A stretch of DNA of 64,000 nucleotides from an uncultured Gammaproteobacteria bacterium (lineage in GTDB: Bacteria; Pseudomonadota; Gammaproteobacteria; UBA9214), in the NCBI GenBank assembly GCA_963827755.1, contig CAWHCQ010000014.1:1-64000 (forward strand). Direction: 5' to 3'. Each line of letters begins with the position of its first letter. Positions within the stretch are counted from its first letter, which is position 1. Both the position numbers and the translations under genes were made by a program. The notes beneath the pieces were generated by a model. The model was not told the origin of the DNA, made no database searches, and worked only from the letters and a program-made list of their open reading frames with translations. This document shows, in pieces, positions 1-64,000 of this stretch.

Positions 1-135
1 AACCGGAGAAATGGTTAATCATTTCAGACATGGAGGTAAGGCGGTAAAATGTCTGGACACATTGATGTCTTGAGGCTTTTCCCGTTTATAAACGTACACA
101 CTATCCCGGCAGCATTGTTCCTCGAATGAATTATC

Positions 136-1677
136 ATGCTTGAAGTGGCGATTGCCTCCGGTTCCCAGCTTGCTGCAGATGCAGGCGCACGCGTGGCACG
201 TGAAGGTGGAAATGCAGTTGATGCTGCCATCGCCGCGTCACTGGTTTCCTGCGTGGTCGAGCCAGGGGTCTGCTCGCTGGCTGCGAGTGGTTTTCTGACC
301 ATCTGGCCACCCGATGCCGCCCCGGTGATGGTGGACGGAGCCGCGGTCATGCCCGGCATGGAACTGCCGAAGAGCCGCTTCGGGCAAGCCACCGCGGAAG
401 TGTTGCTTGAGTATGGCGGTGGCGTGCGCACTACGGTGGGTTACGGCTCGGTGGCGGTTCCCGGTAATCTGGCCGCCTATGAACTAGCATCCGAGCGCTA
501 TGGTAATGTGCCATGGCGCGCGCTGATCGAACCTGCTTGGGAGATAGCGCGCGACGGCTTTCCCCTGTCGGAGGCTTCTTACCACTACCTGCAACTCACG
601 CACAAACCGATCTACGGCTGGAGCGAGCATGGTCTGGGGATATTTTGTGGTGCTGACGGCGAACTCTACAAGCCGGGCAGCACGATCCGCATTGAGCACC
701 TCGACGAAACCCTGCACAGCATAGCCGAGGACGGCGCGGATGTATTCTACCGCGGCGATCTGGCCGCACAGATCACTCGGTATATCGAGGCTCATGGCGG
801 CATTCTTACCCGTCAGGATATGGCAAGCTACAAGGCACGTCTGTTACCGACACTCGATGTGCAGGTGAATGACTGGACAGTGGCAACTGACTCACCGCCG
901 GCACTTGGTGGTGCGGTACTGGCGGCCATGCTGCTGCTGATGGGAGACCGACCTCAGGATATCTGGACGCCGGCAGAACTTGAATATCTGATTCGCGTCC
1001 AGGAGGCAGTGCTGAGCTTCCGCTACGACCACCTTGATGGCAGCGAGGACCTGCCGCGTGATGTACAGGACTTGCTCGAACAGGCTTCAGCGCAGGACTT
1101 ACGCCACTTTCTGTCATCGCCCTCGACCGTGCATGCCTCGGCCGTCGATTCTGCTGGCCTAGCCTGCTCGGTCACGGTGTCGGCGGGCTACGGGTCCGGG
1201 GTGATGCCACCGGGCACCGGCATCTTTATGAACAACAGCCTGGGTGAACTTGAATTGAACAGGCGCGGCCTGCATATGTGGGTTCCGGGCAGCCGCCTGC
1301 CATCCAATATGGCCCCGACCGTGGCACGCCACCGCGACGGCGGGGTGCTGGCTATCGGTTCACCCGGTGCCAGCCGTATTACAACGGCAATTCAGCAAAC
1401 CCTGCTTAATTTCATGCACCTGGGTGCACCACTGCAGGCGGCCGTGGATCATGCGCGGCTGCACGTAGAGGAAGCCGATGGTCATATGCAAGTCGCCTAC
1501 GAGGAGGCATTACCAGTGGATCAGCTGGATGTGCCGCAACGCATGTTTTCCGGCATCTCTATGTATTTTGGTGGCGTGAGTGCGGCGTTGTGGGACCCGC
1601 GGGAGGGCTTTGTTGTGGCTGCGGACCCGCGCCGTGCCGGGGGGACAGCATTCTCCGGCAAAGGGGGCTCTCGTTAG
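136..1677 (+). CDS. ggt: Gamma-glutamyltransferase (glutathione hydrolase-like, Ntn-hydrolase) family protein
   Basis: 513-aa ORF with GGNAVDAAIA, VVEP, SVAVPG, FYRG, catalytic Thr motif STVH, NNSLGE, SNMAPT, GSPGASRI and C-terminal ADPRRAG. No obvious signal peptide. Confidence 0.85.
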   Translation: MLEVAIASGSQLAADAGARVAREGGNAVDAAIAASLVSCVVEPGVCSLAASGFLTIWPPDAAPVMVDGAAVMPGMELPKSRFGQATAEVLLEYGGGVRTTVGYGSVAVPGNLAAYELASERYGNVPWRALIEPAWEIARDGFPLSEASYHYLQLTHKPIYGWSEHGLGIFCGADGELYKPGSTIRIEHLDETLHSIAEDGADVFYRGDLAAQITRYIEAHGGILTRQDMASYKARLLPTLDVQVNDWTVATDSPPALGGAVLAAMLLLMGDRPQDIWTPAELEYLIRVQEAVLSFRYDHLDGSEDLPRDVQDLLEQASAQDLRHFLSSPSTVHASAVDSAGLACSVTVSAGYGSGVMPPGTGIFMNNSLGELELNRRGLHMWVPGSRLPSNMAPTVARHRDGGVLAIGSPGASRITTAIQQTLLNFMHLGAPLQAAVDHARLHVEEADGHMQVAYEEALPVDQLDVPQRMFSGISMYFGGVSAALWDPREGFVVAADPRRAGGTAFSGKGGSR

Positions 1678-2492
1678 CCGCTTTAACGGAATTATAAAAC
1701 GAATGTCGTAGTTTGGCGTGCGCCGTGCAAAGGCGGCGTTTCTCAGTGGGTGCGAATCCCACCCGGCAATGTTGCTCCAGCCGGAAGCAATCGGAGCAGT
1801 CATGGAGGTAACGAAGTGGCTGAAGCCTCTGGTGTAGAGGGTCACTAGGTGACTTGGCGAGTGTGCAGGCCGTAACGTGAGTGAACGCTGAGCAATCCTC
1901 GAAAAGGACGTTGCACAGGCCGACCTGTCCGCCAATGCGGGGAAGGCTGATAGGACTGGGAGAAATGAGCAAGGCAGTGTCCCCAGTCACTGTGCCGGGG
2001 TAGTGGCGACAGCATGTACACAAGAGGGAAACGCACGCAACACGGGAAGCCCGATAGCGTGGTCGGTCGTGGCGACCAACCTGAGGCTGGTGACAGTCAG
2101 ATAGGGCGCTATGGGGTGGCGGAAAGGCCCGTAGTACCGGGGAAGCCGGGTAATGCCGGTGGAGGAAAGGGGCCTTAGTTCAAGACGGGCGCTGAAAGTG
2201 GCAAAGCACGGGAGATTGGGGCAACCCTAGGAAACTCCTGAAATGTGTGCAAGCGCTGCGGAAGGTGCCACATGCTGAAGCGAAGGAAGAACCCGGATTG
2301 CGATCCGGGAAGCGAATGACCACCCAGGTGGTGGCATTGGCGGTTATGTGCAGAACGCTCGGTCGATGTACGCCGGGGTACACGGCCCTGTGCTGTGGTC
2401 GGGTGAACTGCGTATGACCTTTCGTGTGCAAAGGCATGCTGTCTTGTCCGAGAGCCGGATGCGGGAAATCTGCATGTCCGGTTCGATGAGGA

Positions 2493-4428
2493 TTGCGCCT
2501 TGCAAGCGCATGAAATCCAGCAGCCTGAAATGGCTGCCCTGACAAAGCCTAGCCAGCAGTCAGGTACCGAGTCTTGCGTGGTGTCCGGTAACGGCCACTG
2601 CGAAGCGTAGACAGGGAGACTGTAGGCCGAAACGAAAGTGAACGGAAAGATAGCCCCGAAATCGAACGTGGTTGAAGTGGCCGACCTTATTCCTCTATGG
2701 GGAAGGCGGAATTCCAGGATACGCATTGGCGAGTGTTCTGGAGTGCTTCCGGGGTTCGTACCGTCGGCATGCAGTCGAGGGATTTCATGTGAACAAGGGA
2801 GATCCGTCAGGTTCAAGCGGAGCTTGTAGGGTCGGACAAGCTGACAAAGCGAGGAAGATCCGATGGCCTGACGGAAGTCAGACTGGCTGATAGTACTCTG
2901 AGGTCGGGAGAGCCGATCACATGGGGAAGCGGCCAGCAGAAGTTGAATCGTTCTTGGGCAACATGGGCTCCATTCAATGGGAGATTACGGCCCTCTATAC
3001 AAAGAGAGGATAAACCAGTCATGGAAACGGGACTTGAACGAATAGCAGCGAAAGCTCGGAGTGAACCAAAGCAGCGATTTACGTCATTGGCCCATCATGT
3101 CACGCGGGAGCGGGTGTGGGAGAATCTGTGTCAGATTTCAAACCACTCGGCCCCGGGTTGTGATGGCCAGACGGTAGTGGAGGCGAAGGAGGAGTTCGAC
3201 GTATGGATTGAGCCGATGCTTCAATCTGTGCACCGCCGGGGATATCAGGCACCGCCTATCCGGCGGGTCTACATTCCGAAGCCCGGCAAACAGGAGAAAC
3301 GTCCCTTGGGCGTGCCCTGTGTCACCGATCGGGCGCTCCAGCGCAGTACCGCTCAGGTGCTGTCCGCCATCTACGAGCAGGAGTTCTTGTCCTGTTCCTT
3401 TGGTGGTCGGCCCGGGTTAAGTGCCCATCATGCTTTGGCAACCCTGAATGAGGTGATTGCCGGGCGCAAGGTGGGCTGGGTGCTGGAGGCGGATCTGAAG
3501 AACTTCTTTGGCAGTTTAGATCATGGATGGCTACTGCGCTTTGTGGAACACCGAGTCGGAGATCCGCGCGTAATCAGCCTGATACGACGTTGGCTGAAGG
3601 CAGGTATTCTGGAAGATGGAGAATTGCATCCCAACGAAGAGGGGACGCCGCAAGGGGGTTCGATCAGCGTCTTGCTGAGCAACCTGTACCTGCACTATGT
3701 GCTTGACCTGTGGTTTGAGCAAGTGGTCAAGCCGCGTTTAAAGGGTGAGGCCTATTTGGTGCGGTATATTGATGACTTTGTGGTGTGTTTCCAATATCGG
3801 GCGGATGCCCTTCGCATGCAGAATGCCCTGCGCAAGCGACTGGGGAAGTTTGGACTGGAACTGGAACCGACGAAGACAAAACTCGTTGAATTTGGTCGCT
3901 TTGCTCAACGGCATGCGAGCAAGCGAGGGAGAAGGCGCCCGGAGACGATCTACTTTCTGGGTTTTACCCTCTATTGCACGCAAAACCGAAAGGGCAACTT
4001 CAAGGTGGGCTGCGCACCGAGAAGTCTCGGCTTCAGCGTAGCTTGCCAACCTGCGCGACCTGATGCGGCGAATGCGTCATCTGAAGCTTCAGGAACAGGT
4101 CATCAATCTGAACCGGGTCTTGCGTGGTCACTATGCCTACTATGGCATTGCCGGTAACCTGCGTGCCTTGCAGAAAGTGCATCGGTTCGTGATGCGTTAC
4201 TGGCGAAAGATGCTTAGCAGTCGAAGTCGCAAGGGTTATGTGACGTGGGAAGCTTTCCAGGGTATATCAGCGCGGTATCCGTTACAGCAACCAAAGCTGA
4301 GGCTTCCTTATCGGGAGTTTCAGTTACTTGCCGTGCTGTGAAGCAATCTCTGAAGAGCGTAGTGCCGGAAATCGGCACGCTACGTTCTGTGGGAGCCGGA
4401 AGCGGGTGACTGCTTCCGGCGACCCGGT
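2493..4428 (+). mobile_element. Inner group II intron encoding RT/maturase
   Basis: 5' end TTGCG at 2493. EBS1-like TCCTC (2691-2695) is complementary to upstream GAGGA (2488-2492). Domain V GAGCGTAGTGCCGGAAATCGGCACGCTACGTTC at ~4355-4387, then domain VI hairpin CCGGAAGC...GCTTCCGG, ending GACCCGGT at 4428. Confidence 0.85.
3021..4341 (+). CDS. ltrA: Group II intron reverse transcriptase/maturase, no endonuclease domain; frameshifted near 4010-4050
   Basis: Motifs APGCDG, RRVYIPKPGK, RPLGVP, DRALQ, SFGGRPG, ADLKNFF, GTPQGGSISVLLSNLYLH, RYIDD, FLGF. Domain X (LNRVLRGHYAYYG) continues in ORF 4063-4341. Two apparent 1-nt deletions separate the parts; these could be sequence errors or real inactivation. 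Confidence 0.9.
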
Positions 4429-4820
4429 GGATGTGGAAACGGAGTGATGGTTCGGCTATTGAGGCACCGCCAGACGAAAGGGGCGGCAACAGATAGGCTG
4501 AACCTTAGACCACCGCGCCACATCTTTACTCTACCGAAGGTACGCGTTTACTGTTTCAGTCAGCAACCAGGATTCAAGAGATCAGGAACGGCAAGTTTCT
4601 GCTCTAAACAGGACGTTTAGTCGAATCTAATATAAACAATCACTTAATGACAACTGTCGACCCAAATAAGAAGTTCAGCATCTTGAATTGTATGTCTGAG
4701 ATTGCGGCGAAAGCTGACGTTAGCAGAATGATAACGGACTGAGGGCTGGCAATCAGCGGGAATCGCGACGGGGGAGTCAGTGATGCAGCTGTGAGAATGC
4801 GCCCACGACGGCTGGGGGCG

Positions 4821-4886
4821 TGCAGCACCTGTGGTGCGGCCAGCATGGAAGATCTGGTAGTCATCGAGAAGACACTCACGCACCTG
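4821..4886 (+). pseudogene. Possible remnant of an IS91/ISCR-type transposase C-terminus
   Basis: Translates CSTCGAASMEDLVVIEKTLTHL, resembling the CxxCGG...IEDPxVIEKILxHL C-terminal motif of IS91-family transposases. Short and degenerate. Confidence 0.4.
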
Positions 4887-5035
4887 ACTGAAAAATGCCT
4901 ACCCATATTATCCCACTCTTGTTCAAAAGACGGGTACCGCCACACCAAAAGTAAGCGCTTTAGGCGAGCGCGTCTGTAGCAGTTGTTGTCGTTGGACTAG
5001 TATTTTTGCGCTAAATGGTTCACCATTGTTTCGAG

Positions 5036-5761
5036 ATGAGCATTCCAAATTTGTCAAAAACCATTTTAGCCCGAATTGGATTACTAGGCTGTTACACTTG
5101 CCCAATCTGCGGTGAAAGCGGTAGATTTGAAAAATTTTTGGGACGCGAACATGCACGCTGTTGGCACTGCGGCTCTCTTGAGCGCCACCGAGGCCAGTAC
5201 ATTGTGCTTCAGGAATGTTTGAAGAATTTTAGTCCCACAGATTCAGCGGCTATTCAGTTCGCGCCTGATGCGATGACGCCATTTCTTCGCCAGTACTTTC
5301 AAAATTTTAAGACCGCAGATCTTTATCGTGATGACGTTGACCTCAATCTTGATTTGAGGAGTTTGGCGCTTGATGATGAGTCCTATGACTTTTTGTTCGC
5401 CTCTCATGTTATGGAACACGTCGATGATGACATGGCGGCCCTCAATGAAATCTACAGGGTACTAAAGCCGGGCGGATTGGCTATATTAGCGGTTCCCTTT
5501 AGGTCAGGGAAAACTATCGAATACCCGGAGCCAGTTCCTACTGAACATTACCATGTGCGTATGCCAGGGATGGATTATTTTGATCGGTATAGAGAAGTAT
5601 TTGACGCAGTGACCTTGTATAGCTCTGACGACTTTCCAAATCGTATTCAGCCCTACGTATATGAAGACAGAACAGTGTTTCCTAGTGAGACCTCGCCCTA
5701 CCAACTGCCTGAGATAGGAAGCAAATTTCTTGAGATTGTGCCATGTTGCAGTAAACAATAG
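5036..5761 (+). CDS. Class I SAM-dependent methyltransferase-like protein with N-terminal Cys4 motif
   Basis: CPICG...CWHCGSLERHR, then FAPD, DLNLDLRSL, YDFLFASHVMEHVDDD, EIYRVLKPGG. More AT-rich than the flanking core genes. Start could be 5015 or 5036. Confidence 0.75.
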   Translation: MSIPNLSKTILARIGLLGCYTCPICGESGRFEKFLGREHARCWHCGSLERHRGQYIVLQECLKNFSPTDSAAIQFAPDAMTPFLRQYFQNFKTADLYRDDVDLNLDLRSLALDDESYDFLFASHVMEHVDDDMAALNEIYRVLKPGGLAILAVPFRSGKTIEYPEPVPTEHYHVRMPGMDYFDRYREVFDAVTLYSSDDFPNRIQPYVYEDRTVFPSETSPYQLPEIGSKFLEIVPCCSKQ

Positions 5762-6524
5762 AGAACTGTCGAAGCAGCGGCTGACAACTAACCCCAAAAA
5801 TCCCGCCTTAGTCAGTAGTTTCTATTTCTTAAGTTCGTGACCTGCTGCAAAATGATCGGCTTCAATCTACGTAGAACATTGATTTCCTTAGAACTCGTGC
5901 AGCTAACGTTGAACTCAATCAACTCACCCACACCAATGCTCATCGCATAGCCCGATATCTTACTGTACCTGAACGTCCGTTTTCAGTATTGCACGACGTT
6001 CAGGCCGGTATCCAGGAATGACAGGAGGTGGCCGACTCCTGTCTTCATCGGGCATTGCAACAATTGATTAGGGGCGAGCCAGGAACGGCAGGTTACCGAC
6101 CGTAACCGGAACTACATGAAATCCTTATATAAGATTTCGCTAACAGGCGGGAGTCGACCCAAGTCGGACCTTTAGTCTCTGCTTATATAATCAGCGGCTT
6201 AAAGGCAGATATTGACACGGATCCCGGTCATACAGTTTTACTCAAGTTTCAATAATCACATAAACGTCAAAAAACTACACAGAGTAGGTGATTTACTGCT
6301 GAGTTTTATTACGGATTGGTTAGCGTTCAGTGCCGATTTGTATTGAAAGCGCGTGACTTATGTTTAATATAAATAGTCTGATATTAGAGACAGAGATTTT
6401 ACATACACATTTCATTCGGCAGACATATTTAAATTAGCATCTATCCACAGTGACGCCGGGCAGAATCGTGATGAAGCCAGTATACGGTTCAGTTCTTATC
6501 ACCTAACTGCAAGAGGAAATCACG

Positions 6525-6878
6525 ATGAGTTTACGGCATACAATCAGCTACACCTGCGTTCTGTTGTTTACCGGAAAACTGTTTGGAAGCAACCTGGCAG
6601 CCAAGCAGGTTGCGGCTGAACACCAGGGCATGACGGGCGAGGACGAGCATGGTCACGGTGGCGGCTATCAAGGCAAGATCAGCAAATCGCTGACAAAGGA
6701 AGAACGACTGGCGCCGCCAAACGACATCTGCAAAGGTCTTAAGGCGGTTTCATTGATGATGTATGTCCGAGTTTGGCTGCCGGCTCAACCGATCGAGGCA
6801 TGTCATACACTGAGTGACCTCGTGCTGTACACAGAGCTAGCAGCCCAGGCACAAAACAGACAAATCATCTGCCCATGA
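6525..6878 (+). CDS. Small hypothetical protein or gene remnant
   Basis: 117-aa ORF preceded by an AGAGG RBS-like sequence, with a signal-peptide-like N-terminus and a His/Gly-rich patch. No recognisable domain. Confidence 0.3.
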   Translation: MSLRHTISYTCVLLFTGKLFGSNLAAKQVAAEHQGMTGEDEHGHGGGYQGKISKSLTKEERLAPPNDICKGLKAVSLMMYVRVWLPAQPIEACHTLSDLVLYTELAAQAQNRQIICP

Positions 6879-9427
6879 CACCCTTGTCCCTGGTCAAATC
6901 AGGCTGGTTCAGAATCACCTCTGTCATCGTTATTCTGTGCCTTGTCGTGCTGCTCGGTACGCCGCTTCTTGCCAGGTACCTGGCGCAACAATGGCTGCTG
7001 GAGAATGGCGGCGAGCAGGTCCGCTTTGAAGACATCGATTTTAACCTCTTTACCGGCAATCTGGTGCTGGAAGATCTCGAGGTGAAGGTTGATGAGGAAA
7101 CCACGCTGTCTTTTGATTATGTGGGTTTGGATCTGGCGTGGTGGCCCCTGCTGCGCCGGCAAATCGACGTGCAATCTGTGCAGTTGACCGGCTTCTATCT
7201 GGTTTTCGACAACCGGGAGCCGGAGGCGCGGCGGATTGGCGGCATTCGATTGCCCGGTGCCGCTCCTGACGGCGAACCCCCGACAAAAGCGCCGAGCGCC
7301 TGGCTGTCCGGTATCCAGACGTTGACCCTGCAGGACTTCCATCTCCTGATCCGGGACCGTAAGCTCGAACTGGATGTCGTCATGGACAGCCTGCGCCTCA
7401 CCAGGATGGCGCAATGGACACCGGAACAAGCGGCCATGCTCGAACTCGAGGGCAGCATCAATGATGCACCGGTTCGTGTGAATGGCCACCTGGCACCGTT
7501 TGCAAGCCAGCCCCGCTACGATCTGGAACTGTCGGTTAACAAGTTGCAGCTGGGCGCATTCGAGAAACTTGCTGCACCCATGATCGATCAGCTGTCCGGC
7601 CTGCTGTCCTATGCCGGCGAGCTGGTGCTGGAACAATCGGATGCCACGCTTACATTAAGCCACGCCGGCAAGACCGTGGTCGAGTCATTGCGCCTGGCCA
7701 TGAGCGAAACGGGGCTCGACACATCCATCGGCCAGTTTTCTCATAACGGTAAGCTGGCGTTCGAACAGTCCGGCGAGAACATTTCGCTTGAGCAGGACGG
7801 AGCCTTCAGCCTTGGTACCCTGGACCTCAGCGTCCGGCAGCCGGCCCTTGATGTTCAGAACGGCAAACTGGAGTTGACGGCGCGTCTCAAGTACTCCGAT
7901 TCCCCTGCCGGCGCCGAAATGCGCCTCGCTTCTGACCTTACCCTGGAAAACCTCGATGTCAGAGCGCGTGAGCGCAAAGTCAGCCTGGTCAGCGCCGAGG
8001 CATTGAGGATAGAGGAGCTCCTGTTCCAGGCCGTTGACCAGCTTTCGATCAAGACGATCAGCTCAGAGCAGATCCGTGTAGGCAAAGTGTCGGACGAGGA
8101 CGCAGAAAAACTGCAACCGCTTGCGCGCAGCGACAAGCTGCAGATTGAGGGGGTGTCGCGGGCCGGGAACCTGGTCGCTATCGACAGCGTGGCGTATGAG
8201 GGTTTCCATAACCGTATCGTTCGAGACAAAGATGGCAATTTGGATGTCGTGCTCTTTATCGACATGATCGAGAATATCAATGCCTCGCCTGCAACCACCA
8301 AACAAACTGATCAGGATGCGCTGAAAAAGGCGAGTGAGGAAGAGCAGGCGGAACCCGTCGACCTGGTGATCGGGAGCATCCGGGCTTCGGAGGGGAGCAG
8401 CGTCACCTTCGTCGATGACAGCGTAAAGCCGCCCTTTGCCTCGACCGTGACATTCAAGGAAATCTCGCTCGAGCAACTCGATACCCGTAAACCGGAGCAG
8501 GATAGCCCGTTGCAGCTGGAGGGAGCGATCGGCAAGCACACCAGGCTTTCGCTAAGTGGCGATGTGAAACCTTTCCTCAAGCCAGTGAGCATGAACCTGT
8601 CCGGACAAATACAGGCCATGGATCTGCCCGCGCTCTCCTCCTATACCTGGGAGAGCCTGGGCCTGATGTTGGACAGTGGCACGCTGGATGCCGATCTGAA
8701 GCTTGCCAGTAAGGACGAGGTCCTGGACGGCAAGGTAGACCTGCTGTTGCACCAGCTCAAGCTGGGCAAGGTCGAAAGCCAGTCCGGTCTGCAAAGCAAG
8801 ATACCAGTGCCGATGGATACCGCCCTGAATACCCTGCGCGACAAGAACAATACCATCAAGCTGACTATTCCCGTCGAGGGAAATATGGCGGATCCGAAGT
8901 TCGATGTCAGCGATGCCATCAACCAGGTTATGGCAAAAGCCCTCAAGGCAGGAGCGCTGGGTTATCTTAAGCATGCCCTGCAGCCCTATGGTGCAATAAT
9001 AACCGTAGCCCAGTATGCCGGCGAAGCCGCCACCAAGGTGCGGCTGAATCCCCTCGAATTCGAGGCAGGTCAGGCGACGTTGACCGCGACCGGCGAGGAG
9101 TACCTGGCGAAGGTCGCGAAAGTTATGCAGGAACGTCCTAAAATTGCTATCAAACTCTGTGGCATTACCGTGCAGCAGGATCAGTTGTTTTTTCAGCAGC
9201 AACAGCAGCAGGCTGCGGTTGCCGATAAATCCACCAGACAGTCACCTGCCCAACCTCCGGCAGTGGACGAGCAGAAACTCACCGATCTGGCCGTGGAGCG
9301 CGCGACTGTCGTCAAGGACTACCTGGTCGAGCGGCACCAGATATCGGCCAGCCGTTTGGTTGGCTGTCGGCCAATGAACGAAACCGACAAGCCAGACACG
9401 AAACCACGCACTGACCTGCTTATCTGA
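6875..9427 (+). CDS. DUF748 (AsmA-like) domain envelope protein with C-terminal OmpA-like region
   Basis: 850 aa. N-terminal TM helix, DFNLFTG motif, repeated beta-rich segments, LRDKNNTIKLTIPVEGNMADPKFDV, C-terminal LAVERATVVKDYLVE. Confidence 0.7.
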   Translation: MTPLSLVKSGWFRITSVIVILCLVVLLGTPLLARYLAQQWLLENGGEQVRFEDIDFNLFTGNLVLEDLEVKVDEETTLSFDYVGLDLAWWPLLRRQIDVQSVQLTGFYLVFDNREPEARRIGGIRLPGAAPDGEPPTKAPSAWLSGIQTLTLQDFHLLIRDRKLELDVVMDSLRLTRMAQWTPEQAAMLELEGSINDAPVRVNGHLAPFASQPRYDLELSVNKLQLGAFEKLAAPMIDQLSGLLSYAGELVLEQSDATLTLSHAGKTVVESLRLAMSETGLDTSIGQFSHNGKLAFEQSGENISLEQDGAFSLGTLDLSVRQPALDVQNGKLELTARLKYSDSPAGAEMRLASDLTLENLDVRARERKVSLVSAEALRIEELLFQAVDQLSIKTISSEQIRVGKVSDEDAEKLQPLARSDKLQIEGVSRAGNLVAIDSVAYEGFHNRIVRDKDGNLDVVLFIDMIENINASPATTKQTDQDALKKASEEEQAEPVDLVIGSIRASEGSSVTFVDDSVKPPFASTVTFKEISLEQLDTRKPEQDSPLQLEGAIGKHTRLSLSGDVKPFLKPVSMNLSGQIQAMDLPALSSYTWESLGLMLDSGTLDADLKLASKDEVLDGKVDLLLHQLKLGKVESQSGLQSKIPVPMDTALNTLRDKNNTIKLTIPVEGNMADPKFDVSDAINQVMAKALKAGALGYLKHALQPYGAIITVAQYAGEAATKVRLNPLEFEAGQATLTATGEEYLAKVAKVMQERPKIAIKLCGITVQQDQLFFQQQQQQAAVADKSTRQSPAQPPAVDEQKLTDLAVERATVVKDYLVERHQISASRLVGCRPMNETDKPDTKPRTDLLI

Positions 9428-9924
9428 TTGTCCTGTGTGTAAGCTGATAGGATTCTGTGAAGGTGTTGCTGGTGTAAAGTGCGAAGGAAGAAAGTAATTC
9501 GGTCGCTCGTTTCTGATTCGCGAATGGCAGGAGCTTGCCCGGTAAACGAAGTTCCAGCTGCAATGCATAAAGCCGGAAATTGTGCGCTCCTGTCCTGCAC
9601 AAGAAGAAGGGAAATGTCACTTTCTGGCCGAACTGAGACCTTTAAGCCTTAACCTGCTGTAATTTGGAGGCAAGGTCTCGAATCGACCCGACCCGGTAGT
9701 TCATCGTTTTAGGTCGAATGTCTGAAAGTATATCGGACATTAGCAGAATGCTAATATATTGAGCTTTGCTAAATTGCAGGAAGCGCGAGAGGGGTCAATG
9801 GTGCAGCCGTGGGAATGCGCTCGCGACAGCCATTATTCGGCTGGATTGTCTCGAGATGCTTGGGTTATGTTTCCTGTTAAGCGGCCTTGATGTGCGACAT
9901 CGCGGTAGTTTATATATACGACGC

Positions 9925-11029
9925 ATGAGCAATAAAATTATAACTGGTTTAATCGTGGCGCTGGTCTTGTCGATGGTTGCCACACCCGCCGTTGCCTATG
10001 AAATCAATGAGCAACTCTCGATCGGCGGCATCCTGGCCGGTGCCATCCAGTGCCAGGACCTGTCCGACACGCCGGGCTCGGGTAATAGCTGTAAGGGGGC
10101 AGTGCCCTTCCAGCCCGAGTTGAGTTTCCGGCCGACCGGGGCCGACGAGGTGTTTTTCAAACTCGGTGTCGCGGCCGGCAATGGGCTCAATAGAAACTCA
10201 CCGTTAGCGATAGCCCCCTGGGCGGCTGACCTGCAGGACGACGTCAAGGACATCAGCGGGCGCAACCGTAATTACCTGTTAACCGCCTGGTACAAACACA
10301 CCTTCACTGTCGGTGACGACCAGAGCCTCGGCACTACCCTGGGCATTATCGATGCCACCGACTATCTCGATGAAAACGCCTATGCCAATGACGAATACAC
10401 CCAGTTCATGAATGAGGTGCTGACTAACGGGTCGAATGTGTTCCTGCCGTCCTATGATTCCGGTGTTGCGCTGGAATGGTTTGCTGGCCCCTGGTCATTG
10501 CGCGGTGTGTTGATGGATGTTGGCGAAAACGATGATGGCAACCACTATACGTTCTATGGTTTGCAGGCCGGCTATAGTGTCAGTAACAGGCTGGGTGCCG
10601 GTAATTACCGGGTCATCATCACCGCTAGCAGCCAGGACTTCCTCAATCCGGCGGGTACCCACTGGAGGACCGCACCGCTGCGCTGGTTTCCGTTGACCAG
10701 GAATTTGGCAGGGTTGTCGGTGGCTGGATCGGGTTGGCTGGCAGACCGATGAGGCGGCGGTCGACTACGGGACGATTTATTCGGGTGGCGTTGATATCAA
10801 GGGTAGCGGCTGGGGCCGTGATGATGACAATATCGGAGTGGGTCTTGCGTACCTGAACGGAGGCAGTCTCAATATCGACAAATCCCGGGTGGCCGAGGCC
10901 TATTATCGCTGGCAGCTGGGTGAGTTCTTCGGGCTGACTGCAGACATTCAGTATCAGGATGATGACTATAGAGCCGGTCAGGGACCAGGAGGATGGACTT
11001 ACGGCCTGCGCGCCGCGGTCGAGTTCTGA
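9925..11029 (+). CDS. Outer-membrane porin (OprB/carbohydrate-porin-like), frameshifted near 10660 and 10735
   Basis: Signal peptide ending AVA-YE; IDATDYLDENAYANDEYTQFMN; C-terminal EAYYRWQL...TADIQY...YGLRAAVEF with terminal Phe. Reassembled from ORFs 9766-10752 and 10838-11029. Confidence 0.7.
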
Positions 11030-11126
11030 TGCGTGACTGTCAGCTCTGGCATGTAGCCGTGTGGACCGGGGCAAGTCTGGATAATTTACAGGACCAGCCT
11101 TCGTTAAAGAGCCTGTGCCAAATGAT

Positions 11127-11246
11127 TCACTTCCGTACATCGTCAAACCGCATCGACAGGTCGGTGGCCTGGATGTTCTTGGTCTGGCCACCCACGGAAA
11201 TATAATTCACGCCAGTCAAAGCCGCCGCGTGCAGGTTGTCCGGGTT
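11127..11246 (-). pseudogene. nadC: 3' fragment of nicotinate-nucleotide pyrophosphorylase
   Basis: The minus strand translates NPDNLHAAALTGVNYISVGGQTKNIQATDLSMRFDDVRK*, matching the NadC C-terminus (TGVDYISVGALTK...DLSMRF). The rest of the gene is absent. Confidence 0.7.
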
Positions 11247-11751
11247 GCTGCGGGTTAATTGCTATAGTTGAATAACCGCTATTAAACGGACGTTCACTGG
11301 AATTTGGTCAAAGACGTATTTTGGCTGATACTGTTGAAAAATTCTTGCTGGCTGCTTGCGCGATATTTTTCAAGGAAATATCGTGCACGAGAGTGCCCGA
11401 CTGATAAAGGGGACAGATTTATTTTCTGTGGGAATGACCGGTTCTGGCCGAAAGTGTGAGTACAGCCTGCTGAGCCTGAACGACCGCTTATGTTATGCAA
11501 AGTTGTCGTCCAGAAAAGTCACATCAAGGGCGTTTTTGGGCGGCAGGTTGACATTCAGCCACCCCGCATCAGTGCGATTTCTGTGTCCCAGGAACGGCAA
11601 CTCTGAGGTTGAAATCAGACCTTCGCACTTGCAGCCTTGACGACATTCGGTAATTTTGGTTGGGAAGGGAGAAAAGCGGCGATTGAGAATTGGATTGATC
11701 TCTTGCAAGTGAAGTATTCAATATTCTTGTACGTAGGATGTTTTACGGAAC

Positions 11752-12735
11752 CTATCCAAGCTTCCTCGCCAAGTCCTCTGCCTTAAGGTGTGTATAGCGA
11801 CGCAGCATACGCAGATCCTTGTGCCCGGTGATGCTGGCGACTTCCATAATATTCAGTCCTTTCTCGAACAGCCGGGTGGTGGCCTCATGGCGCAGGTCGT
11901 GGAACCGGAGGTTTTCGATGCAGGCGCGGCGTACTGCGCGGATATAGGCGCGTTTAATGGCCTCTGTGGTGACGCCGGTGAAGGCTTGCCCGTGCAGGCT
12001 GCGGGGCAGGGTGCGCAGCACCCTGACGGCGGTGGTGGACAGCGGCACGGTCCGGGCCTCGCCGTTCTTGGTGTCGGGCAAGTGGGCAGTGCGGCGGTTG
12101 AGATCGATGTGCTCCCAGCGCAGGCGGATCAGCTCCCCCTGGCGCATGGCGGTCTCCAGTGCCAGTTGTACGATGGGCAGAAGCCAGGGATTACGTGCTT
12201 CCCCGCAGGCAGCCAGCAGTCGGGTTTCTTCACCGGCCTGCAGTCGCCGGTCTCGCGGTCGGTTGTCGGCAGGCAGCCTGATATCGCGGACCGGGTTGTG
12301 TACGTAGATGCCCCATTCCTTGCGGGCGACCTCGAACACGTGGCCCAGCAGCACCAGGTCCCGCTTGACGGTGGACGGAGTGACATTGCGCAGTCGTTCG
12401 TCCCGGAAGCGGGCAATGTCCATCCCGCGAATGCCGGCGACGTATCGCCGGGCCAGCGGCAGGCGCATCAGGGCGCGCAGGCGGTTGGTTTCGGATGCCG
12501 CGCTTTTCTTCAGGGGCGTGACCTCGGCCAGATAGCGTTCCAGCAGTACCTTGAGGGTGGTGGATTCGGCCTCGGCGCGGGAGACGAACACGCCCTTGTC
12601 CATTTCGACCTCAATAGCGCGTGCCCACTGCTCAGCCAGTGCACGGGTTTCAAAGGTCTTGGTTTGCAGGGGTTGGCCCTTTTTCCGGACCTGTGCCTGC
12701 CACTGGTAAGCGCCGCGTTTTCGGAAGGTTGCCAC
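11752..12735 (-). CDS. Tyrosine recombinase/integrase (Rci/phage-integrase-like)
   Basis: Catalytic motifs ETAMRQGEL (R), DTKNG (K), FHDLRH (HxxR), TGH and RRYTHL (Y). N-terminal arm-binding region ATFRKRG..WQAQVR. Likely start GTG at 12735 (the ORF is open to 12771). Lies just downstream of the tRNA 3' end. Confidence 0.9.
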   Translation of the reverse strand: MATFRKRGAYQWQAQVRKKGQPLQTKTFETRALAEQWARAIEVEMDKGVFVSRAEAESTTLKVLLERYLAEVTPLKKSAASETNRLRALMRLPLARRYVAGIRGMDIARFRDERLRNVTPSTVKRDLVLLGHVFEVARKEWGIYVHNPVRDIRLPADNRPRDRRLQAGEETRLLAACGEARNPWLLPIVQLALETAMRQGELIRLRWEHIDLNRRTAHLPDTKNGEARTVPLSTTAVRVLRTLPRSLHGQAFTGVTTEAIKRAYIRAVRRACIENLRFHDLRHEATTRLFEKGLNIMEVASITGHKDLRMLRRYTHLKAEDLARKLG

Positions 12736-12761
12736 AGTTGCACTCCGTTCATTCGCGAACG

Positions 12762-12830
12762 AGTGTGACAACAGTGTGACAAATAATCAGTTAGTAACCC
12801 ATACAGGGGGTGTCGTGGTTTCTAACTGAT
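12762..12830. promoter_or_regulatory. Putative integrase arm-type sites and hairpin between tRNA and integrase
   Basis: Direct repeat AGTGTGACAA at 12762-12771 and 12773-12782. Inverted repeat AATCAGTTAG (12785-12794) ... CTAACTGATT (12822-12831). Confidence 0.45.
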
Positions 12831-12839
12831 TGATTTGAT

Positions 12840-12914
12840 TGGTGGGCGATACTGGGATTGAACCAGTGACCCCTGCCGTGTGAAGGCAGTGCTCTCCCGC
12901 TGAGCTAATCGCCC
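12840..12914 (-). tRNA. tRNA-Val (anticodon CAC)
   Basis: Reverse complement GGGCGATTAGCTCAGCGGGAGAGCACTGCCTT-CAC-ACGGCAGGGGTCACTGGTTCAATCCCAGTATCGCCCACCA: 75 nt, folds as a cloverleaf, with TTCAA T-loop and encoded CCA. Confidence 0.97.
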
Positions 12915-12932
12915 TTGATTAACTTCACCGGA

Positions 12933-12961
12933 AGGGTATGGCTTTGTGGCGGGTGCGTCAA
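12933..12961 (-). promoter_or_regulatory. Sigma70-like promoter of tRNA-Val
   Basis: Minus strand TTGACG (12961-12956), 17-nt spacer, TACCCT (12938-12933), 18 nt upstream of the tRNA. Confidence 0.55.
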
Positions 12962-13012
12962 ACGCTGGCCGGGTTGAGCCCCGGGCCTGCCCGGGTCACC
13001 CGGGGCCGGTTC

Positions 13013-13039
13013 TAATGCTTCCCTGATTTCTGTCGATAT
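13013..13039 (+). promoter_or_regulatory. Sigma28 (FliA)-like promoter of the export operon
   Basis: TAAT-N15-GTCGATAT, compared with consensus TAAA-N15-GCCGATAA. Confidence 0.45.
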
Positions 13040-13143
13040 TCAATGGACTACCCGGAATAACATGTCTGGCTGGCAGGCGTGCGGGACGGGTAGTGCAGCC
13101 AAGCAGATGTTTTTGGTCTGCATTTTGGCAAGGACGGAGGGTG

Positions 13144-14904
13144 ATGGTCTTGGAAAAACTGGCGCAATCATGGCTCGAGCAGCAATGCAACCTGATTAAC
13201 GGCGCATGTCGCGGGTTGGTCATGCTGAGCGTGCAGGACAAGGGCCGAATGAGCGATGTGGCGCACTGGCCGGCAGAGGCAAGTGGTTCGCCCCTGTTGC
13301 TCGCTGCAGCAAGGAAGGCGGTGATGCAGCGTGGACCGGTGATCGAGCAGGGCGATGCGGCACAGTCCGCCGGCCGGCAAAATGTCCATGTCATCGCCTA
13401 TCCGCTGGTCAGCAAGGAAAGGGCGCTGGGCGTGATTGCAGTCGAGGTCGAGGCGCAGTCCGATACGCAGCATAAAGAGGTAATGAGTCTGTTGCGTGCC
13501 GGCAGCGTATTTTTCGAAATGCTGCTTGAACATCAGCATGACAAGCACCGGGAGCGATTGACGCGCATCCTGGAACTGGTTTCGCTGACACTTGACCAGC
13601 CGCATTTTCAGAGTGCGGCAACCTCGCTGGCAACCCGGCTGGCGAATGAGTTGTCCTGCAGTCGTGTCAGTATCGGCTTCATGCGCGGACGGTTTGTCAC
13701 CGTGCGTGCGTTATCGCACAGTGCCAAACAGGGCGTGAAGACCAGCCTGCTGCGTACCATCTCCGCTGCCATGGAGGAGGCGATCGATCAGGACACAACG
13801 CTCGTCTATCCCGGCAGTGAACATATCAATATTGCCCATCGCAAGCTGACCGAGCAAAACCAGGTAACCTCTGTTTGCACCATTCCGCTGGTGAATAACG
13901 GCAGCATAACCGGCGCCATAACATTTGAACGCAACAACCGGATCCCGTTCGATACGGAAACCGTGGATCTGTATACGCACGTGGCCAACCTGATCGGACC
14001 GATCCTGGAGCTGAAACGCAGCAATGACACATGGCCGATCGTGCGCCTGGTCATATCTGTTGGCGACTTTGTGAAAAAGCTGTTTGGTCCGCAACGTGCG
14101 CTGCTGAAGGCCGCCACGCTATCGCTGCTGTTGTTAGCCATTTATATGAGCGTGGCGACTGCGCCCTACCGGGTTAGTGCAAAGGCAGCGCTGGAAGGCA
14201 GTATTCAGCGTGCCGTGGTTGCGCCGATCGATGGATTTATCCTCGATTCGGATGTACGTGCCGGGGATGTCGTCCAGGCCGGGCAGCTGATGGGGACGCT
14301 TGATGACCGTGAACTGAAGCTGGAGCAGCAGAAGCTGATCAGTGAAAAGGCGCGTCATTCGCGTGAATACCGCAGTGCCATGGCAGGGCATGAACGTGCG
14401 CAAAGCTCAATTCTCGATGCGCGCATCAGCCAGGCCGATGCCCGCCTGCAATTGGTTAACAAGCAGCTCGAACGCATGCAAATCGTGTCGCCGCTCACCG
14501 GTGTGGTGGTGACAGGTGATCTCTCCCAGTCACTCGGGTCCCCGGTCAGCCGCGGAGATATACTCTTCGAGGTCGCGCCGCTGGAAGACTATCGTCTGGT
14601 TCTAAGCATCGATGAACGCGATATGCCGTATATTGCCGATGCCCAGAAAGGCGAGCTGAAACTTTCAGGCCTGCCCGGGGATGCACCGGGCTTCACCGTC
14701 AGCCGCATCACGCCGGTATCCGAGTCGGGCGACGGTGCCAACTACTACCGGGTTGAGGCAAAGCTGGATGATCCGCCGGTATTGCTGCGTCCCGGCATGG
14801 AAGGTGTCGGCAAGATCGAGATCGGTGAGCGCAGGCTGATGTGGATCTGGACTCACAGGATGACTAACTGGCTGAAGCTGAAACTATGGGCCTGGTGGCT
14901 GTGA
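13144..14904 (+). CDS. GAF-domain HlyD/membrane-fusion (periplasmic adaptor) protein
   Basis: Two GAF-like regions (VIAYPLV...LGVIAVE; AAMEEAIDQD...VCTIPLV...GAITFER), one TM helix, then an MFP hybrid/hairpin (VVAPIDGFI...VRAGDVV...IVSPLTGVVVTGDL...LRPGMEGVGKI). GGAGG RBS at 13136-13140. Confidence 0.8.
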   Translation: MVLEKLAQSWLEQQCNLINGACRGLVMLSVQDKGRMSDVAHWPAEASGSPLLLAAARKAVMQRGPVIEQGDAAQSAGRQNVHVIAYPLVSKERALGVIAVEVEAQSDTQHKEVMSLLRAGSVFFEMLLEHQHDKHRERLTRILELVSLTLDQPHFQSAATSLATRLANELSCSRVSIGFMRGRFVTVRALSHSAKQGVKTSLLRTISAAMEEAIDQDTTLVYPGSEHINIAHRKLTEQNQVTSVCTIPLVNNGSITGAITFERNNRIPFDTETVDLYTHVANLIGPILELKRSNDTWPIVRLVISVGDFVKKLFGPQRALLKAATLSLLLLAIYMSVATAPYRVSAKAALEGSIQRAVVAPIDGFILDSDVRAGDVVQAGQLMGTLDDRELKLEQQKLISEKARHSREYRSAMAGHERAQSSILDARISQADARLQLVNKQLERMQIVSPLTGVVVTGDLSQSLGSPVSRGDILFEVAPLEDYRLVLSIDERDMPYIADAQKGELKLSGLPGDAPGFTVSRITPVSESGDGANYYRVEAKLDDPPVLLRPGMEGVGKIEIGERRLMWIWTHRMTNWLKLKLWAWWL

Positions 14905-14905
14905 A

Positions 14906-17053
14906 ATGACGCAGTCGATGTACAGCCAGTACTGGTACCGTGTTGCCGATGTGCGGCCGCGAATCCGCGATCATGTCCAGTTGCATCGCCATTATTACCG
15001 TGGCCGCCGCAGCTACATGCTGCAGGATGAATCCAGCGGTGCGTTTCACAGCTTCAGCCCGGAAGCCTACGTGCTCATCGGCCAGATGGATGGCAAGCGC
15101 ACGATAGACGAAATCTGGGAAACCACGCTGGATAAGCTGGGCGAGGATGCGCCTGGCCAGGAAGACACGCTGCACCTGCTGGGGCAGTTGCATGCGGCGG
15201 ACATACTGCAGTGCAACACTACGCCTGATATTCTCGAGGTGTTCGAACGCTACCGCCACAAGCGGCGCCAGGACTGGAAGCAGCGCCTCACCAACCCGAT
15301 GTTCCTGCGCCTGCCGCTGTGGGACCCGGACAAGTTCCTCACCCGCTGGCTGCCGCTGGTACGGCCGATATTCAGCTGGGGCGGACTAGCGCTGTGGACA
15401 TTGGTCGTGCTGCTGGGGACCGTATATGCCGGTGTCTACTGGGAGCCGATTACCGCGGGTATTGTCGACAAGGTATTGAACCCCTGGAACCTGGCAATCA
15501 TGGTGGCTACCTATCCGCTGGTGAAGCTGCTGCATGAGTTTGGCCATGCGTTTGCCACCCGCGTGTGGGGCGGTGAAGTCCACGAGATGGGCATCATGTT
15601 CCTGGTGCTTATGCCAATTCCCTATGTCGATGCCACCGCATCGGCCGGCTTTCAGCAGAAGGGCCGGCGTTTCCTGGTAAGCGCCGCCGGCATGATGGTG
15701 GAACTGTTCCTGGCAGCGCTCGCGCTGTTTGTATGGATCAACGTCGAGACCGGCATCGTCAGTGCTATCGCCTATAACATCATGCTCATCGGCAGTATTT
15801 CCACAGTGTTCTTCAACGGCAATCCGCTGTTGCGCTTCGACGGCTATTACATGCTGGCAGATGCCATCGAGATTCCCAACCTCAGCGTGCGCGCAAAGCG
15901 TTACCTCAGCTACCTGTCGATGCGCTATCTATACGGCATGGAAGAGGTGGCTTCACCGGTATCGGCACATGGCGAGGCAGCCTGGTTTGCATTCTACGGG
16001 GTCGCCTCCTTTGCCTATCGCATGATGATCATGGCGGTGATTATTCTCTACATCGCAGGCAAGTTCTTTTTCGTCGGGGTGCTGCTGGCAATCTGGGCAG
16101 TCACACTGCAAATCGTCCTGCCGCTGGTGCGCCATGTCAAATTTCTTCTCAACGATGGACGCTTGCAGCAGCAGCGCGCGCGTGCACTCGGTGTTACGGG
16201 TGCCGGGCTGGTGCTGTTGCTGGTGATGTTATTTGCAGTGCCGGCGCCGCTCTGGACCATGGCCGAAGGCGTGGTGTGGCTGCCGGAGAAGTCGCGTATC
16301 CGGGCCGGGACCGACTGCTTTGTAACGGCGGTGCTGGCGCAAACGGATGCCAGCGTAAAAAGTGGTGATCCCGTGATGACGTGTGAAGACCCGCTGTTGT
16401 CAGCAGAGGCTATGGCGCTGGATGCGCGTCTGCAGGAGCTGCGCGCAGAACATACGCTGGCTATGACGGAAGCGCCTGTCGAGGCGCTGAGCATCATGCA
16501 GGATATACAGACCGTGAATCAGCAACTCGACGAATCACGCCGCCAACTGGGTGAACTGGTATTGCGCAGTACATCCGATGGTCGGCTGGTGATACCGATG
16601 TCAACGGATCTCGAGGGCCGCTTTGTGCGTCGCGGTGCGACGCTGGCCTATGTCATCAACGATGCGGCTAGCCGCGCGCGGGTGGTTGTGACGCAGGCCG
16701 ATATCGGCCTGGTGAGGCAGCGCACCACGGGCGTCGGGCTGCGCATGGCAGGAAAGCCGGAACGGACGATTGCCGCCAGTGTGTACCGCGAGGTACCGGC
16801 CGCCTCGGATGAATTGCCAAGCAAGGCACTGGGTACCGAAGGCGGCGGCATGATACCGGTCGATCCGGCCGATGAATCGGGAGTACGCGCACTGGCAACC
16901 CTGTTCCAGTTCGAGCTGGAACTGCAGGAGGATCTGCCTGCGCAACTTTACGGTCAGCGCGTCTATGTGCGTTTTGATCATGGCACGGAGCCGCTCGGGA
17001 TCCAGTGGCAACGCTTATTGCGGCAACTATTCATGCGCAAGTTCGGAGTCTGA
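14906..17053 (+). CDS. PqqD/RRE-like domain + M50 (site-2 protease) peptidase + MFP fusion protein
   Basis: N-terminal ~100 aa resemble PqqD/RRE (YMLQD...MDGKRTIDEIW...LLGQLHAADIL). HEFGH zinc motif and NPLLRFDGYY, several TM helices, C-terminal MFP-like hairpin/barrel. Confidence 0.8.
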   Translation: MTQSMYSQYWYRVADVRPRIRDHVQLHRHYYRGRRSYMLQDESSGAFHSFSPEAYVLIGQMDGKRTIDEIWETTLDKLGEDAPGQEDTLHLLGQLHAADILQCNTTPDILEVFERYRHKRRQDWKQRLTNPMFLRLPLWDPDKFLTRWLPLVRPIFSWGGLALWTLVVLLGTVYAGVYWEPITAGIVDKVLNPWNLAIMVATYPLVKLLHEFGHAFATRVWGGEVHEMGIMFLVLMPIPYVDATASAGFQQKGRRFLVSAAGMMVELFLAALALFVWINVETGIVSAIAYNIMLIGSISTVFFNGNPLLRFDGYYMLADAIEIPNLSVRAKRYLSYLSMRYLYGMEEVASPVSAHGEAAWFAFYGVASFAYRMMIMAVIILYIAGKFFFVGVLLAIWAVTLQIVLPLVRHVKFLLNDGRLQQQRARALGVTGAGLVLLLVMLFAVPAPLWTMAEGVVWLPEKSRIRAGTDCFVTAVLAQTDASVKSGDPVMTCEDPLLSAEAMALDARLQELRAEHTLAMTEAPVEALSIMQDIQTVNQQLDESRRQLGELVLRSTSDGRLVIPMSTDLEGRFVRRGATLAYVINDAASRARVVVTQADIGLVRQRTTGVGLRMAGKPERTIAASVYREVPAASDELPSKALGTEGGGMIPVDPADESGVRALATLFQFELELQEDLPAQLYGQRVYVRFDHGTEPLGIQWQRLLRQLFMRKFGV

Positions 17054-17056
17054 CAG

Positions 17057-19060
17057 ATGCTCTCCGCCGCTAAAGCCACATTGCGCCCGGGGCTGCGGCT
17101 CGGGGCCTATCCTGAACACCTCGCTGCAGACAACGGCTGGCTGGATGTCCTGTTTGCCCGCATCAGCAGCTTCATTGGCGCCCGCCTGAAATGGCAGGAC
17201 CGGCGCCTGCAGGCCTTTGTGCGCGACGTCGAACGTGCCGGCGAATTGCTCTGTGGACTGGATGAGGAAGATTTCAGGCGGCGCATTGACGCGATCAGGC
17301 AAGTGCTGCGCCACGATGGCTTGTCCGGCAGGCACCTGGCGATGGCCTTTGCGATTGTCCGCGAGGCCGGTTCGCGCACACTGGGCATGCGGCTTTACCC
17401 CGTGCAGATCATGGCCGGGCGCGTACTGCTCGATGGCAGGCTGGCAGAAATGGAAACCGGTGAGGGCAAGACGCTGATGGCAACCTTGCCGGCCTCGGTG
17501 GCGGCGCTGGCCGGTGTCCCGGTGCACGTGATTACCGTCAACGATTACCTCGTCGCTCGTGATGCCGAACAGATGTCGCCGCTGTACAGCTACCTCGGCC
17601 TGACGGTCGGCATGATTACCGAGCAGATGGAAGAAGATGAACGGCGTAATGCCTATGCGGCCAATATCACCTACTGCACCAACAAGACGCTGGTTTTCGA
17701 TTACCTGCGCGATCGTGTCCGGCTCAGGGATGTGCAGGGCGCCGTATCACTGCATGCAGAAAGGCTCTATGCAAAAGCGGCCCGCCTGGATGCGGTGCTG
17801 ATGCGCGGCCTGTGTTTCTGCATAGTCGACGAGGCCGACAGCGTGCTGATTGACGAGGCCGGTACGCCGTTGATCCTCTCGCAGGGCGGTCAGGTCCAGG
17901 AAAAGGATGAACAGATGTTCCGCCAGGCCGTGCAGCTTGCCGGTTCACTCAAGCAGGGTGAAGACTTTGCTGTTGACGAGAAACTGCGCCAGGTGCACTT
18001 GACCCCGACAGGCCGGCAGCGGGCTGTGGATGCTGGTAAAAAGCTCGGTGGCCAGTGGCGAATGCGCACGCGCTGCGAGGAACTGGTCAGCCAGGCCCTG
18101 AGTGCCTGCCACCTGTTCAAGCGCGATCGTGAGTACCTGGTGAAGGATGGCGAGGTGCTGATCATCGATGACTTTACCGGCCGCGTCATGGCGGATCGCA
18201 AGTGGGAGCGCGGCCTGCACCAGATGATCGAGGTCAAGGAAGGTTGCGAGGTCAGTCCGCCAAACGAGGTACAGGCACGCATCAGCTATCAGAAGTTTTT
18301 CCGCCGTTACCTGCACCTGTCCGGCATGACCGGTACGGCACGGGAGACGGCGGCTGAACTGAATGCCCTATATGGACTTAAGGTCGTTAAGATCCCCACG
18401 CATCATGCCTCAAGACTGCAGCGGCTGCCCGACCGGTTATACCCGGTGCAGGACGCCAAGTGGCGCCGTATCGTCACGCGCATCATCGAGGTGCACAGGC
18501 AAGGGCGACCGGTACTGGTCGGGACGCGCTCGGTGGCCGACAGCGATACCCTCAGCCAAATGCTTGGGCGGGTCGGTTTGCCGCACCAGGTGTTGAATGC
18601 CCGCCAGGACGAGGATGAGGCAGAAATGATCGCACGTGCCGGTCAACCGGGAGCCATCACCATCGCCACCAACATGGCCGGGCGCGGTACCGATATCCCG
18701 CTGGCACCCGGGGTGGCCGACAGCGGCGGGCTGCATGTGATTGCTGCCGAGCGCAACAGTGCCCGGCGCATCGATCGCCAGCTGTTCGGCCGAGCCGGCC
18801 GGCAGGGGGATCCGGGCAGTTGCGAGGCGATCCTGGCGCTCGATGACCGCATCGTCAGTGAATATATCCCTAAATTTCTCCAGCGACTGGCCGAAATACA
18901 AGTCAGGAACAGGGATTCGCTCCCTGAATGGCTGAAGATGATGATTATCACGTATTGCCAACGCAGGTCAGAATCACAGCAGCGCCGTGCACGCAAGGCG
19001 CTGGCCCGCATGGATGAATATCTGGGCAGGGCGCTGGCATTTTCGGGCAAGGAAGAATAG
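17057..19060 (+). CDS. Accessory SecA-like ATPase, C-terminally truncated
   Basis: EMETGEGKT Walker A, VITVNDYL, DEADSVLIDEA, GMTGTA, VLNAR, ATNMAGRGTDI, RRIDRQLFGRAGRQGDPG. Only 667 aa; it ends about 80 aa after motif VI. Confidence 0.88.
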   Translation: MLSAAKATLRPGLRLGAYPEHLAADNGWLDVLFARISSFIGARLKWQDRRLQAFVRDVERAGELLCGLDEEDFRRRIDAIRQVLRHDGLSGRHLAMAFAIVREAGSRTLGMRLYPVQIMAGRVLLDGRLAEMETGEGKTLMATLPASVAALAGVPVHVITVNDYLVARDAEQMSPLYSYLGLTVGMITEQMEEDERRNAYAANITYCTNKTLVFDYLRDRVRLRDVQGAVSLHAERLYAKAARLDAVLMRGLCFCIVDEADSVLIDEAGTPLILSQGGQVQEKDEQMFRQAVQLAGSLKQGEDFAVDEKLRQVHLTPTGRQRAVDAGKKLGGQWRMRTRCEELVSQALSACHLFKRDREYLVKDGEVLIIDDFTGRVMADRKWERGLHQMIEVKEGCEVSPPNEVQARISYQKFFRRYLHLSGMTGTARETAAELNALYGLKVVKIPTHHASRLQRLPDRLYPVQDAKWRRIVTRIIEVHRQGRPVLVGTRSVADSDTLSQMLGRVGLPHQVLNARQDEDEAEMIARAGQPGAITIATNMAGRGTDIPLAPGVADSGGLHVIAAERNSARRIDRQLFGRAGRQGDPGSCEAILALDDRIVSEYIPKFLQRLAEIQVRNRDSLPEWLKMMIITYCQRRSESQQRRARKALARMDEYLGRALAFSGKEE

Positions 19061-19091
19061 GGCCTAACGCTTACTTGAAAGAACTGAAATT

Positions 19092-19967
19092 ATGAGATTA
19101 CTCACCTATAGACATTTGCTTTTACTACTTACCGGTTTGCTGCTACCTGCTGCAGTCAATGCCATGGAATATTACTGCATGATGGAGCCGCACCGCACGG
19201 TCGAGGTGAAAAGTTCGGTCAACGGCAGGATCGAGGCAATATATGTCGAGCGCAGTGATCTTATTACTTCCGGTCAGCCACTGGTGGAATTCGAGTCCAA
19301 GGTAGAGAAGGCCACGGTGGAGCTGGCACGCGCCAAGGTTGAAATGCGCGCCGAATACGACAGCAGCCGGGTTAGCCACCGTTTCGCAGTTCGCAAACTG
19401 GGACGTTTCGACGGCCTGGCGGAAGAGGGCGTGGTGGCGGTACAGATCAAGGATGAAGTGGAGACCGAGGCCGCACTTGCCAGGTTGCAAATGCTCCAGG
19501 CAAAGGAAAACAAGCGCCTTGCCGAGCTGGAACTGGATCGCGCCCTTGCCGTGCTCAGCCACCACACAGTCATCAGTCCGTTGACCGGGGTCGTGGTCGA
19601 GCGGCTCAAATCACCGGGTGATTACGCGGAAGACGGGGCAATTATAAAGGTCGCGCAGCTGGATCCACTCAATATCGAGGTGCTGCTGCCTGCCTCGAAA
19701 TTTGGCACCATCAAGCCGGGTATGAAGGCACGCGTAACCCCGGAACTCGGAAGCGCGGGCAGTTATACTGCCGAAGTGAAGATTGTCGATCGCGTCGTGG
19801 ATGCCTCGAGTGGCATGTTCGGCGTGCGCCTGGAGCTGCCCAATCCAGACAACAAGTTGCCGGGTGGCCTGAAATGCTCACTCAATTTTGACGGTGACAG
19901 CAGCCGGAGCCTGTCCGGTAATTCCCCGGTGATCGGTACGGCCGAGTTTGACCTGGCCAAAAAATAG
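19092..19967 (+). CDS. Efflux RND-type periplasmic adaptor (MFP) subunit
   Basis: Signal peptide; VKSSVNGRIEAIYVERSD, ISPLTGVVVER, VVDASSGMFGVRLELPNPD..LPGG. Confidence 0.85.
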   Translation: MRLLTYRHLLLLLTGLLLPAAVNAMEYYCMMEPHRTVEVKSSVNGRIEAIYVERSDLITSGQPLVEFESKVEKATVELARAKVEMRAEYDSSRVSHRFAVRKLGRFDGLAEEGVVAVQIKDEVETEAALARLQMLQAKENKRLAELELDRALAVLSHHTVISPLTGVVVERLKSPGDYAEDGAIIKVAQLDPLNIEVLLPASKFGTIKPGMKARVTPELGSAGSYTAEVKIVDRVVDASSGMFGVRLELPNPDNKLPGGLKCSLNFDGDSSRSLSGNSPVIGTAEFDLAKK

Positions 19968-20041
19968 CACCTCACCCGCACCTCACCAGCACCCCACTGC
20001 TAATCTAGCACCATTATGGTGCGGTATATTCCTGTTCACCT

Positions 20042-20068
20042 TCAAGTATTTCAATATTTTGCCGATTT
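20042..20068 (+). promoter_or_regulatory. Sigma28 (FliA)-like promoter of the giant-protein gene
   Basis: TCAA(G)-N15-GCCGATTT, 86 nt upstream of ATG 20155. Confidence 0.5.
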
Positions 20069-20154
20069 CTGTTCTGTGATGTTGCGCCTGGTTTTTTCAT
20101 AAAGCTGCGACACCCGGCGCTATGTGCCGGAAACAGGTTGTTCTTGGCAAGGAA

Positions 20155-23100
20155 ATGGCGAAAAAAGACAAACAGAAAAAAAGATACAAAAGCAAACCTT
20201 TACTGGAAGCGGTCGAACCACGCCTGCTGTTTTCAGCGGGACTCGAAGGTGTGCTCGCGGCCGAGCATGTGCAGGCGCCGGCGGACGACTACAGTCAGGC
20301 GGTGGTGGAGCAGGGCAATGCCAGCAGCACTCCGGAAACCAGTGAGTTCAGCGACGCCGATGTTCGTGTCGAGCTGATTTTTGTCGACACAGATACGCCG
20401 GAATATCAAAAACTGCTGTCGGACCTGCTCGTCTACCCGGACAACACCACGACCTACCAGGTGTTTGAACTCGATAATACCCAGGATGGCATCATACAGA
20501 TCAGTTCTGTCCTGAGCGGCTATGACAATGTCAGTGCAATACACATCCTCTCACACGGGTCGGAGGGTACCATCGACCTGGGTGGCGGTACGCTGGACAG
20601 CGACACACTGGCTGCCAATGCGGATCTGATCCGTTCCTGGGGCGGTGCCTTTAGCGATAATGCCGACATCCTTATATACGGCTGTAATCTCGCGGCAAGC
20701 GAGGCGGGCCAGTCGCTGGTCGGCAGCCTGGCCGGCATCACCGGCGCCGATGTCGCGGCCTCCGATGACATTACCGGCAGCGCAGCGCTGGGCGGTGACT
20801 GGGACCTGGAATACCAGGTCGGGCAGGTGGACGCTGTTCTGTCCACCGACGACAGCGTGCGCATCGAGTGGTCGGGGACGCTCGACAGCAGCGAGGTGGC
20901 GGCCAACTCCCTGACCACGCCGCTGGCCTTCGAGGCCAACGTTGGCCAGACCGATGCCCGAGTGGACTTCCTGGCGCGCGGCAGTGGTTACAGCGTGTTC
21001 CTCAGCGACGGCGATGCCGTGCTCGCGCTGCAGGAGGGGGACGGCGGACATGCCATTCACCTCGACCTGGTCGGCGGTGACAGCGATGCCGCGGTGAGCG
21101 GCGAGGACCTGCTCGGCAGTTACAGCAATTACCTCATCGGCAGCGATTCGGATGCCTGGCAGAGCAGTGTCGAAAATCACGCGGCTGTCGTGTACTCCGA
21201 CGTCTACAATGGCATCGACGTGCGCTACTACGGCAACCAGCGCCAGTTCGAGTACGACTTCATCGTCGCCGCCGGTGCCGATACCAGCCAGATACAACTT
21301 GCATTCGACGGTGTCGCCTCGATCAGCCTGGCCGACAATGGCGATCTCCTTTTGACACTGAACGCGCAGGGCGACCAGATCACCTTCAAGGCACCGATCG
21401 CCTTTCAGCTTGCCGCTGACGGCAGCCGCGAGGCGGTCGCAAGCCAGTACGAGATCAACGAAGACGGCAGCGTGGGTTTCGCGCTTGGCGAGTACGATGC
21501 GAGCCGCACGCTGGTTATCGACCCGATACTCAGCTGGGCCAGCTACTTCGGCGGCACCGGGACCGAATCGATCATCAGATATCGCGCTGGATGCCGGCGG
21601 CAATGTCTATGTCACCGGCAGCGCCTCGATTCCCGCGACCCTGCCCATCACGGCCGGGCCGTTCGGTACGCCCGGGGCGCAGGACGCCTTCGTGGCGAAG
21701 TTCAGCAACGACGGCAGCACGCTGCTGTATTCGACCTATTTCGGCGGCGGCTCCGCGGACACGGCAAGCGGCATCGTCGTCGACAGTGCGGGCAACATCT
21801 ATGTTGCGGGCAACACCTACTCGAATAACTTTCCCACGATCAATGGCAACGACACCGCGATCGCCGGCAGCAAGGATGCCTACGTGGTCAAGCTCAACGC
21901 GGCAGGCACTGCCATCGTCTACGGCAGCTACCTCGGCGGCAGCGGCAGCAACGGCGAATCGGTCGGCGGCATCGCGCTCGACCCGTCGGGCGCGGGGCGC
22001 GTGGTGGTCGCAGGCGACACCGACTCCAACAATCTGCCCACCAAGAATGCCTACGACACCACGCTGGGCGGCATCTACGACGGCTTCATCGCGGCCTACG
22101 ACACCACGCTGACCGGGACCGCTTCGCTGCTCTACTCGAGCTACTTCGGCGGCAGCAACGGCGGCGGCGGCACCGGCAACGAGTCGCTCAACGCGACTCG
22201 CCGTCGACGCCGCGGGCAATATCTACCTGACCGGACACAGCTCCGCGACCAGCGAATTCCCGCTAACGGCCAACGCCTTTGATGCCACCACGCCGACGAG
22301 CAACGACGCCTATGTCACAAAACTGAAGTGGAACGGCGGCACCAGCTGGAGCACCTTGTACAGCAGCTACATCGCTTCCGATGTCGTCGGCTCGAGCGAA
22401 TGTGGGCGAAGCCATCGCGGTGGATGCTTCGGGTTACATCTACGTGGCCGGCAAGGTCAGCAGCAGCGGCTTCCCCACGAAGAATGCCTATGACACGAGC
22501 GCGCAACGGCAGCACCGACGTGTTCATCGCGAAGTTCGACCCGGCCGCCGCGACCGGCCCCGACTCGCTCGTCTACTCCACCTACTTTGGCGGCAGCGGC
22601 AGGGACTATGTGAACGACCTCGCGGTGGATGCGAGCGGCAACGTTTATGCGACCGGATACACGAACTCCGGCAACCTTCCCCTGACCGGAGATGCCCACG
22701 ACAGTGTACTCAGCGGTACGACCGATGCCTTCGTTATCATCCTGGGCGCCGGCGGAAACACGCTGGACTACTCGACCTACCTGGGCGGCGATGCCACCGA
22801 GACCGGCTATGCCCTCGCCCTGGATGCGAACAACAACATCTACATCGGCGGCAACACCGGATCGAACACCGGGCTCGCCACGGGCGGCGTCTACGACAAC
22901 AGCTACAACGGCTCGACCGACGGTTTCGTGGCCAAGTTGCTGGCCAACCGCGACCCCGTTGCGACGGACAATGTCTACACGACCAGTGAAGGCGTGGCCG
23001 TCGGCGGCAACGTCATCACAGACGACACCGGCGCCGGTATCGACAGCGATCCCGATACCGACCCGTTGACCGCCAGCCTGCTCGACGGCCCGCTGCACGG

Positions 23101-26100
23101 CACGCTGGTCCTGAATCCAGACGGCACCTTTACCTACACGCCCTTCGACACACCGACCACGAACTTCGCCGACACCGACAGCTTCACCTACCAGGTGAAC
23201 GACGGCAAGGGCGGCACCGACACCGCCACGGTGACGATCACGGTTACGCCCGATGCCAACAACGAGGCCCCGGTGAACAGCGTGCCGGGTGCGCAGACCA
23301 CGGGACAGGACATACCGCTGGTGTTTTCGGAGGCGAACGGCAACCGGATCCTGGTCCGCGACGACGCAGGGGGCAACGCAATCGAGGTCACCCTTACCGC
23401 GACCAATGGCAGCTTGAGCCTGGATTGGCCTTCGTCAGCACCTGTCACTGAGGGAGCGGAGACCCCCGTCAACACCTACACGACGAACGTACAGACCACC
23501 CAGCAGGGTTTTGCCAGCGCCGAGTCCGTTGCCATGGATGCCAGCGGCAACTATGTGGTCGTATGGGAGAGCGTGGGCCAGGATGGCGATTTAAGCGGAA
23601 CTTACGCGCAACTCTACAACGCGGACGGGACCACCAACGGGGCCGAATTCCGCGTCAACATCACCACTACGGGGAATCAGCGAGAACCAACCGTTGCCAT
23701 GGATGATGCCGGAAATTTCGTAGTGGTGTGGACCGGAAACGGCGTGGGTGATAGCGCCGGTATCTTCTACCGGCGCTACGACGCCGCTGGCAATGCATTG
23801 GACGCTACCGATCAACTGGTCAATACCACAACGAATTCGACACAAAGAAGCCCCGCCGTGGCGATGGACGGGAACGGTGACTTCGTCATCGCCTGGTCCG
23901 GGGAAGGCAGCGGTGATGACGATGGGGTCTTTTACCGGCGCTACGACGCAAGCGGTACGGCCCAGGACGCTGCCGAGGTAAAAGTAAACACCACGACGGA
24001 CCAGGTGCAGCGCCAGCCGGCGCTGGCCATGGATCCGGCGGGTAACTTCGTCGTGAGCTGGAGCAGCGACGATGATCCGTCCAATTCTGACGACTGGAAC
24101 GTACACCTGCAGCGTTATGATGTAAACGGTAATGCCGTTGGCGGCAACATCCTGGTCAACAGCTATACGACAGATGCCCAGTTCGACTCGTCGGTGGCTA
24201 TGGATGCCGACAGTAACGTCATCGTTACCTGGGAAAGCGATGACGACCCTTCTAATTCCGACGACTTCAATATCTACCTGCAGCGTTACGACGCCGCGGG
24301 TAATACGATCGGGGTCAATACCCTGGTCAATTCCACCACCGCGCAGGATCAACGCGATCCCTCGGTCGCCGTCGATGCCGCGGGTCACTTTGCCGTCACC
24401 TGGGCGAGCGACGACGATGCTACGGCCGGCAACGAATGGAACATCTACCTGCAGAAATACGACGCCGCCGGTACAACGGTCGGACTGGAGACCCGGGTCA
24501 ATTCCACCATCTCGGGCGATCAGCAGGGCGCGTCGATCGCCATGTCGGCCTCTGGCGATTTTGTCATCGCCTGGAACGGCGAGGGCGGCAGCGACCCCGA
24601 CGGCATATATTCCCAGAGGTACACCGGCGGCACCGGGCTGAGCTTTACATCGGGTGATGGCGGGAATAACGGCACCATGACCATTACGGGCAGTGTTGCA
24701 GACATCAACGCGGCCCTCGATGGCCTGATCTTCACACCCGATGCCGGCTACCTGGGTGCCGCCAGTTTGCTGGTCGAGACCAACGACCTCGGCAATGCCC
24801 CGGTGGCCGCGCCGCAGACCGACAGCGACCTCATCAACATCAATGTGATCGACGGTCAACGACCCGCCGGTCAACACGGTGCCGGGCGCCCAGACCATCG
24901 ACATCGACGGCATGCTGCTGTTCTCCTCGGCAACGAGCACGACGCTCAGCGTCAGCGACCCGGATGCGGGCACCGTCCAGGTGACGCTGACAGCGACCAA
25001 CGGCACGGTCAATCTCTCGCGCCAGGCCGGGCTGAGCTTCAGCGACGGCGACGGGACGGACGACGAAACCATGACCTTCACCGGTACGGTGGCCGACATC
25101 AACGCGGCACTGGAAGGTGCGACCTTTGCCGCGACGGCGGGTTTCACGGGCACGGCGAGCGTGCAGATCGTCACCGACGACCAGGGCAACACCGGCTTCG
25201 GCGGCGCACAAAGCGACACCGATTCCGTCAGCATCACCGTCAACGCGGCCGACCAGGCACTGTGGATGACCTTCGAGAACGACGAGGGCGGGACCGGCAA
25301 CACCGATATCCCGTCGATCACCGGCGGTGACGTGGTGAACTTCGGCGGCACCATGAGCTTCGAGCCGGGCACTACCTCGGGCACCTTCTCCTACCAGTTC
25401 AACCTGGACTCGATTGCGGGCACGGACGGAAATACCACAGTCAGCGCCGTGCACTATGTCTCGCAGGACATCCAGGTCGGCACCAACAGCATCCAGCTCT
25501 ATGCCGGCGACCTGCTGCTCTCGACCAATGAAGACGAGACGATCAGTGGCATCACCTATTTTAAAGAAGATGTGTTCGTCTTCCGTCCGACCACGGCCGG
25601 TGATTACAGTGCCGGCAGCTTTTTCCGCCTGATCGACGGCAAGAACGATACGGGGTGGGGCAACGTCACCGGTATTACGCTGGTCGAGCAGACCACCGTG
25701 GTCGGGGCCGGGGCCGGGGCCGTCACCCTGAACCCGGGCGATTTCCTGGTCGCCCATGCTGGCGCGACCAAGGATATCCACCGCTTTGTACCCGGCACCC
25801 TGGGCGATACGACGAGCGGTACGACCTCGCTGCTCATCGATGGCAGCGACATCAGTATCGGACCAGAACATCGGCGGCATCCATCTCGTGCAGGCAGATA
25901 CCGAGATCGGCGGCTTTTCACTCAGCGCCGGCCAGCTGTTGATCTCGCTACAGAGCAACGATACGACGGTCGGTGATACACCGACCATCGATGTAAAGCG
26001 GCAGGACATCTTTGTCCTCGATGTAACGGTAACGGAGCCGGGCGGTGGCCCCACGGCCGCGACCGCCACCCGTTTCTTCGAAGGCCTGGACGAGAGCCTC

Positions 26101-29100
26101 AACAACAACAACGAGAGCATCTGGGGCATCGGCTTCCAGGGCAACGGGGCGCCAACCGTCACCGCCGCAACCCTGAATGTCGATGAGAACAGCGCCAACG
26201 CCACGGTGGTCGGCAGCGTCAGCGCCTCGGACCCGGAGACGGATCCGATGAACTACGCCATCACGGCCGGTAACACCGACGGGGCGTTTACCATCGATGC
26301 CATCACCGGCCAGATCACGGTGGCCAACAGCGCGGTGCTCGATTTCGAGACCACGCCGGTGTTTACGCTCACCGTGGCCGCGATCGATGACAAGGGCGCC
26401 TACGGCACGGCGACCATCACCATCAATCTCAACGACCTCAACGAGGCCCCGGTTAACAATGTACCTGGCGCTCAATCGACCAATGAAGACACCGCCCTGG
26501 TGTTTAACGACGCCAACCTGAACAAGATTTCGATCAGCGATGTGGATGCCGGCACTGATCAAGTGGAAGTCACACTCAGCGTCAACGACGGCATACTGAC
26601 CTTGTCTGGCACCACAGGACTTACCTTTGTTACCGGCAGCAACGGCAGTGCCACTATGACTATTTCAGGCACGCTGTTGAATATAAATACCGCGCTGGAT
26701 GGTTTGACCTTCATGCCGGATCTGAATTTCAATGGGTCTGATTCATTGCAGATCACCACGCACGACGATGCCACATTGCTGGGATACTATTCATTTGATG
26801 ATGCCGGTAATCCCGGTGCGGATGACGGCGCGGGTACGCCTGATGACGGAACGGTAAACGGCGCAACGTCGGTAAACGATGCAACGCGCGGCAATGTATT
26901 GAGCTTCGATGGTGATGACTCTGTTCAAATTAGCGGGCACTTCGGCGATCCTGCCAATATAACGCTGTCGGCATGGGTCGACCTCACCGCGGCGGATACA
27001 AACGGTGCCGATGTCATCTCCCTCGGTGATAGCGTTATTCTGCGCTATGCCGATTGGAGCGGAGGCAGTGTGCGAGGCGCCTATTACGACGGTGCGACCT
27101 GGCAGGAACTCTCTTTTTCAAACAACCTGGTGGGTGCGGGGTGGCACCATGTCGCCTATTCCGTTGACGATACAAGCAACCTGCACACGCTCTATCTGGA
27201 CGGTGTTGCCGTCGATTCGGGCGCCATGACAGGCTCAATCGACTATACGCTGGGAGCAGATACTTTCATTGGCGCCCACGGCGATGGCGATCCGTTGTGG
27301 GATGTAATCGGGCAAGTGGACGATGCACGCATCTATGACCGCGCATTAGGCGCTGCGGAAATTGCAGGCATTATGAATTCTGTATCCGGGAAAGACAGCG
27401 ATAGCGTCGCTATCACAGTAAACCCGGTCAACGACGCGCCTGTCGCCTATGCGGACGAGGTGCACGTCGACGAAGGTGGTACCGTCACGGCACTGGATAA
27501 CATATTTCTGGCCAGCGCCAATATTGCATCAGGCGTCACCAATGCCGCAGCTGTTACATCAGCCGATCTGGACGGCGACGGCGATCTTGACATTGTTGCG
27601 GCTATCGAAGGCACCTTTACGGGTCAGATCGTCTGGTATGAATACATCGGTGCCGGAAACTTCACCTCTCACGCTGTTTCGGCCGCGACCCTGGGGAATC
27701 CCGTCGATGTCTTTACCGCCGACCTGGACGGCGATGGTGATGCCGATGTGTTGTCCGCCAGTCGGGGCGGCGGACAAATCCATTGGTTCGAAAACGACGG
27801 TGCCGGCAACTTCACTACGCACCTTATTACCAGCAGTGAATCGAACTACCTCACAGTATCGGCGGTAGATCTGGATGGCGATTTCGATATTGACGTAATC
27901 AGCGGCGACAGCGTCTCCGGCAAGGTTGAATGGCATATTAACGACGGCAGCGGCAATTTCACGGCAGATCAGCTGATTGCCAACACAGCGACCAATGTCT
28001 TTTCTGTGGATTATGCGGACATGGATGGTGATGGCGACCAGGACGTGTTATCCGCCCAGTTCGATGCCGACACCCTCACCTGGTATGAAAACCTGGGCGG
28101 TGGCAGTTTCAGCACCCATGATATTTCGGTAACACTGAATGGCGCGATCGACGTCAGTGCGGGCGATATCGATGGCGACGGTGACGCCGACGTTCTGTCT
28201 GCCGCCTACTACGATGGCAAGATCACCTGGTGGGAAAACGACGGTTCAGGCAATCTCACCGCGCACGATATCAGTGCCACAGGCGCCTGGTCGGTAGAGG
28301 CAAATGATATCGACGGCGATGGTGATCTGGACCTGCTCGCCGCGCAAGATACCGCTGATCCGCTGCATTGGTACGAAAATGATGGCAGCGGCACCTTTGC
28401 CGAACATATCGTCGCCGGTGCGACAAGCGGCGCCGGCCCTGCGACTGCCCTGGATGTGGACAACGATGGCGACAAGGATATCGTCACCGCCGATTATTCC
28501 AACGACTCGATTGATTGGCACGAAAACGTTGTGACCAACTCAATTGTACTCACTAACGACGTCGACACTCGACGGCGATGCCTTGACTGCCACGCTGGTA
28601 AGCGGGCCGAGCCACGCCGCCAGTTTCAGCCTGAACCCCGACGGGACCTTCAGCTACACCCACGACGGTTCGGAGAACTTTACTGACAGCTTCACCTACA
28701 AGGCGAACGACGGCACCGTCGACTCGAACATAACCACTGTTGTCATCATTATCGACCCGGTGAACGATGATCCTGTCATCGCGGTGGTTGATGTGGTAGA
28801 CAACATCACTGAAAACGCAGCACGCTGATCGACAGCGGCTCGATCACCTTTAGCCGATCCCGAGCTGACCGATTCAGCCGACGGCAACGGAGGTGACCAA
28901 GTCCGTAACCAACGACGCTGACACTGACGGCCGCCGCAACAGACGGCGATCGAGGATGCCTTCACCATCAGCGCCGACGCCGGGCAACACTAACAACGGC
29001 ATCATCAACTGGGACTACACCATCACTGAAGGCTGAGCTCGACTTCCTGGCAGATGGCGAGACGGTCACGGTCGTCTACACGATCACCGTGGATGACGCC

Positions 29101-32100
29101 AACGGCGGCACCGACACCCAGGACGTGACGGTCACCATCACCGGCGCGAACGATGCACCGGTCATTGCCGTGGTCGATGTCGCAGGCAGCCATCACCGAG
29201 GGCACCACGCTCACCGATGCCGGCTCGATCACCTTTACCGATCTCGACCTGACCGATACACCGACGGCGACTGAAGTGACCAAGTCGGTCACCACCACCC
29301 TGACGCTGACGGCGGCACAGCAAACCGCGATCGAAGATGCCTTCACCATCAGTCCGGATGCCGGCAACACCAACAACGGTACCATCAACTGGGATTACAC
29401 GATCACCGAGGCCGAGCTGGACTTCCTCGCCGCGGGTGAGACAGTCACGGTCGTCTACACGATTACCGTCGATGACGCCAACGGCGGCACGGATACCCAG
29501 GATGTGACGGTCACCATCACCGGTGCGAACGATGCCCCGGTCATTGCCGTGGTCGATGTGGATGCCACCATCACCGAGGGCACCACGCTGACTGATGCCG
29601 GTTCGATCACCTTTACCGATCTCGACCTGACCGATACACCGACGGCGACTGAAGTGACCAAGTCCGTGACCACGACGCTGACGCTGACGGCCGCGCAGCA
29701 GACGGCCATCGAGGATGCCTTCACCATCAGTCCGGATGCCGGCAATACCAACAACGGTACCATCAACTGGGACTACACGATCACCGAGGCCGAACTGGAC
29801 TTCCTCGCCGCGGGTGAGACGGTCACGGTGGTCTACACGATCACCGTCGATGACGGCAACGGCGGCACGGATACCCAGGATGTGACGGTCACGATCACCG
29901 GCGCGAACGATGCCCCGGTCATTGCGGTGGTCGATGTGGATGCCACCATCACCGAAGGCACCACGCTGACCGACAGCGGTTCGATCACCTTTACCGATCT
30001 CGACCTGACCGATACGCCGACGGCGACCGAGGTGACCAAGTCCGTGACCACGGCGCTGACCCTGACGGCCGCGCAGCAGACCGCGATCGAGGATGCCTTC
30101 ACCATCAGTCCCGATGCCGGCAATACCAACAACGGCACCATCAACTGGGATTACACCATCACCGAGGCCGAACTGGACTTCCTGGCTGCGGGCGAGACGG
30201 TCACGGTGGTCTACACCATCACCGTGATGACGCCAACGGCGGCACCGACACCCAGGATGTGACGGTCACCATCACCGGCGCGAACGATGCCCCGGTCATC
30301 GCGGTCGTCGATGTGGCAGGCGCCATCACCGAGGGCACCACGCTGACTGATGCCGGTTCGATCACCTTTACCGATCTCGACCTGACCGATACGCCGACGG
30401 CCACCGAGGTCACCAAGTCCGTGACCACGGCGCTGACCCTGACGGCGGCGCAGCAGACGGCGATCGAGGATGCCTTCACCATCAGCCCGGATGCGGGCAA
30501 TACCAACAACGGCACCATCAACTGGGATTACACCATCACCGAGGCCGAGCTCGACTTCCTCGCCGCCGGCGAGACGGTCACGGTGGTCTACACGATCACC
30601 GTCGATGACGCCAACGGCGGCACCGACACCCAGGATGTGACGGTCACGATCACCGGCGCCAACGACGCCCCGGTCATCGCGGTTGTCGATGTGGCAGGCA
30701 GTATCACCGAGGGCACGACACTGACTGATGCGGTTCGATCACCTTTACCGATCTGGACCTGACCGATACACCGACGGCAACGGAAGTGACCAAGTCCGTG
30801 ACCACGGCGCTGACGCTGACGGCCGCGCAGCAGACGGCGATCGAGGATGCCTTCACCATCAGTCCCGATGCCGGCAATACCAACAACGGCACCATCAACT
30901 GGGATTACACCATCACCGAGGCCGAACTCGACTTCCTCGCCGCGGGTGAGACGGTCACGGTGGTCTACACGATCACCGTCGATGACGCCAACGGCGGCAC
31001 CGACACCCAGGATGTGACGGTCACCATCACCGGCGCCAATGACGCCCCGGTCATCGCCGTTGTCGATGTGACCGGCAGTATCACCGAGGGCACGCACGCT
31101 CACTGACAGTGGCTCGATCACCTTTACCGATCTCGACCTGACCGATACACCGACGGCAACGGAAGTGACCAAGTCCGTGACCACGGCGCTGACGCTGACG
31201 GCCGCGCAGCAGACCGCGATCGAGGACGCCTTCACCATCAGTCCGGATGCCGGCAACACCAACAACGGCACCATCAACTGGGACTACACCATCACCGAGG
31301 CCGAGCTCGACTTCCTCGCCGCCGGCGAGACGGTCACGGTGGTCTACACGATCACGGTCAATGACGCCAACGGCGGCACCGACACCCAGGATGTGACGGT
31401 CACCATCACCGGCGCCAACGACGCCCCGGTCATCGCCGTCGTCGATGTGGCCGGCAGTATCACCGAGGGCACGACACTCACTGACAGTGGTTCGATCACC
31501 TTTACCGATCTCGACCTGACCGATACGCCGACGGCGAGCGAGGTCACCAAGTCCGTGACCACGGCACTGACCCTGACGGCCGCGCAGCAGACCGCGATCG
31601 AGGATGCCTTTACCATCAGCCCGGATGCCGGCAACACCAACAACGGCACCATCAACTGGGATTACACCATCACCGAGGCCGAGCTCGACTTCCTCGCTGC
31701 GGGCGAAACAGTCACGGTCGTGTTCACCATTACCGTGGACGATGCTAACGGCGGCACCGATACCCAGGATGTGACCATCACTATCACGGGTAGTAATGAT
31801 GCCCCGGTCATTGCAGTCGTTGATGTCGCAGGCACCATTACCGAGGGCACCACGCTGAGTGATGCTGGTTCGATCACCTTTACCGATCTCGACCTGACCG
31901 ATACACCGACGGCCACCGAGGTCACCAAGTCCGTGACCACGGCGCTGACCCTGACGGCCGCGCAGCAGAGTGCGATCGAGGATGCATTCACTATCAGTGC
32001 AGCAGGGGGCAATACCAACAACGGCACCATCAACTGGGACTACACCATCACCGAGGCCGAGCTGGACTTCCTGGCCGCGGGCGAGACAGTCACGGTGGTC

Positions 32101-35100
32101 TACACGATCACGGTCAATGACGCCAATGGCGGCACCGACACCCAGGATGTGACGGTCACCATCACCGGTGCCAATGACGTCCCGGTCATCGCGGTTGTGG
32201 ATGTTGCTGGCAGTATCACTGAAGGCGCCACACTGAGTGATGCCGGTTCGATCACCTTTACCGATCTCGACCTGACTGATACGCCGACAGCAAGTGAGGC
32301 CACCAAGTCGATCACCACTACGCTGACGCTGACAGCCGCCCAGCAGAGTGCGATCGAGAATGCCTTTACCATCAGTGCTGATGCCGGCAACACCAACAAC
32401 GGCACCATTAACTGGGACTACACGATCAGTGAGGCCAGCCTCAACTTCCTGGCAGCAGGCGAGACAGTCACGGCCGTGTTCACCATTACCATGGACGACG
32501 GTAACGGTGGCACTGACACCCAGGATGTAACCATCTCTATCACGGGCAGTAATGATGCCCCGGTCATCGCCGTCGTCGATGTAACCGGCAGCATCACTGA
32601 AGGCACAACGCTCACCGACAGTGGTTCGATTACCTTCACCGATCTCGACCTGACCGACATGCCAACGGCGACCGAGGTCACCAAGTCCGTGACCACGGCA
32701 CTGACGCTGACAGCCGCGCAGCAGAGTGCGATCGAGAATGCCTTCACCATCAGTGCGGCAGGGGGCAACACCAATAACGGGACCATCAACTGGGATTACA
32801 CCATCACGGAAGGTGAACTCGACTTCCTCGCCGCCGGCGAAACGGTCACAGTTGTCTACACTATCACGGTGAATGATGCCAATGGCGGCACCGACACCCA
32901 GGATGTGACGGTGACCATCACCGGTGCCAATGACGTCCTGGTTATCGCCGTCGTTGATGTGGCAGGCGCCATCACCGAGGGCGCCACGCTGAGTGATGCC
33001 GGCTCGATCACCTTCACCGATCTCGATCTGACTGATACGCCGACGGCCACGGAAGTGACCAAGTCCGTCACTACGGCGCTGACCCTGACGGCCGCGCAGC
33101 AGACCGCGATCGAGAATGCCTTCACCATCAGCCCCGATGCCGGCAACACCAACAACGGCACCATCAACTGGGATTACACCATCACCGAGGCCGAGCTGGA
33201 CTTCCTCGCCGCCGGCGAGACGGTCACGGTTGTCTACACCATCACCGTCGATGACGCCAACGGTGGCACCGACACCCAGGATGTGACCATCACCATCACC
33301 GGTGCGAACGACGTCCCGGTTATTGCGGTCGTCGATGTTGCAGGCAGTATCACAGAAGGCGCCACACTGAGTGATGCCGGTTCGATCACTTTTACCGATC
33401 TCGACCTGACCGATACGCCGACGGCGAGTGAAGTCACGAAATCTGTGACTACAACACTGACGCTGACAGCCGCGCAGCAAAGTGCAATTGAGAATGCCTT
33501 TACCATCAGTGCAGCGGGGGGCAACACCAATAACGGCACCATCAACTGGGACTACACCATTACCGAGGCCGAGCTCGACTTCCTGGCCGCGGGTGAAACA
33601 GTCACGGTCGTGTCTACACCATCACGGTGAATGACGCCAATGGCGGCACCGACACCCAGGATGTGACGGTCACGATCACCGGCGCCAATGACGCCCCGGT
33701 TATTGCGGTTGTCGATGTGGCAGGTAGCATCACCGAGGGCACGACGCTAAGTGATGCCGGTTCGATCACCTTTACCGATCTCGACCTGACTGATACGCCG
33801 ACGGCCACGGAAGTGACCAAGTCCGTTACTACGGCGCTGACGCTGACGGCCGCGCAGCAGACCGCGATCGAGGACGCCTTCACCATCAGCCCCGATGCCG
33901 GCAACACCAACAACGGCACCATCAACTGGGATTACACCATCACCGAGGCCGAGCTGGACTTCCTGGCCGCCGGTGAGACAGTCACGGTGGTCTACACCAT
34001 CACCGTCGATGACGCCAACGGCGGCACCGATACCCAGGATGTGACCATCTCCATCACCGGCGCGAACGACGCCCCGGTCATTGCGGTTGTTGACGTAACA
34101 GGCACCATCACCGAGGGCACGACACTCACTGACAGTGGTTCGATCACCTTTACCGATCTCGACCTGACCGATACACCGACGGCCACCGAGGTCACCAAGT
34201 CCGTGACCACGGCACTGACCCTGACGGCCGCGCAGCAGAGTGCGATCGAGGATGCCTTCACCATCAGCCCCGATGCGCTCAATACCAACGACGGCACCAT
34301 CAACTGGGATTACACCATCACCGAGGCCGAGCTGGACTTCCTGGCCGCGGGCGAGACAGTCACGGTGGTCTACACGATCACGGTCAATGACGCCAATGGC
34401 GGCACCGACACCCAGGATGTGACGGTCACGATCACCGGCGCGAATGACGCCCCGGTTATCGCCGTTGTCGACGTGGCCGGTAGTATCACCGAGGGCACGA
34501 CACTCACTGACAGTGGCTCGATCACCTTTACCGATCTCGACCTGACCGATACACCGACGGCCACCGAGGTCACCAAGTCCGTGACCACGGCACTGACGCT
34601 GACGGCCGCGCAGCAGAGTGCGATCGAGGATGCCTTCACCATCAGCCCCGATGCACTCAATACCAACGACGGCACCATCAACTGGGATTACACCATCACC
34701 GAGGCCGAGCTCGACTTCCTGGCCGCGGGCGAGACAGTCACGGTGGTCTACACGATCACGGTGAATGACGCCAATGGCGGCACCGACACCCAGGATGTGA
34801 CGGTCACGATCACCGGCGCGAATGACGCCCCGGTTATCGCCGTTGTCGATGTGGCCGGTAGTATCACCGAGGGCACGACGCTCACTGACAGTGGCTCGAT
34901 CACCTTTACCGATCTCGACCTGACCGATACACCGACGGCCACCGAGGTCACCAAGTCCGTGACCACGGCACTGACCCTGACGGCCGCGCAGCAGAGTGCG
35001 ATCGAGGATGCCTTCACCATCAGCCCCGATGCACGGTCAATACCAACAACGGCACCATCAACTGGGATTACACCATCACCGAGGCCGAGCTGGACTTCCT

Positions 35101-38100
35101 GGCCGCGGGCGAGACAGTCACGGTGGTCTACACGATCACGGTCAATGACGCCAATGGCGGCACCGACACCCAGGATGTGACGGTCACGATCACCGGCGCC
35201 AACGACGCCCCGGTTATCGCCGTCGTCGATGTGGCCGGCAGTATCACCGAGGGCACGACACTCAGTGACGCTGGCTCGATCACCTTTACCGATCTCGACC
35301 TGACCGATACACCGACGGCCACCGAGGTCACCAAGTCCGTGACCACGGCACTGACCCTGACGGCCGCGCAGCAGAGTGCGATCGAGGATGCCTTCACCAT
35401 CAGCCCCGATGCACTCAATACCAACGACGGCACCATCAACTGGGATTACACCATCACCGAGGCCGAGCTGGACTTCCTGGCCGCGGGCGAGACAGTCACG
35501 GTGGTCTACACGATCACGGTCAATGACGCCAATGGCGGCACCGACACCCAGGATGTGACGGTCACGATAACAGGCGCGAATGACGCCCCGGTTATCGCCG
35601 TCGTCGACGTGGCCGGTAGTATCACCGAGGGCACGACACTCACTGACAGTGGCTCGATTACCTTTACCGATCTCGACCTGACCGATACACCGACGGCCAC
35701 CGAGGTCACCAAGTCCGTGACCACGGCACTGACCCTGACGGCCGCGCAGCAGAGTGCGATCGAGGATGCCTTCACCATCAGCCCCGATGCACTCAATACC
35801 AACGACGGCACCATCAACTGGGATTACACCATCACCGAGGCCGAGCTGGACTTCCTGGCCGCGGGCGAGACAGTCACGGTGGTCTACACGATCACGGTGG
35901 ATGACGCCAACGGCGGCACCGACACCCAGGATGTGACGGTCACGATCACCGGCGCGAATGACGCCCCGGTTATCGCGGTCGTCGACGTGGCCGGTAGTAT
36001 CACCGAGGGCACGACACTCACTGACAGTGGTTCGATCACCTTTACCGATCTCGACCTGACCGATACACCGACGGCCACCGAGGTCACCAAGTCCGTGACC
36101 ACGGCACTGACCCTGACGGCCGCGCAGCAGAGTGCGATCGAGGATGCCTTCACCATCAGCCCCGATGCACGGCAATACCAACAACGGCACCATCAACTGG
36201 GATTACACCATCACCGAGGCCGAGCTGGACTTCCTGGCCGCGGGCGAGACAGTCACGGTGGTCTACACGATCACGGTCAATGACGCCAATGGCGGCACCG
36301 ACACCCAGGATGTGACGGTCACCATCACCGGCGCGAATGACGCCCCGGTTATCGCCGTTGTCGACGTGGCCGGCAGTATCACCGAGGGCACGACACTCAC
36401 TGACAGTGGCTCGATCACCTTTACCGATCTCGACCTGACCGATACACCGACGGCCACCGAGGTCACCAAGTCCGTGACCACGGCGCTGACCCTGACGGCC
36501 GCGCAGCAGACCGCGATCGAGGATGCCTTCACCATCAGCCCCGATGCACGTCAATACCAACGACGGCACCATCAACTGGGATTACACCATCACCGAGGCC
36601 GAGCTCGACTTCCTGGCCGCCGGCGAGACAGTCACGGTGGTCTACACGATCACGGTCAATGACGCCAACGGCGGCACCGACACCCAGGATGTGACGGTTA
36701 CCATCATTGGAAGTAATGACGCGCCAGTGCTGAATAACAGCGGCATAATGAATTTGCCAAATGTATTAATGAATGCGACAGATCCTGGCGGTGAACTGGT
36801 ATCAGCAATTATTGCCAGCGCCGGTGGTGATCGAATCACTGATGTTGATTCAGGCAGCGTAGAAGGGATCGCGGTCACGGCGGTTGATGATATAAACGGC
36901 ACCTGGGAATATTCCACCAACGGCGGTACCAGCTGGACAGCATTTGGGCTGGTTACTAACGGATCGGCGGTCGTGTTGATGGACACGACTAATGACCTCA
37001 TACGTTTTGTCCCAACCCCGGGGTTTACTGGTAATGCTGCAATCACATTCCGCGCATGGGATGCCACAGACGGAAATACAAGCGGCACTGGCGCCGTCAA
37101 TACCGGCACGGGTGGTGTTGCTACAGCGTTCAGCAGTGCAACTGAATCGGCAAGCATATATGTCGAACCGGCCGAAAGCGGGATGTGGTTATCGACGGAC
37201 AGTGATGTTGGTCCGGACTATGGTGAGGCTACCAGCGGTGTAGCGGGACTGTCCAGTTGGTCCGAGGGTACCGTAATCGGGATGGGTGACCCAAACCTTT
37301 CCTATGGCGTGGGCACCACGAACGGCACCTTCCAGGCCGTGAGCAATTTTGACCTGTTCGCTGCTGATAACGATGTGGAAATCACCGGCCTGCATTATGT
37401 CGGTTCCAATATAACCGTTACCGGTGCCGGTATATCCGGCGGCAGTATTGACCTGACGGTCGGAGACATGTTGTTTAGCACGGACGATGCCGAGTCGCTT
37501 TCAAATGCCGCGGCAGGCGCACCGGCAGGCTGGTCGAACAGTATCGCAACAGCGCCTGGAAGTATCTATGCCTTCCGCGCCGAAAATGCGGGTGACTACA
37601 GCAGCGGCTTCTTCCGCCTGGTAATGAACGACCCGGCGGTCAACGAGACCCAGGGCCTGACCCTGGTGGAAGCGGACACAAAAATCGGCAATACCTGGGT
37701 CGATGCCGGCGACTTCCTGTATGTACAGTCAGGGAATATCCAGCAAAATGAAATTTTCTGGTATGACACCAGTGCCAACACATCCTTCCAGCTGATAGAT
37801 GGGGCGGACATCGGCATAGATAATGGTGGAGGAGAGCCCGAGCTCATTGGTATCGAGCTGATCGAGAACTCGACCATTGTTGGTGGTGTAGCGCTGAACA
37901 GTGGAAATATTCTGCTTACCATCGACAGGTCAGACAACGTTGGCGACAATAATTTGTCGGTCAAGCGCCAGGACGTGTTTGTCCTCAATGTGACGGCGAC
38001 GACGCTCGACTCCGGCACTGCGCTCGCCACGGCCAGCCTGTTGTTTGATGGTGATGACGTCAACTTTGATAACAGCCGCGAGAACGTGGACGCCCTGAGT

Positions 38101-41100
38101 CTGTTCGTTCGCGGTAGTGGTACAAACCAGGCGCCGGTACTGGGAACAACAAGCGGTGCTGCAAGCTACACTGAAAACAATCCCCACGTTGTTATTGATG
38201 GCAGTATCACTGTGTCCGATGTGGATTCCCCTGATTTCAACGGCGGTATCCTCAGTGTTAATTTCAGTGCAGGTGGCGCAACCGGTGACCGTTTATCGAT
38301 CTTCAACCAGGGTACTGGCGCGGGACAAATCGGCGTCAGTGGCGATGATGTCACTTTCGGCGGTGTCACTATCGGTATCTTTCACAGGTGGATTGAACAG
38401 CACAGATCCACTGGTTATCAATCTGAATGCCAACGCCGATGTGGCGGCCACGCAGACGCTGCTGCGAAACATCACCTTCTGGAATGTATCGAGACAACCC
38501 GTCCACGCTTGCGCGTACCGTGAGTTTTGTTCTGAACGACGGTGATGGCGGTACCAGTAACGTCATTTCGCAGACAGTAAATGTCACTGCCGTGGCTGAT
38601 GCACCCGTGGCGGTAAATGACAACTCGGGTCTCGACTTCGATGGCATCGATGACTATGTAGCCATCGCAGACAGCGCCAGCCTGACGATGACGAACACCA
38701 TGACCATGGAGGCCTGGATCAAGGCGGACGCATCGGCCAACGTCAACCGGATGATCATCAACAAGGAGGGTGAGTACGAGGTTGCCCTGTTCTCGGATGG
38801 CACTATTAACTGGGCATTCGCCAACAGCGATCCCGGCTGGACCTGGCATAATACCGGCTACGTGGTGGCAGACGGCGAGTGGACCCACATCGCGGTAGCC
38901 TATGACAATGGCACGGTGTCGACCTACGTCAACGGTACACTCGTCGATGTGTACAACGGTTCGGGGTCCCTTGGTGACGCCCATGCCACGCTGGATGAGC
39001 TGCGCATCGGCGGCCGCTCGAACAACCCGGCCGGTAAATACTTCGATGGCCAGATCGACGAGGTCCGGATCTGGAATACGGCGCGGACCCAGGCTGAGAT
39101 CCAGGCCTCGCTTGACCAGGTCTTGACTGGTGCTGAAGCCGGCCTCGCGGGTTACTGGAACTTCAACGAAGGCTCGGGTAGCAGCTGTTGCCGATCTGAC
39201 CGGGAATGGAAATACCGGCACACTGATCGATGGCGGGGCAGGGACCGCCGGGCCGCAGTGGACGGGCTACAGCACCGACCAGGATACACAGATCAGTATT
39301 ATCGCGGTCAATGGCGTCGTGGCGAACGACATTGACGGTGACGGTGATGCATTGACCGTCACGCAGGTCAATGGCAGCGGCGCCAACGTCGGTTCGCTGT
39401 TTACGTTGCCGTCAGGCGCAAATCTTACCGTTGGCACCCTCGGCGATTTTATCTACGATCCCAACGGTGCATTTGATTACCTTGCTGCCGGCCAGGTTGC
39501 CACGGACAGTTTCACCTACCAGGTCGATGATGGTAACGGCGGTACGGATACTGCCACCGTTACTCTTCGTATTACAGGGACAGCGGACGCCCCGACAAGC
39601 AACAACGTCGGTGCTACCGGAGATGAAGATGATACCTCGATCGCCATCACCCTCACCGGCAGTGATGTTGACGGCAGCGTAGACTTTTACCAGCTCACCA
39701 GTCTGCCTGCCAATGGCACGCTCTACACTGATGCCACGTTATTAATACGCTGCCGCGACCGGCAGCGATTACGCTGCCACGGCCGAAGCGCTGACACTCT
39801 ATTTCGTGCCGAATCTCGACTGGAACGGGGTCACCAGCTTCCAGTTTGCAGCTAAAGATAACAGCGGCCTGCTCGATGCCACACCCGCCACGGCAACGAT
39901 CACTGTCGATGCTGTGAACGATGCCCCGGTCATCGCCATTGTCGATGTTACAGGTAGCATTACCGAGGGCGCTACACTGAGTGATGCCGGTTCGATTACC
40001 TTTACCGACGTCGACGTGAGCGATACGCCAACGGCAACTGAAGTCACCAAGTCCGTGACCACGGCACTGACGCTGACGGCTGCACAGCAAACCGCAATCG
40101 AGGATGCCTTTACGATCAGCCCTGATGCCGGCAATACCAACAACGGCACCATTAACTGGGATTACACCATCACCGAGGCCGAGCTTGACTTCCTCGCCGC
40201 CGGCGAGACGGTCACCGTGGTGTATACCATCACGGTCGATGACGCCAACGGCGGCACCGACACCCAGGATGTGACGGTCACGATTACCGGCGCCAACGAC
40301 GCCCCGGTCATTGCGGTTGTCGATGTCGCCGGCGCCATCACCGAGGGCACGACACTCACTGACAGTGGTTCGATCACGTTTACCGACCTCGACCTGACGG
40401 ATACACCGACGGCCACCGAGGTCGACCAAGTCCGTGACGACGGCGCTGACCCTGACGGCCGCGCAGCAGACCGCGATCGAGGATGCCTTTACCATCAGCC
40501 CGGATGCCGGCAACACCAACAACGGCACCATCAACTGGGATTACACCATCACCGAGGCCGAGCTCGACTTCCTCGCCGTCGGCGAGACGGTCACGGTGGT
40601 CTACACCATCACGGTGAATGACGCCAACGGCGGCACCGATACCCAGGATGTGACGATCACCATCACCGGCGCGAACGACGCCCCGGTCATTGCGGTTGTC
40701 GATGTAACAGGCGCCATCACCGAGGGCACCACGCTCACCGACAGTGGTTCGATCACCTTTACCGATCTTGACCTGACCGATACACCGACGGCCACCGAGG
40801 TCACCAAGTCTGTGACCACTGCGCTGACACTGACGGCCGCACAGCAGACTGCGATCGAGGATGCCTTCACCATCAGCCCGGATGCCGGCAACACCAACAA
40901 CGGTACGATTAACTGGGATTACACCATCACCGAGGCCGAACTTGATTTTCTGGCCGCCGGCGAGACGGTCACGGTGGTCTACACCATCACGGTCGATGAC
41001 GCCAATGGCGGCACCGATACCCAGGATGTGACGGTCACCATCACCGGCGCCAACGACGCCCCGGTCATTGCGGTCGTCGATGTGGCCGGCAGCATCACCG

Positions 41101-44100
41101 AGGGTACGACACTCAGTGACAGCTGGCTCGATCACCTTTACCGATCTCGACCTGACCGATACGCCGACGGCCACCGAGGTCACCAAGTCCGTGACCACGG
41201 CACTGACGCTGACGGCCGCACAGCAGACCGCGATCGAGGATGCCTTCACCATCAGTCCGGATGCCGGCAACACCAACAACGGCACCATCAACTGGGACTA
41301 CACCATCACCGAGGCCGAACTCGATTTTCTCGCCGCCGGCGAGACGGTGACGGTGGTGTATACGATTACGGTCGATGACGGCAATAGTGGCACCGACACC
41401 CAGGATGTGACCATCACGATCACCGGCACCAACGACGCACCCGGTCATCGCCATTGTCGATGTCACCGGCAGCATTACCGAGGGCGCGACACTTACCGAT
41501 AGTGGCTCGATCACCTTTACCGATCTGGACCTGACCGATACGCCAACGGCGACTGAGGTCACCAAGTCCGTGACCACGGCGCTGACGCTGACGGCCGCCC
41601 AGCAAACTGCCATTGAGGACGCCTTTACCATCAGTGCGCATGCTGGCAATACCAACAACGGCACCATCAACTGGGATTACACCATCACCGAGGCCGAGCT
41701 TGACTTCCTGGCAGCCGGTGAGACGGTCACGGTGGTCTACACCATCACGGTCGATGACGCCAATGGCGGTACCGATACCCAGGATGTGACGGTCACCATT
41801 ACCGGCGCCAACGACGCCCCGGTCATTGCGATCGTCGATGTGGCAGGCAGCATCACCGAAGGTGCCACGCTGACCGACAGTGGCTCGATCACCTTTACCG
41901 ATCTCGATCTGACCGATACGCCAACGGCAACGGAAGTGACCAAGTCCGTGACCACGGCACTGACCCTGACGGCTGCACAGCAGACCGCGATCGAGGATGC
42001 CTTCACCATCAGTCCCGGATGCGGGCAATACCAACAACGGTACCATCAACTGGGACTACACCATCACCGAGGCCGAGCTTGATTTTCTCGCAGCCGGCGA
42101 GACGGTCACGGTGGTTTACACCATTACGGTCGATGACGCCAATGGCGGCACGGATACCCAGGATGTCACGGTCACCATTACCGGCGCCAACGACGCCCCG
42201 GTCATCGCTGTCGTCGATGTCACAGGCGTCATCACCGAAGGCACTACGCTGACTGACAGTGGCTCGATCACCTTTACCGATCTCGACCTGACCGATACAC
42301 CGACGGCGAGTGAGGCCACCAAGTCGGTCACCACGGCACTGACGCTGACGGCTGCCCAGCAAACGGCCATCGAGAATGCCTTTACCATCAGTGCCGATGC
42401 CGGCAACACCAACAACGGTACCATCAACTGGGATTACACCATCACCGAGGCCGAACTCGACTTCCTCGCCGCGGGCGAGACGGTGACCGTGGTATTCACC
42501 ATCACGGTGGATGATGGCAATGGCGGCACCGACACCCAGGATGTGACGGTCACTATCACCGGCGCCAACGATGCCCCGGTCATCGCCGTTGGTCGATGTC
42601 ACAGGCAGTATCACCGAGGGCAGTACACTCACCGACAGCGGTTCGATCACCTTTACCGATCTTGACCTGACCGATACACCAACGGCCACGGAAGTGACCA
42701 AGTCCGTGACCACGGCACTGACATTGACGGCCGCCCAGCAGACGGCGATCGAGGACGCCTTCACCATCAGTGCGGCGGGGGGTAATACCAACAACGGCAC
42801 CATCAACTGGGATTACACCATCACCGAGGCCGAGCTCGACTTCCTGGCCGCCGGCGAGACAGTCACGGTGGTCTACACCATCACGGTCAATGACGCCAAC
42901 GGCGGCACCGACACCCAGGATGTGACGGTCACGATCACCGGTGCCAACGACGCCCCGGTCATTGCGGTCGTCGATGTGGCCGGCAGCATCACCGAGGGTA
43001 CGACACTGAGTGATGCCGGCTCGATCACCTTTACCGATCTGGACCTCACCGATACACCAACGGCAACGGAGGTGACCAAGTCGGTGACCACGGCATTGAC
43101 CCTGACGGCTGCACAGCAGACCGCGATCGAGGATGCCTTCACCATCAGCCCTGATGCCGGCAATACCAACAACGGCACCATCAACTGGGATTACACCATC
43201 ACCGAGGCCGAGCTCGATTTCCTCGCCGCCGGCGAGACGGTCACGGTGGTCTACACCATCACCGTCGATGATGCCAACGGCGGCACCGACACCCAGGATG
43301 TGACGGTCACCATCACCGGCGCCAACGACGCCCCGGTCATTGCGGTCGTCGATGTCGCAGGCGCTATCACCGAAGGCACCACGCTGAGTGATGCTGGTTC
43401 GATCACCTTTACCGATCTCGACCTGACGGATACGCCGACGGCAAGTGAGGCCACCAAGTCAGTCACCACGGCACTGACGCTGAGTGCGGCGCAGCAAGCT
43501 GCGATCGAGAATGCCTTCACGCATCAGTGCGGCGATGCAGGCAATACCAACAACGGCACCATCAACTGGGATTACACCATCACCGAGGCCGAGCTCGACT
43601 TCCTCGCGGCCGGCGAGACGGTCACGGCCGTGTTCACCATTACCGTCGATGACGGCAATGGCGGCACCGACACCCAGGATGTGACGGTCACGATCACCGG
43701 CAGCAACGACGCGCCGGTCATTGCGGTCGTCGATGTGGCAGGTAGTATCACCGAGGGCAGCACGCTGAATGATGCCGGTTCGATCACCTTTACCGATCTT
43801 GACCTCACCGATACACCAACGGCGAGTGAAGTCACCAAGTCCGTGACCACGTCGCTGACACTGACAGCCGCCCAGCAGGCCGCAATCGAGGACGCCTTCA
43901 GCATCAGTGCAGCGGCAGGCAATGCCAATAACGGCACCATCAACTGGGACTACACCATCACCGAGGCCGAGCTTGACTTCCTCGCCGCCGGCGAGACGGT
44001 CACGGTTGTCTATACCATCACCGTCGATGACGCCAATGGCGGCACCGACACCCAGGATGTGACGGTCACCATCACCGGCTGCCAACGATGCCCCGGTCAT

Positions 44101-47100
44101 CGCGGTTGTCGATGTGGCCGGCAGTATTACCGAGGGCAGCACGCTGAGTGATGCCGGTTCGATCACCTTTACCGATCTCGACCTGACCGATACACCGACG
44201 GCAACCGAGGTCACCAAGTCCGTGACCACGGCGCTGACGCTGACAGCCGCCCAGCAGACAGCGATCGAGGATGCCTTCACGATCAGTGCCGGATGCCGGC
44301 AACACCAACAACGGCACCATCAACTGGGATTACACCATCACCGAAGGCAGAGCTCGACTTCCTCGCCGCGGGTGAAATAGTCACGGTGGTCTATACCATC
44401 ACCGTCGATGACGCCAATGGCGGTACCGACACCCAGGATGTCACGGTCACCATCACCGGTGCCAATGATGCCCCGGTCATTGCGGTGGTCGATGTGGCCG
44501 GCAGTATTACCGAGGGCGCCACGCTTACTGACAGTGGTTCGATCACCTTTACCGATCTCGACCTCACCGATACACCAACGGCGAGTGAAGTCACAAAATC
44601 CGTGACAACGGCACTGACGCTCAGTGCAGCGCAGCAGGCTGCAATCGAGAATGCCTTCAGCATCAGTGCGGCAGCAGGCAACACCAACAATGGCGCCATT
44701 AACTGGGACTACACGATCAGTGAGGCAAATCTCGACTTCCTTGCCGCGGGCGAGACCGTCACGGCCGTGTTCACCATTACCGTGGACGACGGCAACGGTA
44801 GCACTGACACCCAGGATGTGAGCGTCACCATCACCGGTGCGAACGACGCCCCGGTCATTGCCATCGTCGATGTGGTGGGTAGTATCACCGAGGGCACGAC
44901 ACTCACCGACACTGGCTCGATCACCTTTACCGATCTCGACCTTACCGATACACCGACGGCCACCGAGATCACCAAGTCAGTGACCACGGCACTGACCCTG
45001 ACGGCTGCACAGCAAACCGCAATCGAGGACGCCTTCAGCATCAGTGCGGCAGCAGGCAACACCAACAACGGCACCATTAACTGGGACTACACGATCACCG
45101 AGGCCGAGCTCGACTTCCTCGCCGCCGGCGAGACGGTCACGGTCGTCTATACGATCACCGTCGATGACGCCAATGGCGGCACCGACACCCAGGATGTGAC
45201 GGTCACCATCACCGGCAGCAACGATGCCCCGGTCATCGCGGTTGTCGATGTGGCCGGCAGTATCACCGAGGGCAGCACGCTGAGTGATGCCGGTTCGATC
45301 ACCTTTACCGATCTCGACCTGACCGATACACCGACGGCGACTGAGGTCACCAAGTCGGTGACCACGGCACTGACACTGACGGCCGCCCAGCAGGCCGCGA
45401 TCGAGGATGCCTTCACGCATCAGTCCGGATGCCGGCAACACCAACAACGGCACCATCAACTGGGATTACACCATCACCGAGGCCGAGCTCGACTTCCTCG
45501 CCGCCGGCGAGACGGTCACGGTCGTCTTCACCATTACCGTCGATGACGGCAACGGCGGCACCGATACCCAGGATGTGACGGTCACCATCACCGGCGCCAA
45601 CGACGCCCCGGTCATTGCGGTTGTCGATGTCGACAGGCAGTATCACCGAAGGCAGCACGCTGACCGACAGTGGTTCGATCACCTTTAGCGATCTCGACCT
45701 GACCGACACGCCGACGGCGAGTGAGGCCACCAAGTCGATCACTTCTGCGCTGACGCTGAGTGCAGCGCAGCAGGCCGCGATCGAGAATGCCTTCAGCATC
45801 AGTGCGGCGGCAGGCAATACCAACAACGGCACCATCAACTGGGATTACACCATCACCGAGGCCGAGCTCGACTTCCTCGCCGCCGGCGAGACGGTCACGG
45901 CCGTGTTCACCATTACCGTCGATGACGGCAACGGCGGCACCGACACTCAGGATGTGACGGTCACCATCACCGGTGCCAACGACGCGCCGGTCATCGCCGT
46001 CGTCGATGTGACAGGCAGTATCATCGAGGGCAGCACGCTGAATGATGCCGGTTCGATCACCTTTACCGATCTCGACCTGACGCGATACGCCGACGGCCAC
46101 CGAGGTCGACCAAGTCCGTGACCACGACACTGACCCTGACGGCGGCACAGCAGGCCGCGATCGAAGACGCCTTCAGCATCAGTGCGGCGGCAGGCAATGC
46201 CAACAACGGCACCATCAACTGGGATTACACCATCACCGAGGCCGAGCTTGACTTCCTCGCCGCGGGCGAGACGGTGACCGTTGTCTACACGATCACCGTC
46301 GATGACGGCAATGGCGGTACCGACAGCCAGGATGTGACAGTCACCATCACCGGCAGCTAATGACGCACCGGTCATCGCGGTCGTCGATGTGGCAGGCAGT
46401 CAATCACCGAGGGCAGCACGCTGAGTGATGCCGGTTCGATCACCTTTACCGATCTCGACCTGACCGATACGCCAACGGCGACCGAGGTCACCAAGTCCGT
46501 GACCACCACGTTGACGCTGACCGCGGCCCAGCAGGCCGCAATCGAGGATGCCTTCACCCTCAGTGCGGATGCCGGCAATACCAACAACGGCACGATCAAC
46601 TGGGATTACACCATTACCGAGGCCGAGCTCGACTTCCTCGCCGCGGGCGAGACGGTCACGGTGGTCTACACCATCACCGTCGATGACGGCAACGGCGGCA
46701 CCGACACCCGGGATGTGACGATTAATATCCTCGGCAGCAACGACACGCCGATTGTCAGCAATGTCAACGCCAACGCTGTAGAAGACGGGGCGACCGTCAA
46801 TGGAAGCTTCGTGGTCACTGATGTCGATGCCACCGACACGCATAGCTTTGATATCACCGGCAGCCCGGCTGAAGGCTCGGTGATAAACAATAATGACGGC
46901 ACCTTTAGCTTCGATCCTGGCACCGATTTCCAGGATCTTGCCCTCGGTGAGACCCGTGATGTGACGTTTACCTACACATCGACCGATGACAGCGGCGCGG
47001 GCAATGCCACCAGCACCGCTGCCACGGTTACAGTGACGGTCACGGGCACCAACGATCAGCCGACGGTGAGCGATGTCGGGATCAATGCGATCGAGGACGG

Positions 47101-48619
47101 AGCAACCGTGACCGGCAGCTTTGTGGTCGGTGATGTCGATACCACCGATATGCATAGCTTTGATATTACGAGTGCATTGAGCGAAGGGTCGGTCATCAAC
47201 AATAACGATGGGACCTTTACCTTCAATCCCGGTGCTGACTTCCAGGATCTTGCCATCGGCGAGACGCGCGATGTCAGCTTTAGCTATACGACAACGGATG
47301 ACAGCGGCGCGGCCAACGATACCAGCACGGCCGCGACAGTTACCATCACGGTAACGGGCACGAACGATGCACCGACCGCGGCGAGTAACACGCTCACCAC
47401 GCTCGAAGACGTGGCCCATGTATTCACGGCGGCCGACTTCAACTTTAGTGACATCGACGGCGATTCGCTCGCCGGCGTCGAGATCACCAGCCTGGAATCT
47501 GCAGGCAGCCTGCAACTGAACAGTGTGGATGTCATCCTGAACCAGCTGGTCAGCAAGGCCGACATCGATGCCGGCAGGTTGAGATTTATACCGGCGGCCA
47601 ATGCCAACGGCGCCGCTTATGACAGTTTTGGCTTCAAGGTATTTGACGGAACCGATTACAGCGCCGCTGATTACACGATGGCGCTTGATGTCACGGCGGT
47701 GAACGATACCCCGGTGGGCCTGCCGAAAATAACCGGGCTCGTCGAAGAAACCCGGACCCTGACGGCGGACACCTCCGGTATCAGTGATGTCGAGGGCCTG
47801 GGGGCATTCAGTTATCAGTGGTACCGGAATGACGCTGCGATCAGCGGTGCGACCTCTGACACATACACCCTGGGCACAGTGGATGTAGGCTTTGTCATCA
47901 AGGTGAAGGTGAGTTACACGGACGGGGCGGGCACCGATGAGAGCGCGACCAGTGAAGGTGTCGGCCCGGTCGGCGGTTTACCCGCCGGAAGTGGCACTGG
48001 TATTCCGGATATCGAGGTTACATCCGATCCAACATTACCGGACCCGGTTACTGATATACCTGACCAGAAAATCATTGAACCCGGAACTCTAATCCTGGGT
48101 GAGACTTATACAGGTGCGGGTGCTGATGAAGGCTTTAGAGCCTACCAGGTCGATCCTTATGAAATCCCCGACTATGACCGGGAGTTGTATTCGGATGCGC
48201 CAGGGACATCCGGCTTCCTGAAATTTGCCGTCAGGCCAATCATCCAGGCAGGCACGGATATAACCGAAGAATTGCTGCAGTTATTTGACCTGGTGCGGAT
48301 CGAGATAAACGAAGTCGATGAACGGTCAGCCAGGACGTACCTGGTATCAGCCGGCAGTGTCGTCATGTCGCTGTCACTGGGGGTAGTCGCCTGGGTGATA
48401 CAGGGCGGCTCTATCGCGGCCAGTATGCTGTCTTCGGTGACGGCCTTGAAGGGCCTGGACCCGATGCCGTTTATTGATAATTGCAAGAAGCGTGGTAACA
48501 GGAAAACCGTGGATGCCAGCGATGGCGACCAGCAGCTTGACGAAATGTTTGATGGCAAAATGGATGCAGAGGAAACGAAGTCTGTTGACACGCCATCCGG
48601 GGAAAAGGACGTATCATGA
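20155..48619 (+). CDS. Giant (~9,500 aa) repetitive surface protein/adhesin with LEPR-XLL leader, DUF4347, SBBP-type propeller, cadherin/Ig-like, LamG, FG-GAP and VCBS-type repeats; many apparent indel errors
   Basis: Coding is continuous when frames are switched at roughly 30 single-base indels. [12 protein letters not shown] at ~20203-20238; DUF4347 ([23 protein letters not shown]...GGDWDLE); YSTYFGG repeats; LDFETTP cadherin; LamG domains at ~26780-27370 and ~38630-39250; DLDGDGDxD FG-GAP repeats at 27560-28530; C-terminal hydrophobic motif. Confidence 0.85.
28765..36714 (+). repeat. Tandem block 1: 21 copies of a 378-nt (126-aa) VCBS/Ig-like repeat
   Basis: Unit [39 protein letters not shown]...[50 protein letters not shown], with starts about every 378 nt (28765, 29149, 29528 ... 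36336). Confidence 0.92.
39917..46738 (+). repeat. Tandem block 2: 18 copies of the same 378-nt repeat
   Basis: Unit starts at 39917, 40295, 40674 ... 46359, followed by two copies of a different ~104-aa repeat (46739-47360). Confidence 0.92.
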
Positions 48620-51507
48620 GAAAATTATTTCCAGCAATGCGCGTGAGCCTCAGTCTGATTATGGCGGTGGTTTCGATTATCCTGCTTTCCGATCTGCTCG
48701 GTATCATTCCGGATGGTTCAGAGGCTGTCATCGACAGCAGAAAGAAAATCGCCGAGACGCTGGCCGTCCAGTATTCACTGGCAGCACGCAGGAATGACTA
48801 TGATTCGATCGAGTCCAGCATGAGGATGCTGGTGGAGCGTAATGCAGAAGTGGAATCTGCCGCCCTGCGCACTGCTGACGGCAGGATCGAGGCGGTAGTC
48901 GGCGAACATGAAGGATTCTGGGATAGAGGAGCGGGTGACAAGTCAACACCAACCCAGCTACAGGTCCCTATTTACACGAATGCAACGCTGAAGCAGAAAT
49001 GGGGTAGTGTTGAGTTGCGGTTTACCCCCGCCAGCAAGCTTGATATTTTCGGCATCGCCATCAGTCCATTTGTATTAATGACCGTCTTTATCGGTGTGGT
49101 CGGGTTCCTTGTTTTTCTGTTGCTGATCAAGAAAATATTAACCAGCATCGATCCGTCAGCGGTGATTCCATCGCGGGTCAGGAAGGCCCTCGACACCTTG
49201 AACGAAGGTGTTTTGCTGGTCGACAAAAAAGGGCGGATCCTGTTTGCGAACGAGATGTTTACGGCCACGCTGGGTCAGGGTGAGTCCGAGATGCTTGGCA
49301 GAAAGATCGTGGATCTTGGCTGGAAGGGCAATCATGCTGAATTGCCGTGGGTGAATACATTGCAAACCGGCGTCAGTTCGGTTGGACAGAAAATCGGGCT
49401 GGCCCTCGCTGATAAAAGCGAAATCCAGTTCGTCGTCAACAGTGCCGCGGTACTTGATGACAAAGGCAATCAGCAGGGTGCAATGGTGACGTTTGATGAT
49501 GTTACCGAACTTGAATCCAGGAATAATGAGCTGCGTGAAATGGTCTCCAGGCTGAAGGATTCTTCAGAATATATTAACCGCCAGAATGAAGAGCTACGTG
49601 TCCTTGCTACACGTGATCCGCTGACGAATTGTCTGAACCGGCGTACCTTGTTTGATCAGTATGAGGATAATTGTCTGGAGGCTATCAGGAATAACACCGA
49701 CTTTAACTGCATGATGCTTGATATTGATCACTTCAAACATGTAAATGATACCTACGGCCACGCAGCCGGGGATTTGGTGCTCAAGGTTATATCGGTCGCA
49801 ATCAAGGATGTGTTGCGCAGTGATGACGAGGTATTCCGTTATGGTGGTGAGGAATTTTGCATATTGCTGCCGAATGCCGATATCAATTCTGCTACCAGTA
49901 TGGCTGAGCGGGTGCGTGAAAATATTGAGGCACAAATCGTTAATGATGCAATTGAAGGCCGGGAAATTCGCGTAACAGCCAGTATCGGTCTCAGCTCGGT
50001 CAAGTTCGGTGCGGATAATCTGCAGGAACTGATCGAGGCAGCCGATGCTGCTCTTTATGAGTCGAAACGTAAAGGACGTAATCGTGTAACAATCTGGTCA
50101 GCCAGCGTCGATCAGCTCGACGTGGATGCAAATGACGAAACAATAATCGGATCTGATACCCCGTCAGACGAGCACGAGTATGTTGATAAGGTCACGAGAC
50201 TGCCGAACCGTACAGACTTCCGGCGAGAGCTTTCCAGGTTGCTGTTGTATTCACAGCAACATAATGAGTATGCAGCTGTATTGTTGCTTGATCTTGATAT
50301 GTTCAAACGTATCAACAATCTATTCGGCTATACGGCAGGTGATACGGTACTTGAGGCTGTGGCAGAACGACTTGAGAAATCTGTCCGTGTATCAGACTCT
50401 GCTTGCAGAATCAGCAATGGTTTGCTTAAGAACGAGGTGTACGGTCTGGGGGGTGATGAATTCGGAATCCTGCTATCCGGGCTTGAATCGAAGCACGATG
50501 TGTCAACTGTCGTTGAACGTTTGATCGAGTCTCTGTCTTTGCCGGTTAGCGTCAATGACCAGGATGTATTTATGACGTGCAGTATAGGTGTCAGCCAGTT
50601 TCCAACCGATGGTACAGACGCCGATAGCCTGGTCACTTGTGCAAGTGTAGCCATGCAGCAAGCCAAACGTGGCGGCAAAAATTCCTGCCAGTTCTTCCGG
50701 AATGATTTTGTTTCCGTGGTCAGGGATGATTACGAAATCGAGAAGGCGCTGCGTCATGCGCTTCAGAATGACGAATTCGAGCTTTACTTTCAGCCACAGC
50801 TTGATGTGCAGACGCTGCGTATTGATTCAATGGAAGCCTTGATCCGCTGGCAACATCCACAACGCGGCATGATTATGCCGGCAGACTTCATATCGGCAGC
50901 TGAAAAAACAGGACAGATTGTCGATATCGGTAAGTGGGTTATCAATGAGGCCTGCCAGCAAATCAGGAGCTGGCTTGATCTTGGCATTGAATTACCTGTT
51001 GCTATTAATCTGTCTCCTGTGCAGTTCCGTCAGAATGACCTGGTTGAACTGATCAATACAGCGGTTGCTGCGGTAAAGGTCGATCCGAGATTACTTCAGC
51101 TGGAAATTACGGAAAGCACGATCATGGAGGATCTGGAAAGCGCACTGGAGACCATGCAGACCCTGTCCAGGCTGGGCTACAAGATATCGATCGATGATTT
51201 CGGTACGGGTTATTCTTCGCTGGAATACCTGAAGCGTTTCCCTGTTGACAATCTGAAAATCGATCGTGCCTTTATCAAGGATGTTGTTACCGATCCCGGT
51301 GATGCCTCAATCGTGCGTGCCACCATCAGCATGGCGCACGGCATGGGTCTCCAGGTTGTTGCCGAAGGCGTTGAGACAGAAGAACAGTTGTTATTCCTGC
51401 GTAATTTGCGTTGCGATCTGATCCAGGGGTTCCTGCTGGGTGTGCCACTACCGGCAAAGGATGTCATTGCCCTGATCGACGAGGAGCAGTGGCAGACGCA
51501 GGCCTGA
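48616..51507 (+). CDS. Membrane PAS-GGDEF-GGDEF-EAL c-di-GMP metabolism protein
   Basis: Two TM helices and a PAS domain; GGDEF1 RSDD...RYGGEEF (I-site present); GGDEF2 LGGDEF; EAL domain with MEALIRW, DDFGTGYSS and VVAEGVET. The start overlaps the giant-gene stop (ATGA). Confidence 0.92.
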   Translation: MRKLFPAMRVSLSLIMAVVSIILLSDLLGIIPDGSEAVIDSRKKIAETLAVQYSLAARRNDYDSIESSMRMLVERNAEVESAALRTADGRIEAVVGEHEGFWDRGAGDKSTPTQLQVPIYTNATLKQKWGSVELRFTPASKLDIFGIAISPFVLMTVFIGVVGFLVFLLLIKKILTSIDPSAVIPSRVRKALDTLNEGVLLVDKKGRILFANEMFTATLGQGESEMLGRKIVDLGWKGNHAELPWVNTLQTGVSSVGQKIGLALADKSEIQFVVNSAAVLDDKGNQQGAMVTFDDVTELESRNNELREMVSRLKDSSEYINRQNEELRVLATRDPLTNCLNRRTLFDQYEDNCLEAIRNNTDFNCMMLDIDHFKHVNDTYGHAAGDLVLKVISVAIKDVLRSDDEVFRYGGEEFCILLPNADINSATSMAERVRENIEAQIVNDAIEGREIRVTASIGLSSVKFGADNLQELIEAADAALYESKRKGRNRVTIWSASVDQLDVDANDETIIGSDTPSDEHEYVDKVTRLPNRTDFRRELSRLLLYSQQHNEYAAVLLLDLDMFKRINNLFGYTAGDTVLEAVAERLEKSVRVSDSACRISNGLLKNEVYGLGGDEFGILLSGLESKHDVSTVVERLIESLSLPVSVNDQDVFMTCSIGVSQFPTDGTDADSLVTCASVAMQQAKRGGKNSCQFFRNDFVSVVRDDYEIEKALRHALQNDEFELYFQPQLDVQTLRIDSMEALIRWQHPQRGMIMPADFISAAEKTGQIVDIGKWVINEACQQIRSWLDLGIELPVAINLSPVQFRQNDLVELINTAVAAVKVDPRLLQLEITESTIMEDLESALETMQTLSRLGYKISIDDFGTGYSSLEYLKRFPVDNLKIDRAFIKDVVTDPGDASIVRATISMAHGMGLQVVAEGVETEEQLLFLRNLRCDLIQGFLLGVPLPAKDVIALIDEEQWQTQA

Positions 51508-51607
51508 TGTCCGGCCATGATTTCGGGATGTTTTGCAGATTGAAGTTATTCGAGCAGGTGTGTTTTGTGTCAACTACTCTGGAATTGTTTTCAGAAGGAT
51601 AAAGATC

Positions 51608-52072
51608 ATGAAGTATTCTCATGACAGCGGAATTCTCGACAATTTCAGTCTGGAAACCATTGATACGGCTCAACGTGATCGTGTCGGCTCTTCATACGCC
51701 ATCGAGCTCCGTCGTTGCCCGCGGGTGGATACCTGGTTCAAGGCGCATATGACCTCGGATTATGGCAGGATCGATGGCTTTGTCAGCAACCTGTCACGCA
51801 GCGGCTTGTGTTTTGAAGCCGGCAGCGAACTGCCTGATCTTTTCATGACAGGCAATGGACAGCATGCAAGCCAGGCTTCAAGTATCGTTGAAATCAGTTT
51901 CGATCTACCCATACAAAATGCCGGATGTAGACCGCTTATCGTACAGGCAAGGACCGTTTATGTTATTCAAGGCGACGAGGGCAGGTACAGGTGCGGTGCA
52001 GAATTCAGATTCTTGACCGAAGGCGAGGAGGCGCTTGAAAATTACCTTCGTGACAGGGGTGCAGGGAAATAA
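51608..52072 (+). CDS. PilZ-domain protein
   Basis: RRCPR (RxxxR) and NLSRSG ((D/N)xSxxG) c-di-GMP-binding motifs, C-terminal YRCGAEF. AAGGA RBS before ATG 51608 (the ORF is open from 51533). Confidence 0.75.
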   Translation: MKYSHDSGILDNFSLETIDTAQRDRVGSSYAIELRRCPRVDTWFKAHMTSDYGRIDGFVSNLSRSGLCFEAGSELPDLFMTGNGQHASQASSIVEISFDLPIQNAGCRPLIVQARTVYVIQGDEGRYRCGAEFRFLTEGEEALENYLRDRGAGK

Positions 52073-52134
52073 ATGCTTTTCGAGTCAAGACAAAACCCTT
52101 CCACCGGGCAAATCGACATTGACTGATATTGTAT

Positions 52135-55100
52135 TCAGACTCCGCGCTGTTTCCAGAGCAGGAACACGGCCGGGATAACGACCAGTGTCAGCAGTGTTGC
52201 ACTGACCATGCCGCCCACCATGGGTGCTGCAATACGCCGCATCACCTCGGACCCGGTACCGCCGCCAAGCATGATCGGCAGCAGGCCGGCTATGATGGCC
52301 GCTACCGTCATCATGATGGGGCGCACCCGCAGAAGGGCGCCGTCGATAACCGCGTTACGCACGTCGACTGTCGTCAGTGCACGTTGAGCGCGTTTCGCAC
52401 GATCACGATGCTGTTGCAGGGCCAGATTCAGGTACACCAGCATCACCACGCCGATCTCGATCGCAACCCCGGCCAGGGCGATAAAGCCTACGCCAACGGC
52501 GACAGAGAGGTTGTAACCCAGCAGGTACAGTAGCCAGAAACCGCCCACCAGTGCGAGTGGCAAAGTACACATGATGATGAGCACCTCGGTCAGCGTGCGA
52601 AAGTTCATGTACAAAAGCAGCACGATAATGACCAGAGTAACCGGCACAACCAGTGCCAGCCGCTCCTTTGCGCGCACCATATATTCGTACTGCCCGGACC
52701 ATGCAATCGAATAACCGGCCGGCAGTTCCACCTGTTCGCTGACCACTTTCTGTGCCTCGACGACATAGGAGCCGAGGTCGCGGCCTTCGATGTCGATATA
52801 GGTCCAGCCATTGAGCCGGGCATTTTCCGTCTTGATGAGTCCGGGTCCTGGATCGATACGCAGCTCGGCAACCTCGGCCAGCGGGATGCGTGCCCCGGTG
52901 GGGGTAACAATCGGCAGGTTGCGCAGCTTTTCCAGTGAGTCGCGAACATCTCGCGGATAGCGGATATTGATCGGGTAGCGTTCCAGTCCCTCGACGCTTT
53001 GCGCGACGCGCATGCCGCCGAGCGCGGTACGCACGACCTCCTGCACGTCTGCAATATTGAGCGCAAAGCGCGCGGCAGCCTGGCGGTCGATATCGACGTT
53101 CACATAGCGTCCGCCTGCAACGCGTTCGGAATACACGGATACGGTTCCCGGAATCGGCTTGAGGACCTCCTCGATACGCTTGCCGATGGCCTGGATTTCA
53201 TCAAGGTCCGGTCCGGCAACCTTGACGCCGACCGGGGTCTTGATCCCGGTGGCCTGCATGTCAATGCGGTTCTTGATCGGCATGACCCAGGTATTGGTCA
53301 GGCCGGGAAACCGGATCAGCTTGTTCATTTCCTGTTTCAGTGTTTCCATGGTGACACCCGGGCGCCATTCATCGCGCGGCCTTAACTTGATCGTGGTTTC
53401 GATCATGGTGAGAGGGGCCGGGTCAGTGGCAGTCTCGGCGCGGCCGACCTTGCCGAATACGCGTTCAACCTCCGGGACAGTGCGAATCAGTTTGTCCGTC
53501 TGTTGCAGCAACTCCTGCGCCTTGCCGATTGAAATCCCCGGGAAGGTGCTTGGCATGTAGAGCAGATCGCCTTCATCCAGGTCCGGCATGAATTCAGATC
53601 CCAGTTGTGACAACGGCCAGATGCCGACCAGCACCAGCACCAGTGCGATACCCAGCACGGTCTTCGGTGCCTTCAGCACCAGCTGGATGAAAGGCCGGTA
53701 CCCGGCAACCAGGACGTGATTGATCGGGTTCTTGTTCTCGGGCGTGATATGTCCACGGATGAAATAGCCCATCAGGACCGGTACCAGGGTAATGGACAGG
53801 ATCGCGGCACCGGCCATGGCAAAGGTCTTGGTAAAGGCCAGTGGCGCAAACAGGCGGCCTTCCTGGGCCTCGAGGGTAAACACCGGCAGAAAACTCAGGG
53901 TGATGATCAGCAGCGAGAAGAACAGCGGCGGGCCAACCTCCGTCGCGGCCTGGCGAATGATCTGCCAGCGGTTGTCATCGGTGGCCGTGGTTTTTTCCAT
54001 GTGCTTGTGCACGTTCTCGATCATGACGATGGCTGCATCGACCATGGCGCCGATGGCGATGGCGATACCACCCAGTGACATAATATTGGCATTGATGCCG
54101 ATGCGTTCCATGATGATGAAGGCGATAAGGATACCAAGCGGCAGTGACAGGACGATCACCATTGCCGAGCGCAGGTGAAACAGGAACAGGGCGCAGACCA
54201 GCGCGACAACGATGAATTCTTCCAGCAACTTGCGATTGAGCGTTTCCACGGCACGTCCAATCAATGCAGAGCGGTCGTAGGTCTCGACGATCTCCACGCC
54301 CTCGGGCAAGCCGTTTTTCAACTCCGCGAGTTTTTCCCTGACACCTTCGATGGTACGCAGGGCGTTTTCGCCAAAGCGCATGACAACCACGCCGCCAACG
54401 ACTTCACCTTCGCCATCGAGTTCGGCGATACCACGGCGCAGTTGTGGCCCCAGGCGTATATCTGCAACATCGTCCAGCAGTATGGGAGTACCGCGCTCAT
54501 TCACCCCCAGCGGGATATGGCGCAGGTCATCGATTTCGTCGACGTAGCCGGTTGCACGGACCATGTACTCGGCTTCCGCCATTTCGATCACCGATCCGCC
54601 GGTCTCCTGGTTACCGCGCATGATAGCGAGTTTGATCTTTGCCAGTGGCAGGTCGTAGGCCCTTAACTTGTTCGGGTCGAGCACCACCTGGTATTGCTTG
54701 ACCATGCCGCCGATGGTGGCGACCTCGGATACACCATGCACCGTTTGCAGTTCGTATTTCAGAAACCAGTCCTGCAGGCTGCGCAGTTGCGACAGGTCGT
54801 GCCGGCCACTGCGGTCGACCAGTGCATATTCATAGACCCAGCCGACGCCGGTGGCATCCGGGCCCAGTTCCGGGCGTGCCTCGGCCGGCAGTTTGTTGCT
54901 CACCTGGCTGAGGTATTCCAGTACCCGTGAGCGTGCCCAGTAGAGATCGGTGCCATCCTCGAAGATGACGTACACATAGGAATCGCCGAAGAAGGAGTAG
55001 CCGCGTACATTGACTGCCCGCGGGACGGACAGCATGGCTGTAGTCAGAGGGTAGGTGACCTGGTCCTCGATGACCTGTGGCGCCTGCCCGGGATAGCTTG

Positions 55101-55251
55101 TCTTGATAATGACCTGAACATCGGACAGGTCCGGAATCGCATCCAGCGGCGTATTCTTCACGGCATAAATACCCCAGCCGGTGAGGATTACGCCAAGCAG
55201 GATAACCATGAAGCGGTTACGCGTCGACCAGTCGATGATGAATGCAATCAT
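52135..55251 (-). CDS. cusA: CusA/CzcA-family heavy-metal RND efflux permease
   Basis: 1038 aa; [74 protein letters not shown]. Confidence 0.93.
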
Positions 55252-56456
55252 GGTTGCGTGTCCTGCTTGTCTGTTACAGGTGGACTCATGCGCATTATGC
55301 TTGCCCTGAGGCTGGCCTCGGAGTCGATGAGGAACTGTCCGGAGACGACGATAGACTCGCCGGCATCCACCCCTTCAAGAATCTCCACCCAGTTACCGCT
55401 TTCGATGCCGGCACGTACCTTGCGCGCCTCGAAACGTCCGTTACCGCGATCGATGATGACGCGCTCCTCGCGCCCGGTGCGGATCAGTGCCTCGAGCGGA
55501 ATCACAATGACGTCATTTTTCGGCCCGCCGTAGATTTTGATATTGGCGTACATGTTGGGCTTGAGTGCTTCATCCGGATTGGGAAAGCGCAGGCGTGCTT
55601 TCAGCGTGCGGGTCTTCGGGTCGAGGCTCGGATAAATATATTCCACTTTGCCTTCCCAGGTGCGCCCCGGTAAAAAAGCCAGGCTGACCTCGGCGCTTTG
55701 ACCGACCTTGACCCAGTCGGCCTGGCGTTCAAAGACCTCGGCCAGCAGCCACACGCTGGACAGGTCTGCGAGACTCATGACCGTGGTGGCGGGTTTGATG
55801 TACATGCCTTCACGTACACTGAGTGATGCGACCACGCCATCCTGTGGCGCATAGACCGGTATCGTCTGGCTGGCTTTTCTGTCTTTTTCCAGTTGCCTGA
55901 TCTGGCTGTCCGGTATGCCGAGTGCGTCAAGCCGGCTGCGCGATGCGCGCACCAGTCCCTTGTTGCCGAGATTCAGTGCCTGCACGAATTCTTCCTGGGC
56001 ATTGACCAGCTCCGGTGAATAGACGTTAAACAGACGCTGGCCACGGTTGACACGTTCACCCTCGGACTCAACGGCGAGATCCTCGATCCAGCCCTCGGTG
56101 CGCAGGTGGATATGACTGACCCTTGATTCGTCGTAATCGACGTAGCCCACGGTATCGATGCCGCGCCACAGGCGGGAGCGTTCGGCGACGGCGGTGCGCA
56201 CGCCGAGGTTCTGCACCACTTCCGGCGCAATGGTGACGCCATTGCCGTCACCGCCGCTATCATCGGCATACACCGGCACCAGCTCCATGCCCATGGGGGA
56301 TTTGCCCGGCTTGTCGCGCCGGTAGTTGGCATCCATGGGCGCGACCCAGTAGAGGATTTTGCGATCGCTGTCTTCTGCCGGTATGGCAGGCAAGGGGGCC
56401 AGTAACAGGACAAACAGGCAAGCGCTGATCCAGGTGTTGGAATTGAATGTGTTCAT
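55248..56456 (-). CDS. cusB: CusB-type periplasmic adaptor with N-terminal heavy-metal-binding domain
   Basis: YWVAPMD...[40 protein letters not shown]. Overlaps the cusA start. Confidence 0.9.
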
Positions 56457-57778
56457 CGGGCTTCTCCGGCCAGGTAAAGCAGGTTGGCTTGTGATTTGGC
56501 GCGGTCTACGCGGATGCGCAGGGCTTCGAGGCGCACATCCAGGTCGGTGATGCGCGCTCGCATCAGGGTGGTGAATTCGGTCACGCCGCTCTGGTAGGCA
56601 TTCAGCGAGGCAAGCGCATTGGCAGCGGATTCATTCAACAGCTGCGAGTCGTACAGCGCGGCACGTTCACCCAGACGCAGCCAGTTGGCATAGTCCGTGT
56701 CCAGCATCTGCTGCAGTTCACGCAGCGTGTCGTCACGGGTCAGTTGCACGGCCTCGGCCTGCAGAATGCTCGCGGAGAGGCGCTTGTCCTGGCGCTTGTC
56801 CGGGAACACGGGCAGATCCAGCGTGACCATGGCCGCCATCATATCGCTGCGGTCGTCACCGGCCGGGTCGTCACCGAAGCGCTGGCGGTATTCCACCCCG
56901 GCACTCCATCCGGGCTTGTATTGTTCGCGGGCGATCTGTATTGCCCGGTTGCTGGCATCGAGTTTGGCCGTCTCGGAACGGAAAACCGGGTGTAGCGGCA
57001 GTGCGGATGCCAGTTCTTTCTTCGAGGGCAGGGCGGGTAATTCCGGGAATTGCTCGTCAACCGGCAGCAGCGCTGCATCACCAATCCACCTCATCAACAC
57101 GGCACGGGCCTTGTCGGCCTCGTTCAGGATGCGGGTGGTGCGGTCGTCAAGCCGGGATAATTCCAGTGAAGCGCGCAGCACATCCTGCTGGTTGGCGCGG
57201 CCGTTTGCATAATGTGTCCGGGTAATATCCACCAGTTGGGCAAACAGCCTGCGGGTCTTGTGGATAAGCTGTTCCGCCTGCAGCTGGTAGTAGAGTTCCA
57301 GGAACTGGTTGCGCGCATCGCGGACCAGCTTGCGCGTTGTGTTCTCGCTGGACGCCTGTTCGGCATCGGCCATCGATTCGGTCTGCAGCTGTTTGAAATG
57401 CAGGGTCTTTCCACGAGGGAAGGCCTGTACAACACCGAGCCGCAGCTGGGTCGTCGGTTCCCTGTCGATGTCGAAATCATCCAGCGGCAGGTTATACAGA
57501 CCGGTTTTCAGTTTCGGATCGGGCAGCTGTCCGTCTGCGATGGCGGTGTCACCAAGCGCCCGCGCGCGTGCCTCGCTTGCCGCAATGACAGGGTCGGCCA
57601 GCAGTGCCAGGCGTACCACTTCATTGATGTCCAGGCCGGCATGGACGTTGACAGAAAATGCTAACAGTACTGGCAGCACGGATAGCATGACCGTCCGTTT
57701 CAGGTTTGTTTCAGGCCGATTATGTTGCGAGTACGCGGCAGTGCACAGTGACCGGACCGTTCTCCGGGTGTAGGACAT
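56453..57778 (-). CDS. TolC-family outer-membrane factor of the Cus system
   Basis: 441 aa with outer-membrane efflux features (QLPDPKL, VTLDLPVF, AYQSG). Position and overlap with cusB. The start may be later, at ~57688. Confidence 0.82.
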   Translation of the reverse strand: MSYTRRTVRSLCTAAYSQHNRPETNLKRTVMLSVLPVLLAFSVNVHAGLDINEVVRLALLADPVIAASEARARALGDTAIADGQLPDPKLKTGLYNLPLDDFDIDREPTTQLRLGVVQAFPRGKTLHFKQLQTESMADAEQASSENTTRKLVRDARNQFLELYYQLQAEQLIHKTRRLFAQLVDITRTHYANGRANQQDVLRASLELSRLDDRTTRILNEADKARAVLMRWIGDAALLPVDEQFPELPALPSKKELASALPLHPVFRSETAKLDASNRAIQIAREQYKPGWSAGVEYRQRFGDDPAGDDRSDMMAAMVTLDLPVFPDKRQDKRLSASILQAEAVQLTRDDTLRELQQMLDTDYANWLRLGERAALYDSQLLNESAANALASLNAYQSGVTEFTTLMRARITDLDVRLEALRIRVDRAKSQANLLYLAGEAR

Positions 57779-57862
57779 GATAATTCTCCATAGCCAATCA
57801 GAATAAAAACATCACGCACGGTCACTGCCGGTAATGGCAGTAATCAGCGTAAACAGATTGAA

Positions 57863-58255
57863 CTACAGGGATGCGGGTGGTCGCAGGGGCGGGGTGATGC
57901 TGCGCTCGGGGTAATTGTATAAAAAAACCGGAGTAAGCGGTGCTGCGGGGATGTCGACCGATGCGTTGATAATGCGGGCGGCAGCGGATGCGCCATGGGC
58001 GCAGGCATTGCAGTTTGCTGCATTGCAATCGCTGCCGCAGCAACCGTTGCAGGTATGGCCGGGTTCGCTGTCAGCGCTTTGTGAGTGCAGTATGGTATCT
58101 GTATCAGACGCCTGTGAGTCGTGCTGCATCTGTGCGCAATGGTCTGCTGTATCCACAGGGGCGTTGGCCTGCATGGCCCAGGTCGCACGCAATGGCGCAA
58201 GTGCCAGTGCAAGCATCATCAGGATCAACAGGCCTTTATGCAGCGACGTTTTCAT
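57863..58255 (-). CDS. Small Cys/His-rich exported protein (CopL/DUF2946-like)
   Basis: Signal-like N-terminus, HCAQMQH, CNGCCGSDCNAANCNACAH, C-terminal PPLRPPA. First gene upstream of the cus operon. Confidence 0.65.
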   Translation of the reverse strand: MKTSLHKGLLILMMLALALAPLRATWAMQANAPVDTADHCAQMQHDSQASDTDTILHSQSADSEPGHTCNGCCGSDCNAANCNACAHGASAAARIINASVDIPAAPLTPVFLYNYPERSITPPLRPPASL

Positions 58256-58472
58256 ATATCTACAGGGTATCCCCGATCTGCTGCCATTATCAAGCAGCGC
58301 TGCTTTAGCTATCGGCAGGGCGAGGCGTGTATTGACTTTAGCGGCCGATGGCAGTTCCCCGAATAGTGATAATATTTTTATAAAAGTTGCATAAACTATT
58401 GTTAATAAATATTAATTAATGGTGATATGGGATCAGGATACCAGACCTGCAGTGTGGCAGTACACCCGGCGC

Positions 58473-58525
58473 AAAAAAATACCCCGGGGCAGATATACGC
58501 TGTTCTGTATATCTGCCACCAGGGT
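58473..58525 (-). terminator. Intrinsic terminator after the metallophosphoesterase gene
   Basis: Stem GGCAGATATAC / GTATATCTGCC extended by ACCC/GGGT, followed by T7 on the minus strand (A7 at 58473-58479). Confidence 0.7.
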
Positions 58526-58561
58526 GTGTGCAATTACAGGAAACTTCAGATCCTGTTTTTA

Positions 58562-60742
58562 TTAACCATCGATGATCCCGGAGAAGAACTTTGGACCGGC
58601 ACCGAACGGTGGTTGAACCAGGGTGTCATCCGGCGTGTTGTCCGGCTGGCCAATCTGATCGGCCTCGGGTTCCGTGGGATTACCCACGAGGGTCGAATCC
58701 ACCGTTGTCACACGGGGATCGCCGACGCCGAATTGTGTCCCGACAACCTTTCTATCCGTCAGGTTGTCCAGGAACAGGCGCATGGCATGTACCGGGTGCA
58801 GGAAGTTGTTCGGCGCGACCTGCTTGACCATCGGTCCGGTAATGATATTCATGTCGTTGACCGGCATCTCAAGACTGATGGCGCTCTCGTAGTCGGTTCC
58901 ATCGGCAAGCGCAAAGAAGCGGAAATTGGCGCCGCCACCGGTACGGCAAACATCATCCAGAGGATTTCCGTGTCCATAACAGGAGGCGAAGACATAGCGT
59001 TTGCTCAGGTCCAGAGGTTGACCGCCGATTTTTGTTTCGACGACACGGCTGCCCGAACTGCTGAAAGGCCTGTTTTTCAGGTCGATTTTCTGTTCCATGT
59101 TGGCAAGGCCCAGGTACCAGCCACCACGTTGCATAAACACATTGCGGTCGAAAACAGCACCCAGAATCGTGTTCAGGCTGTTCTGGATGGCCTGGCCCGA
59201 GAAGTCCGCAATATTGACGGCGGGTGCGATCGGGAACCATGTGTACAGGTCGCGCAGTGTTATGTCCTGTCCCGGCAGTACCGCGTTACCGAAGCGGAAA
59301 CCGTTGGCCATGGACAGGTCCACACCATTCCAGCCGGGAATCCCGCTGCCGGGTGCAATCGGATCCGTCACTGCCAGGATAGCGTCCGCGATGAAATTAT
59401 TCAGCGTGTCTTCCAGAACGTGATGACGCAACAATAGGGTATCGGTCTCGCCTACAACGGTATCGAGTCCGTCGACGAGCTGCAGACCGCGAGCGTTGGT
59501 GTCGGTGCCAAAACCACCCGGCATGAAGGTATGTGGTACGAAATCAGGGCCGTCGAGGAAGGGCGCCTCGATGGACGCAACCAGCGCCAGCATATCCGTG
59601 TCCTCGTCAATGGAATCATCGACCGGGATATTCTCCCACTGGAAATCGACCACCTTGCCGTTTTTTACCTCCAGGTCGAGTCGGCCGACATACATATCGC
59701 GGTTTGTCTCGACGACAATGGCTGCTCCTTCACGCACGTGCTTGCGTTCACTGTTGGTAGGTGGCAGCCCCGGCGTGGTGCGGATGATCTCCTTATCAGT
59801 AGCCAGGAATGCCCCGAGGGTCGCTTCATGGGTATGCGCCGAGTACATTACGTCAATGTCCCTGAAGCTTTGCGCGATCTTGAGGTTCTGCGGCAGGCCG
59901 AGCTCGGACTGGACCACGATGAGGCAGTCGTAGTTGCAGTCTGGATCATTCTTGACCATCTCGATGATCCCGGGTAGTTCCTCGATGCCCTGGGTAAAAC
60001 GGAAGGTAATATTGAAGGCATCGGCCTGCTGCGGAACGATAGATGCCGTGAGACCGATGACGGCAATCTTGATGCCCTTGCGCTCGATAATCTTGTAGGG
60101 ATCAAGGACCCGCTGCCCCTGAAACATAGCCGGCAAGGGCGCTGCGTTGTAGAGATTGACTGCAACGGCCGGGAAATTTGCCTGGATGATACCCTGGCGT
60201 TCGCTGCAGGTACCTGCCGGAGCCCCGGTGCAATCCTCGTAACCGGCCATTACCGTGATATTGGGTGGCGGCGCCGGGAACGGTGGCCTGGTAGCGAAGC
60301 GGTTGCGGAACACGGCGGCGCCGTAACCGAAGTCCCAGTTACCCGGTGTGAATACGTCGATATCGAAGGTGTTCATCGCCTTCATCATTGCATCGCCGAC
60401 GGTGAACAGAGTCTCGGCACTGCCGTGGGTCAAGTCACCGGCGGAGAGCAGCACACTCCCGTCCGGATTATCCGCGCGGATGTCATCCACGAGCCACTTT
60501 AGCCTTGCCAGGCCGCCGGCATCGGCGACCTGTCGCTCGCTGCCATCGAGTTCGGTGAATACAGCGGCATGCGAGACGAGGGTGCCGTGCAGGTCACCCA
60601 TTTCGATGAGTGTGACAACATTCTTGCCTTTTTTCTTGCCATCTTTCTTGGCATAAGCGAGCCCGGGCGCGCTGGCCAGACTAAAGGATAGTGTGGCGAG
60701 CAGTGCCCACAGAAATCCCGTTTTATGGATTCGTGTAGTCAT
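58562..60742 (-). CDS. Periplasmic metallophosphoesterase, 5'-nucleotidase/SoxB-like
   Basis: Signal peptide; GDLHG, GGLARL, AGDLTHGS, PGNWDF, SAHTHE; 5'-nucleotidase C-terminal domain (NGFRFG, ITLRDLYTWFP). Confidence 0.8.
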   Translation of the reverse strand: MTTRIHKTGFLWALLATLSFSLASAPGLAYAKKDGKKKGKNVVTLIEMGDLHGTLVSHAAVFTELDGSERQVADAGGLARLKWLVDDIRADNPDGSVLLSAGDLTHGSAETLFTVGDAMMKAMNTFDIDVFTPGNWDFGYGAAVFRNRFATRPPFPAPPPNITVMAGYEDCTGAPAGTCSERQGIIQANFPAVAVNLYNAAPLPAMFQGQRVLDPYKIIERKGIKIAVIGLTASIVPQQADAFNITFRFTQGIEELPGIIEMVKNDPDCNYDCLIVVQSELGLPQNLKIAQSFRDIDVMYSAHTHEATLGAFLATDKEIIRTTPGLPPTNSERKHVREGAAIVVETNRDMYVGRLDLEVKNGKVVDFQWENIPVDDSIDEDTDMLALVASIEAPFLDGPDFVPHTFMPGGFGTDTNARGLQLVDGLDTVVGETDTLLLRHHVLEDTLNNFIADAILAVTDPIAPGSGIPGWNGVDLSMANGFRFGNAVLPGQDITLRDLYTWFPIAPAVNIADFSGQAIQNSLNTILGAVFDRNVFMQRGGWYLGLANMEQKIDLKNRPFSSSGSRVVETKIGGQPLDLSKRYVFASCYGHGNPLDDVCRTGGGANFRFFALADGTDYESAISLEMPVNDMNIITGPMVKQVAPNNFLHPVHAMRLFLDNLTDRKVVGTQFGVGDPRVTTVDSTLVGNPTEPEADQIGQPDNTPDDTLVQPPFGAGPKFFSGIIDG

Positions 60743-60988
60743 GAAATTTTCCTCGGTGAGATTCAGGTCGTGGTTTCCGGTTGTTGTTTTTTTATCCGGT
60801 AAGAGTGTTTATTTTTGACAGGTAGATTCTAGGCAAAGCATGCCCGCCGGGATATAGGCCGACTTCAGTGACACGGATGGGGAAACCCCTGAAGTAGGAT
60901 AGGGAAAAAACCGATTAGAAAATTATGATGATCTAATATTTGCGCAGAGGCGAGGCGGAATCTTTACAGGGCTTGTTCATAAGTGAGC

Positions 60989-62470
60989 TCAGAATACCCA
61001 GGTAAGCTGGGTCAGAAACCGGTTATCAACGGTGTTGACGATATTCCTGACGTTGCGGGTAATGTCGTCTGCCACGGCCTGGACAGGAAAGATTCCACCC
61101 GGAGCGCTGCCGGCATAGGCACGGGGTGCTTCCACATCCCTGAAGACGTAATTGACTGTGAGCCGCAGCTTGCGGCTGAAATGATAGTTCAAGCCCAGCG
61201 TGATATCGGTGAGTTCGCGCTCGTTGCCCTGGTTGACTGTTCTGGAGGTATCGTACAGCAGGTCATGGCGGTGATAACGCAGGTCAAATTGCCATTTATT
61301 GTTTGGGTAAAAGCCCAGGTCAAGGGTGTACCCGCGTGCCTTGTTGCCATCCTCGGCCGCAATCTGCAGGTTGCCGTTATCAATATTACCTTCAGCAACG
61401 CCGCCCGCCGGCGCGATAAAGATCATGCCATCGGCCTGCATGAGTTCAGCCCCAAGGCGATATTTGTATTCAGGTCCAAACAGCCGGCCCAGCGCCCTGG
61501 CTCCAATACCATAGCGGATACGGTCATAGTCCTTATGTGTCGGGTCTGAACTGAATTCACGTTCCCCGTGCTGGTACCAGCCATAGAATTTTATCCCGTT
61601 GCTATTGACCCCCCATCCGCCGGGCAGGCCATATTCAGCGGAGGTATAGAGATACAGCTCGGGAGTATCGTTGGTGGTATCTGTTTCATGGATGGCTTCC
61701 CCGCGGCCAAGCATGATGGCATATGACAAATCCCAGCCTTTCCTTTTGAAGGAGTCGAACACCTGCAATCCCCAGTCGCGTACGCCATTGGTACCATATG
61801 CGTGATTTTCCGGTACCCCCGGGACGGGTGATGCCGGTGACCCGGCCGGCTTCGCCGCACCCTTGACAAAACGTTCCAGTACTTCGCGAGCGACAAAATC
61901 GGTGAGTTCAACGTAATCGAGGGTATGCACACCCTGCAGGGCCTCTTCCGGCCCCGGTGTTTTGAACAGGCCGGCCCGCAGGCGTGCGCCGGTGACATGG
62001 TTGAATGTCACGCTGAGATGATCGAGGGCAACGGCACGGGCACGATCACCAAAGGGATCGTAGGTCAGCAGGTTCGGCGCTACCTCGAACAGGGTGAAAT
62101 AATTCATCTTCGCGGTGAAAGGGTTGCGCAGCCTGCCGGTGAACAGGCCGCGTACGCCGAACCGGGCGCGACGGACATGAAACCTGTCGCTCTCATCAAA
62201 CCAGGGGGCAACCGAGCTGATCGCGAGGCGTTCGCCATTATTGGCAGAGAAATCCGGCGGTCCCGGTGAATCGGTCAATCCGCTCAGTTTGTCGCTGCTG
62301 TCATGGCTATAGGCAGGCTGGATAAATCCCCAGGTTCGATGGGCGGGGGCGAGGGGATGTTCGGTCCCTTGCAGCACCAGCCAGTTTGCAGCAAGTGCCG
62401 CACCAGGATGTCCATGCAGAAGGTATAAACAGGTGGAAAGGCGAGCAAGCCATTTACAGGTTTGTTTCAT
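60989..62470 (-). CDS. Putative outer-membrane porin (OprO/OprP-like beta-barrel)
   Basis: Signal peptide; VRRARFGVRG, RLRAGLFKTP, RDWGLQVF, TLGLNYHF; C-terminal QLTWVF. Confidence 0.7.
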   Translation of the reverse strand: MKQTCKWLARLSTCLYLLHGHPGAALAANWLVLQGTEHPLAPAHRTWGFIQPAYSHDSSDKLSGLTDSPGPPDFSANNGERLAISSVAPWFDESDRFHVRRARFGVRGLFTGRLRNPFTAKMNYFTLFEVAPNLLTYDPFGDRARAVALDHLSVTFNHVTGARLRAGLFKTPGPEEALQGVHTLDYVELTDFVAREVLERFVKGAAKPAGSPASPVPGVPENHAYGTNGVRDWGLQVFDSFKRKGWDLSYAIMLGRGEAIHETDTTNDTPELYLYTSAEYGLPGGWGVNSNGIKFYGWYQHGEREFSSDPTHKDYDRIRYGIGARALGRLFGPEYKYRLGAELMQADGMIFIAPAGGVAEGNIDNGNLQIAAEDGNKARGYTLDLGFYPNNKWQFDLRYHRHDLLYDTSRTVNQGNERELTDITLGLNYHFSRKLRLTVNYVFRDVEAPRAYAGSAPGGIFPVQAVADDITRNVRNIVNTVDNRFLTQLTWVF

Positions 62471-62496
62471 GCGTTTCCGTTCAAAGACCGGATTCT

Positions 62497-63144
62497 TCAG
62501 GGGGTTATGATACCCAGTCGGATGGCAAGGCGTGTAAGGGCGGCGATGTCAGAGACGCCGAGTTTCTTCTTGACGCTGGTACAGTGATGTCCGACGGTTT
62601 TTGGGCTGAGGTTGAGGATTTTCGCGATGTCGTTGACCGACTTGCTGTCAGCGAGAAGATGAAACACCTCGAATTCCCTTGGAGACAAGCTGGAAACTGA
62701 ATCAGTTCCCGGGGCCGATTTTTGTTTTACCAGGTAGGGCATCATTTCCTGACCAACAAACAGTTCTCCTCTGGCAACCTTGCGTACCGCATCAACCATA
62801 ACCTGCGAGGCGCTGCGCTTTGAAATGTAGCCAAGTATCCCGGCATCAAGTGCCCGCTGCAGAAATACCTCGTTCTCGTGCACACTGAAAACCAGTATTT
62901 TCGCAGCAGCGTCTTTTGCCAGTATTCGCCGGCTGGCTTCCAGTCCCCCCATACCCGGCATCGAGAGATCCATCACCACTACATTCGGGTGATATTCGAA
63001 ATAGCCGGTATAGGCTTCCTCTCCGCTTGCCGCTTCCGCTATAACGGCAATCCCGTTTGTTGCTTCAAGCAAACGGCGATACCCGGAACGAACAACCTCG
63101 TGATCGTCCACCAGCAAAACACTGATATTGTTCCCGTTATTCAT
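62497..63144 (-). CDS. NarL/LuxR-family response regulator
   Basis: VLLVDDH, VMDLSMPG, GYISK; HTH LSPREFEVF...LSPKTV. Confidence 0.93.
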   Translation of the reverse strand: MNNGNNISVLLVDDHEVVRSGYRRLLEATNGIAVIAEAASGEEAYTGYFEYHPNVVVMDLSMPGMGGLEASRRILAKDAAAKILVFSVHENEVFLQRALDAGILGYISKRSASQVMVDAVRKVARGELFVGQEMMPYLVKQKSAPGTDSVSSLSPREFEVFHLLADSKSVNDIAKILNLSPKTVGHHCTSVKKKLGVSDIAALTRLAIRLGIITP

Positions 63145-64000
63145 CAGAGTATTTTTCGCCTGTCTACGGTTTTTTGACTCTCTTCAGGTATGTTTACAAG
63201 TATCGAAAGACCCTTGCCGGGTTCGGACTCCATGGAAAATTTGCCACCAAGGGCCTCGGCCCGTTCGCGCATCCCGATTAAACCCAGGCCGCTACCTGTT
63301 GCAGACAGGTCCATTCCCTTGCCATTATCTTTGACCCCCAGAACCAGGCCATCCGTGTTGATTGACAAGTCTATTGTAACCCGGGTGGCATCCGCATATT
63401 TTGCAATATTTGTCAGGCATTCCTGAACGATCCGGTAGATTGTGATATTGATTCTTTCTCCCGGGTTGGCAAGTTCGCCCGAGATATTAAACGTACATTT
63501 TGTCTTCGGATTTCTCTCTTGCCAGGCGGAGATTTCCTCCCGCAACGCATCAACCAGTCCGAGATCATCCAGGATGCCGGGGCGAAGCCGCTGCATCATC
63601 GAGTGAACAGTCTCGTAAATACGGGATGAGACTTGCAGGATTGCACTGGAACTGGCTGTGATACGTTCATCGCGCCCTTGTGACAGATCGCGAATGGATT
63701 CCGCATCGGCCTGAATGGCCGTGATGCACTGGCCGAGTTCATCATGCAGCTCACGCGCGAGGTGCTTGCGTTCCTCTTCCTGTACTGCCAGCGAGGTATG
63801 CACCAGTTGGCGGTTTTCCGCCAGTAATTTGCTTGCTTTTTTCTCCGCTTTTTCCAGCTGCTGCGAGCGGCTCGACACCTCGGTCACCATTTTGTTGAAG
63901 GCCCTGGCAGTCATGCCGACCTCATCCGCAGTCTCTACAGGTATATTTATCGAGTAGTTTCCACCCCCCACCTGTTGGGCTGCGTTTGACAATGCCCCAA
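63144..64000 (-). CDS. Sensor histidine kinase (HAMP + HisKA_3 + HATPase), 5' end outside the window
   Basis: HAMP (DEVGMTARAFNKM), EERKHLARELHDELGQ, QECLTNIAKYA, DNGKG, GLGLIGMRER. Confidence 0.9.
   Translation of the reverse strand, partial: GALSNAAQQVGGGNYSINIPVETADEVGMTARAFNKMVTEVSSRSQQLEKAEKKASKLLAENRQLVHTSLAVQEEERKHLARELHDELGQCITAIQADAESIRDLSQGRDERITASSSAILQVSSRIYETVHSMMQRLRPGILDDLGLVDALREEISAWQERNPKTKCTFNISGELANPGERINITIYRIVQECLTNIAKYADATRVTIDLSINTDGLVLGVKDNGKGMDLSATGSGLGLIGMRERAEALGGKFSMESEPGKGLSILVNIPEESQKTVDRRKIL

Follow-up and report, generated by a model that had tools for sequence, protein, structure and literature searches.

A group II twintron in an uncultured gammaproteobacterium, with its inner intron at the domain V-domain VI junction of the outer

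Does one group II intron interrupt the branch-point hairpin of another in this genome, and if so, how did it come to lie there? The question arises from the window analyzed here, a stretch of 64,000 nucleotides from an uncultured gammaproteobacterium (GenBank assembly GCA_963827755.1), in which a preliminary description had drawn a reverse transcriptase (RT)-encoding intron inside domain VI of an ORF-less one. We conclude with high confidence that the locus is a group II twintron, made by retrohoming of a lineage that targets domain V-domain VI junctions into the outer intron.

The outer intron sits in a spacer, 40 bases downstream of a gamma-glutamyltranspeptidase gene, and like all features described below lies on the forward (+) strand. 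Its 5′ end is GTGCG at 1718 and its 3′ end TAC at 4534. The 5′ segment (1718-2492) comprises domains I-IV, domain V, a linker of three bases, and the opening five bases of domain VI; RF02003 (D1D4-4), a model of domains I-IV, is matched over its full length at 1744-1880 with 103.8 bits (gathering score 49). EBS1, GCCAA at 1931-1935, is complementary to TTGGC (1713-1717), the end of the 5′ exon; a second copy in this genome, the paralogue L003, supports the assignment, with ACCCA facing a flank that ends in TGGGT. For EBS2/IBS2 of the outer intron, no convincing partner was found for a conserved GAATGTC-like flank motif. Domain V (2452-2484), identified by RF00029 and by folding, has the AGC triad, a GAAA loop, and a 2-base bulge. 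The start of domain VI, GAGGA at 2488-2492, doubles as IBS1 of the inner intron, and the remainder of the domain, a long arm of 106 bases, is found beyond the inner intron at 4429-4534. There, GGATGTGG occupies 4429-4436, directly after the inner intron, and the 3′ strand, CCACATCTTT-A-CTC, spans 4518-4531, with the branch point A4528 unpaired and seven bases from 4534. The 3′ splice site follows 4534, where homology with nine loci ends, plus a shared CG. The outer element thus has what is expected of a group II intron: domains I-IV, a domain V/VI pair with a bulged A, and an EBS1-IBS1 pairing.

Among 36 further genomes from the genus, 21 carry homologues of the outer intron. In the window, its RT gene is reduced to a remnant at 2153-2293, a start codon and about 45 codons with a stop now inside, the remaining 1.24 kb or so having been deleted in comparison with ORF-containing relatives. 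One such relative (L009) aligns with the window up to 2293 and again from 2423, and between these points carries an intact ORF of 464 amino acids. Judged by its sequence, the outer intron is an ORF-deletion derivative; the term "ORF-less" should not be taken in the sense of a primitive condition.

The inner intron (2493-4428; 1936 bases) is delimited by exact empty sites and recognized by two models, RF02005 (D1D4-6) at 2528-2762 with 137.8 bits and RF00029 at 4353-4428 with 46.4 bits (gathering score 40), the latter match terminating exactly at 4428. In the RF00029 alignment, domain V occupies 4355-4387; domain VI occupies 4391-4428, with a bulged A4422 seven bases from the 3′ end. TCCTC at 2691-2695, in a loop homologous to EBS1, co-varies with host bases -5 to -1. 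A candidate EBS2, TCGAAC at 2662-2667, is complementary to a candidate IBS2, GTTCGA at 2481-2486, which is made up of the last four bases of the outer domain V and two linker bases.

The inner element begins TTGCGCC at 2493 and finishes ACCCGGT at 4428, and its family shares these ends: at the junctions seen, all members start ttg(c/t)gcc and nearly all finish cccggt. Passages of a 2015 review (PMC4424553) give GUGYG as a consensus feature of group II introns and note that altered termini are known. The inner element departs from the usual 5′ end with UUGCG, or UUGUG in some relatives, and one or the other stands at all 70 5′ junctions seen (68 loci). Since empty sites fix the boundary, this start is a true deviation and not a boundary error.

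The gene for the inner intron-encoded protein (IEP; 3021-4341) specifies RT and maturase/X domains and no endonuclease domain. PF00078 (RVT_1) matches 3021-4157 with 112.1 bits, and PF08388 (GIIM) matches the frame-shifted piece, 4063-4341, with 22.4 bits, slightly below the cut-off of 23. Two single-base deletions, one near 4009 and the other at about 4045-4050, disrupt the gene; a T inserted behind 4009 is seen in contigs of all four sequencing runs examined. Intact relatives include a protein of 448 amino acids (L033) and an open stretch of 451 codons (L101). "RT-encoding," as the inner intron had been called, is true of the family, but the copy in the window carries a broken gene.

The insertion itself can be read from empty sites. 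At five loci of related genomes (L031, L021, L012, L014, and L009), the base corresponding to 2492 is joined directly to that corresponding to 4429, with 93-98% identity over the 106-base tail, and the bases at the two junctions of the inner intron do not permit a shift of the boundary. At L021, the orthologue of this locus, where the flanking sequence is homologous up to 4602, the outer intron is present and the inner one absent. L031 has the identical target, GAGGA followed by GGATG, and the filled counterpart of its site is L036, which has similar 3′ flanks. Both pairs of boundaries drawn in the preliminary description proved exact, with every sequence element in its place. That the locus is instead an assembly artefact or two unrelated intron fragments side by side (in one variant, the inner intron extends in the 3′ direction over 4429-4534, which leaves the outer element as a mere 5′ fragment) can be set aside almost completely: the genome is a 52-contig metagenome-assembled genome with many intron fragments, and no independent contig examined bridges either junction by at least 31 bases, but the 3′ junction and tail recur in other assemblies (L036 and L037), the 5′ junction is found on the same host domain V in L044, the entire structure is present in a 2.4-Mb contig (L101), and the tail adjoins domain V wherever the inner intron is missing, so that 4429-4534 belongs to the outer intron.

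Exact removal of the complete inner intron restores domain VI of the outer one, as had been proposed. A scripted fold of the excised form reproduces the helix drawn earlier exactly, with A4528 bulged, and two compensatory pair changes (G.U/A-U versus C-G/G-C) distinguish variants of the rebuilt helix. The inner EBS1 tracks this change, being TCCTC in the window and TGCTC or CGCTC on GAGCG hosts. The Rfam models find two separate ribozymes, and the uninterrupted natural copies score higher in four of five cases: RF00029 gives 37.9 bits (gathering score 40) on the orphaned outer domain V (2450-2503) versus 43.3-45.6 bits on the uninterrupted domain V-domain VI of four empty sites, and 33.7 bits on that of L009.

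We found 327 relatives of the inner intron and surveyed 80, from several phyla. The 5′ junction was seen at 68 of the 80 loci and the 3′ junction at 75. Among the 5′ flanks of at least 46 bases (n = 65), 43 have a canonical domain V ending 6-10 bases 5′ of the site (33 of 54 when only distinct flanks are counted), compared with 6 of 2000 random positions. Once joined, the flanks yield a domain VI, defined as 3-4 bp, a bulge containing an A, and at least 6 bp, in 33 of 48 distinct hosts and in 6 of 800 random controls. An earlier hairpin test of the flanks was unspecific (52 of 65 flanks passed, but so did 100 of 400 random positions) and was replaced by the strict domain V shape. Cross-joining the flanks of different loci made a poor control for domain VI (208 of 935 passed) because many hosts share domain VI types, and random positions were used instead. 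The strict domain V test was failed by 22 of the 65 flanks, about nine of them visibly domain-V-like, four with the 3′ strand only, and some unrelated-looking; the inner lineage thus lands at degenerate or other sites too.

The hosts span at least four Rfam intron types, the inner family itself included; in the ten loci whose upstream sequence was scanned, the types are D1D4-4, D1D4-2, D1D4-3/D1D4-1, and D1D4-6. A Methylobacter copy on the 2.4-Mb contig has the same architecture as the twintron described here and aligns with it collinearly across 2839 bases (76.7% identity); its inner ORF is intact. One conserved position in other introns is thus occupied repeatedly, as befits an intron-homing lineage, and the earlier proposal that the inner intron targets the domain V-domain VI junction of other introns is borne out, with flanks tabulated, over the 80 relatives. 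Because its relatives in many bacteria pick the same spot in other introns, the inner element behaves as a parasite of parasites.

How is this spot recognized? Rows with a misaligned 5′ part (L046) or gaps in the EBS1 column (L103, L081, and L088) were left out of the pairing counts. For EBS1/IBS1, a mean of 4.78 of 5 positions are paired and 40 of 50 distinct combinations pair fully, a value reached by none of 5000 partner shuffles. The signal for EBS2/IBS2 is weak but positive, at 4.34 versus 4.11 pairs of 6, with 1 of 5000 shuffles reaching the observed value. Among 52 copies, the first base of the 3′ exon is G 45 times and C seven times; in the first 320 intron bases, no column co-varies with it as an EBS3 or delta partner would.

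These figures bear on a reading in which the target is recognized chiefly as a DNA hairpin, domain V, together with a short IBS1, in the manner of class C introns, with EBS2-domain V pairing of minor importance. Most hosts do have the site at a fixed distance 3′ of a strong hairpin, no endonuclease domain is present in the IEP, and the ribozyme, at about 615 bases without the ORF, is small; EBS2 is nearly invariant (TCGAAC or TCGATC) yet fully paired in only six of 50 combinations. The A/T difference in EBS2 nevertheless tends to follow GTTC versus GATC in the host, with the single shuffle in 5000 noted above, and at the sites of L046, L051, and L122, only the 3′ strand of domain V is left. 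Nor is a class C affiliation supported by comparison with solved RTs: proteins of class C, IIA, and IIB all match, at E values of about 1e-36 to 1e-32, and the comparison does not discriminate among them. We consider this reading improbable.

The retrohoming origin that we favor runs as follows. The outer element is an ORF-deleted member of an intron family common in the genus, and the inner element belongs to a lineage, widespread and lacking an endonuclease domain, whose homing site is the host domain V-domain VI junction. Its EBS1 loop pairs with the first five bases of host domain VI, and its second loop (EBS2) probably with the conserved last bases of host domain V. Such pairing places the insertion eight bases past domain V, within the branch-point helix and on its 5′ strand.

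A different account of the same data holds that the twintron is a composite retroelement, moved and inherited as a unit, and that the guest is in part a partner of ORF-less hosts: the outer ribozyme would provide the ends and the choice of target, and the sole RT would be that of the guest, in domain VI. Whole composites at different sites in one genome are nearly identical (L075 and L076, 99.9% over 3938 bases; L071 and L073, 99.96% over 2613 bases), and their identity ends at the outer ends. The window and Methylobacter copies, moreover, have diverged equally throughout (76.6% identity in the outer 5′ part, 75.9% in the inner intron, and 77.4% in the tail), and several scanned hosts are too short for an ORF (L101, L071, L091, and L055). 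The picture would be no different, however, if an empty host were duplicated and the guest then homed into it efficiently. The IEP of the outer family is a distinct protein, 30% identical to that of the guest; empty outer copies are far commoner in the metagenome contigs examined, with depths in the hundreds versus 6-20 for filled ones; and binding of the guest protein to the host ribozyme remains hypothetical. We regard the composite account as arguable but unlikely. A broader proposal combines it with homing: "introns of introns" that spread horizontally on the domain V/VI junction of several intron classes, their own kin included, the resulting composites then propagating with the guest RT as the sole one available to ORF-less hosts. 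We offer this tentatively, as a conjecture that is probably too generous; if true, it would describe a retroelement of two ribozymes and one RT, and a step from hyperparasitism towards partnership.

On the retrohoming reading, what would the nested arrangement mean for splicing? The insertion splits the helix beside the branch adenosine, so a normal outer domain VI would be expected only after excision of the inner intron, and inner-first splicing would follow from the anatomy. Branch-free hydrolytic splicing of the outer intron is a possible alternative to this order. Empty sites and EBS1/IBS1 co-variation give indirect support, at the level of sequence, to self-splicing and retromobility of the inner element. 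The joint of 2492 to 4429 occurs in contigs of one RNA-labelled run and two DNA runs, and its GAGCG variant is likewise present in both kinds; as the joined form is in DNA runs too, its source is empty copies in the DNA, not splicing. In this genome, the twintron is probably a decaying fossil, because the inner RT/maturase is frameshifted twice, the outer gene is lost, and a search of the 92%-complete assembly found no second group II RT. With the inner IEP broken and no such second RT, splicing may not occur here in vivo.

Some inner introns of Euglena twintrons lie in domain V or VI. In the Euglena gracilis chloroplast twintrons of Copertino and Hallick, as summarized in the review, one group II intron is likewise placed within a structural domain of another, and removal of the inner intron is often needed before the outer folds and splices (PMC4424553). 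Those twintrons are described as organellar, degenerate, immobile, and in essential genes, whereas the present one is bacterial and intergenic, derives from a currently mobile lineage, and has known natural empty sites.

In bacteria, the excerpted text of Mohr, Ghanem and Lambowitz (2010; PMC2882425) describes TeI3/TeI4 twintrons of Thermosynechococcus elongatus in which domain IV harbors an ORF-less guest, situated between the first and the second ATG of the host RT gene, with closely related host and guest in one genome; the pattern reported is of identical inner copies within the genome and diverged hosts. Here, by contrast, the guest encodes an RT and occupies domain VI, and its hosts represent several structural types and phyla. 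The T.e.I7/T.e.I8 twintron of Trichodesmium erythraeum, as described by Pfreundt and Hess (2015; PMC4649490), consists of two distantly related RT-encoding introns at a single locus, the inner in host domain I and the pair within a protein-coding gene, and its sequential splicing was demonstrated in vivo; it differs from the present case, in which the inner element belongs to a lineage with a dedicated target. Repeated site-specific homing into group II introns, with nesting of up to five levels in non-coding DNA, is reported for Methanosarcina acetivorans in the review passages, which add that nesting gives these introns a perpetual homing site (PMC4424553); the title of Dai and Zimmerly (2003) places that homing in related intron ORFs, and here the site is the branch-point hairpin. 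In its position in the 5′ strand of domain VI, the inner intron is different from the intron-homing cases compared, as these sources present them.

Class C (IIC) introns, according to the same parts of the review (PMC4424553), resemble the inner lineage in the lack of an endonuclease domain, a small ribozyme, insertion a few bases past a stable hairpin, and a short IBS1. Their hairpins are terminator or attC stem-loops, however, whereas here the hairpin is domain V of another intron, and an EBS2-like loop is present. The excerpted literature contains twintrons and intron-homing introns and no bacterial lineage dedicated to domain VI, although the lists of Toro and Martinez-Abarca (2013) or the Zimmerly database may mention one.

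Bacterial twintrons have been regarded as rare curiosities. In the 2015 review, as excerpted, the targets of bacterial introns fall under just three strategies: homing sites, terminators, and attC (PMC4424553). Use of a landing pad formed by the end of domain V and the start of domain VI would add a fourth strategy, a self-referential one. This pad is the most conserved piece of group II introns; as a target it is harmless to the cell, multicopy, itself mobile between genomes, and restored when the guest splices. It offers a natural system for asking how much disturbance of domain VI branching tolerates, whether nested splicing imposes an order, and whether ORF-less introns persist as hosts to a guest with an RT. 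It also explains why such loci are overlooked or wrongly delimited by automatic intron finders that expect a single domain V/VI pair in each element. The inner intron itself carries a target of this kind, since the opening five bases of its domain VI, GGGAG (4391-4395), are of a type used by members of its family, and self-nested copies of the family occur at L096, L110, and L113.

An intron nested within an intron is confirmed in the window, and the evidence supports the interpretation that this twintron was made by an intron lineage specialised on the junction between domains V and VI of other group II introns. The structure begins 40 bases past a stop codon and is entirely intergenic, since the flanking genes encode a gamma-glutamyltranspeptidase (136-1677) and a methyltransferase (5015-5761). 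Reading of positions 1500-4800 on the plus strand recovered every sequence element of the preliminary description in its place. The outer intron opens with GTGCG at 1718, and its textbook domain V (2452-2484) is followed by the linker GAT and by GAGGA (2488-2492). The inner intron starts at 2493 with TTGCGCC and proceeds through a second domain V (4355-4387) to a short domain VI with a bulged A4422 and the terminal bases ACCCGGT, ending at 4428. The outer intron resumes with GGATGTGG (4429-4436), continues for about 80 more bases, and terminates at 4534 with CCACATCTTT-A-CTC-TAC. At Rfam gathering thresholds the two introns match distinct domain I-IV families, RF02003 (1744-1880; 103.8 bits) and RF02005 (2528-2762; 137.8 bits). 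A permissive scan placed the domain V/VI model RF00029 at 4353-4428 (46.4 bits; gathering score 40), with the proposed 3' end of the inner intron as its final base, and, more weakly, at 2450-2503 (37.9 bits), where a good domain V is joined to a forced domain VI.

The boundaries of the insertion are set by natural empty sites. The outer intron family is common in the genus: of 36 other genomes, 21 contain matches, many of them fragmentary. At five loci (L031, L021, L012, L014, and L009) sequence through 2492 directly abuts sequence from 4429 without the guest, the 106-base tail being 93-98% identical. The proposed 2492|4429 join is real, and junction bases at both ends permit no other boundary. 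The same target sequence, GAGGA|GGATG, stands empty in L031. L021 shares its 3' flank with the window as far as 4602 and is thus the orthologous locus, with the outer intron present and the guest absent. Homology of nine loci to the tail stops at 4534, and the outer 3' end is thereby fixed; beyond it the loci have only a CG of the 3' exon in common. The Infernal comparison before and after excision, which the preliminary description had proposed, is in effect provided by the empty sites: RF00029 covers all 149 bases from domain V to the outer end in each of them (45.6, 44.5, 43.5, 43.3, and 33.7 bits), against 37.9 bits for the interrupted form. A scripted fold of the excised form reproduced the helix previously drawn, with GAG-CUC pairs, a bulged A4528, and ten more pairs before a long structured arm is closed. 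This helix occurs as GAG-GAGGAUGUGG opposite CCACAUCU(U/C)U-A-CUC in the window and L031, and as GAG-CGGGGUGUGG opposite CCACAUCUCG-A-CUC in the other four empty loci, so that two adjacent pairs are altered on both strands.

Recognition of the host appears in the pairing of the guest's exon-binding sites. GAGGA pairs with the TCCTC noted earlier as EBS1-like (2691-2695), which is part of the loop aligned with EBS1. A candidate EBS2, TCGAAC (2662-2667), is the complement of the final four bases of host domain V plus two linker bases (GTTCGA, 2481-2486). The closest relative of the inner intron (L044; 97% protein and 95% DNA identity) occupies the same host in its GAGCG variant, and its EBS1 loop reads TGCTC; changes in both strands of the host helix are thus accompanied by one in the guest's EBS1. 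Across the family, EBS1 pairs on average with 4.78 of the five host bases, a mean reached by none of 5,000 partner shuffles, and pairing is complete in 40 of 50 distinct combinations. The compensatory host/EBS1 types number five: GAGCG/CGCTC, GCGGG/CCCGC, GAGAG/CTCTC, GGGAG/CTCCC, and GAGGA/TCCTC. The EBS2 signal is weaker (4.34 versus 4.11 pairs of 6), with one of 5,000 shuffles attaining it. These counts omit four rows, L046 (5' part misaligned) and L103, L081, and L088 (gaps in the EBS1 columns).

A search of one genome per species, with the in-frame reverse transcriptase (RT) part as query, found 327 relatives; the best 80, with 80-97% protein identity, were retained, and they come from Terriglobia, Vicinamibacterales, Gamma-, Beta-, and Alphaproteobacteria, Methylobacter, Mesorhizobium, and others. 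Of these 80 loci, 68 yielded 5' junctions (70 in total) and 75 yielded 3' junctions (78 in total). All located copies start with ttg[c/t]gcc and nearly all end with cccggt. A canonical domain V (two helices and, on the 3' side, a 2-base bulge) ends 6-10 bases upstream of the site in 43 of 65 testable 5' flanks (33 of 54 distinct), compared with 6 of 2,000 random positions in the same loci; the 22 failures, read by eye, include about nine domain-V-like structures with a mismatch, four with the 3' strand only, and some that look unrelated. When the five bases before the site are joined to those after it, a domain VI (3-4 pairs, an A-containing bulge, and at least 6 more pairs) is rebuilt in 33 of the 48 distinct hosts with both flanks, versus 6 of 800 random positions. 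Rfam analysis of ten loci identified hosts of types D1D4-4 (L101, L075), D1D4-2 (L055), D1D4-3 with -1 (L095), and D1D4-6 (L071, L091), and in five of the ten a host domain V match immediately upstream of the site. The earlier suggestion that the inner intron targets the domain V-VI junction of other introns is borne out by these flanks, rebuilt helices, and several host types. The family also nests in itself: flanks at L096, L110, and L113 are its own domains V and VI, L113 (1762-6348) holds three nested D1D4-6 ribozymes, and the GGGAG self-target type is present in the window's inner intron at 4391-4395. A distant relative in the same genus (L040/L033; 78-84% DNA identity) follows a different domain-V-like hairpin, with its EBS1 adapted (CTCTC opposite GGGAG) and a 3' flank that completes domain VI. 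In L040 (660-1150, minus strand, genome G011), translation read by eye places this hairpin beside the apparent end of an IS3-type transposase gene.

These comparisons bear on whether the composite moves as one unit or its parts move separately. Three further loci of the genus or related assemblies contain parts of the same twintron. Two of them, L036 and L037, have the inner 3' part and outer tail with differing 3' exons; upstream in L037 lies the beginning of the RT gene of the outer family, which makes this locus a deletion derivative of a twintron with an ORF-bearing host. On a 2.4-Mb Methylobacter contig (L101) the whole architecture is collinear with the window over 2839 bases, with the inner ORF open and outer and inner parts equally diverged (76.6%, 75.9%, and 77.4% identity). 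Movement as a unit fits the complete composites duplicated at different sites in each of two other assemblies, which differ at only 4 of 3938 and 1 of 2613 bases. Such duplicates fit equally well, however, a history in which an empty host was duplicated first and the guest homed in afterwards, an alternative discussed for T. elongatus by Mohr et al. (PMC2882425). In sediment metagenome runs X1, X2, X15, and X16, summed contig depth over 1600-4700 is in the hundreds for outer parts and about 6-20 for the inner intron; empty hosts therefore seem far commoner than filled ones in those communities.

The guest interrupts the 5' strand of domain VI two bases above the site facing the branch adenosine, so the outer domain VI can be continuous only once the guest has been excised. 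The sequence would accordingly favor splicing of the inner intron first, an order that agrees with other twintrons as described in PMC4424553 and PMC4649490. The outer intron may instead splice branch-free, by hydrolysis. The joined form 2492->4429 is present in contigs of two DNA runs as well as those of one RNA-labelled run, and thus reflects empty DNA copies.

The inner intron, single-copy in its assembly, had been described as RT-encoding. It does carry RT (PF00078, 112.1 bits) and maturase domains (PF08388, 22.4 bits against a cut-off of 23, in a different frame), and intact relatives exist, but three-frame comparison with one of them, the 448-aa L033, showed the window copy to have lost single bases at two points, near 4009 and near 4045-4050. 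An extra T follows 4009 in contigs of all four sequencing runs compared, so at least the first deletion is private to this copy or its assembly. No second group II RT was detected at E <= 1e-5 in the assembly (52 contigs, 2.85 Mb, 92% complete; the window is from contig 14), leaving the window copy without an evident maturase. The pair may be a fossil in this genome. Inner- and outer-family proteins share only 30% identity. The outer intron is ORF-less through deletion: ORF-containing relatives such as L009 have an intact 464-aa RT/maturase gene, of which the window retains only the first ~45 codons, now stop-bearing. Its EBS1, GCCAA, pairs with TTGGC of the 5' exon; a paralogue in the same genome has ACCCA with TGGGT.

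The window's guest, in domain VI, differs in position from those of the published bacterial and archaeal twintrons consulted: T. elongatus guests lie in domain IV at the start of the host RT gene (PMC2882425), the Trichodesmium guest in domain I (PMC4649490), and M. acetivorans guests reportedly in related intron ORFs (reviewed in PMC4424553). None of the three target strategies for bacterial introns named in that 2015 review is domain VI of another intron. Full-text literature searches found no description of a domain-VI-homing bacterial lineage, although one may have been published. The family's 5' end is UUGCG or UUGUG (2493-2497 in the window; 5' junctions in L044-L123) rather than the usual GUGYG, with GGU at nearly all 3' ends. 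It is unusual for a first base other than G to be fixed throughout a widespread and evidently mobile lineage, and the change may be linked to an altered contact between the first and penultimate bases.

Several minor features were observed. At L120 (~1487) two family copies are arranged head to tail: one is flanked on its 5' side by the final bases of the other. Several Terriglobia inner introns (L058 1645-2875, L062 1061-2875, and also L063, L064, and L067) carry an extra 1.2-1.8 kb at the equivalent of window 2894/2895, with no group II match in Rfam. In the window's own assembly, outer-family copies on contig 36 (L003 1501-1989, minus strand) and contig 35 (L004 1501-1593, minus strand) are cut off on the 3' side after 492 and 91 bases. 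Such 5' fragments are numerous across the genus; incomplete reverse transcription would predict the opposite, 5' truncation. The 83 bases 3' of the outer intron (4534-4616) recur with 86.7% identity at L003 2810-2891, in opposite orientation on contig 36, some 800 bases away from the outer-family fragment there, and may be a small intron-attracting repeat or a duplicated target.

Follow-up and report, generated by a model that had tools for sequence, protein, structure and literature searches.

Among described systems, the closest analogue in layout to the locus analysed here is the dif-module system of Acinetobacter plasmids. According to one source (PMC13141974), its XerC/XerD sites (pdif) are short, asymmetric and alternating, so that C and D modules alternate; dif modules share with our array the unrelated genes, the occurrence of one module in differing contexts and the hybrid sites, and in our array the site specialist is a group II intron. 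The differences are that the array sites do not resemble the host dif (AGTTCGTATAATGTATATTATGTTAAAT at C34:42936) and have variable inner arms, that the arrays are chromosomal, that every second module is conserved and non-coding, and that in place of XerC/XerD a dedicated 214-aa recombinase is the likely enzyme. Integrons and CALINs resemble the array in their mostly one- or two-gene units of unrelated function in largely one orientation, in the occurrence of orphan arrays lacking a recombinase, and in a site targeted by a group II intron lineage (the group IIC-attC introns, a known parallel; PMC3001079). Unlike integrons, the array lacks IntI, attI/Pc, attC sites and a conserved single-strand hairpin, and its crossover is central in the site instead of at the 3' G|TT. 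REP/BIME repeats with their RAYT are likewise mosaic palindrome-like clusters behind genes that are targeted by site-specific mobile elements; the composite repeat described below (E) differs in being of low copy number at few variable loci, with no RAYT near, and in having units that bound exchangeable cargo. Shufflons and the FimB/FimE invertases share the small recombinase and inversely oriented sites, and many sites would permit shuffling. The 214-residue recombinase is about the size of FimB/E (weak NCBIfam match NF007371, E 4e-5), but the segments here are whole unrelated genes that also move between loci and that neither share a reading frame nor switch a promoter.

The window is a 64,000-nt stretch of contig C14 from an uncultured gammaproteobacterium (genome G000). 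A sequence-only reading of it had described clusters of ~30-nt hairpin repeats around unrelated cargo; the four units it quoted were located at 6017-6047, 9613-9642, 9672-9701 and 11433-11462. The repeats are present and beyond chance (E to 9.3e-47), but they are not independent 30-nt elements: they form the conserved cores within a composite repeat, E, which is 165-215 nt long and specific to the genus. Each site is asymmetric, ~35-40 bp long, with a conserved 7-9-bp centre, TGGCCGA (CGACCC the other way round), inner arms that vary and outer flanks that are conserved (GAAYGNC; CTAAACG / CGTTYAG). The units had been taken to share one orientation, which is incorrect, as the TGGCCGA and CGACCC types are roughly reverse complements. 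Site orientation alternates along the array and with it the kind of module, of which there are two, namely the non-coding E body (~125 nt, itself ending in inverted sequences, CGACTCCAGTCTT... / ...GGCGGGAGTCG) and cargo (encoding a methyltransferase, a DUF748 protein plus small ORF, and a frameshifted secreted protein). The features are listed in Table 1.

Table 1. Features at positions 136-12914 of the window.
Feature	Position	Strand	Evidence
gamma-Glutamyltransferase gene (ggt), left neighbour of array	136..1677	+	TIGR00066 E 3.5e-75
Site unit, 5' half AATGTC-N7-TGGC; 3' half from 4535, intron between	1702..1717	+	
Group II intron region inside unit core	1718..4534	+	Rfam; TIGR04416 E 6e-85; PF08388
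E copy 1, long form, begins at 3' half of first unit	4535..4724	+	nhmmer E 6.8e-45
CGACCC-type unit of E copy 1	4640-4681, core 4657-4665	+	unit HMM E 4.7e-8
Cargo 1, class I SAM methyltransferase	5015..5761	+	PF08241 E 2e-12
Perfect 9-bp inverted repeat CTGAACGTC...GACGTTCAG	5968..6003	+	read in sequence
E copy 2, short form	6012..6176	+	nhmmer E 9.3e-47; unit HMM E 6.4e-10
TGGCCGA-type unit of E copy 2	6017-6047, core 6029-6035	+	
Middle unit of E copy 2	6080-6112	+	
CGACCC-type unit of E copy 2	6136-6175, core 6154-6162	+	
Cargo module 2, core at either end	6155..9633	+	
Partial E inside cargo module 2	6163-6237	+	nhmmer E 1e-9
117-aa ORF, cargo module 2	6525-6878	+	
DUF748/OmpA-like protein, cargo module 2	6875-9427	+	PF05359 E 1e-75
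E copy 3	9574..9741	+	nhmmer E 9.6e-19; unit HMM E 1.7e-5
TGGCCGA-type unit of E copy 3	9613-9642, core 9625-9631	+	
CGACCC-type unit of E copy 3	9672-9707, core 9683-9691	+	
Cargo 3, secreted protein in two frames (9766-10752, 10838-11029)	9766..11029	+	
Last unit: 5' half and TGGCCGA core, then unrelated sequence (array end)	11429..11470	+	nhmmer E 6.3e-6
Middle-unit remnant, weak (CAGGAACGGCA...)	11576..11624	+	nhmmer E 0.0012; direct-repeat family D2
Phage-type tyrosine integrase of tRNA-Val island	11752..12771	-	PF00589 E 1.7e-30
tRNA-Val(CAC), integration target of island	12840..12914	-	

As had been noted, the intact cargo ORFs are all on the plus strand, the array starts 24 nt past the ggt stop, and about 130 nt separate the end of the last cluster from the integrase stop. 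The cargo 1 segment is low in GC (44-48%). The cargo 3 protein, which is probably frameshifted since it lies in two frames, gave no Pfam match and belongs to no known family; its DNA is 87% identical to G006:C359. The 9-bp inverted repeat retains the outer unit flanks and lacks the core (weak reverse-strand HMM match at 6128-5971, E 6e-4). The fourth cluster (11429-11624) is degenerate; the last unit of the array (11429-11470) matches C36:4252-4275 at 24 of 24 nt.

A whole-genome nhmmer search found 15 copies of E at 7 loci in G000 and none elsewhere in the 2.85-Mb genome, so that a REP-like scatter, named beforehand as a refuting outcome, is not seen. In this search the E matches on C14 are confined to 4534-9741, with no copy elsewhere in the window, as had been claimed, but the repeat is not unique to this place: further copies lie on contigs C36, C4, C21, C35, C28 and C12. 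E was found in 15 of 24 other congeneric genomes and in 0 of 16 other genera sampled; the arrays of the relatives contain 4-8 copies in a single orientation at 1-3 kb spacing. The site pattern AATGWC-N4-7-KGG-N1-2-CG occurs at 3.6 per 10 kb in array loci (n = 10 in 27.6 kb), against 0.17-0.19 per 10 kb in each of four control sets: the complete genome, integrase loci (1.04 Mb), true integron arrays (119 kb) and unrelated metagenome DNA (472 kb). This bears out the significance of the motif. The supposed hairpin or single-strand character was not supported: RNAalifold gave 0 consensus pairs over 32 copies, and the hairpin model paired 54.5% of cells vs 52.2% in shuffles. With neither paired arms nor stems conserved, the units fit better with double-stranded recombination sites that have hybrid arms, for which unpaired arms would be expected.

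The ends of shared segments were compared between G000 and its closest relative, G012. Seven of 13 informative ends fall in cores (C14:6155, C14:9633, C36:1943, C36:8178, C4:93143, C4:90753 and C28:68672) and the remaining 6 outside them; two further core junctions are at E copy 1. Cargo module 2 is 96% identical to G012:C67:3173-6633, each end within a core, and three segments adjacent in one array on G012:C67 are found in separate G000 arrays on C28, C4 and C14. Contigs from 4 public sediment runs (4 studies) provided an independent check. One contig of 4338 nt spans exactly 6155-9633; loose contig ends cluster at 6029 (5 contigs) and at 6160-6162 (6, 4, 8 and 7 contigs); and joints of 6152/6154 to 4656/4658 and of 4533 to 6032 fuse the halves of different E copies at cores. 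Because shared DNA starts or stops at the site centre, a recombinant site has one arm from each parent, although the core (7-9 bp) is too short to fix the exact crossover point within it. The cargo breakpoints thus coincide with the repeats, as predicted. We concluded that the repeats, which are real, lie at the joints between the exchangeable gene modules of a chromosomal array that operates in a somewhat integron-like way. Since the motif is significant, free of REP-like scatter and placed at breakpoints, the proposed gene-acquisition platform survives its own refutation tests; the earlier observation is partly confirmed and its interpretation partly supported.

The stretch from 1702 to ~11470 can be explained, with a probability that we put at about 0.55, as an orphan array whose modules were exchanged at the core sites, the putative cognate enzyme being a minimal tyrosine recombinase of 214 residues. 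Exchange would be site-specific recombination, the conserved centre being cleaved at its edges; this reading is drawn entirely from comparing static sequences. We infer the candidate enzyme from gene neighborhoods, as both relatives and members of other genera carry its gene between such sites: G017 has an intact gene within an E array, in 3 of 5 full-length loci of the genus the gene is bordered by E pieces, and in genera L291 and L296 it lies between inverted units of a simple kind whose outer arms are identical. The site pattern matched 7 times in its 14 loci vs 0.7 expected from shuffles; the strict pattern occurs on both sides of the gene in only 2 of the 14, and the other matches are weak (E 0.004-0.8). 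It also counts against this assignment that the inner arms vary, which is unusual in tyrosine recombinase binding elements. None of the four repeat-rich genomes tested has the gene (G000, G012, G022 and G006), and it is present in G023, where E was not found; G000 (91.8% complete, 5.4% contaminated) and its relatives are metagenome bins, so that absence of a gene proves little. The array enzyme is probably a different and very small recombinase compared with that of the integron, with no copy in G000.

It is unlikely that E is instead a selfish or structural repeat of the REP/BIME or MITE type, with breakpoints made by homologous or illegitimate recombination and no dedicated enzyme. E does have the palindrome-like unit mosaic of BIMEs at gene 3' ends and a body with its own inverted ends, 33 of the genus's 37 genomes carry Y1 transposase-like genes, and some joints lie in longer shared stretches (6079 to 4583, with 11 letters fitting both sides). 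Against this, the copy number is low, the four Y1_Tnp genes of G000 have no unit nearby, and Y1_Tnp is as frequent in genomes lacking the repeat. The breakpoints focus on 7-9-nt cores, which is below the length for RecA-type exchange, and at them one arm switches and the other is retained.

The group II intron could also have been the driving force, if copies in different units recombined and later intron loss left junctions at the homing site. The first ribozyme unit matches RF02003 at 1744-1880 with a D5-like match at 2450-2503, and the second RF02005 at 2528-2762 with D5/D6 at 4353-4428 (Rfam E-values 1e-39, 1e-22 and 1.5e-6); the RT/maturase ORF (2943-4341) is broken by a frameshift. All 4 insertions of one intron family are located in the same core (3 in G000, 1 in G012), and G012 also shows an intron-free site. 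That the insertion point and the breakpoints share the same cores speaks for this route, as do the multiple copies in G000, the abundance in public runs (depth 169-1118 in bin 4400-4653) and the 4533 to 6032 joint, at which the intron 3' end is fused to another E type. Its chance of being correct is small, however: precise loss of an intron at the DNA level is rare, and the conserved cores, flanks and alternating orientation remain unexplained, as does a recombinase gene between units in genera where E was not found. The intron lineage would rather be a parasite of the module system, homing to the site centre.

Very improbable is an origin of the units as short divergent attC sites, with the arrays as CALINs left by the integron integrase of the genus. 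In its favour, the outer flanks CTAAAC...GTTTAG differ from the attC R''/R' consensus (RYYYAAC/GTTRRRY) by a single mismatch, 18 of the 37 genomes in the genus have an IntI scoring above cut-off, G000 has an internally deleted intI remnant at C40:95560-96120, and introns that target attC are the parallel mentioned above. But the true arrays beside intI carry classical attC of ~60 nt (ATAACAA...CGTTAT), and the repeat model (E <= 1) found no match in 8 loci (7 beside intI of relatives, plus the G000 remnant), in agreement with the earlier view that these are not attC. The central crossover and the lack of a conserved hairpin also count against it, and the presence of IntI is not correlated with that of the repeat.

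It is hardly credible that the tRNA-Val tyrosine recombinase captures and excises cargo at the units, the link drawn in the sequence-only reading. This enzyme adjoins the array, whose end is about 130-280 nt from its stop, and, by eye, the tRNA 3' end (TGGGCGA, plus strand) is one letter off the TGGCCGA core. Across 79 loci of integrase homologues (1.04 Mb, some 83-93% identical) there was no convincing match to the repeat model, only two weak ones (E 1e-3 and 5e-3); no integrase of this type accompanies the arrays on C4 and C36; a second-strain integrase on C15 (95% aa identity) is followed straight after its stop by unrelated cargo, with no repeats in the 2.3 kb available; and the tRNA 3' end has no second copy within the window. 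G012 has the tRNA-Val and not the integrase. The statement that the adjacent recombinase is not IntI was correct (TIGR02249 45 bits vs cut-off 265). It is probably a neighbor and not the enzyme of the array, and would belong to a separate genomic island. Finally, we give next to no credence to E acting as RNA (3'-UTR stabiliser, terminator or small RNA, its intergenic position serving expression control): E sits downstream of co-oriented genes and some copies form good local stems (e.g., 6021-6043), but E has no Rfam match at E <= 1, no consensus pairing and fold z-scores of -1.7 and -1.45, and the breakpoints would be left unexplained.

The array is real, and the module system apparently undescribed. 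It would be an orphan because the small-recombinase gene is missing from the G000 assembly; such an array may be static and decaying, or may be served in trans once the enzyme arrives via transfer.

All four of the ∼30-nt repeat units quoted in the sequence-only reading are present where it had placed them, but they are components of a longer composite repeat, E, with a short form of about 165 nt and a long form of about 213 nt. E runs from a unit with the core TGGCCGA through a variable stretch, a unit starting CAGGAACGGCA and a palindrome around TATATAA to a unit with the core CGACCC, which lies between CTAAACG and CGTTYAG; the long form adds a final unit ending GACGTTAGC. The layout of the window array is listed in the table.

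Features of the repeat array and its flanks (window coordinates, nt)
Feature	Position	Remarks
ggt	136-1677	
First unit, start AATGTCGTAGTTTGGC		24 nt past the ggt stop; split at 1718 by the group II intron region
Group II intron region	1718-4534	
First unit, continuation after the intron	from 4535	begins CGAAGGTACGCG
E copy	4534-4724	
Cargo 1	5015-5761	SAM methyltransferase
E copy	6012-6176	plus partial copy 6163-6237
Cargo 2	6525-9427	117-aa ORF and DUF748/OmpA-like protein
E copy	9574-9741	
Cargo 3	9766-11029	secreted protein, no known family, two reading frames
E remnant	11429-11470	
Phage-type integrase	11752-12771	minus strand
tRNA-Val(CAC)	12840-12914	minus strand

The genome (G000, a 2.85-Mb bin of 52 contigs) contains 15 copies of E at 7 loci, and an HMM of the unit gave 15 matches, all within those loci. 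Beyond the window the copies are found on contigs C36 (four), C4 (four), C21, C35, C28 and C12, and nowhere else in G000; a simple site pattern was 19 times denser in the array loci than in four controls. Within the genus, 15 of 24 further genomes carry the E family; a sample of 16 other genera of the class gave none. The arrays of the relatives consist of 4-8 copies in one orientation, spaced 1-3 kb apart among ordinary accessory genes (for example TerC, cytochromes c, esterases, MFS, a sulfotransferase, CheR and HlyIII). TGGCCGA-type and CGACCC-type units alternate, i.e., the sites are inversely oriented, and therefore two kinds of module alternate as well. At the motif level TGGCCGA units are reversed CGACCC units, but this simple equation was rejected: an HMM of the CGACCC unit recovered none of them on the opposite strand. 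An 18-mer of E had no match in viral contigs, and a metagenome scan with the 16-mer GCCAGGAACGGCAGGT gave 117 matching stretches that we regard as chance matches, the repeat being found in 0 of the 80 loci fetched. Outside E itself, the stretches following copies 1 and 3 (4720-4830 and 9740-9870) have ∼110 nt more in common, TTAGCAGAATG..., including a 40-nt block that is 80% identical (4773-4812 vs. 9791-9830); parts of this stretch recur on C30, C18, C21 and C3.

The arrays were compared with those of the closest relative, G012, whose shared DNA is 96-98% identical to G000. Positions 6155-9633 of the window are 96% identical to contig C67 of G012, whereas beyond CGACCC on the left and TGGCCGAAC on the right the sequences of the two genomes are unrelated. 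On C36, 6 kb are shared at 97-98% identity with both ends at TGGCCGA cores; upstream of this stretch the genes of G000 and G012 are unrelated, with no blastn or tblastx match. The sequence-only reading had expected cargo breakpoints to coincide with the repeats, which held for 7 of the 13 informative segment ends, located in cores, and for two further core junctions at E copy 1, but not for the other 6 of the 13, which fall outside. At every core junction the unit is divided, one arm belonging to the DNA on its left and the other to that on its right; shared DNA begins or stops at the unit center, and the 3' arm travels with the downstream module. Three adjacent segments of G012 C67 correspond to three different arrays in G000 (on C28, C4 and the window contig C14), so that a given module has varying surroundings and is joined to them by hybrid sites, a pattern also seen in public contigs. 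The array flanks differ in their identity to G012 (86% on the ggt side, 1-1700, vs. 97% on the tRNA side, 12915-22000) and therefore have different histories. A piece of ∼105 nt at 11140-11247, which may be the end of a minus-strand gene, is kept at 82-87% identity in three other genomes (G006, G016 and G017) separately from the rest of cargo 3.

The public contigs came from four sediment-metagenome runs of four studies; they are supporting but not fully independent evidence, because G000 or G012 may originate from populations sampled in these runs. A single contig of 4338 nt spans exactly 6155-9633 and continues at both ends into unlike DNA. Contig ends running into unlike DNA are concentrated at 6029 and 6160-6162, and joints were found between 6152/6154 and 4656/4658 and between 4533 and 6032, each of which connects, at cores, the halves of separate E copies. 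Lack of cover for cargo 1 and cargo 3 in runs X1, X3 and X7 was not counted as absence, and with word shares below 0.2 in the run search, no habitat is named here beyond the runs' own labels. In all four runs, the intron 3' end (4400-4653) and E (5924-6177) reached 10 to 100 times the depth of the cargo, as expected of multi-copy elements common to many community members.

The same cores are the insertion sites of the group II intron (4 of 4 insertions). The element has the ribozyme domains and the RT/maturase of a mobile group II intron and one homing site common to all copies, although the RT/maturase frame of the window copy is broken by a frameshift. G000 contains one and the same intron 5' end in three places, preceded by ...TTTGGC, ...TTGGGT or ...CCGGGT. 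The empty site for the C36 copy is preserved in G012 as GCTAAACGACGGGTGTCG joined directly to ACCCAAGTGGGACGTTCAG, and G012 carries its own intron copy in another unit. We concluded that the intron homes to the core. The insertions also show that a TGGCCGA unit corresponds roughly to the opposite strand of a CGACCC unit. Rfam models divide the window intron region into two tandem ribozyme units, one short and lacking an ORF (RF02003 at 1744-1880, with a D5-like match at 2450-2503) and one with the frameshifted RT (RF02005 at 2528-2762, with D5/D6 at 4353-4428); no GUGYG start was found for the second unit, and the region may be either a tandem insertion or one unusual intron.

A candidate enzyme was found in the genus. 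In genome G017, an intact gene for a 214-aa tyrosine recombinase, comprising little beyond the catalytic domain, lies within an E array; its nearest solved relatives are XerH and XerD (E about 1e-5, residues 42-210). Within the genus, 11 of 37 genomes have a homolog, in many cases broken; in the class, homologs are present in 13 of 401 genomes and 12 of 320 genera (two unpublished genomes, G177 and G343, are counted among the 13 and were left out of further analysis). More than 8000 metagenome relatives have E ≤ 1e-10, on account of which the system may be widespread; among the 120 listed, most are 209-212 aa long and on short contigs. Pieces of E adjoin the recombinase gene in 3 of 5 full-length loci of the genus (L159-L161). 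In loci from two other genera (L291 and L296), the gene is bracketed by inverted units whose outer arms are identical, the units being AATGTCTGCTT-YGGGTCG in one genus and, in the other, AATGTCCGCTT leading into TGGGTCG on one side and into C-TGGCCGG on the other. The order in L291 is unit (+), recombinase gene, unit (-), ORF, unit (+). The motif AATGTC-N5-TKGGSYCG flanks the gene in both of these loci and on a single side in L161 and L298. Over 14 recombinase loci, a strict pattern gave 7 matches vs. 0.7 in shuffles but bordered the gene from both sides in just 2 loci, and 7 of the 14 showed nothing clear as to the make-up of a site. As the body of E occupies the place that the recombinase module has in L291 and L296, this body may derive from that module by loss of the recombinase gene. 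We take the window array to be an orphan: no gene for the small recombinase was found in G000, G012, G022 or G006, and the best match in G000 is a 313-aa Xer-like protein of 32% identity.

Among known systems, the closest in logic are the C and D dif modules, in which alternating site orientation likewise makes two kinds of module alternate (PMC13141974). Xer/dif itself was rejected as the site of the array, because the units, compared by eye, are unlike the 28-bp host dif with its XerC and XerD arms, found in canonical form at C34:42936 on the minus strand (AGTTCGTATAATGTATATTATGTTAAAT). As for integrons, 18 of the 37 genus genomes encode IntI above the cut-off (TIGR02249 at 265 bits or more, with the extra domain), and the arrays beside it have classical attC sites about 60 nt long. 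The earlier views that the window recombinase is not IntI and that the units are not attC sites were both borne out: the recombinase scored 45 bits, and the E model found nothing in 8 loci with such sites next to an intI gene or remnant. An attC site consists of R''/L''...L'/R' boxes forming a conserved imperfect hairpin, whereas E units have no conserved hairpin; the cassette boundary of an integron falls between the G and TT of the R' box, that of the array modules in the unit center. The only intI of G000 is an internally deleted remnant (C40:95560-96120) retaining ∼110 N-terminal and ∼60 C-terminal aa; small cassette-typical ORFs lie upstream, among them a GFA-like protein and a BrnT-like toxin.

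The tRNA-Val recombinase had been proposed as the enzyme of the array. It adjoins the tRNA 3' end, and the content beside it varies by strain, which are features of a tRNA-integrating genomic island; relatives of the enzyme are recorded from uncultured sulfur-oxidizing sediment gammaproteobacteria (Ectothiorhodospiraceae, Thiohalobacter, Thiogranum and Acidiferrobacteraceae). The proposal was not supported. The repeat model gave two weak matches only over 79 loci with homologs of the integrase, a second-strain copy on C15 has other cargo right after the stop, and in G012 the tRNA stands alone, with no integrase beside it. Relatives do not preserve the interval from ggt to tRNA-Val; in them the two are on separate contigs with other neighbors. 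With up to 3 mismatches allowed, no second copy of the tRNA 3' end was found in the 64-kb window; the far island end may lie outside the contig, because the contig starts at ggt. C15 (11.6 kb in all) carries its own tRNA-Val and integrase (95% aa and 86-92% DNA identity to the window), directly followed by AbiE-like nucleotidyltransferase genes; the bin is 5.4% contaminated and C15 is probably a co-binned sister strain.

The hairpin character ascribed to the units was not supported, nor was a single large hairpin over the whole of E. RNAalifold gave no consensus pairs over 32 fairly complete copies, and the stems of the best copy in the window are paired in 54.5% of cells vs. 52.2% in shuffles; double changes show some excess (64 vs. 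48, with 2 of 500 shuffles reaching 64). The conserved parts of E are the "loops" and outer flanks, and the "stems" are variable and often mismatched to each other. For REP/BIME elements the copy number and spread of E are wrong, the absence of REP-like scatter having been rightly anticipated, and no unit was found near the four Y1_Tnp transposase genes of G000 (C3, C17, C13 and C11).

We propose that the units would act as double-strand recombination sites, with exchange in the conserved center, which would have to match between partners. The full reading, to which we assign a probability of roughly 45%, is of a widespread and undescribed module-exchange system: a tyrosine recombinase of ∼210 residues would recombine asymmetric sites of ∼38 bp at their conserved center, giving chromosomal arrays in which cargo and small non-coding modules alternate. 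In this genus of sediment sulfur oxidizers, recombinase-less arrays would occupy several core-genome positions; sister species would still differ in their modules, and one lineage of group II introns would have specialized on the crossover core. No published description of such a system was found in the accessible portions of the full-text literature, only work on dif modules and integrons. If the reading is correct, chromosomal gene-cassette shuffling would extend beyond integrons and Xer/dif modules, and common sediment bacteria would use a third system that has a minimal recombinase and sites of its own. Group II introns specialized on a recombination site would gain a second example, and the enzyme, very small, site-specific and acting on short sites, would be a possible tool. 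Such a system would account for strain-level variation in gene content at fixed chromosomal spots.

Follow-up and report, generated by a model that had tools for sequence, protein, structure and literature searches.

Giant surface adhesins shape biofilms, symbioses and sediment communities. To our knowledge, diderm bacteria have only one established route for such giants, namely type I secretion powered by an ABC transporter, and smaller adhesins use two-partner or autotransporter pathways. The type I systems for giant adhesins (LapA/LapBCE with LapD/LapG, and HlyBD-TolC) share several features with the locus described here: membrane-fusion proteins (MFPs), a TolC-like channel encoded in the operon in part of the related loci, and giant repetitive substrates of the Ig/cadherin type, many of which carry RTX repeats in the related loci. 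Lap systems additionally have c-di-GMP genes nearby and a protease that targets the N-terminal region of the substrate, a task that falls to LapG there and may fall to an M50 enzyme here. In contrast, our module has no linked ABC transporter, its ATPase belongs to the SecA family, and it encodes three different MFPs, two of which are fused to GAF domains or to an RRE and a site-2 protease (S2P). A conserved leader at the N-terminus marks its substrate, and the giant protein at this locus ends in a predicted membrane anchor rather than in RTX repeats and a C-terminal signal.

Gram-positive bacteria and mycobacteria have accessory SecA2 systems, which likewise dedicate a second SecA paralogue to a few unusual, often very large adhesins, and NBD1, the preprotein cross-linking domain and NBD2 are conserved in our paralogue, with an intact Walker A motif. 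However, the module is found in diderm phyla, its SecA-type protein stops directly behind NBD2, a point past which the alignment of solved SecA2 chains (778-786 amino acids) continues, and MFPs and an S2P fusion always accompany this protein. The neighbours of the module included no SecY2, Asp or glycosyltransferase genes. Tripartite efflux pumps have the same MFP fold (MexA, MacA, EmrA and AcrA) and an outer-membrane factor (OMF), which also occurs near some module loci, but the module lacks an RND, ABC or MFS inner-membrane transporter. RiPP systems provide a fourth likeness, in leader recognition by an RRE fold and in M50-type HExxH membrane proteases such as the daptide, YydH and LiaK enzymes.

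The locus lies within a 64,000-nucleotide stretch (the window) of contig CAWHCQ010000014.1, from an uncultured gammaproteobacterium. Seven coding units in the ORF listing run in the same direction (Table 1). The first four genes (g1 to g4) are separated by 1, 3 and 31 nt, and the ATG of the GGDEF/EAL gene overlaps the stop codon of the last frame of the giant gene (g5). A preliminary description of this DNA had given the same layout, and the coordinates agree with it. Domain matches bear out its list of three MFPs, an M50 protease and a SecA paralogue, but not its single ORF of about 9,500 amino acids, which is broken at least 29 times. The same description stated that the locus has no RND permease; this is correct inside 13144-52072, but a CusCBA-type operon (OEP, CusB-like MFP and AcrB-family genes) abuts it at 52135-57778 on the minus strand. 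This operon is convergent and self-contained. An integrase gene is located just upstream of the locus, at 11752-12771. PilZ domains form a c-di-GMP receptor family.

Table 1. Features of the locus, in window coordinates
Feature	Position	Strand	Basis
g1, GAF-GAF-TM-MFP	13144..14904	+	Pfam GAF_3, HlyD_3
g2, RRE-M50-MFP	14906..17053	+	Pfam, NCBIfam, structure model
g3, shortened SecA-type ATPase, 667 aa	17057..19060	+	SecA_DEAD, SecA_PP_bind, P-loop_SecA
g4, small MFP	19092..19967	+	HlyD_D23, RND_mfp
g5, giant adhesin-like gene, ~9,490 codons if read through	20155..48619	+	ORF tiling
LEPR-type leader of g5	20155..20286	+	alignment of 20 leaders
DUF4347 domain of g5	20374..20883	+	PF14252, 5.7e-51
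Tandem array in g5, 46.8 copies of a 378-bp unit	28831..46720	+	TRF
C-terminal module of g5, hydrophobic segment and charged tail	48197..48616	+	translation
PAS-GGDEF-(GGDEF)-EAL gene	48616..51507	+	GGDEF 3.2e-83, EAL 8.9e-78, PAS 9.8e-13
PilZ-domain gene	51533..52072	+	PF07238 9.5e-07, 29.5 bits vs cut-off 22.5

The g1 protein comprises two cytoplasmic GAF domains, one transmembrane (TM) segment and a periplasmic HlyD domain (GAF_3, 6.8e-13; HlyD_3, 1.9e-19). An alternative GTG start is present at 13093, and homologues align from approximately residue 18-25 of the ORF that begins there. The g2 protein consists, in order, of a PqqD-like RRE, an S2P (M50) membrane domain with the motifs HEFGH and NPLLRFDG, and a periplasmic MFP domain. 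Pfam matches are to Peptidase_M50 (23.8 bits for this copy, under the 27.2 cut-off), HlyD and, weakly, PqqD (E 0.0087). In a structure model of g2 (pLDDT 89.2), residues 18-104 match the TbiB1-leader complex 5v1u (Z 9.9 over 83 residues, rmsd 2.9), the lasso B1 leader-peptide complex and PqqD (6jx3, Z 9.8; 5sxy, Z 8.9), residues ~142-389 match RseP (Z 9.5) and SpoIVFB (Z 9.2), and residues 448-693 match MexA (Z 14.2) and HlyD (Z 10.8). The residues H210, E211, H214, N304, N306, P307 and D312, which make up the HExxH and NxxPxxxxD motifs, are invariant in 47 sequences. By these motifs and the modelled fold, g2 is a predicted site-2 protease (peptidase M50), and its RRE domain, a winged helix in the model, is a putative leader binder. 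The S2P domain has about eight TM segments, judged by eye from the model, and the other membrane parts of the module are single TM segments. The g2 family comprises 4031 clusters at E<=1e-30. Finally, g4 has a signal-peptide-like N-terminal segment and matches HlyD_D23 (4.2e-22) and RND_mfp (3e-31), so that g1, g2 and g4 each contribute one HlyD-family domain, the periplasmic MFP component of type I systems. All four genes are intact in the window copy.

The g3 protein corresponds to a SecA that has been shortened. It matches SecA_DEAD (4.6e-100), SecA_PP_bind (2.7e-29) and P-loop_SecA (6.2e-52), comprises NBD1, the preprotein cross-linking domain and NBD2, and stops where the scaffold helix begins. 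A Pfam scan gave no SecA_SW match in g3, and the wing domain, two-helix finger and C-terminal tail are absent. The protein aligns to residues 25-591 of its best PDB SecA match (8ya0_A, 765 aa), and across the best PDB SecA matches (765-780 aa) its alignment ends at chain residue 591-604. It scores below every NCBIfam SecA or SecA2 cut-off (616 vs 814; 497 vs 930) and is 38% identical to the canonical SecA of the same genome (904 aa, contig C31). All 64 orthologues examined stop no more than 6 residues from a common point, and 63 keep the Walker A sequence GEGKT; the truncation is thus a family trait. Judged by its domains (NBD1 and NBD2 with Walker A, plus the preprotein cross-linking domain), g3 is a predicted SecA motor that retains the engine and the polypeptide clamp and has lost every part that canonical SecA inserts into SecY. 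No SecY family member was found among 193 neighbouring ORFs of 80 module loci.

The start of g5 had been placed at 20122, but homologues favour the ATG at 20155 (MAKKDK...), which is the likely start. The leader has a basic N-terminus, then [14 protein letters not shown], and in the window its sequence reads [12 protein letters not shown]. Among 20 aligned leaders, including that of the window, E18, E21, R23, L25 and S27 are invariant; the window leader scores 68.9 bits against the profile of these 20, of which it is itself a member. LEPR-XLL is, we presume, the product name for the leader domain of NF012209 (LEPR-8K in the library). This 24-position N-terminal model did not match the window leader at E<=0.01, and in the whole genome it matched only the copy on contig C17 (21.8 bits, E 7e-4). 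A basic stretch opens the leader and charged E/R residues come after it, unlike the hydrophobic signal peptide of SecA2 substrates; the preliminary description likewise noted no hydrophobic Sec signal in the giant protein.

Downstream of the leader, g5 encodes DUF4347, DUF7948, SBBP, cadherin/Big_9, Laminin_G_3 and FG-GAP domains. The DUF4347 domain has an alpha/beta fold (model core pLDDT 80-96) with His-Gly and Cys after adjacent strands, and H134, G135 and C177 are invariant in 15 sequences. Its fold matches, to flavodoxin and caspase-3, are weak (TM about 0.3). Azospirillum RTX proteins are described as also carrying DUF4347 (PMC13723633). The tandem unit of g5 is 378 bp (126 aa) long and Ig/cadherin-like, with 76% matches and 5% indels in TRF and with matches to Big_9 and Cadherin_4. 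RTX repeats are absent from g5, as the preliminary description had said of its C-terminus: the three frames contain only one chance GGxGxD match, and the scanned pieces have no match to HemolysinCabind. Instead of the C-terminal RTX repeats and uncleaved C-terminal signal of type I substrates, the protein has at its C-terminus a hydrophobic segment ([33 protein letters not shown]) with a charged tail, a feature absent from that description. The hydrophobic segment is a predicted membrane anchor, and this C-terminus has homologues in a 4,737-aa LEPR protein of Motiliproteus (L104; E 6e-10) and in the same genome (C11:3804-4019). The lack of RTX repeats and the putative anchor would fit N-to-C polarity of export at the window locus. 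This polarity cannot be generalised, because 8 of 14 giants that lie upstream of the module in other genomes have RTX repeats (HemolysinCabind) in their last 800 residues. One of these has its repeats about 60 residues from the end, as in type I substrates that are exported C-terminus first.

Reading g5 from 20155 to 48616 requires at least 29 frameshifts or stop read-throughs by a minimum-event count, three of them in-frame stops, so the assembly contains no single gene of ~9,500 codons as formerly proposed. It is possible, though unlikely, that g5 is a decaying pseudogene in this strain and the locus a relic, even if the module family works elsewhere. The number of interruptions and the stops agree with decay, as do the intactness of window genes outside the giant region, the frame changes in the C17 copies of g1 and g4 and in the C15 copy of DUF4347, and the absence of the module from two genomes of the same genus. 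However, the four breaks that could be checked (21576, 22196, 25859 and 22402) are 1-bp insertions when compared with other assemblies. At 21576, the extra base is missing from contigs of three runs (two studies) and from a near-identical assembly (L001), and those at 22196 and 25859 are missing from contigs of the same three runs. At least three or four of the breaks are such window-specific insertions, and so probably assembly errors. Moreover, the 28 kb are coding-like in some frame with intact domain matches, g1 to g4 are undamaged, and most breaks fall in the 47-copy tandem array (28831-46720) of a locus that the genome has in three copies, a setting in which consensus errors are to be expected. 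Consensus errors in this repeat-rich, triplicated locus are thus the most likely explanation. Should the 29 breaks prove genuine, this strain has a dead substrate gene.

The order g1-g2-g3-g4 is conserved in at least six phyla, with loci in Gamma- and Betaproteobacteria, Desulfobacterota, Nitrospinota/Nitrospirota, Myxococcota and Planctomycetota. Among testable loci, g1 is directly upstream of g2 in 70 of 70, g3 is in place in 66 of 68 (it is missing in L070 and L080), and g4 follows g3 within 1.5 kb in 53 of 57. The four genes are thus inherited as a block, and the proposal that they co-occur across genomes is borne out. A sister module without SecA consists of an OMF, a small MFP, a GAF-MFP and an M50-MFP. 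The SecA-like gene is present in 66 of 68 LEPR-linked loci and in none of 10 sister loci, and none of 25 sister-type genomes (two of them, G146 and G313, unpublished) is leader-positive. The SecA-like gene therefore tracks giant substrates.

Phylogenetic profiling, which had been suggested as a check, ties the module to LEPR giants. Among 400 scored genomes of the class, a leader protein occurs in 21 of the 25 that have a close g2 orthologue and in 3 of the 375 that do not. The four misses include G358, in which a variant leader directly follows g4. In G152 the module is beside FHA-like genes, and no leader was found. The window genome has three copies of the module, each adjoining a LEPR/DUF4347 gene, and these genes account for all DUF4347 matches in the genome. 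Across loci, 21 of 52 have a leader ORF downstream of the module and 15 of 54 have a giant ORF upstream of it, and a leader or giant is present on one side or the other in 29 of the 41 loci that are testable on both sides. In five further module genomes without a downstream leader, a leader profile search found LEPR giants of 2,183-12,340 aa in all five, and in two of these the giant ends just upstream of g1. The joint distribution of the four genes and the LEPR giants points to an undescribed machine for envelope export and processing.

These same data make it very improbable that g1 to g4 are a maturation and export module for RiPP- or bacteriocin-like peptides, with the giant adjoining by chance or through island structure. 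In favour of this reading, g2 has an RRE fold of the kind typical for recognising RiPP leaders, its best NCBIfam match is the daptide intramembrane metalloprotease (NF041824, 9.4e-42), the integrase gene would suit an island, and the SecA-less sister module, which has no LEPR link, may serve small substrates. However, g2 was rejected as a daptide protease equivalog (143.5 bits vs a cut-off of 300), and unlike RiPP proteases it is fused to an MFP. The presumed leader belongs not to peptides but to proteins of 2,000-14,000 residues, and no radical-SAM, YcaO, lanthipeptide or similar maturase recurs among the 193 neighbouring ORFs scanned. The co-occurrence in genomes, the giants beside most fully testable loci and those beside all three copies in the window genome also argue against chance.

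No dedicated ABC transporter is encoded within 13144-52072, and an ABC exporter lies within 3.5 kb of only one (L055) of the 80 loci, so a cognate ABC transporter is not consistently linked, in agreement with the original proposal. TolC-like OEP genes are within 3.5 kb of 12 of the 80 loci, and the sister module has one as well. The window operon has none, and the only one nearby belongs to the convergent CusCBA operon. OEP matches on five contigs of the window genome are consistent with five OEP genes, any of which could serve the module. Contig C39 of this genome has, separately, a complete Lap-type system with LapG, LapD, an LssB-type ABC protein (1011.9 bits, over the cut-off), an MFP and a TolC-like gene. 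This system is flanked by its own RTX-bearing ORFs, and it could in principle export other adhesins. LapG (C93 protease) and LapD (LapD_MoxY_N-GGDEF-EAL) are absent from the window. On contig C11, a REC-GGDEF-EAL gene follows the end of a second giant gene; the link to c-di-GMP thus consists of two cases, both in the window genome.

We consider it probable that the locus encodes a dedicated, envelope-spanning machine that exports and processes giant adhesin-like proteins bearing an N-terminal LEPR-type leader. The leader would be captured in the cytoplasm by the RRE of g2, and the SecA-like motor would push the chain, unfolded and with its N-terminus leading, into an assembly of g2 and g1 oligomers in the inner membrane. 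The three MFPs may build a sleeve across the periplasm that leads to a TolC-like channel in the outer membrane. The leader would be cut off at the M50 site and, in the variant of the window genome, the C-terminal hydrophobic segment might stay behind to anchor the protein in the inner membrane. Activity or release may depend on nucleotide second messengers through the GAF domains and the neighbouring GGDEF/EAL and PilZ genes. Among the module parts (an S2P domain and single TM segments), no protein-conducting channel is identifiable. We found no published description of such a machine.

A stronger version, which we hold tentatively and at somewhat less than an even chance, is that this is a new type of diderm secretion system. 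Here, a truncated SecA motor would dock on a ring of RRE-S2P-MFP and GAF-MFP instead of SecYEG, and would thread adhesins of several thousand residues, N-terminus first, into an MFP/TolC tunnel. A RiPP-style leader would select the substrate and be removed by the built-in intramembrane protease, GAF/c-di-GMP signals would gate export or release, and the SecA-less modules would be an ancestral form for small substrates.

Alternatively, the module might process and release the giants without translocating them, although this seems unlikely. The giants would then cross by SecYEG, with the SecA paralogue delivering them like mycobacterial SecA2, or by a canonical ABC-driven type I system. The MFP proteins, including the RRE-M50 fusion, would only retain the leader at the membrane and, when signalled, cut it off, as an inner-membrane analogue of the LapG/LapD switch. 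S2P enzymes are known as regulated intramembrane proteases, not as channels, which together with the invariant active site of g2 suits such a role, and the GAF sensors beside GGDEF/EAL and PilZ genes fit it as well. The RTX repeats in more than half of the module-linked giants elsewhere are typical of ABC-type substrates, and the LssB-type system could supply the transporter. However, a SecA paralogue without the finger, wing and tail that canonical SecA uses at SecY is a doubtful partner for SecYEG, and the Lap-type system has RTX-bearing ORFs of its own. The near absence of linked ABC exporters also speaks against this alternative, as does the end of the window giant, which lacks both RTX repeats and a C-terminus like those of type I substrates. 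Three MFPs and operonic TolC-like genes are hard to explain by a protease alone.

If dedicated export by this machine is correct, giant adhesins have an added route that is driven by a SecA-family engine, selects its substrate by an N-terminal leader that an RRE recognises, and includes an intramembrane protease of its own. Three orphan features, namely the LEPR leader, the truncated SecA paralogues of Gram-negative bacteria and the M50-MFP fusions, would gain a testable function. Because the loci include cultivable carriers (Neptuniibacter, Desulforhopalus and Nitrospina isolates), direct testing is possible. The module is present in about 6% of the sampled genomes of the class, and the taxa that carry it include Nitrospina, Nitrospira, Accumulibacter and sulfate reducers.

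The four genes at the head of the locus encode a protein with two GAF domains, a transmembrane segment and a membrane-fusion protein (MFP) domain (g1), a fusion of an RRE/PqqD-like domain, a site-2 protease (S2P) of family M50 and an MFP (g2), a SecA-like protein (g3), and a small MFP (g4). The gaps between them, 1, 3 and 31 nt, agree with the preliminary description, which proposed from the sequence alone an export system for a LEPR-XLL protein of about 9,500 residues. At E<=1e-30, relatives of g2 fall into 4031 clusters, and almost all of the best 150 have lengths of 700-740 aa. The species-representative genomes contain 372 stretches that code for a g2 relative, of which the best 80 were taken with 10-kb flanks. 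The 80 loci belong to Gamma-, Beta- and Alphaproteobacteria, Desulfobacterota, Nitrospina, Nitrospira, Myxococcota, Planctomycetota, and two bins labelled Bacteroidota. Counting among these best 80 only the loci whose sequence extends far enough on the side concerned, g1 is directly 5' of g2 in 70 of 70, a SecA-like gene is directly 3' of g2 in 66 of 68 (exceptions L070 and L080), and g4 comes next in 53 of 57, so the expectation that the machinery genes co-occur elsewhere was borne out. The module was not found in two genomes of the window's genus. This absence and the nearby integrase suggest that the module has spread horizontally; with the reverse-transcriptase gene also upstream, they suggest that the locus lies on a mobile island.

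Features of the locus and its flanks, with positions in the window
Feature	Position	Strand	Remarks
Reverse-transcriptase gene (RVT_1)	2943-4157	+	upstream of integrase gene
Phage-type integrase gene	11752-12771	-	just upstream of g1
g1	13144-14904	+	two GAF-type matches, HlyD domains (Pfam/NCBIfam); alternative GTG start at 13093
g2	14906-17053	+	Peptidase_M50 around HEFGH, HlyD, weak PqqD match (Pfam/NCBIfam)
g3	17057-19060	+	SecA_DEAD, SecA_PP_bind, P-loop_SecA (Pfam/NCBIfam)
g4	19092-19967	+	short MFP; signal-peptide-like stretch at N-terminus
PAS-GGDEF-EAL gene	48616-51507		ATG overlaps final stop of giant-gene region
PilZ gene	51533-52072		downstream of PAS-GGDEF-EAL gene
CusCBA-type RND operon	52135-57778	-	OEP, CusB-like MFP with HMBD domain, AcrB-family pump; convergent with PilZ gene

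The module very probably serves giant proteins with a LEPR-type leader. The genome under study (2.85 Mb in 52 contigs, completeness 91.8%, contamination 5.4%) carries three module copies, namely one on contig C14, whose first 64 kb make up the window, one on contig C15 (85-89% identical) and one on C17 (46-56%), and each is followed by a gene with leader and DUF4347. All four DUF4347 matches in the genome are in these three genes, the frameshift-split C15 gene giving two. Among the best 80 of the 372 loci, a leader-bearing ORF is 3' of the module in 21 of 52 and a giant ORF runs off the locus 5' of g1 in 15 of 54; of the 41 loci testable on both sides, 29 have at least one of the two. One locus, L002, is masked at the relevant place and is not a true negative. 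Because NF012209 is too short and insensitive for profiling, our own leader alignment was used instead. Its profile was applied to five genomes in which no leader lies downstream of the module, and all five gave LEPR proteins, with lengths of 2,183 to 12,340 aa; in two of them, Neptuniibacter and Motiliproteus, the 3' end of the giant gene is just 5' of g1.

The same association is present in an evenly sampled set of 400 genomes of the class, all of them scored, where a close g2 orthologue (E<1e-100) was found in 25 genomes, a leader match in 24, and both in 21. Co-occurrence of the machinery with LEPR proteins, as had been predicted, thus holds for 21 of the 25 orthologue-bearing genomes; related genomes are not independent in these counts, and the positives are spread over many families. 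The module is present without a leader match in G015 (75% complete), G140, G152 and G358, the last of which has a variant leader, LESQERRILFSAD, directly after g4. The leader is present without the module in G063 and G104 (80-82% complete) and in G405, where the match is in a 185-aa frame and is probably spurious. In the complete genome G152, the module (C1:30645-39511, L116) is preceded by a pair of large FHA-like ORFs that have an extended signal peptide. A LEPR leader was not found on follow-up of that module locus, so perhaps this copy serves a different class of substrate.

The g2 protein comprises three regions that each resemble known structures in a confident model (pLDDT 89.2, pTM 0.74) built from a 47-row alignment and compared with the PDB. 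Residues 18-104 have an RRE fold, which matches TbiB1 with its leader peptide (5v1u; Z 9.9 over 83 residues, rmsd 2.9), a lasso B1 protein with leader (Z 9.8), and PqqD (Z 8.9). Residues ~142-389 match the site-2 proteases RseP (Z 9.5) and SpoIVFB with pro-sigma-K (Z 9.2), and residues 448-693 match MexA (Z 14.2) as well as MacA, EmrA, AcrA and HlyD. The catalytic HExxH and NxxPxxxxD motifs are invariant in all 47 sequences. The top NCBIfam match, with 143.5 bits where the cut-off is 300, is the daptide intramembrane metalloprotease. Complex prediction with the RRE (residues 1-135, 47 rows) and the leader (44 residues, 20 rows) scored 0.01 against a mark of 0.32, which is evidence neither way.

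The g3 protein is 38% identical to the canonical SecA of the same genome (904 aa), and its orthologues in other phyla are mostly 44-58% identical to it. It aligns to residues 25-591 of its best PDB SecA match (8ya0_A, 765 aa) and ends where the long scaffold helix starts; by its sequence, therefore, g3 is without the wing domain, the two-helix finger and the C-terminal tail. Pfam and NCBIfam searches did not find the SecA wing/scaffold domain, and all SecA and SecA2 models score under their cut-offs. This truncation is a trait of the family: among the 64 orthologues whose genes are complete at the 3' end, none ends more than 6 residues from a common point (lengths 655-670 aa), and 63 retain GEGKT. 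An isolated stretch of 112 residues on another contig of the genome (C21:10125-10460) is 54% identical to g3 residues 518-629, and may be the remnant of a fourth copy.

The leader at the N-terminus of the giant protein begins with a basic stretch; across 20 aligned leaders, five positions (E, E, R, L, S) are invariant, and P and A are almost invariant. DUF4347 (20374-20883) comes after the leader, with a predicted alpha/beta core (pLDDT 80-96). It contains a His-Gly pair and a Cys that never vary, each located just behind one of two adjacent beta-strands, which could possibly form a cysteine-protease dyad and make DUF4347 a possible self-processing domain. Matches of the fold to flavodoxins and caspase-3 are weak (TM ~0.3), and the idea that DUF4347 may be a caspase-like protease is a lead only. 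The domain also occurs in RTX proteins of Azospirillum (PMC13723633) and in a T6SS-associated protein of P. aeruginosa (PMC8262886). Further domains of the giant region are DUF7948, SBBP, cadherin/Big_9, Laminin_G_3 and FG-GAP, then a tandem array (28831-46720) of 46.8 copies of a 378-bp unit, and after it VCBS/cadherin.

The whole stretch from 20155 to 48619 is coding-like, and its last stop overlaps the GGDEF/EAL start, as first described. It is not the single gene for some 9,500 residues that had been proposed, because in this assembly it is covered by about 25 ORFs in shifting frames, and to read it as one protein takes at least 29 frameshifts or stop read-throughs by a shortest-path count. 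Real decay of the gene would account for these breaks, and we consider this rather unlikely. The first break is one extra base at 21576, which is missing in the assembly L001, whose g1-g4 are 98-100% identical to those here. Contigs of three public runs of two studies likewise lack the insertions at 21576, 22196 and 25859, and those of one run lack that at 22402; some runs have no contig covering parts of the stretch, and those parts carry no conclusion. Frames also change in other copies of the locus in this assembly (g1 and g4 on C17, DUF4347 on C15). These observations indicate that the breaks are likely to be mostly consensus errors in a repeat-rich and triplicated locus.

The genes around the module were surveyed as 193 ORFs within 3.5 kb at the best 80 of the 372 loci. 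A gene for a TolC-like outer-membrane efflux protein (OEP) is present at 12 of the 80, and in 8 of those it directly adjoins the module on the same strand. SapC-family genes (PF07277) are found at five (L011, L013, L067, L069 and L079). An ABC exporter is present at one locus of the 80 (L055), so that a consistent link to a cognate ABC transporter, which would have refuted the preliminary description, was not found there, and there were no RND or SecY genes among the 193 ORFs. The CusCBA-type operon was rejected as a source of the missing transporter because it is on the opposite strand and is a complete heavy-metal RND set with its own MFP and outer-membrane factor (OMF), and also because RND genes do not recur at related loci. 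At L034 and L038, a pair of Hsp70-like genes is just 3' of the module.

A distant sister family, with g2-like proteins 24-30% identical, is found on contig C49 of the same genome and in 25 of the 400 class genomes (those of G146 and G313 unpublished). The C49 locus (932-6766, L098) has the order TolC-like OEP, small MFP, GAF-MFP, M50-MFP, which is contiguous in full in three of ten further loci (L106, L111 and L112); L107 and L108 contain these genes too, with a gap between them or the OEP at a distance. All ten further loci are free of SecA-like genes within ~8 kb, and none of the 25 sister-family genomes of the sample is leader-positive. Thus, the core of three MFPs, S2P and OMF would be an older unit, and the SecA-like gene the addition that tracks giant LEPR substrates.

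A mechanism can be proposed from genomics and structure prediction, on the observed basis of the parts, their folds, intact catalytic motifs, inheritance as a block and genome-wide association with LEPR proteins. The RRE of g2 would bind the leader, and the truncated SecA motor, which keeps the clamp and has lost the SecY-engaging parts, would drive the unfolded polypeptide into a complex of g2 and g1 in the inner membrane. A bridge to a TolC-like channel would be formed by the three MFPs, the S2P site of g2 would cut off the leader, and the GAF domains and c-di-GMP genes would regulate the process. In the window's variant, the C-terminal segment would act as an inner-membrane anchor. That the module is a machine of broadly this type, dedicated to export and processing, is moderately probable. 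The main rival, which we consider unlikely, is that the module is a processing and release switch, and that its substrates cross the membranes by Sec or an ABC-type type I secretion system (T1SS).

An ABC T1SS is available in the cell, because contig C39 (8316-25003; L095, L096) carries a canonical Lap adhesin-release system with a LapG-like C93 protease, LapD (LapD_MoxY_N-GGDEF-EAL), an LssB-type ABC transporter (1011.9 bits, above cut-off), an MFP and a TolC-like OEP. This T1SS seems, though, to serve a substrate of its own. A series of ORFs on the same strand comes next, and may be a fragmented LapA-like adhesin; the last, a few kb away, has the only RTX repeats in the genome. In other genomes, 8 of 14 giants upstream of the module have RTX repeats within the final 800 residues (in L018, ~60 residues before the C-terminus), and by analogy these giants resemble substrates exported C-terminus first. 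The window's giant has no RTX motif at its C-terminus, as previously noted; its final part consists of a hydrophobic segment and a charged tail, and such an anchor fits N-terminus-first export. The same C-terminal module is found in a Motiliproteus LEPR protein (4,737 aa) and at the start of contig C11. As a general trait the anchor was rejected, since it is present in 0 of 15 upstream-type giants and 1 of 6 further LEPR giants (Motiliproteus). An ESM Atlas search with the C-terminal 140 residues yielded unnamed clusters only, with recognition under a useful level. Several module-linked giants (L034, L038, L068, L072, L099 and L100) share another ending, with a matrixin-like HExxGHxLG, 'SWLxEFL', a short beta-like stretch and an acidic tail, which perhaps acts at the C-terminus as a second element for recognition or processing.

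Each part of the module is from a known family, whereas the combination matches no known secretion system. A T1SS has an ABC transporter, SecA has a SecY-engaging part, and RiPP systems have maturases; the module is without any of these. Searches of open-access papers and preprints found no account of a SecA paralogue that works together with MFPs, of proteins that fuse RRE, S2P and MFP, or of what the LEPR leader does. Passages of PMC8277102, bioRxiv 10.64898/2026.03.19.712371, PMC8262886, PMC13723633 and PMC8939145 do not describe the module.

Genes with GGDEF/EAL domains are 3' of both giant-gene ends observable in the genome. In the window, the PAS-GGDEF-EAL gene is followed by the PilZ gene, and on C11 a PAS hybrid histidine kinase is followed by REC-GGDEF-EAL. 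One database protein (P0160) has Pfam matches to both DUF4347 and GGDEF/EAL. This genome and P0160 make a link of c-di-GMP to the giants suggestive. The C11 stretch (1-8747, L105) contains the 3' end of a second giant gene, again of adhesin type and with a C-terminal anchor like that in the window; probably it is the C15 or the C17 copy that ends here.

Scans for promoters and terminators in 12500-20400 and 48000-52400 found about as many as expected by chance. Upstream of the locus, a gene at 6875-9427 (+) encodes an 850-aa DUF748 protein whose C-terminus is weakly OmpA-like.
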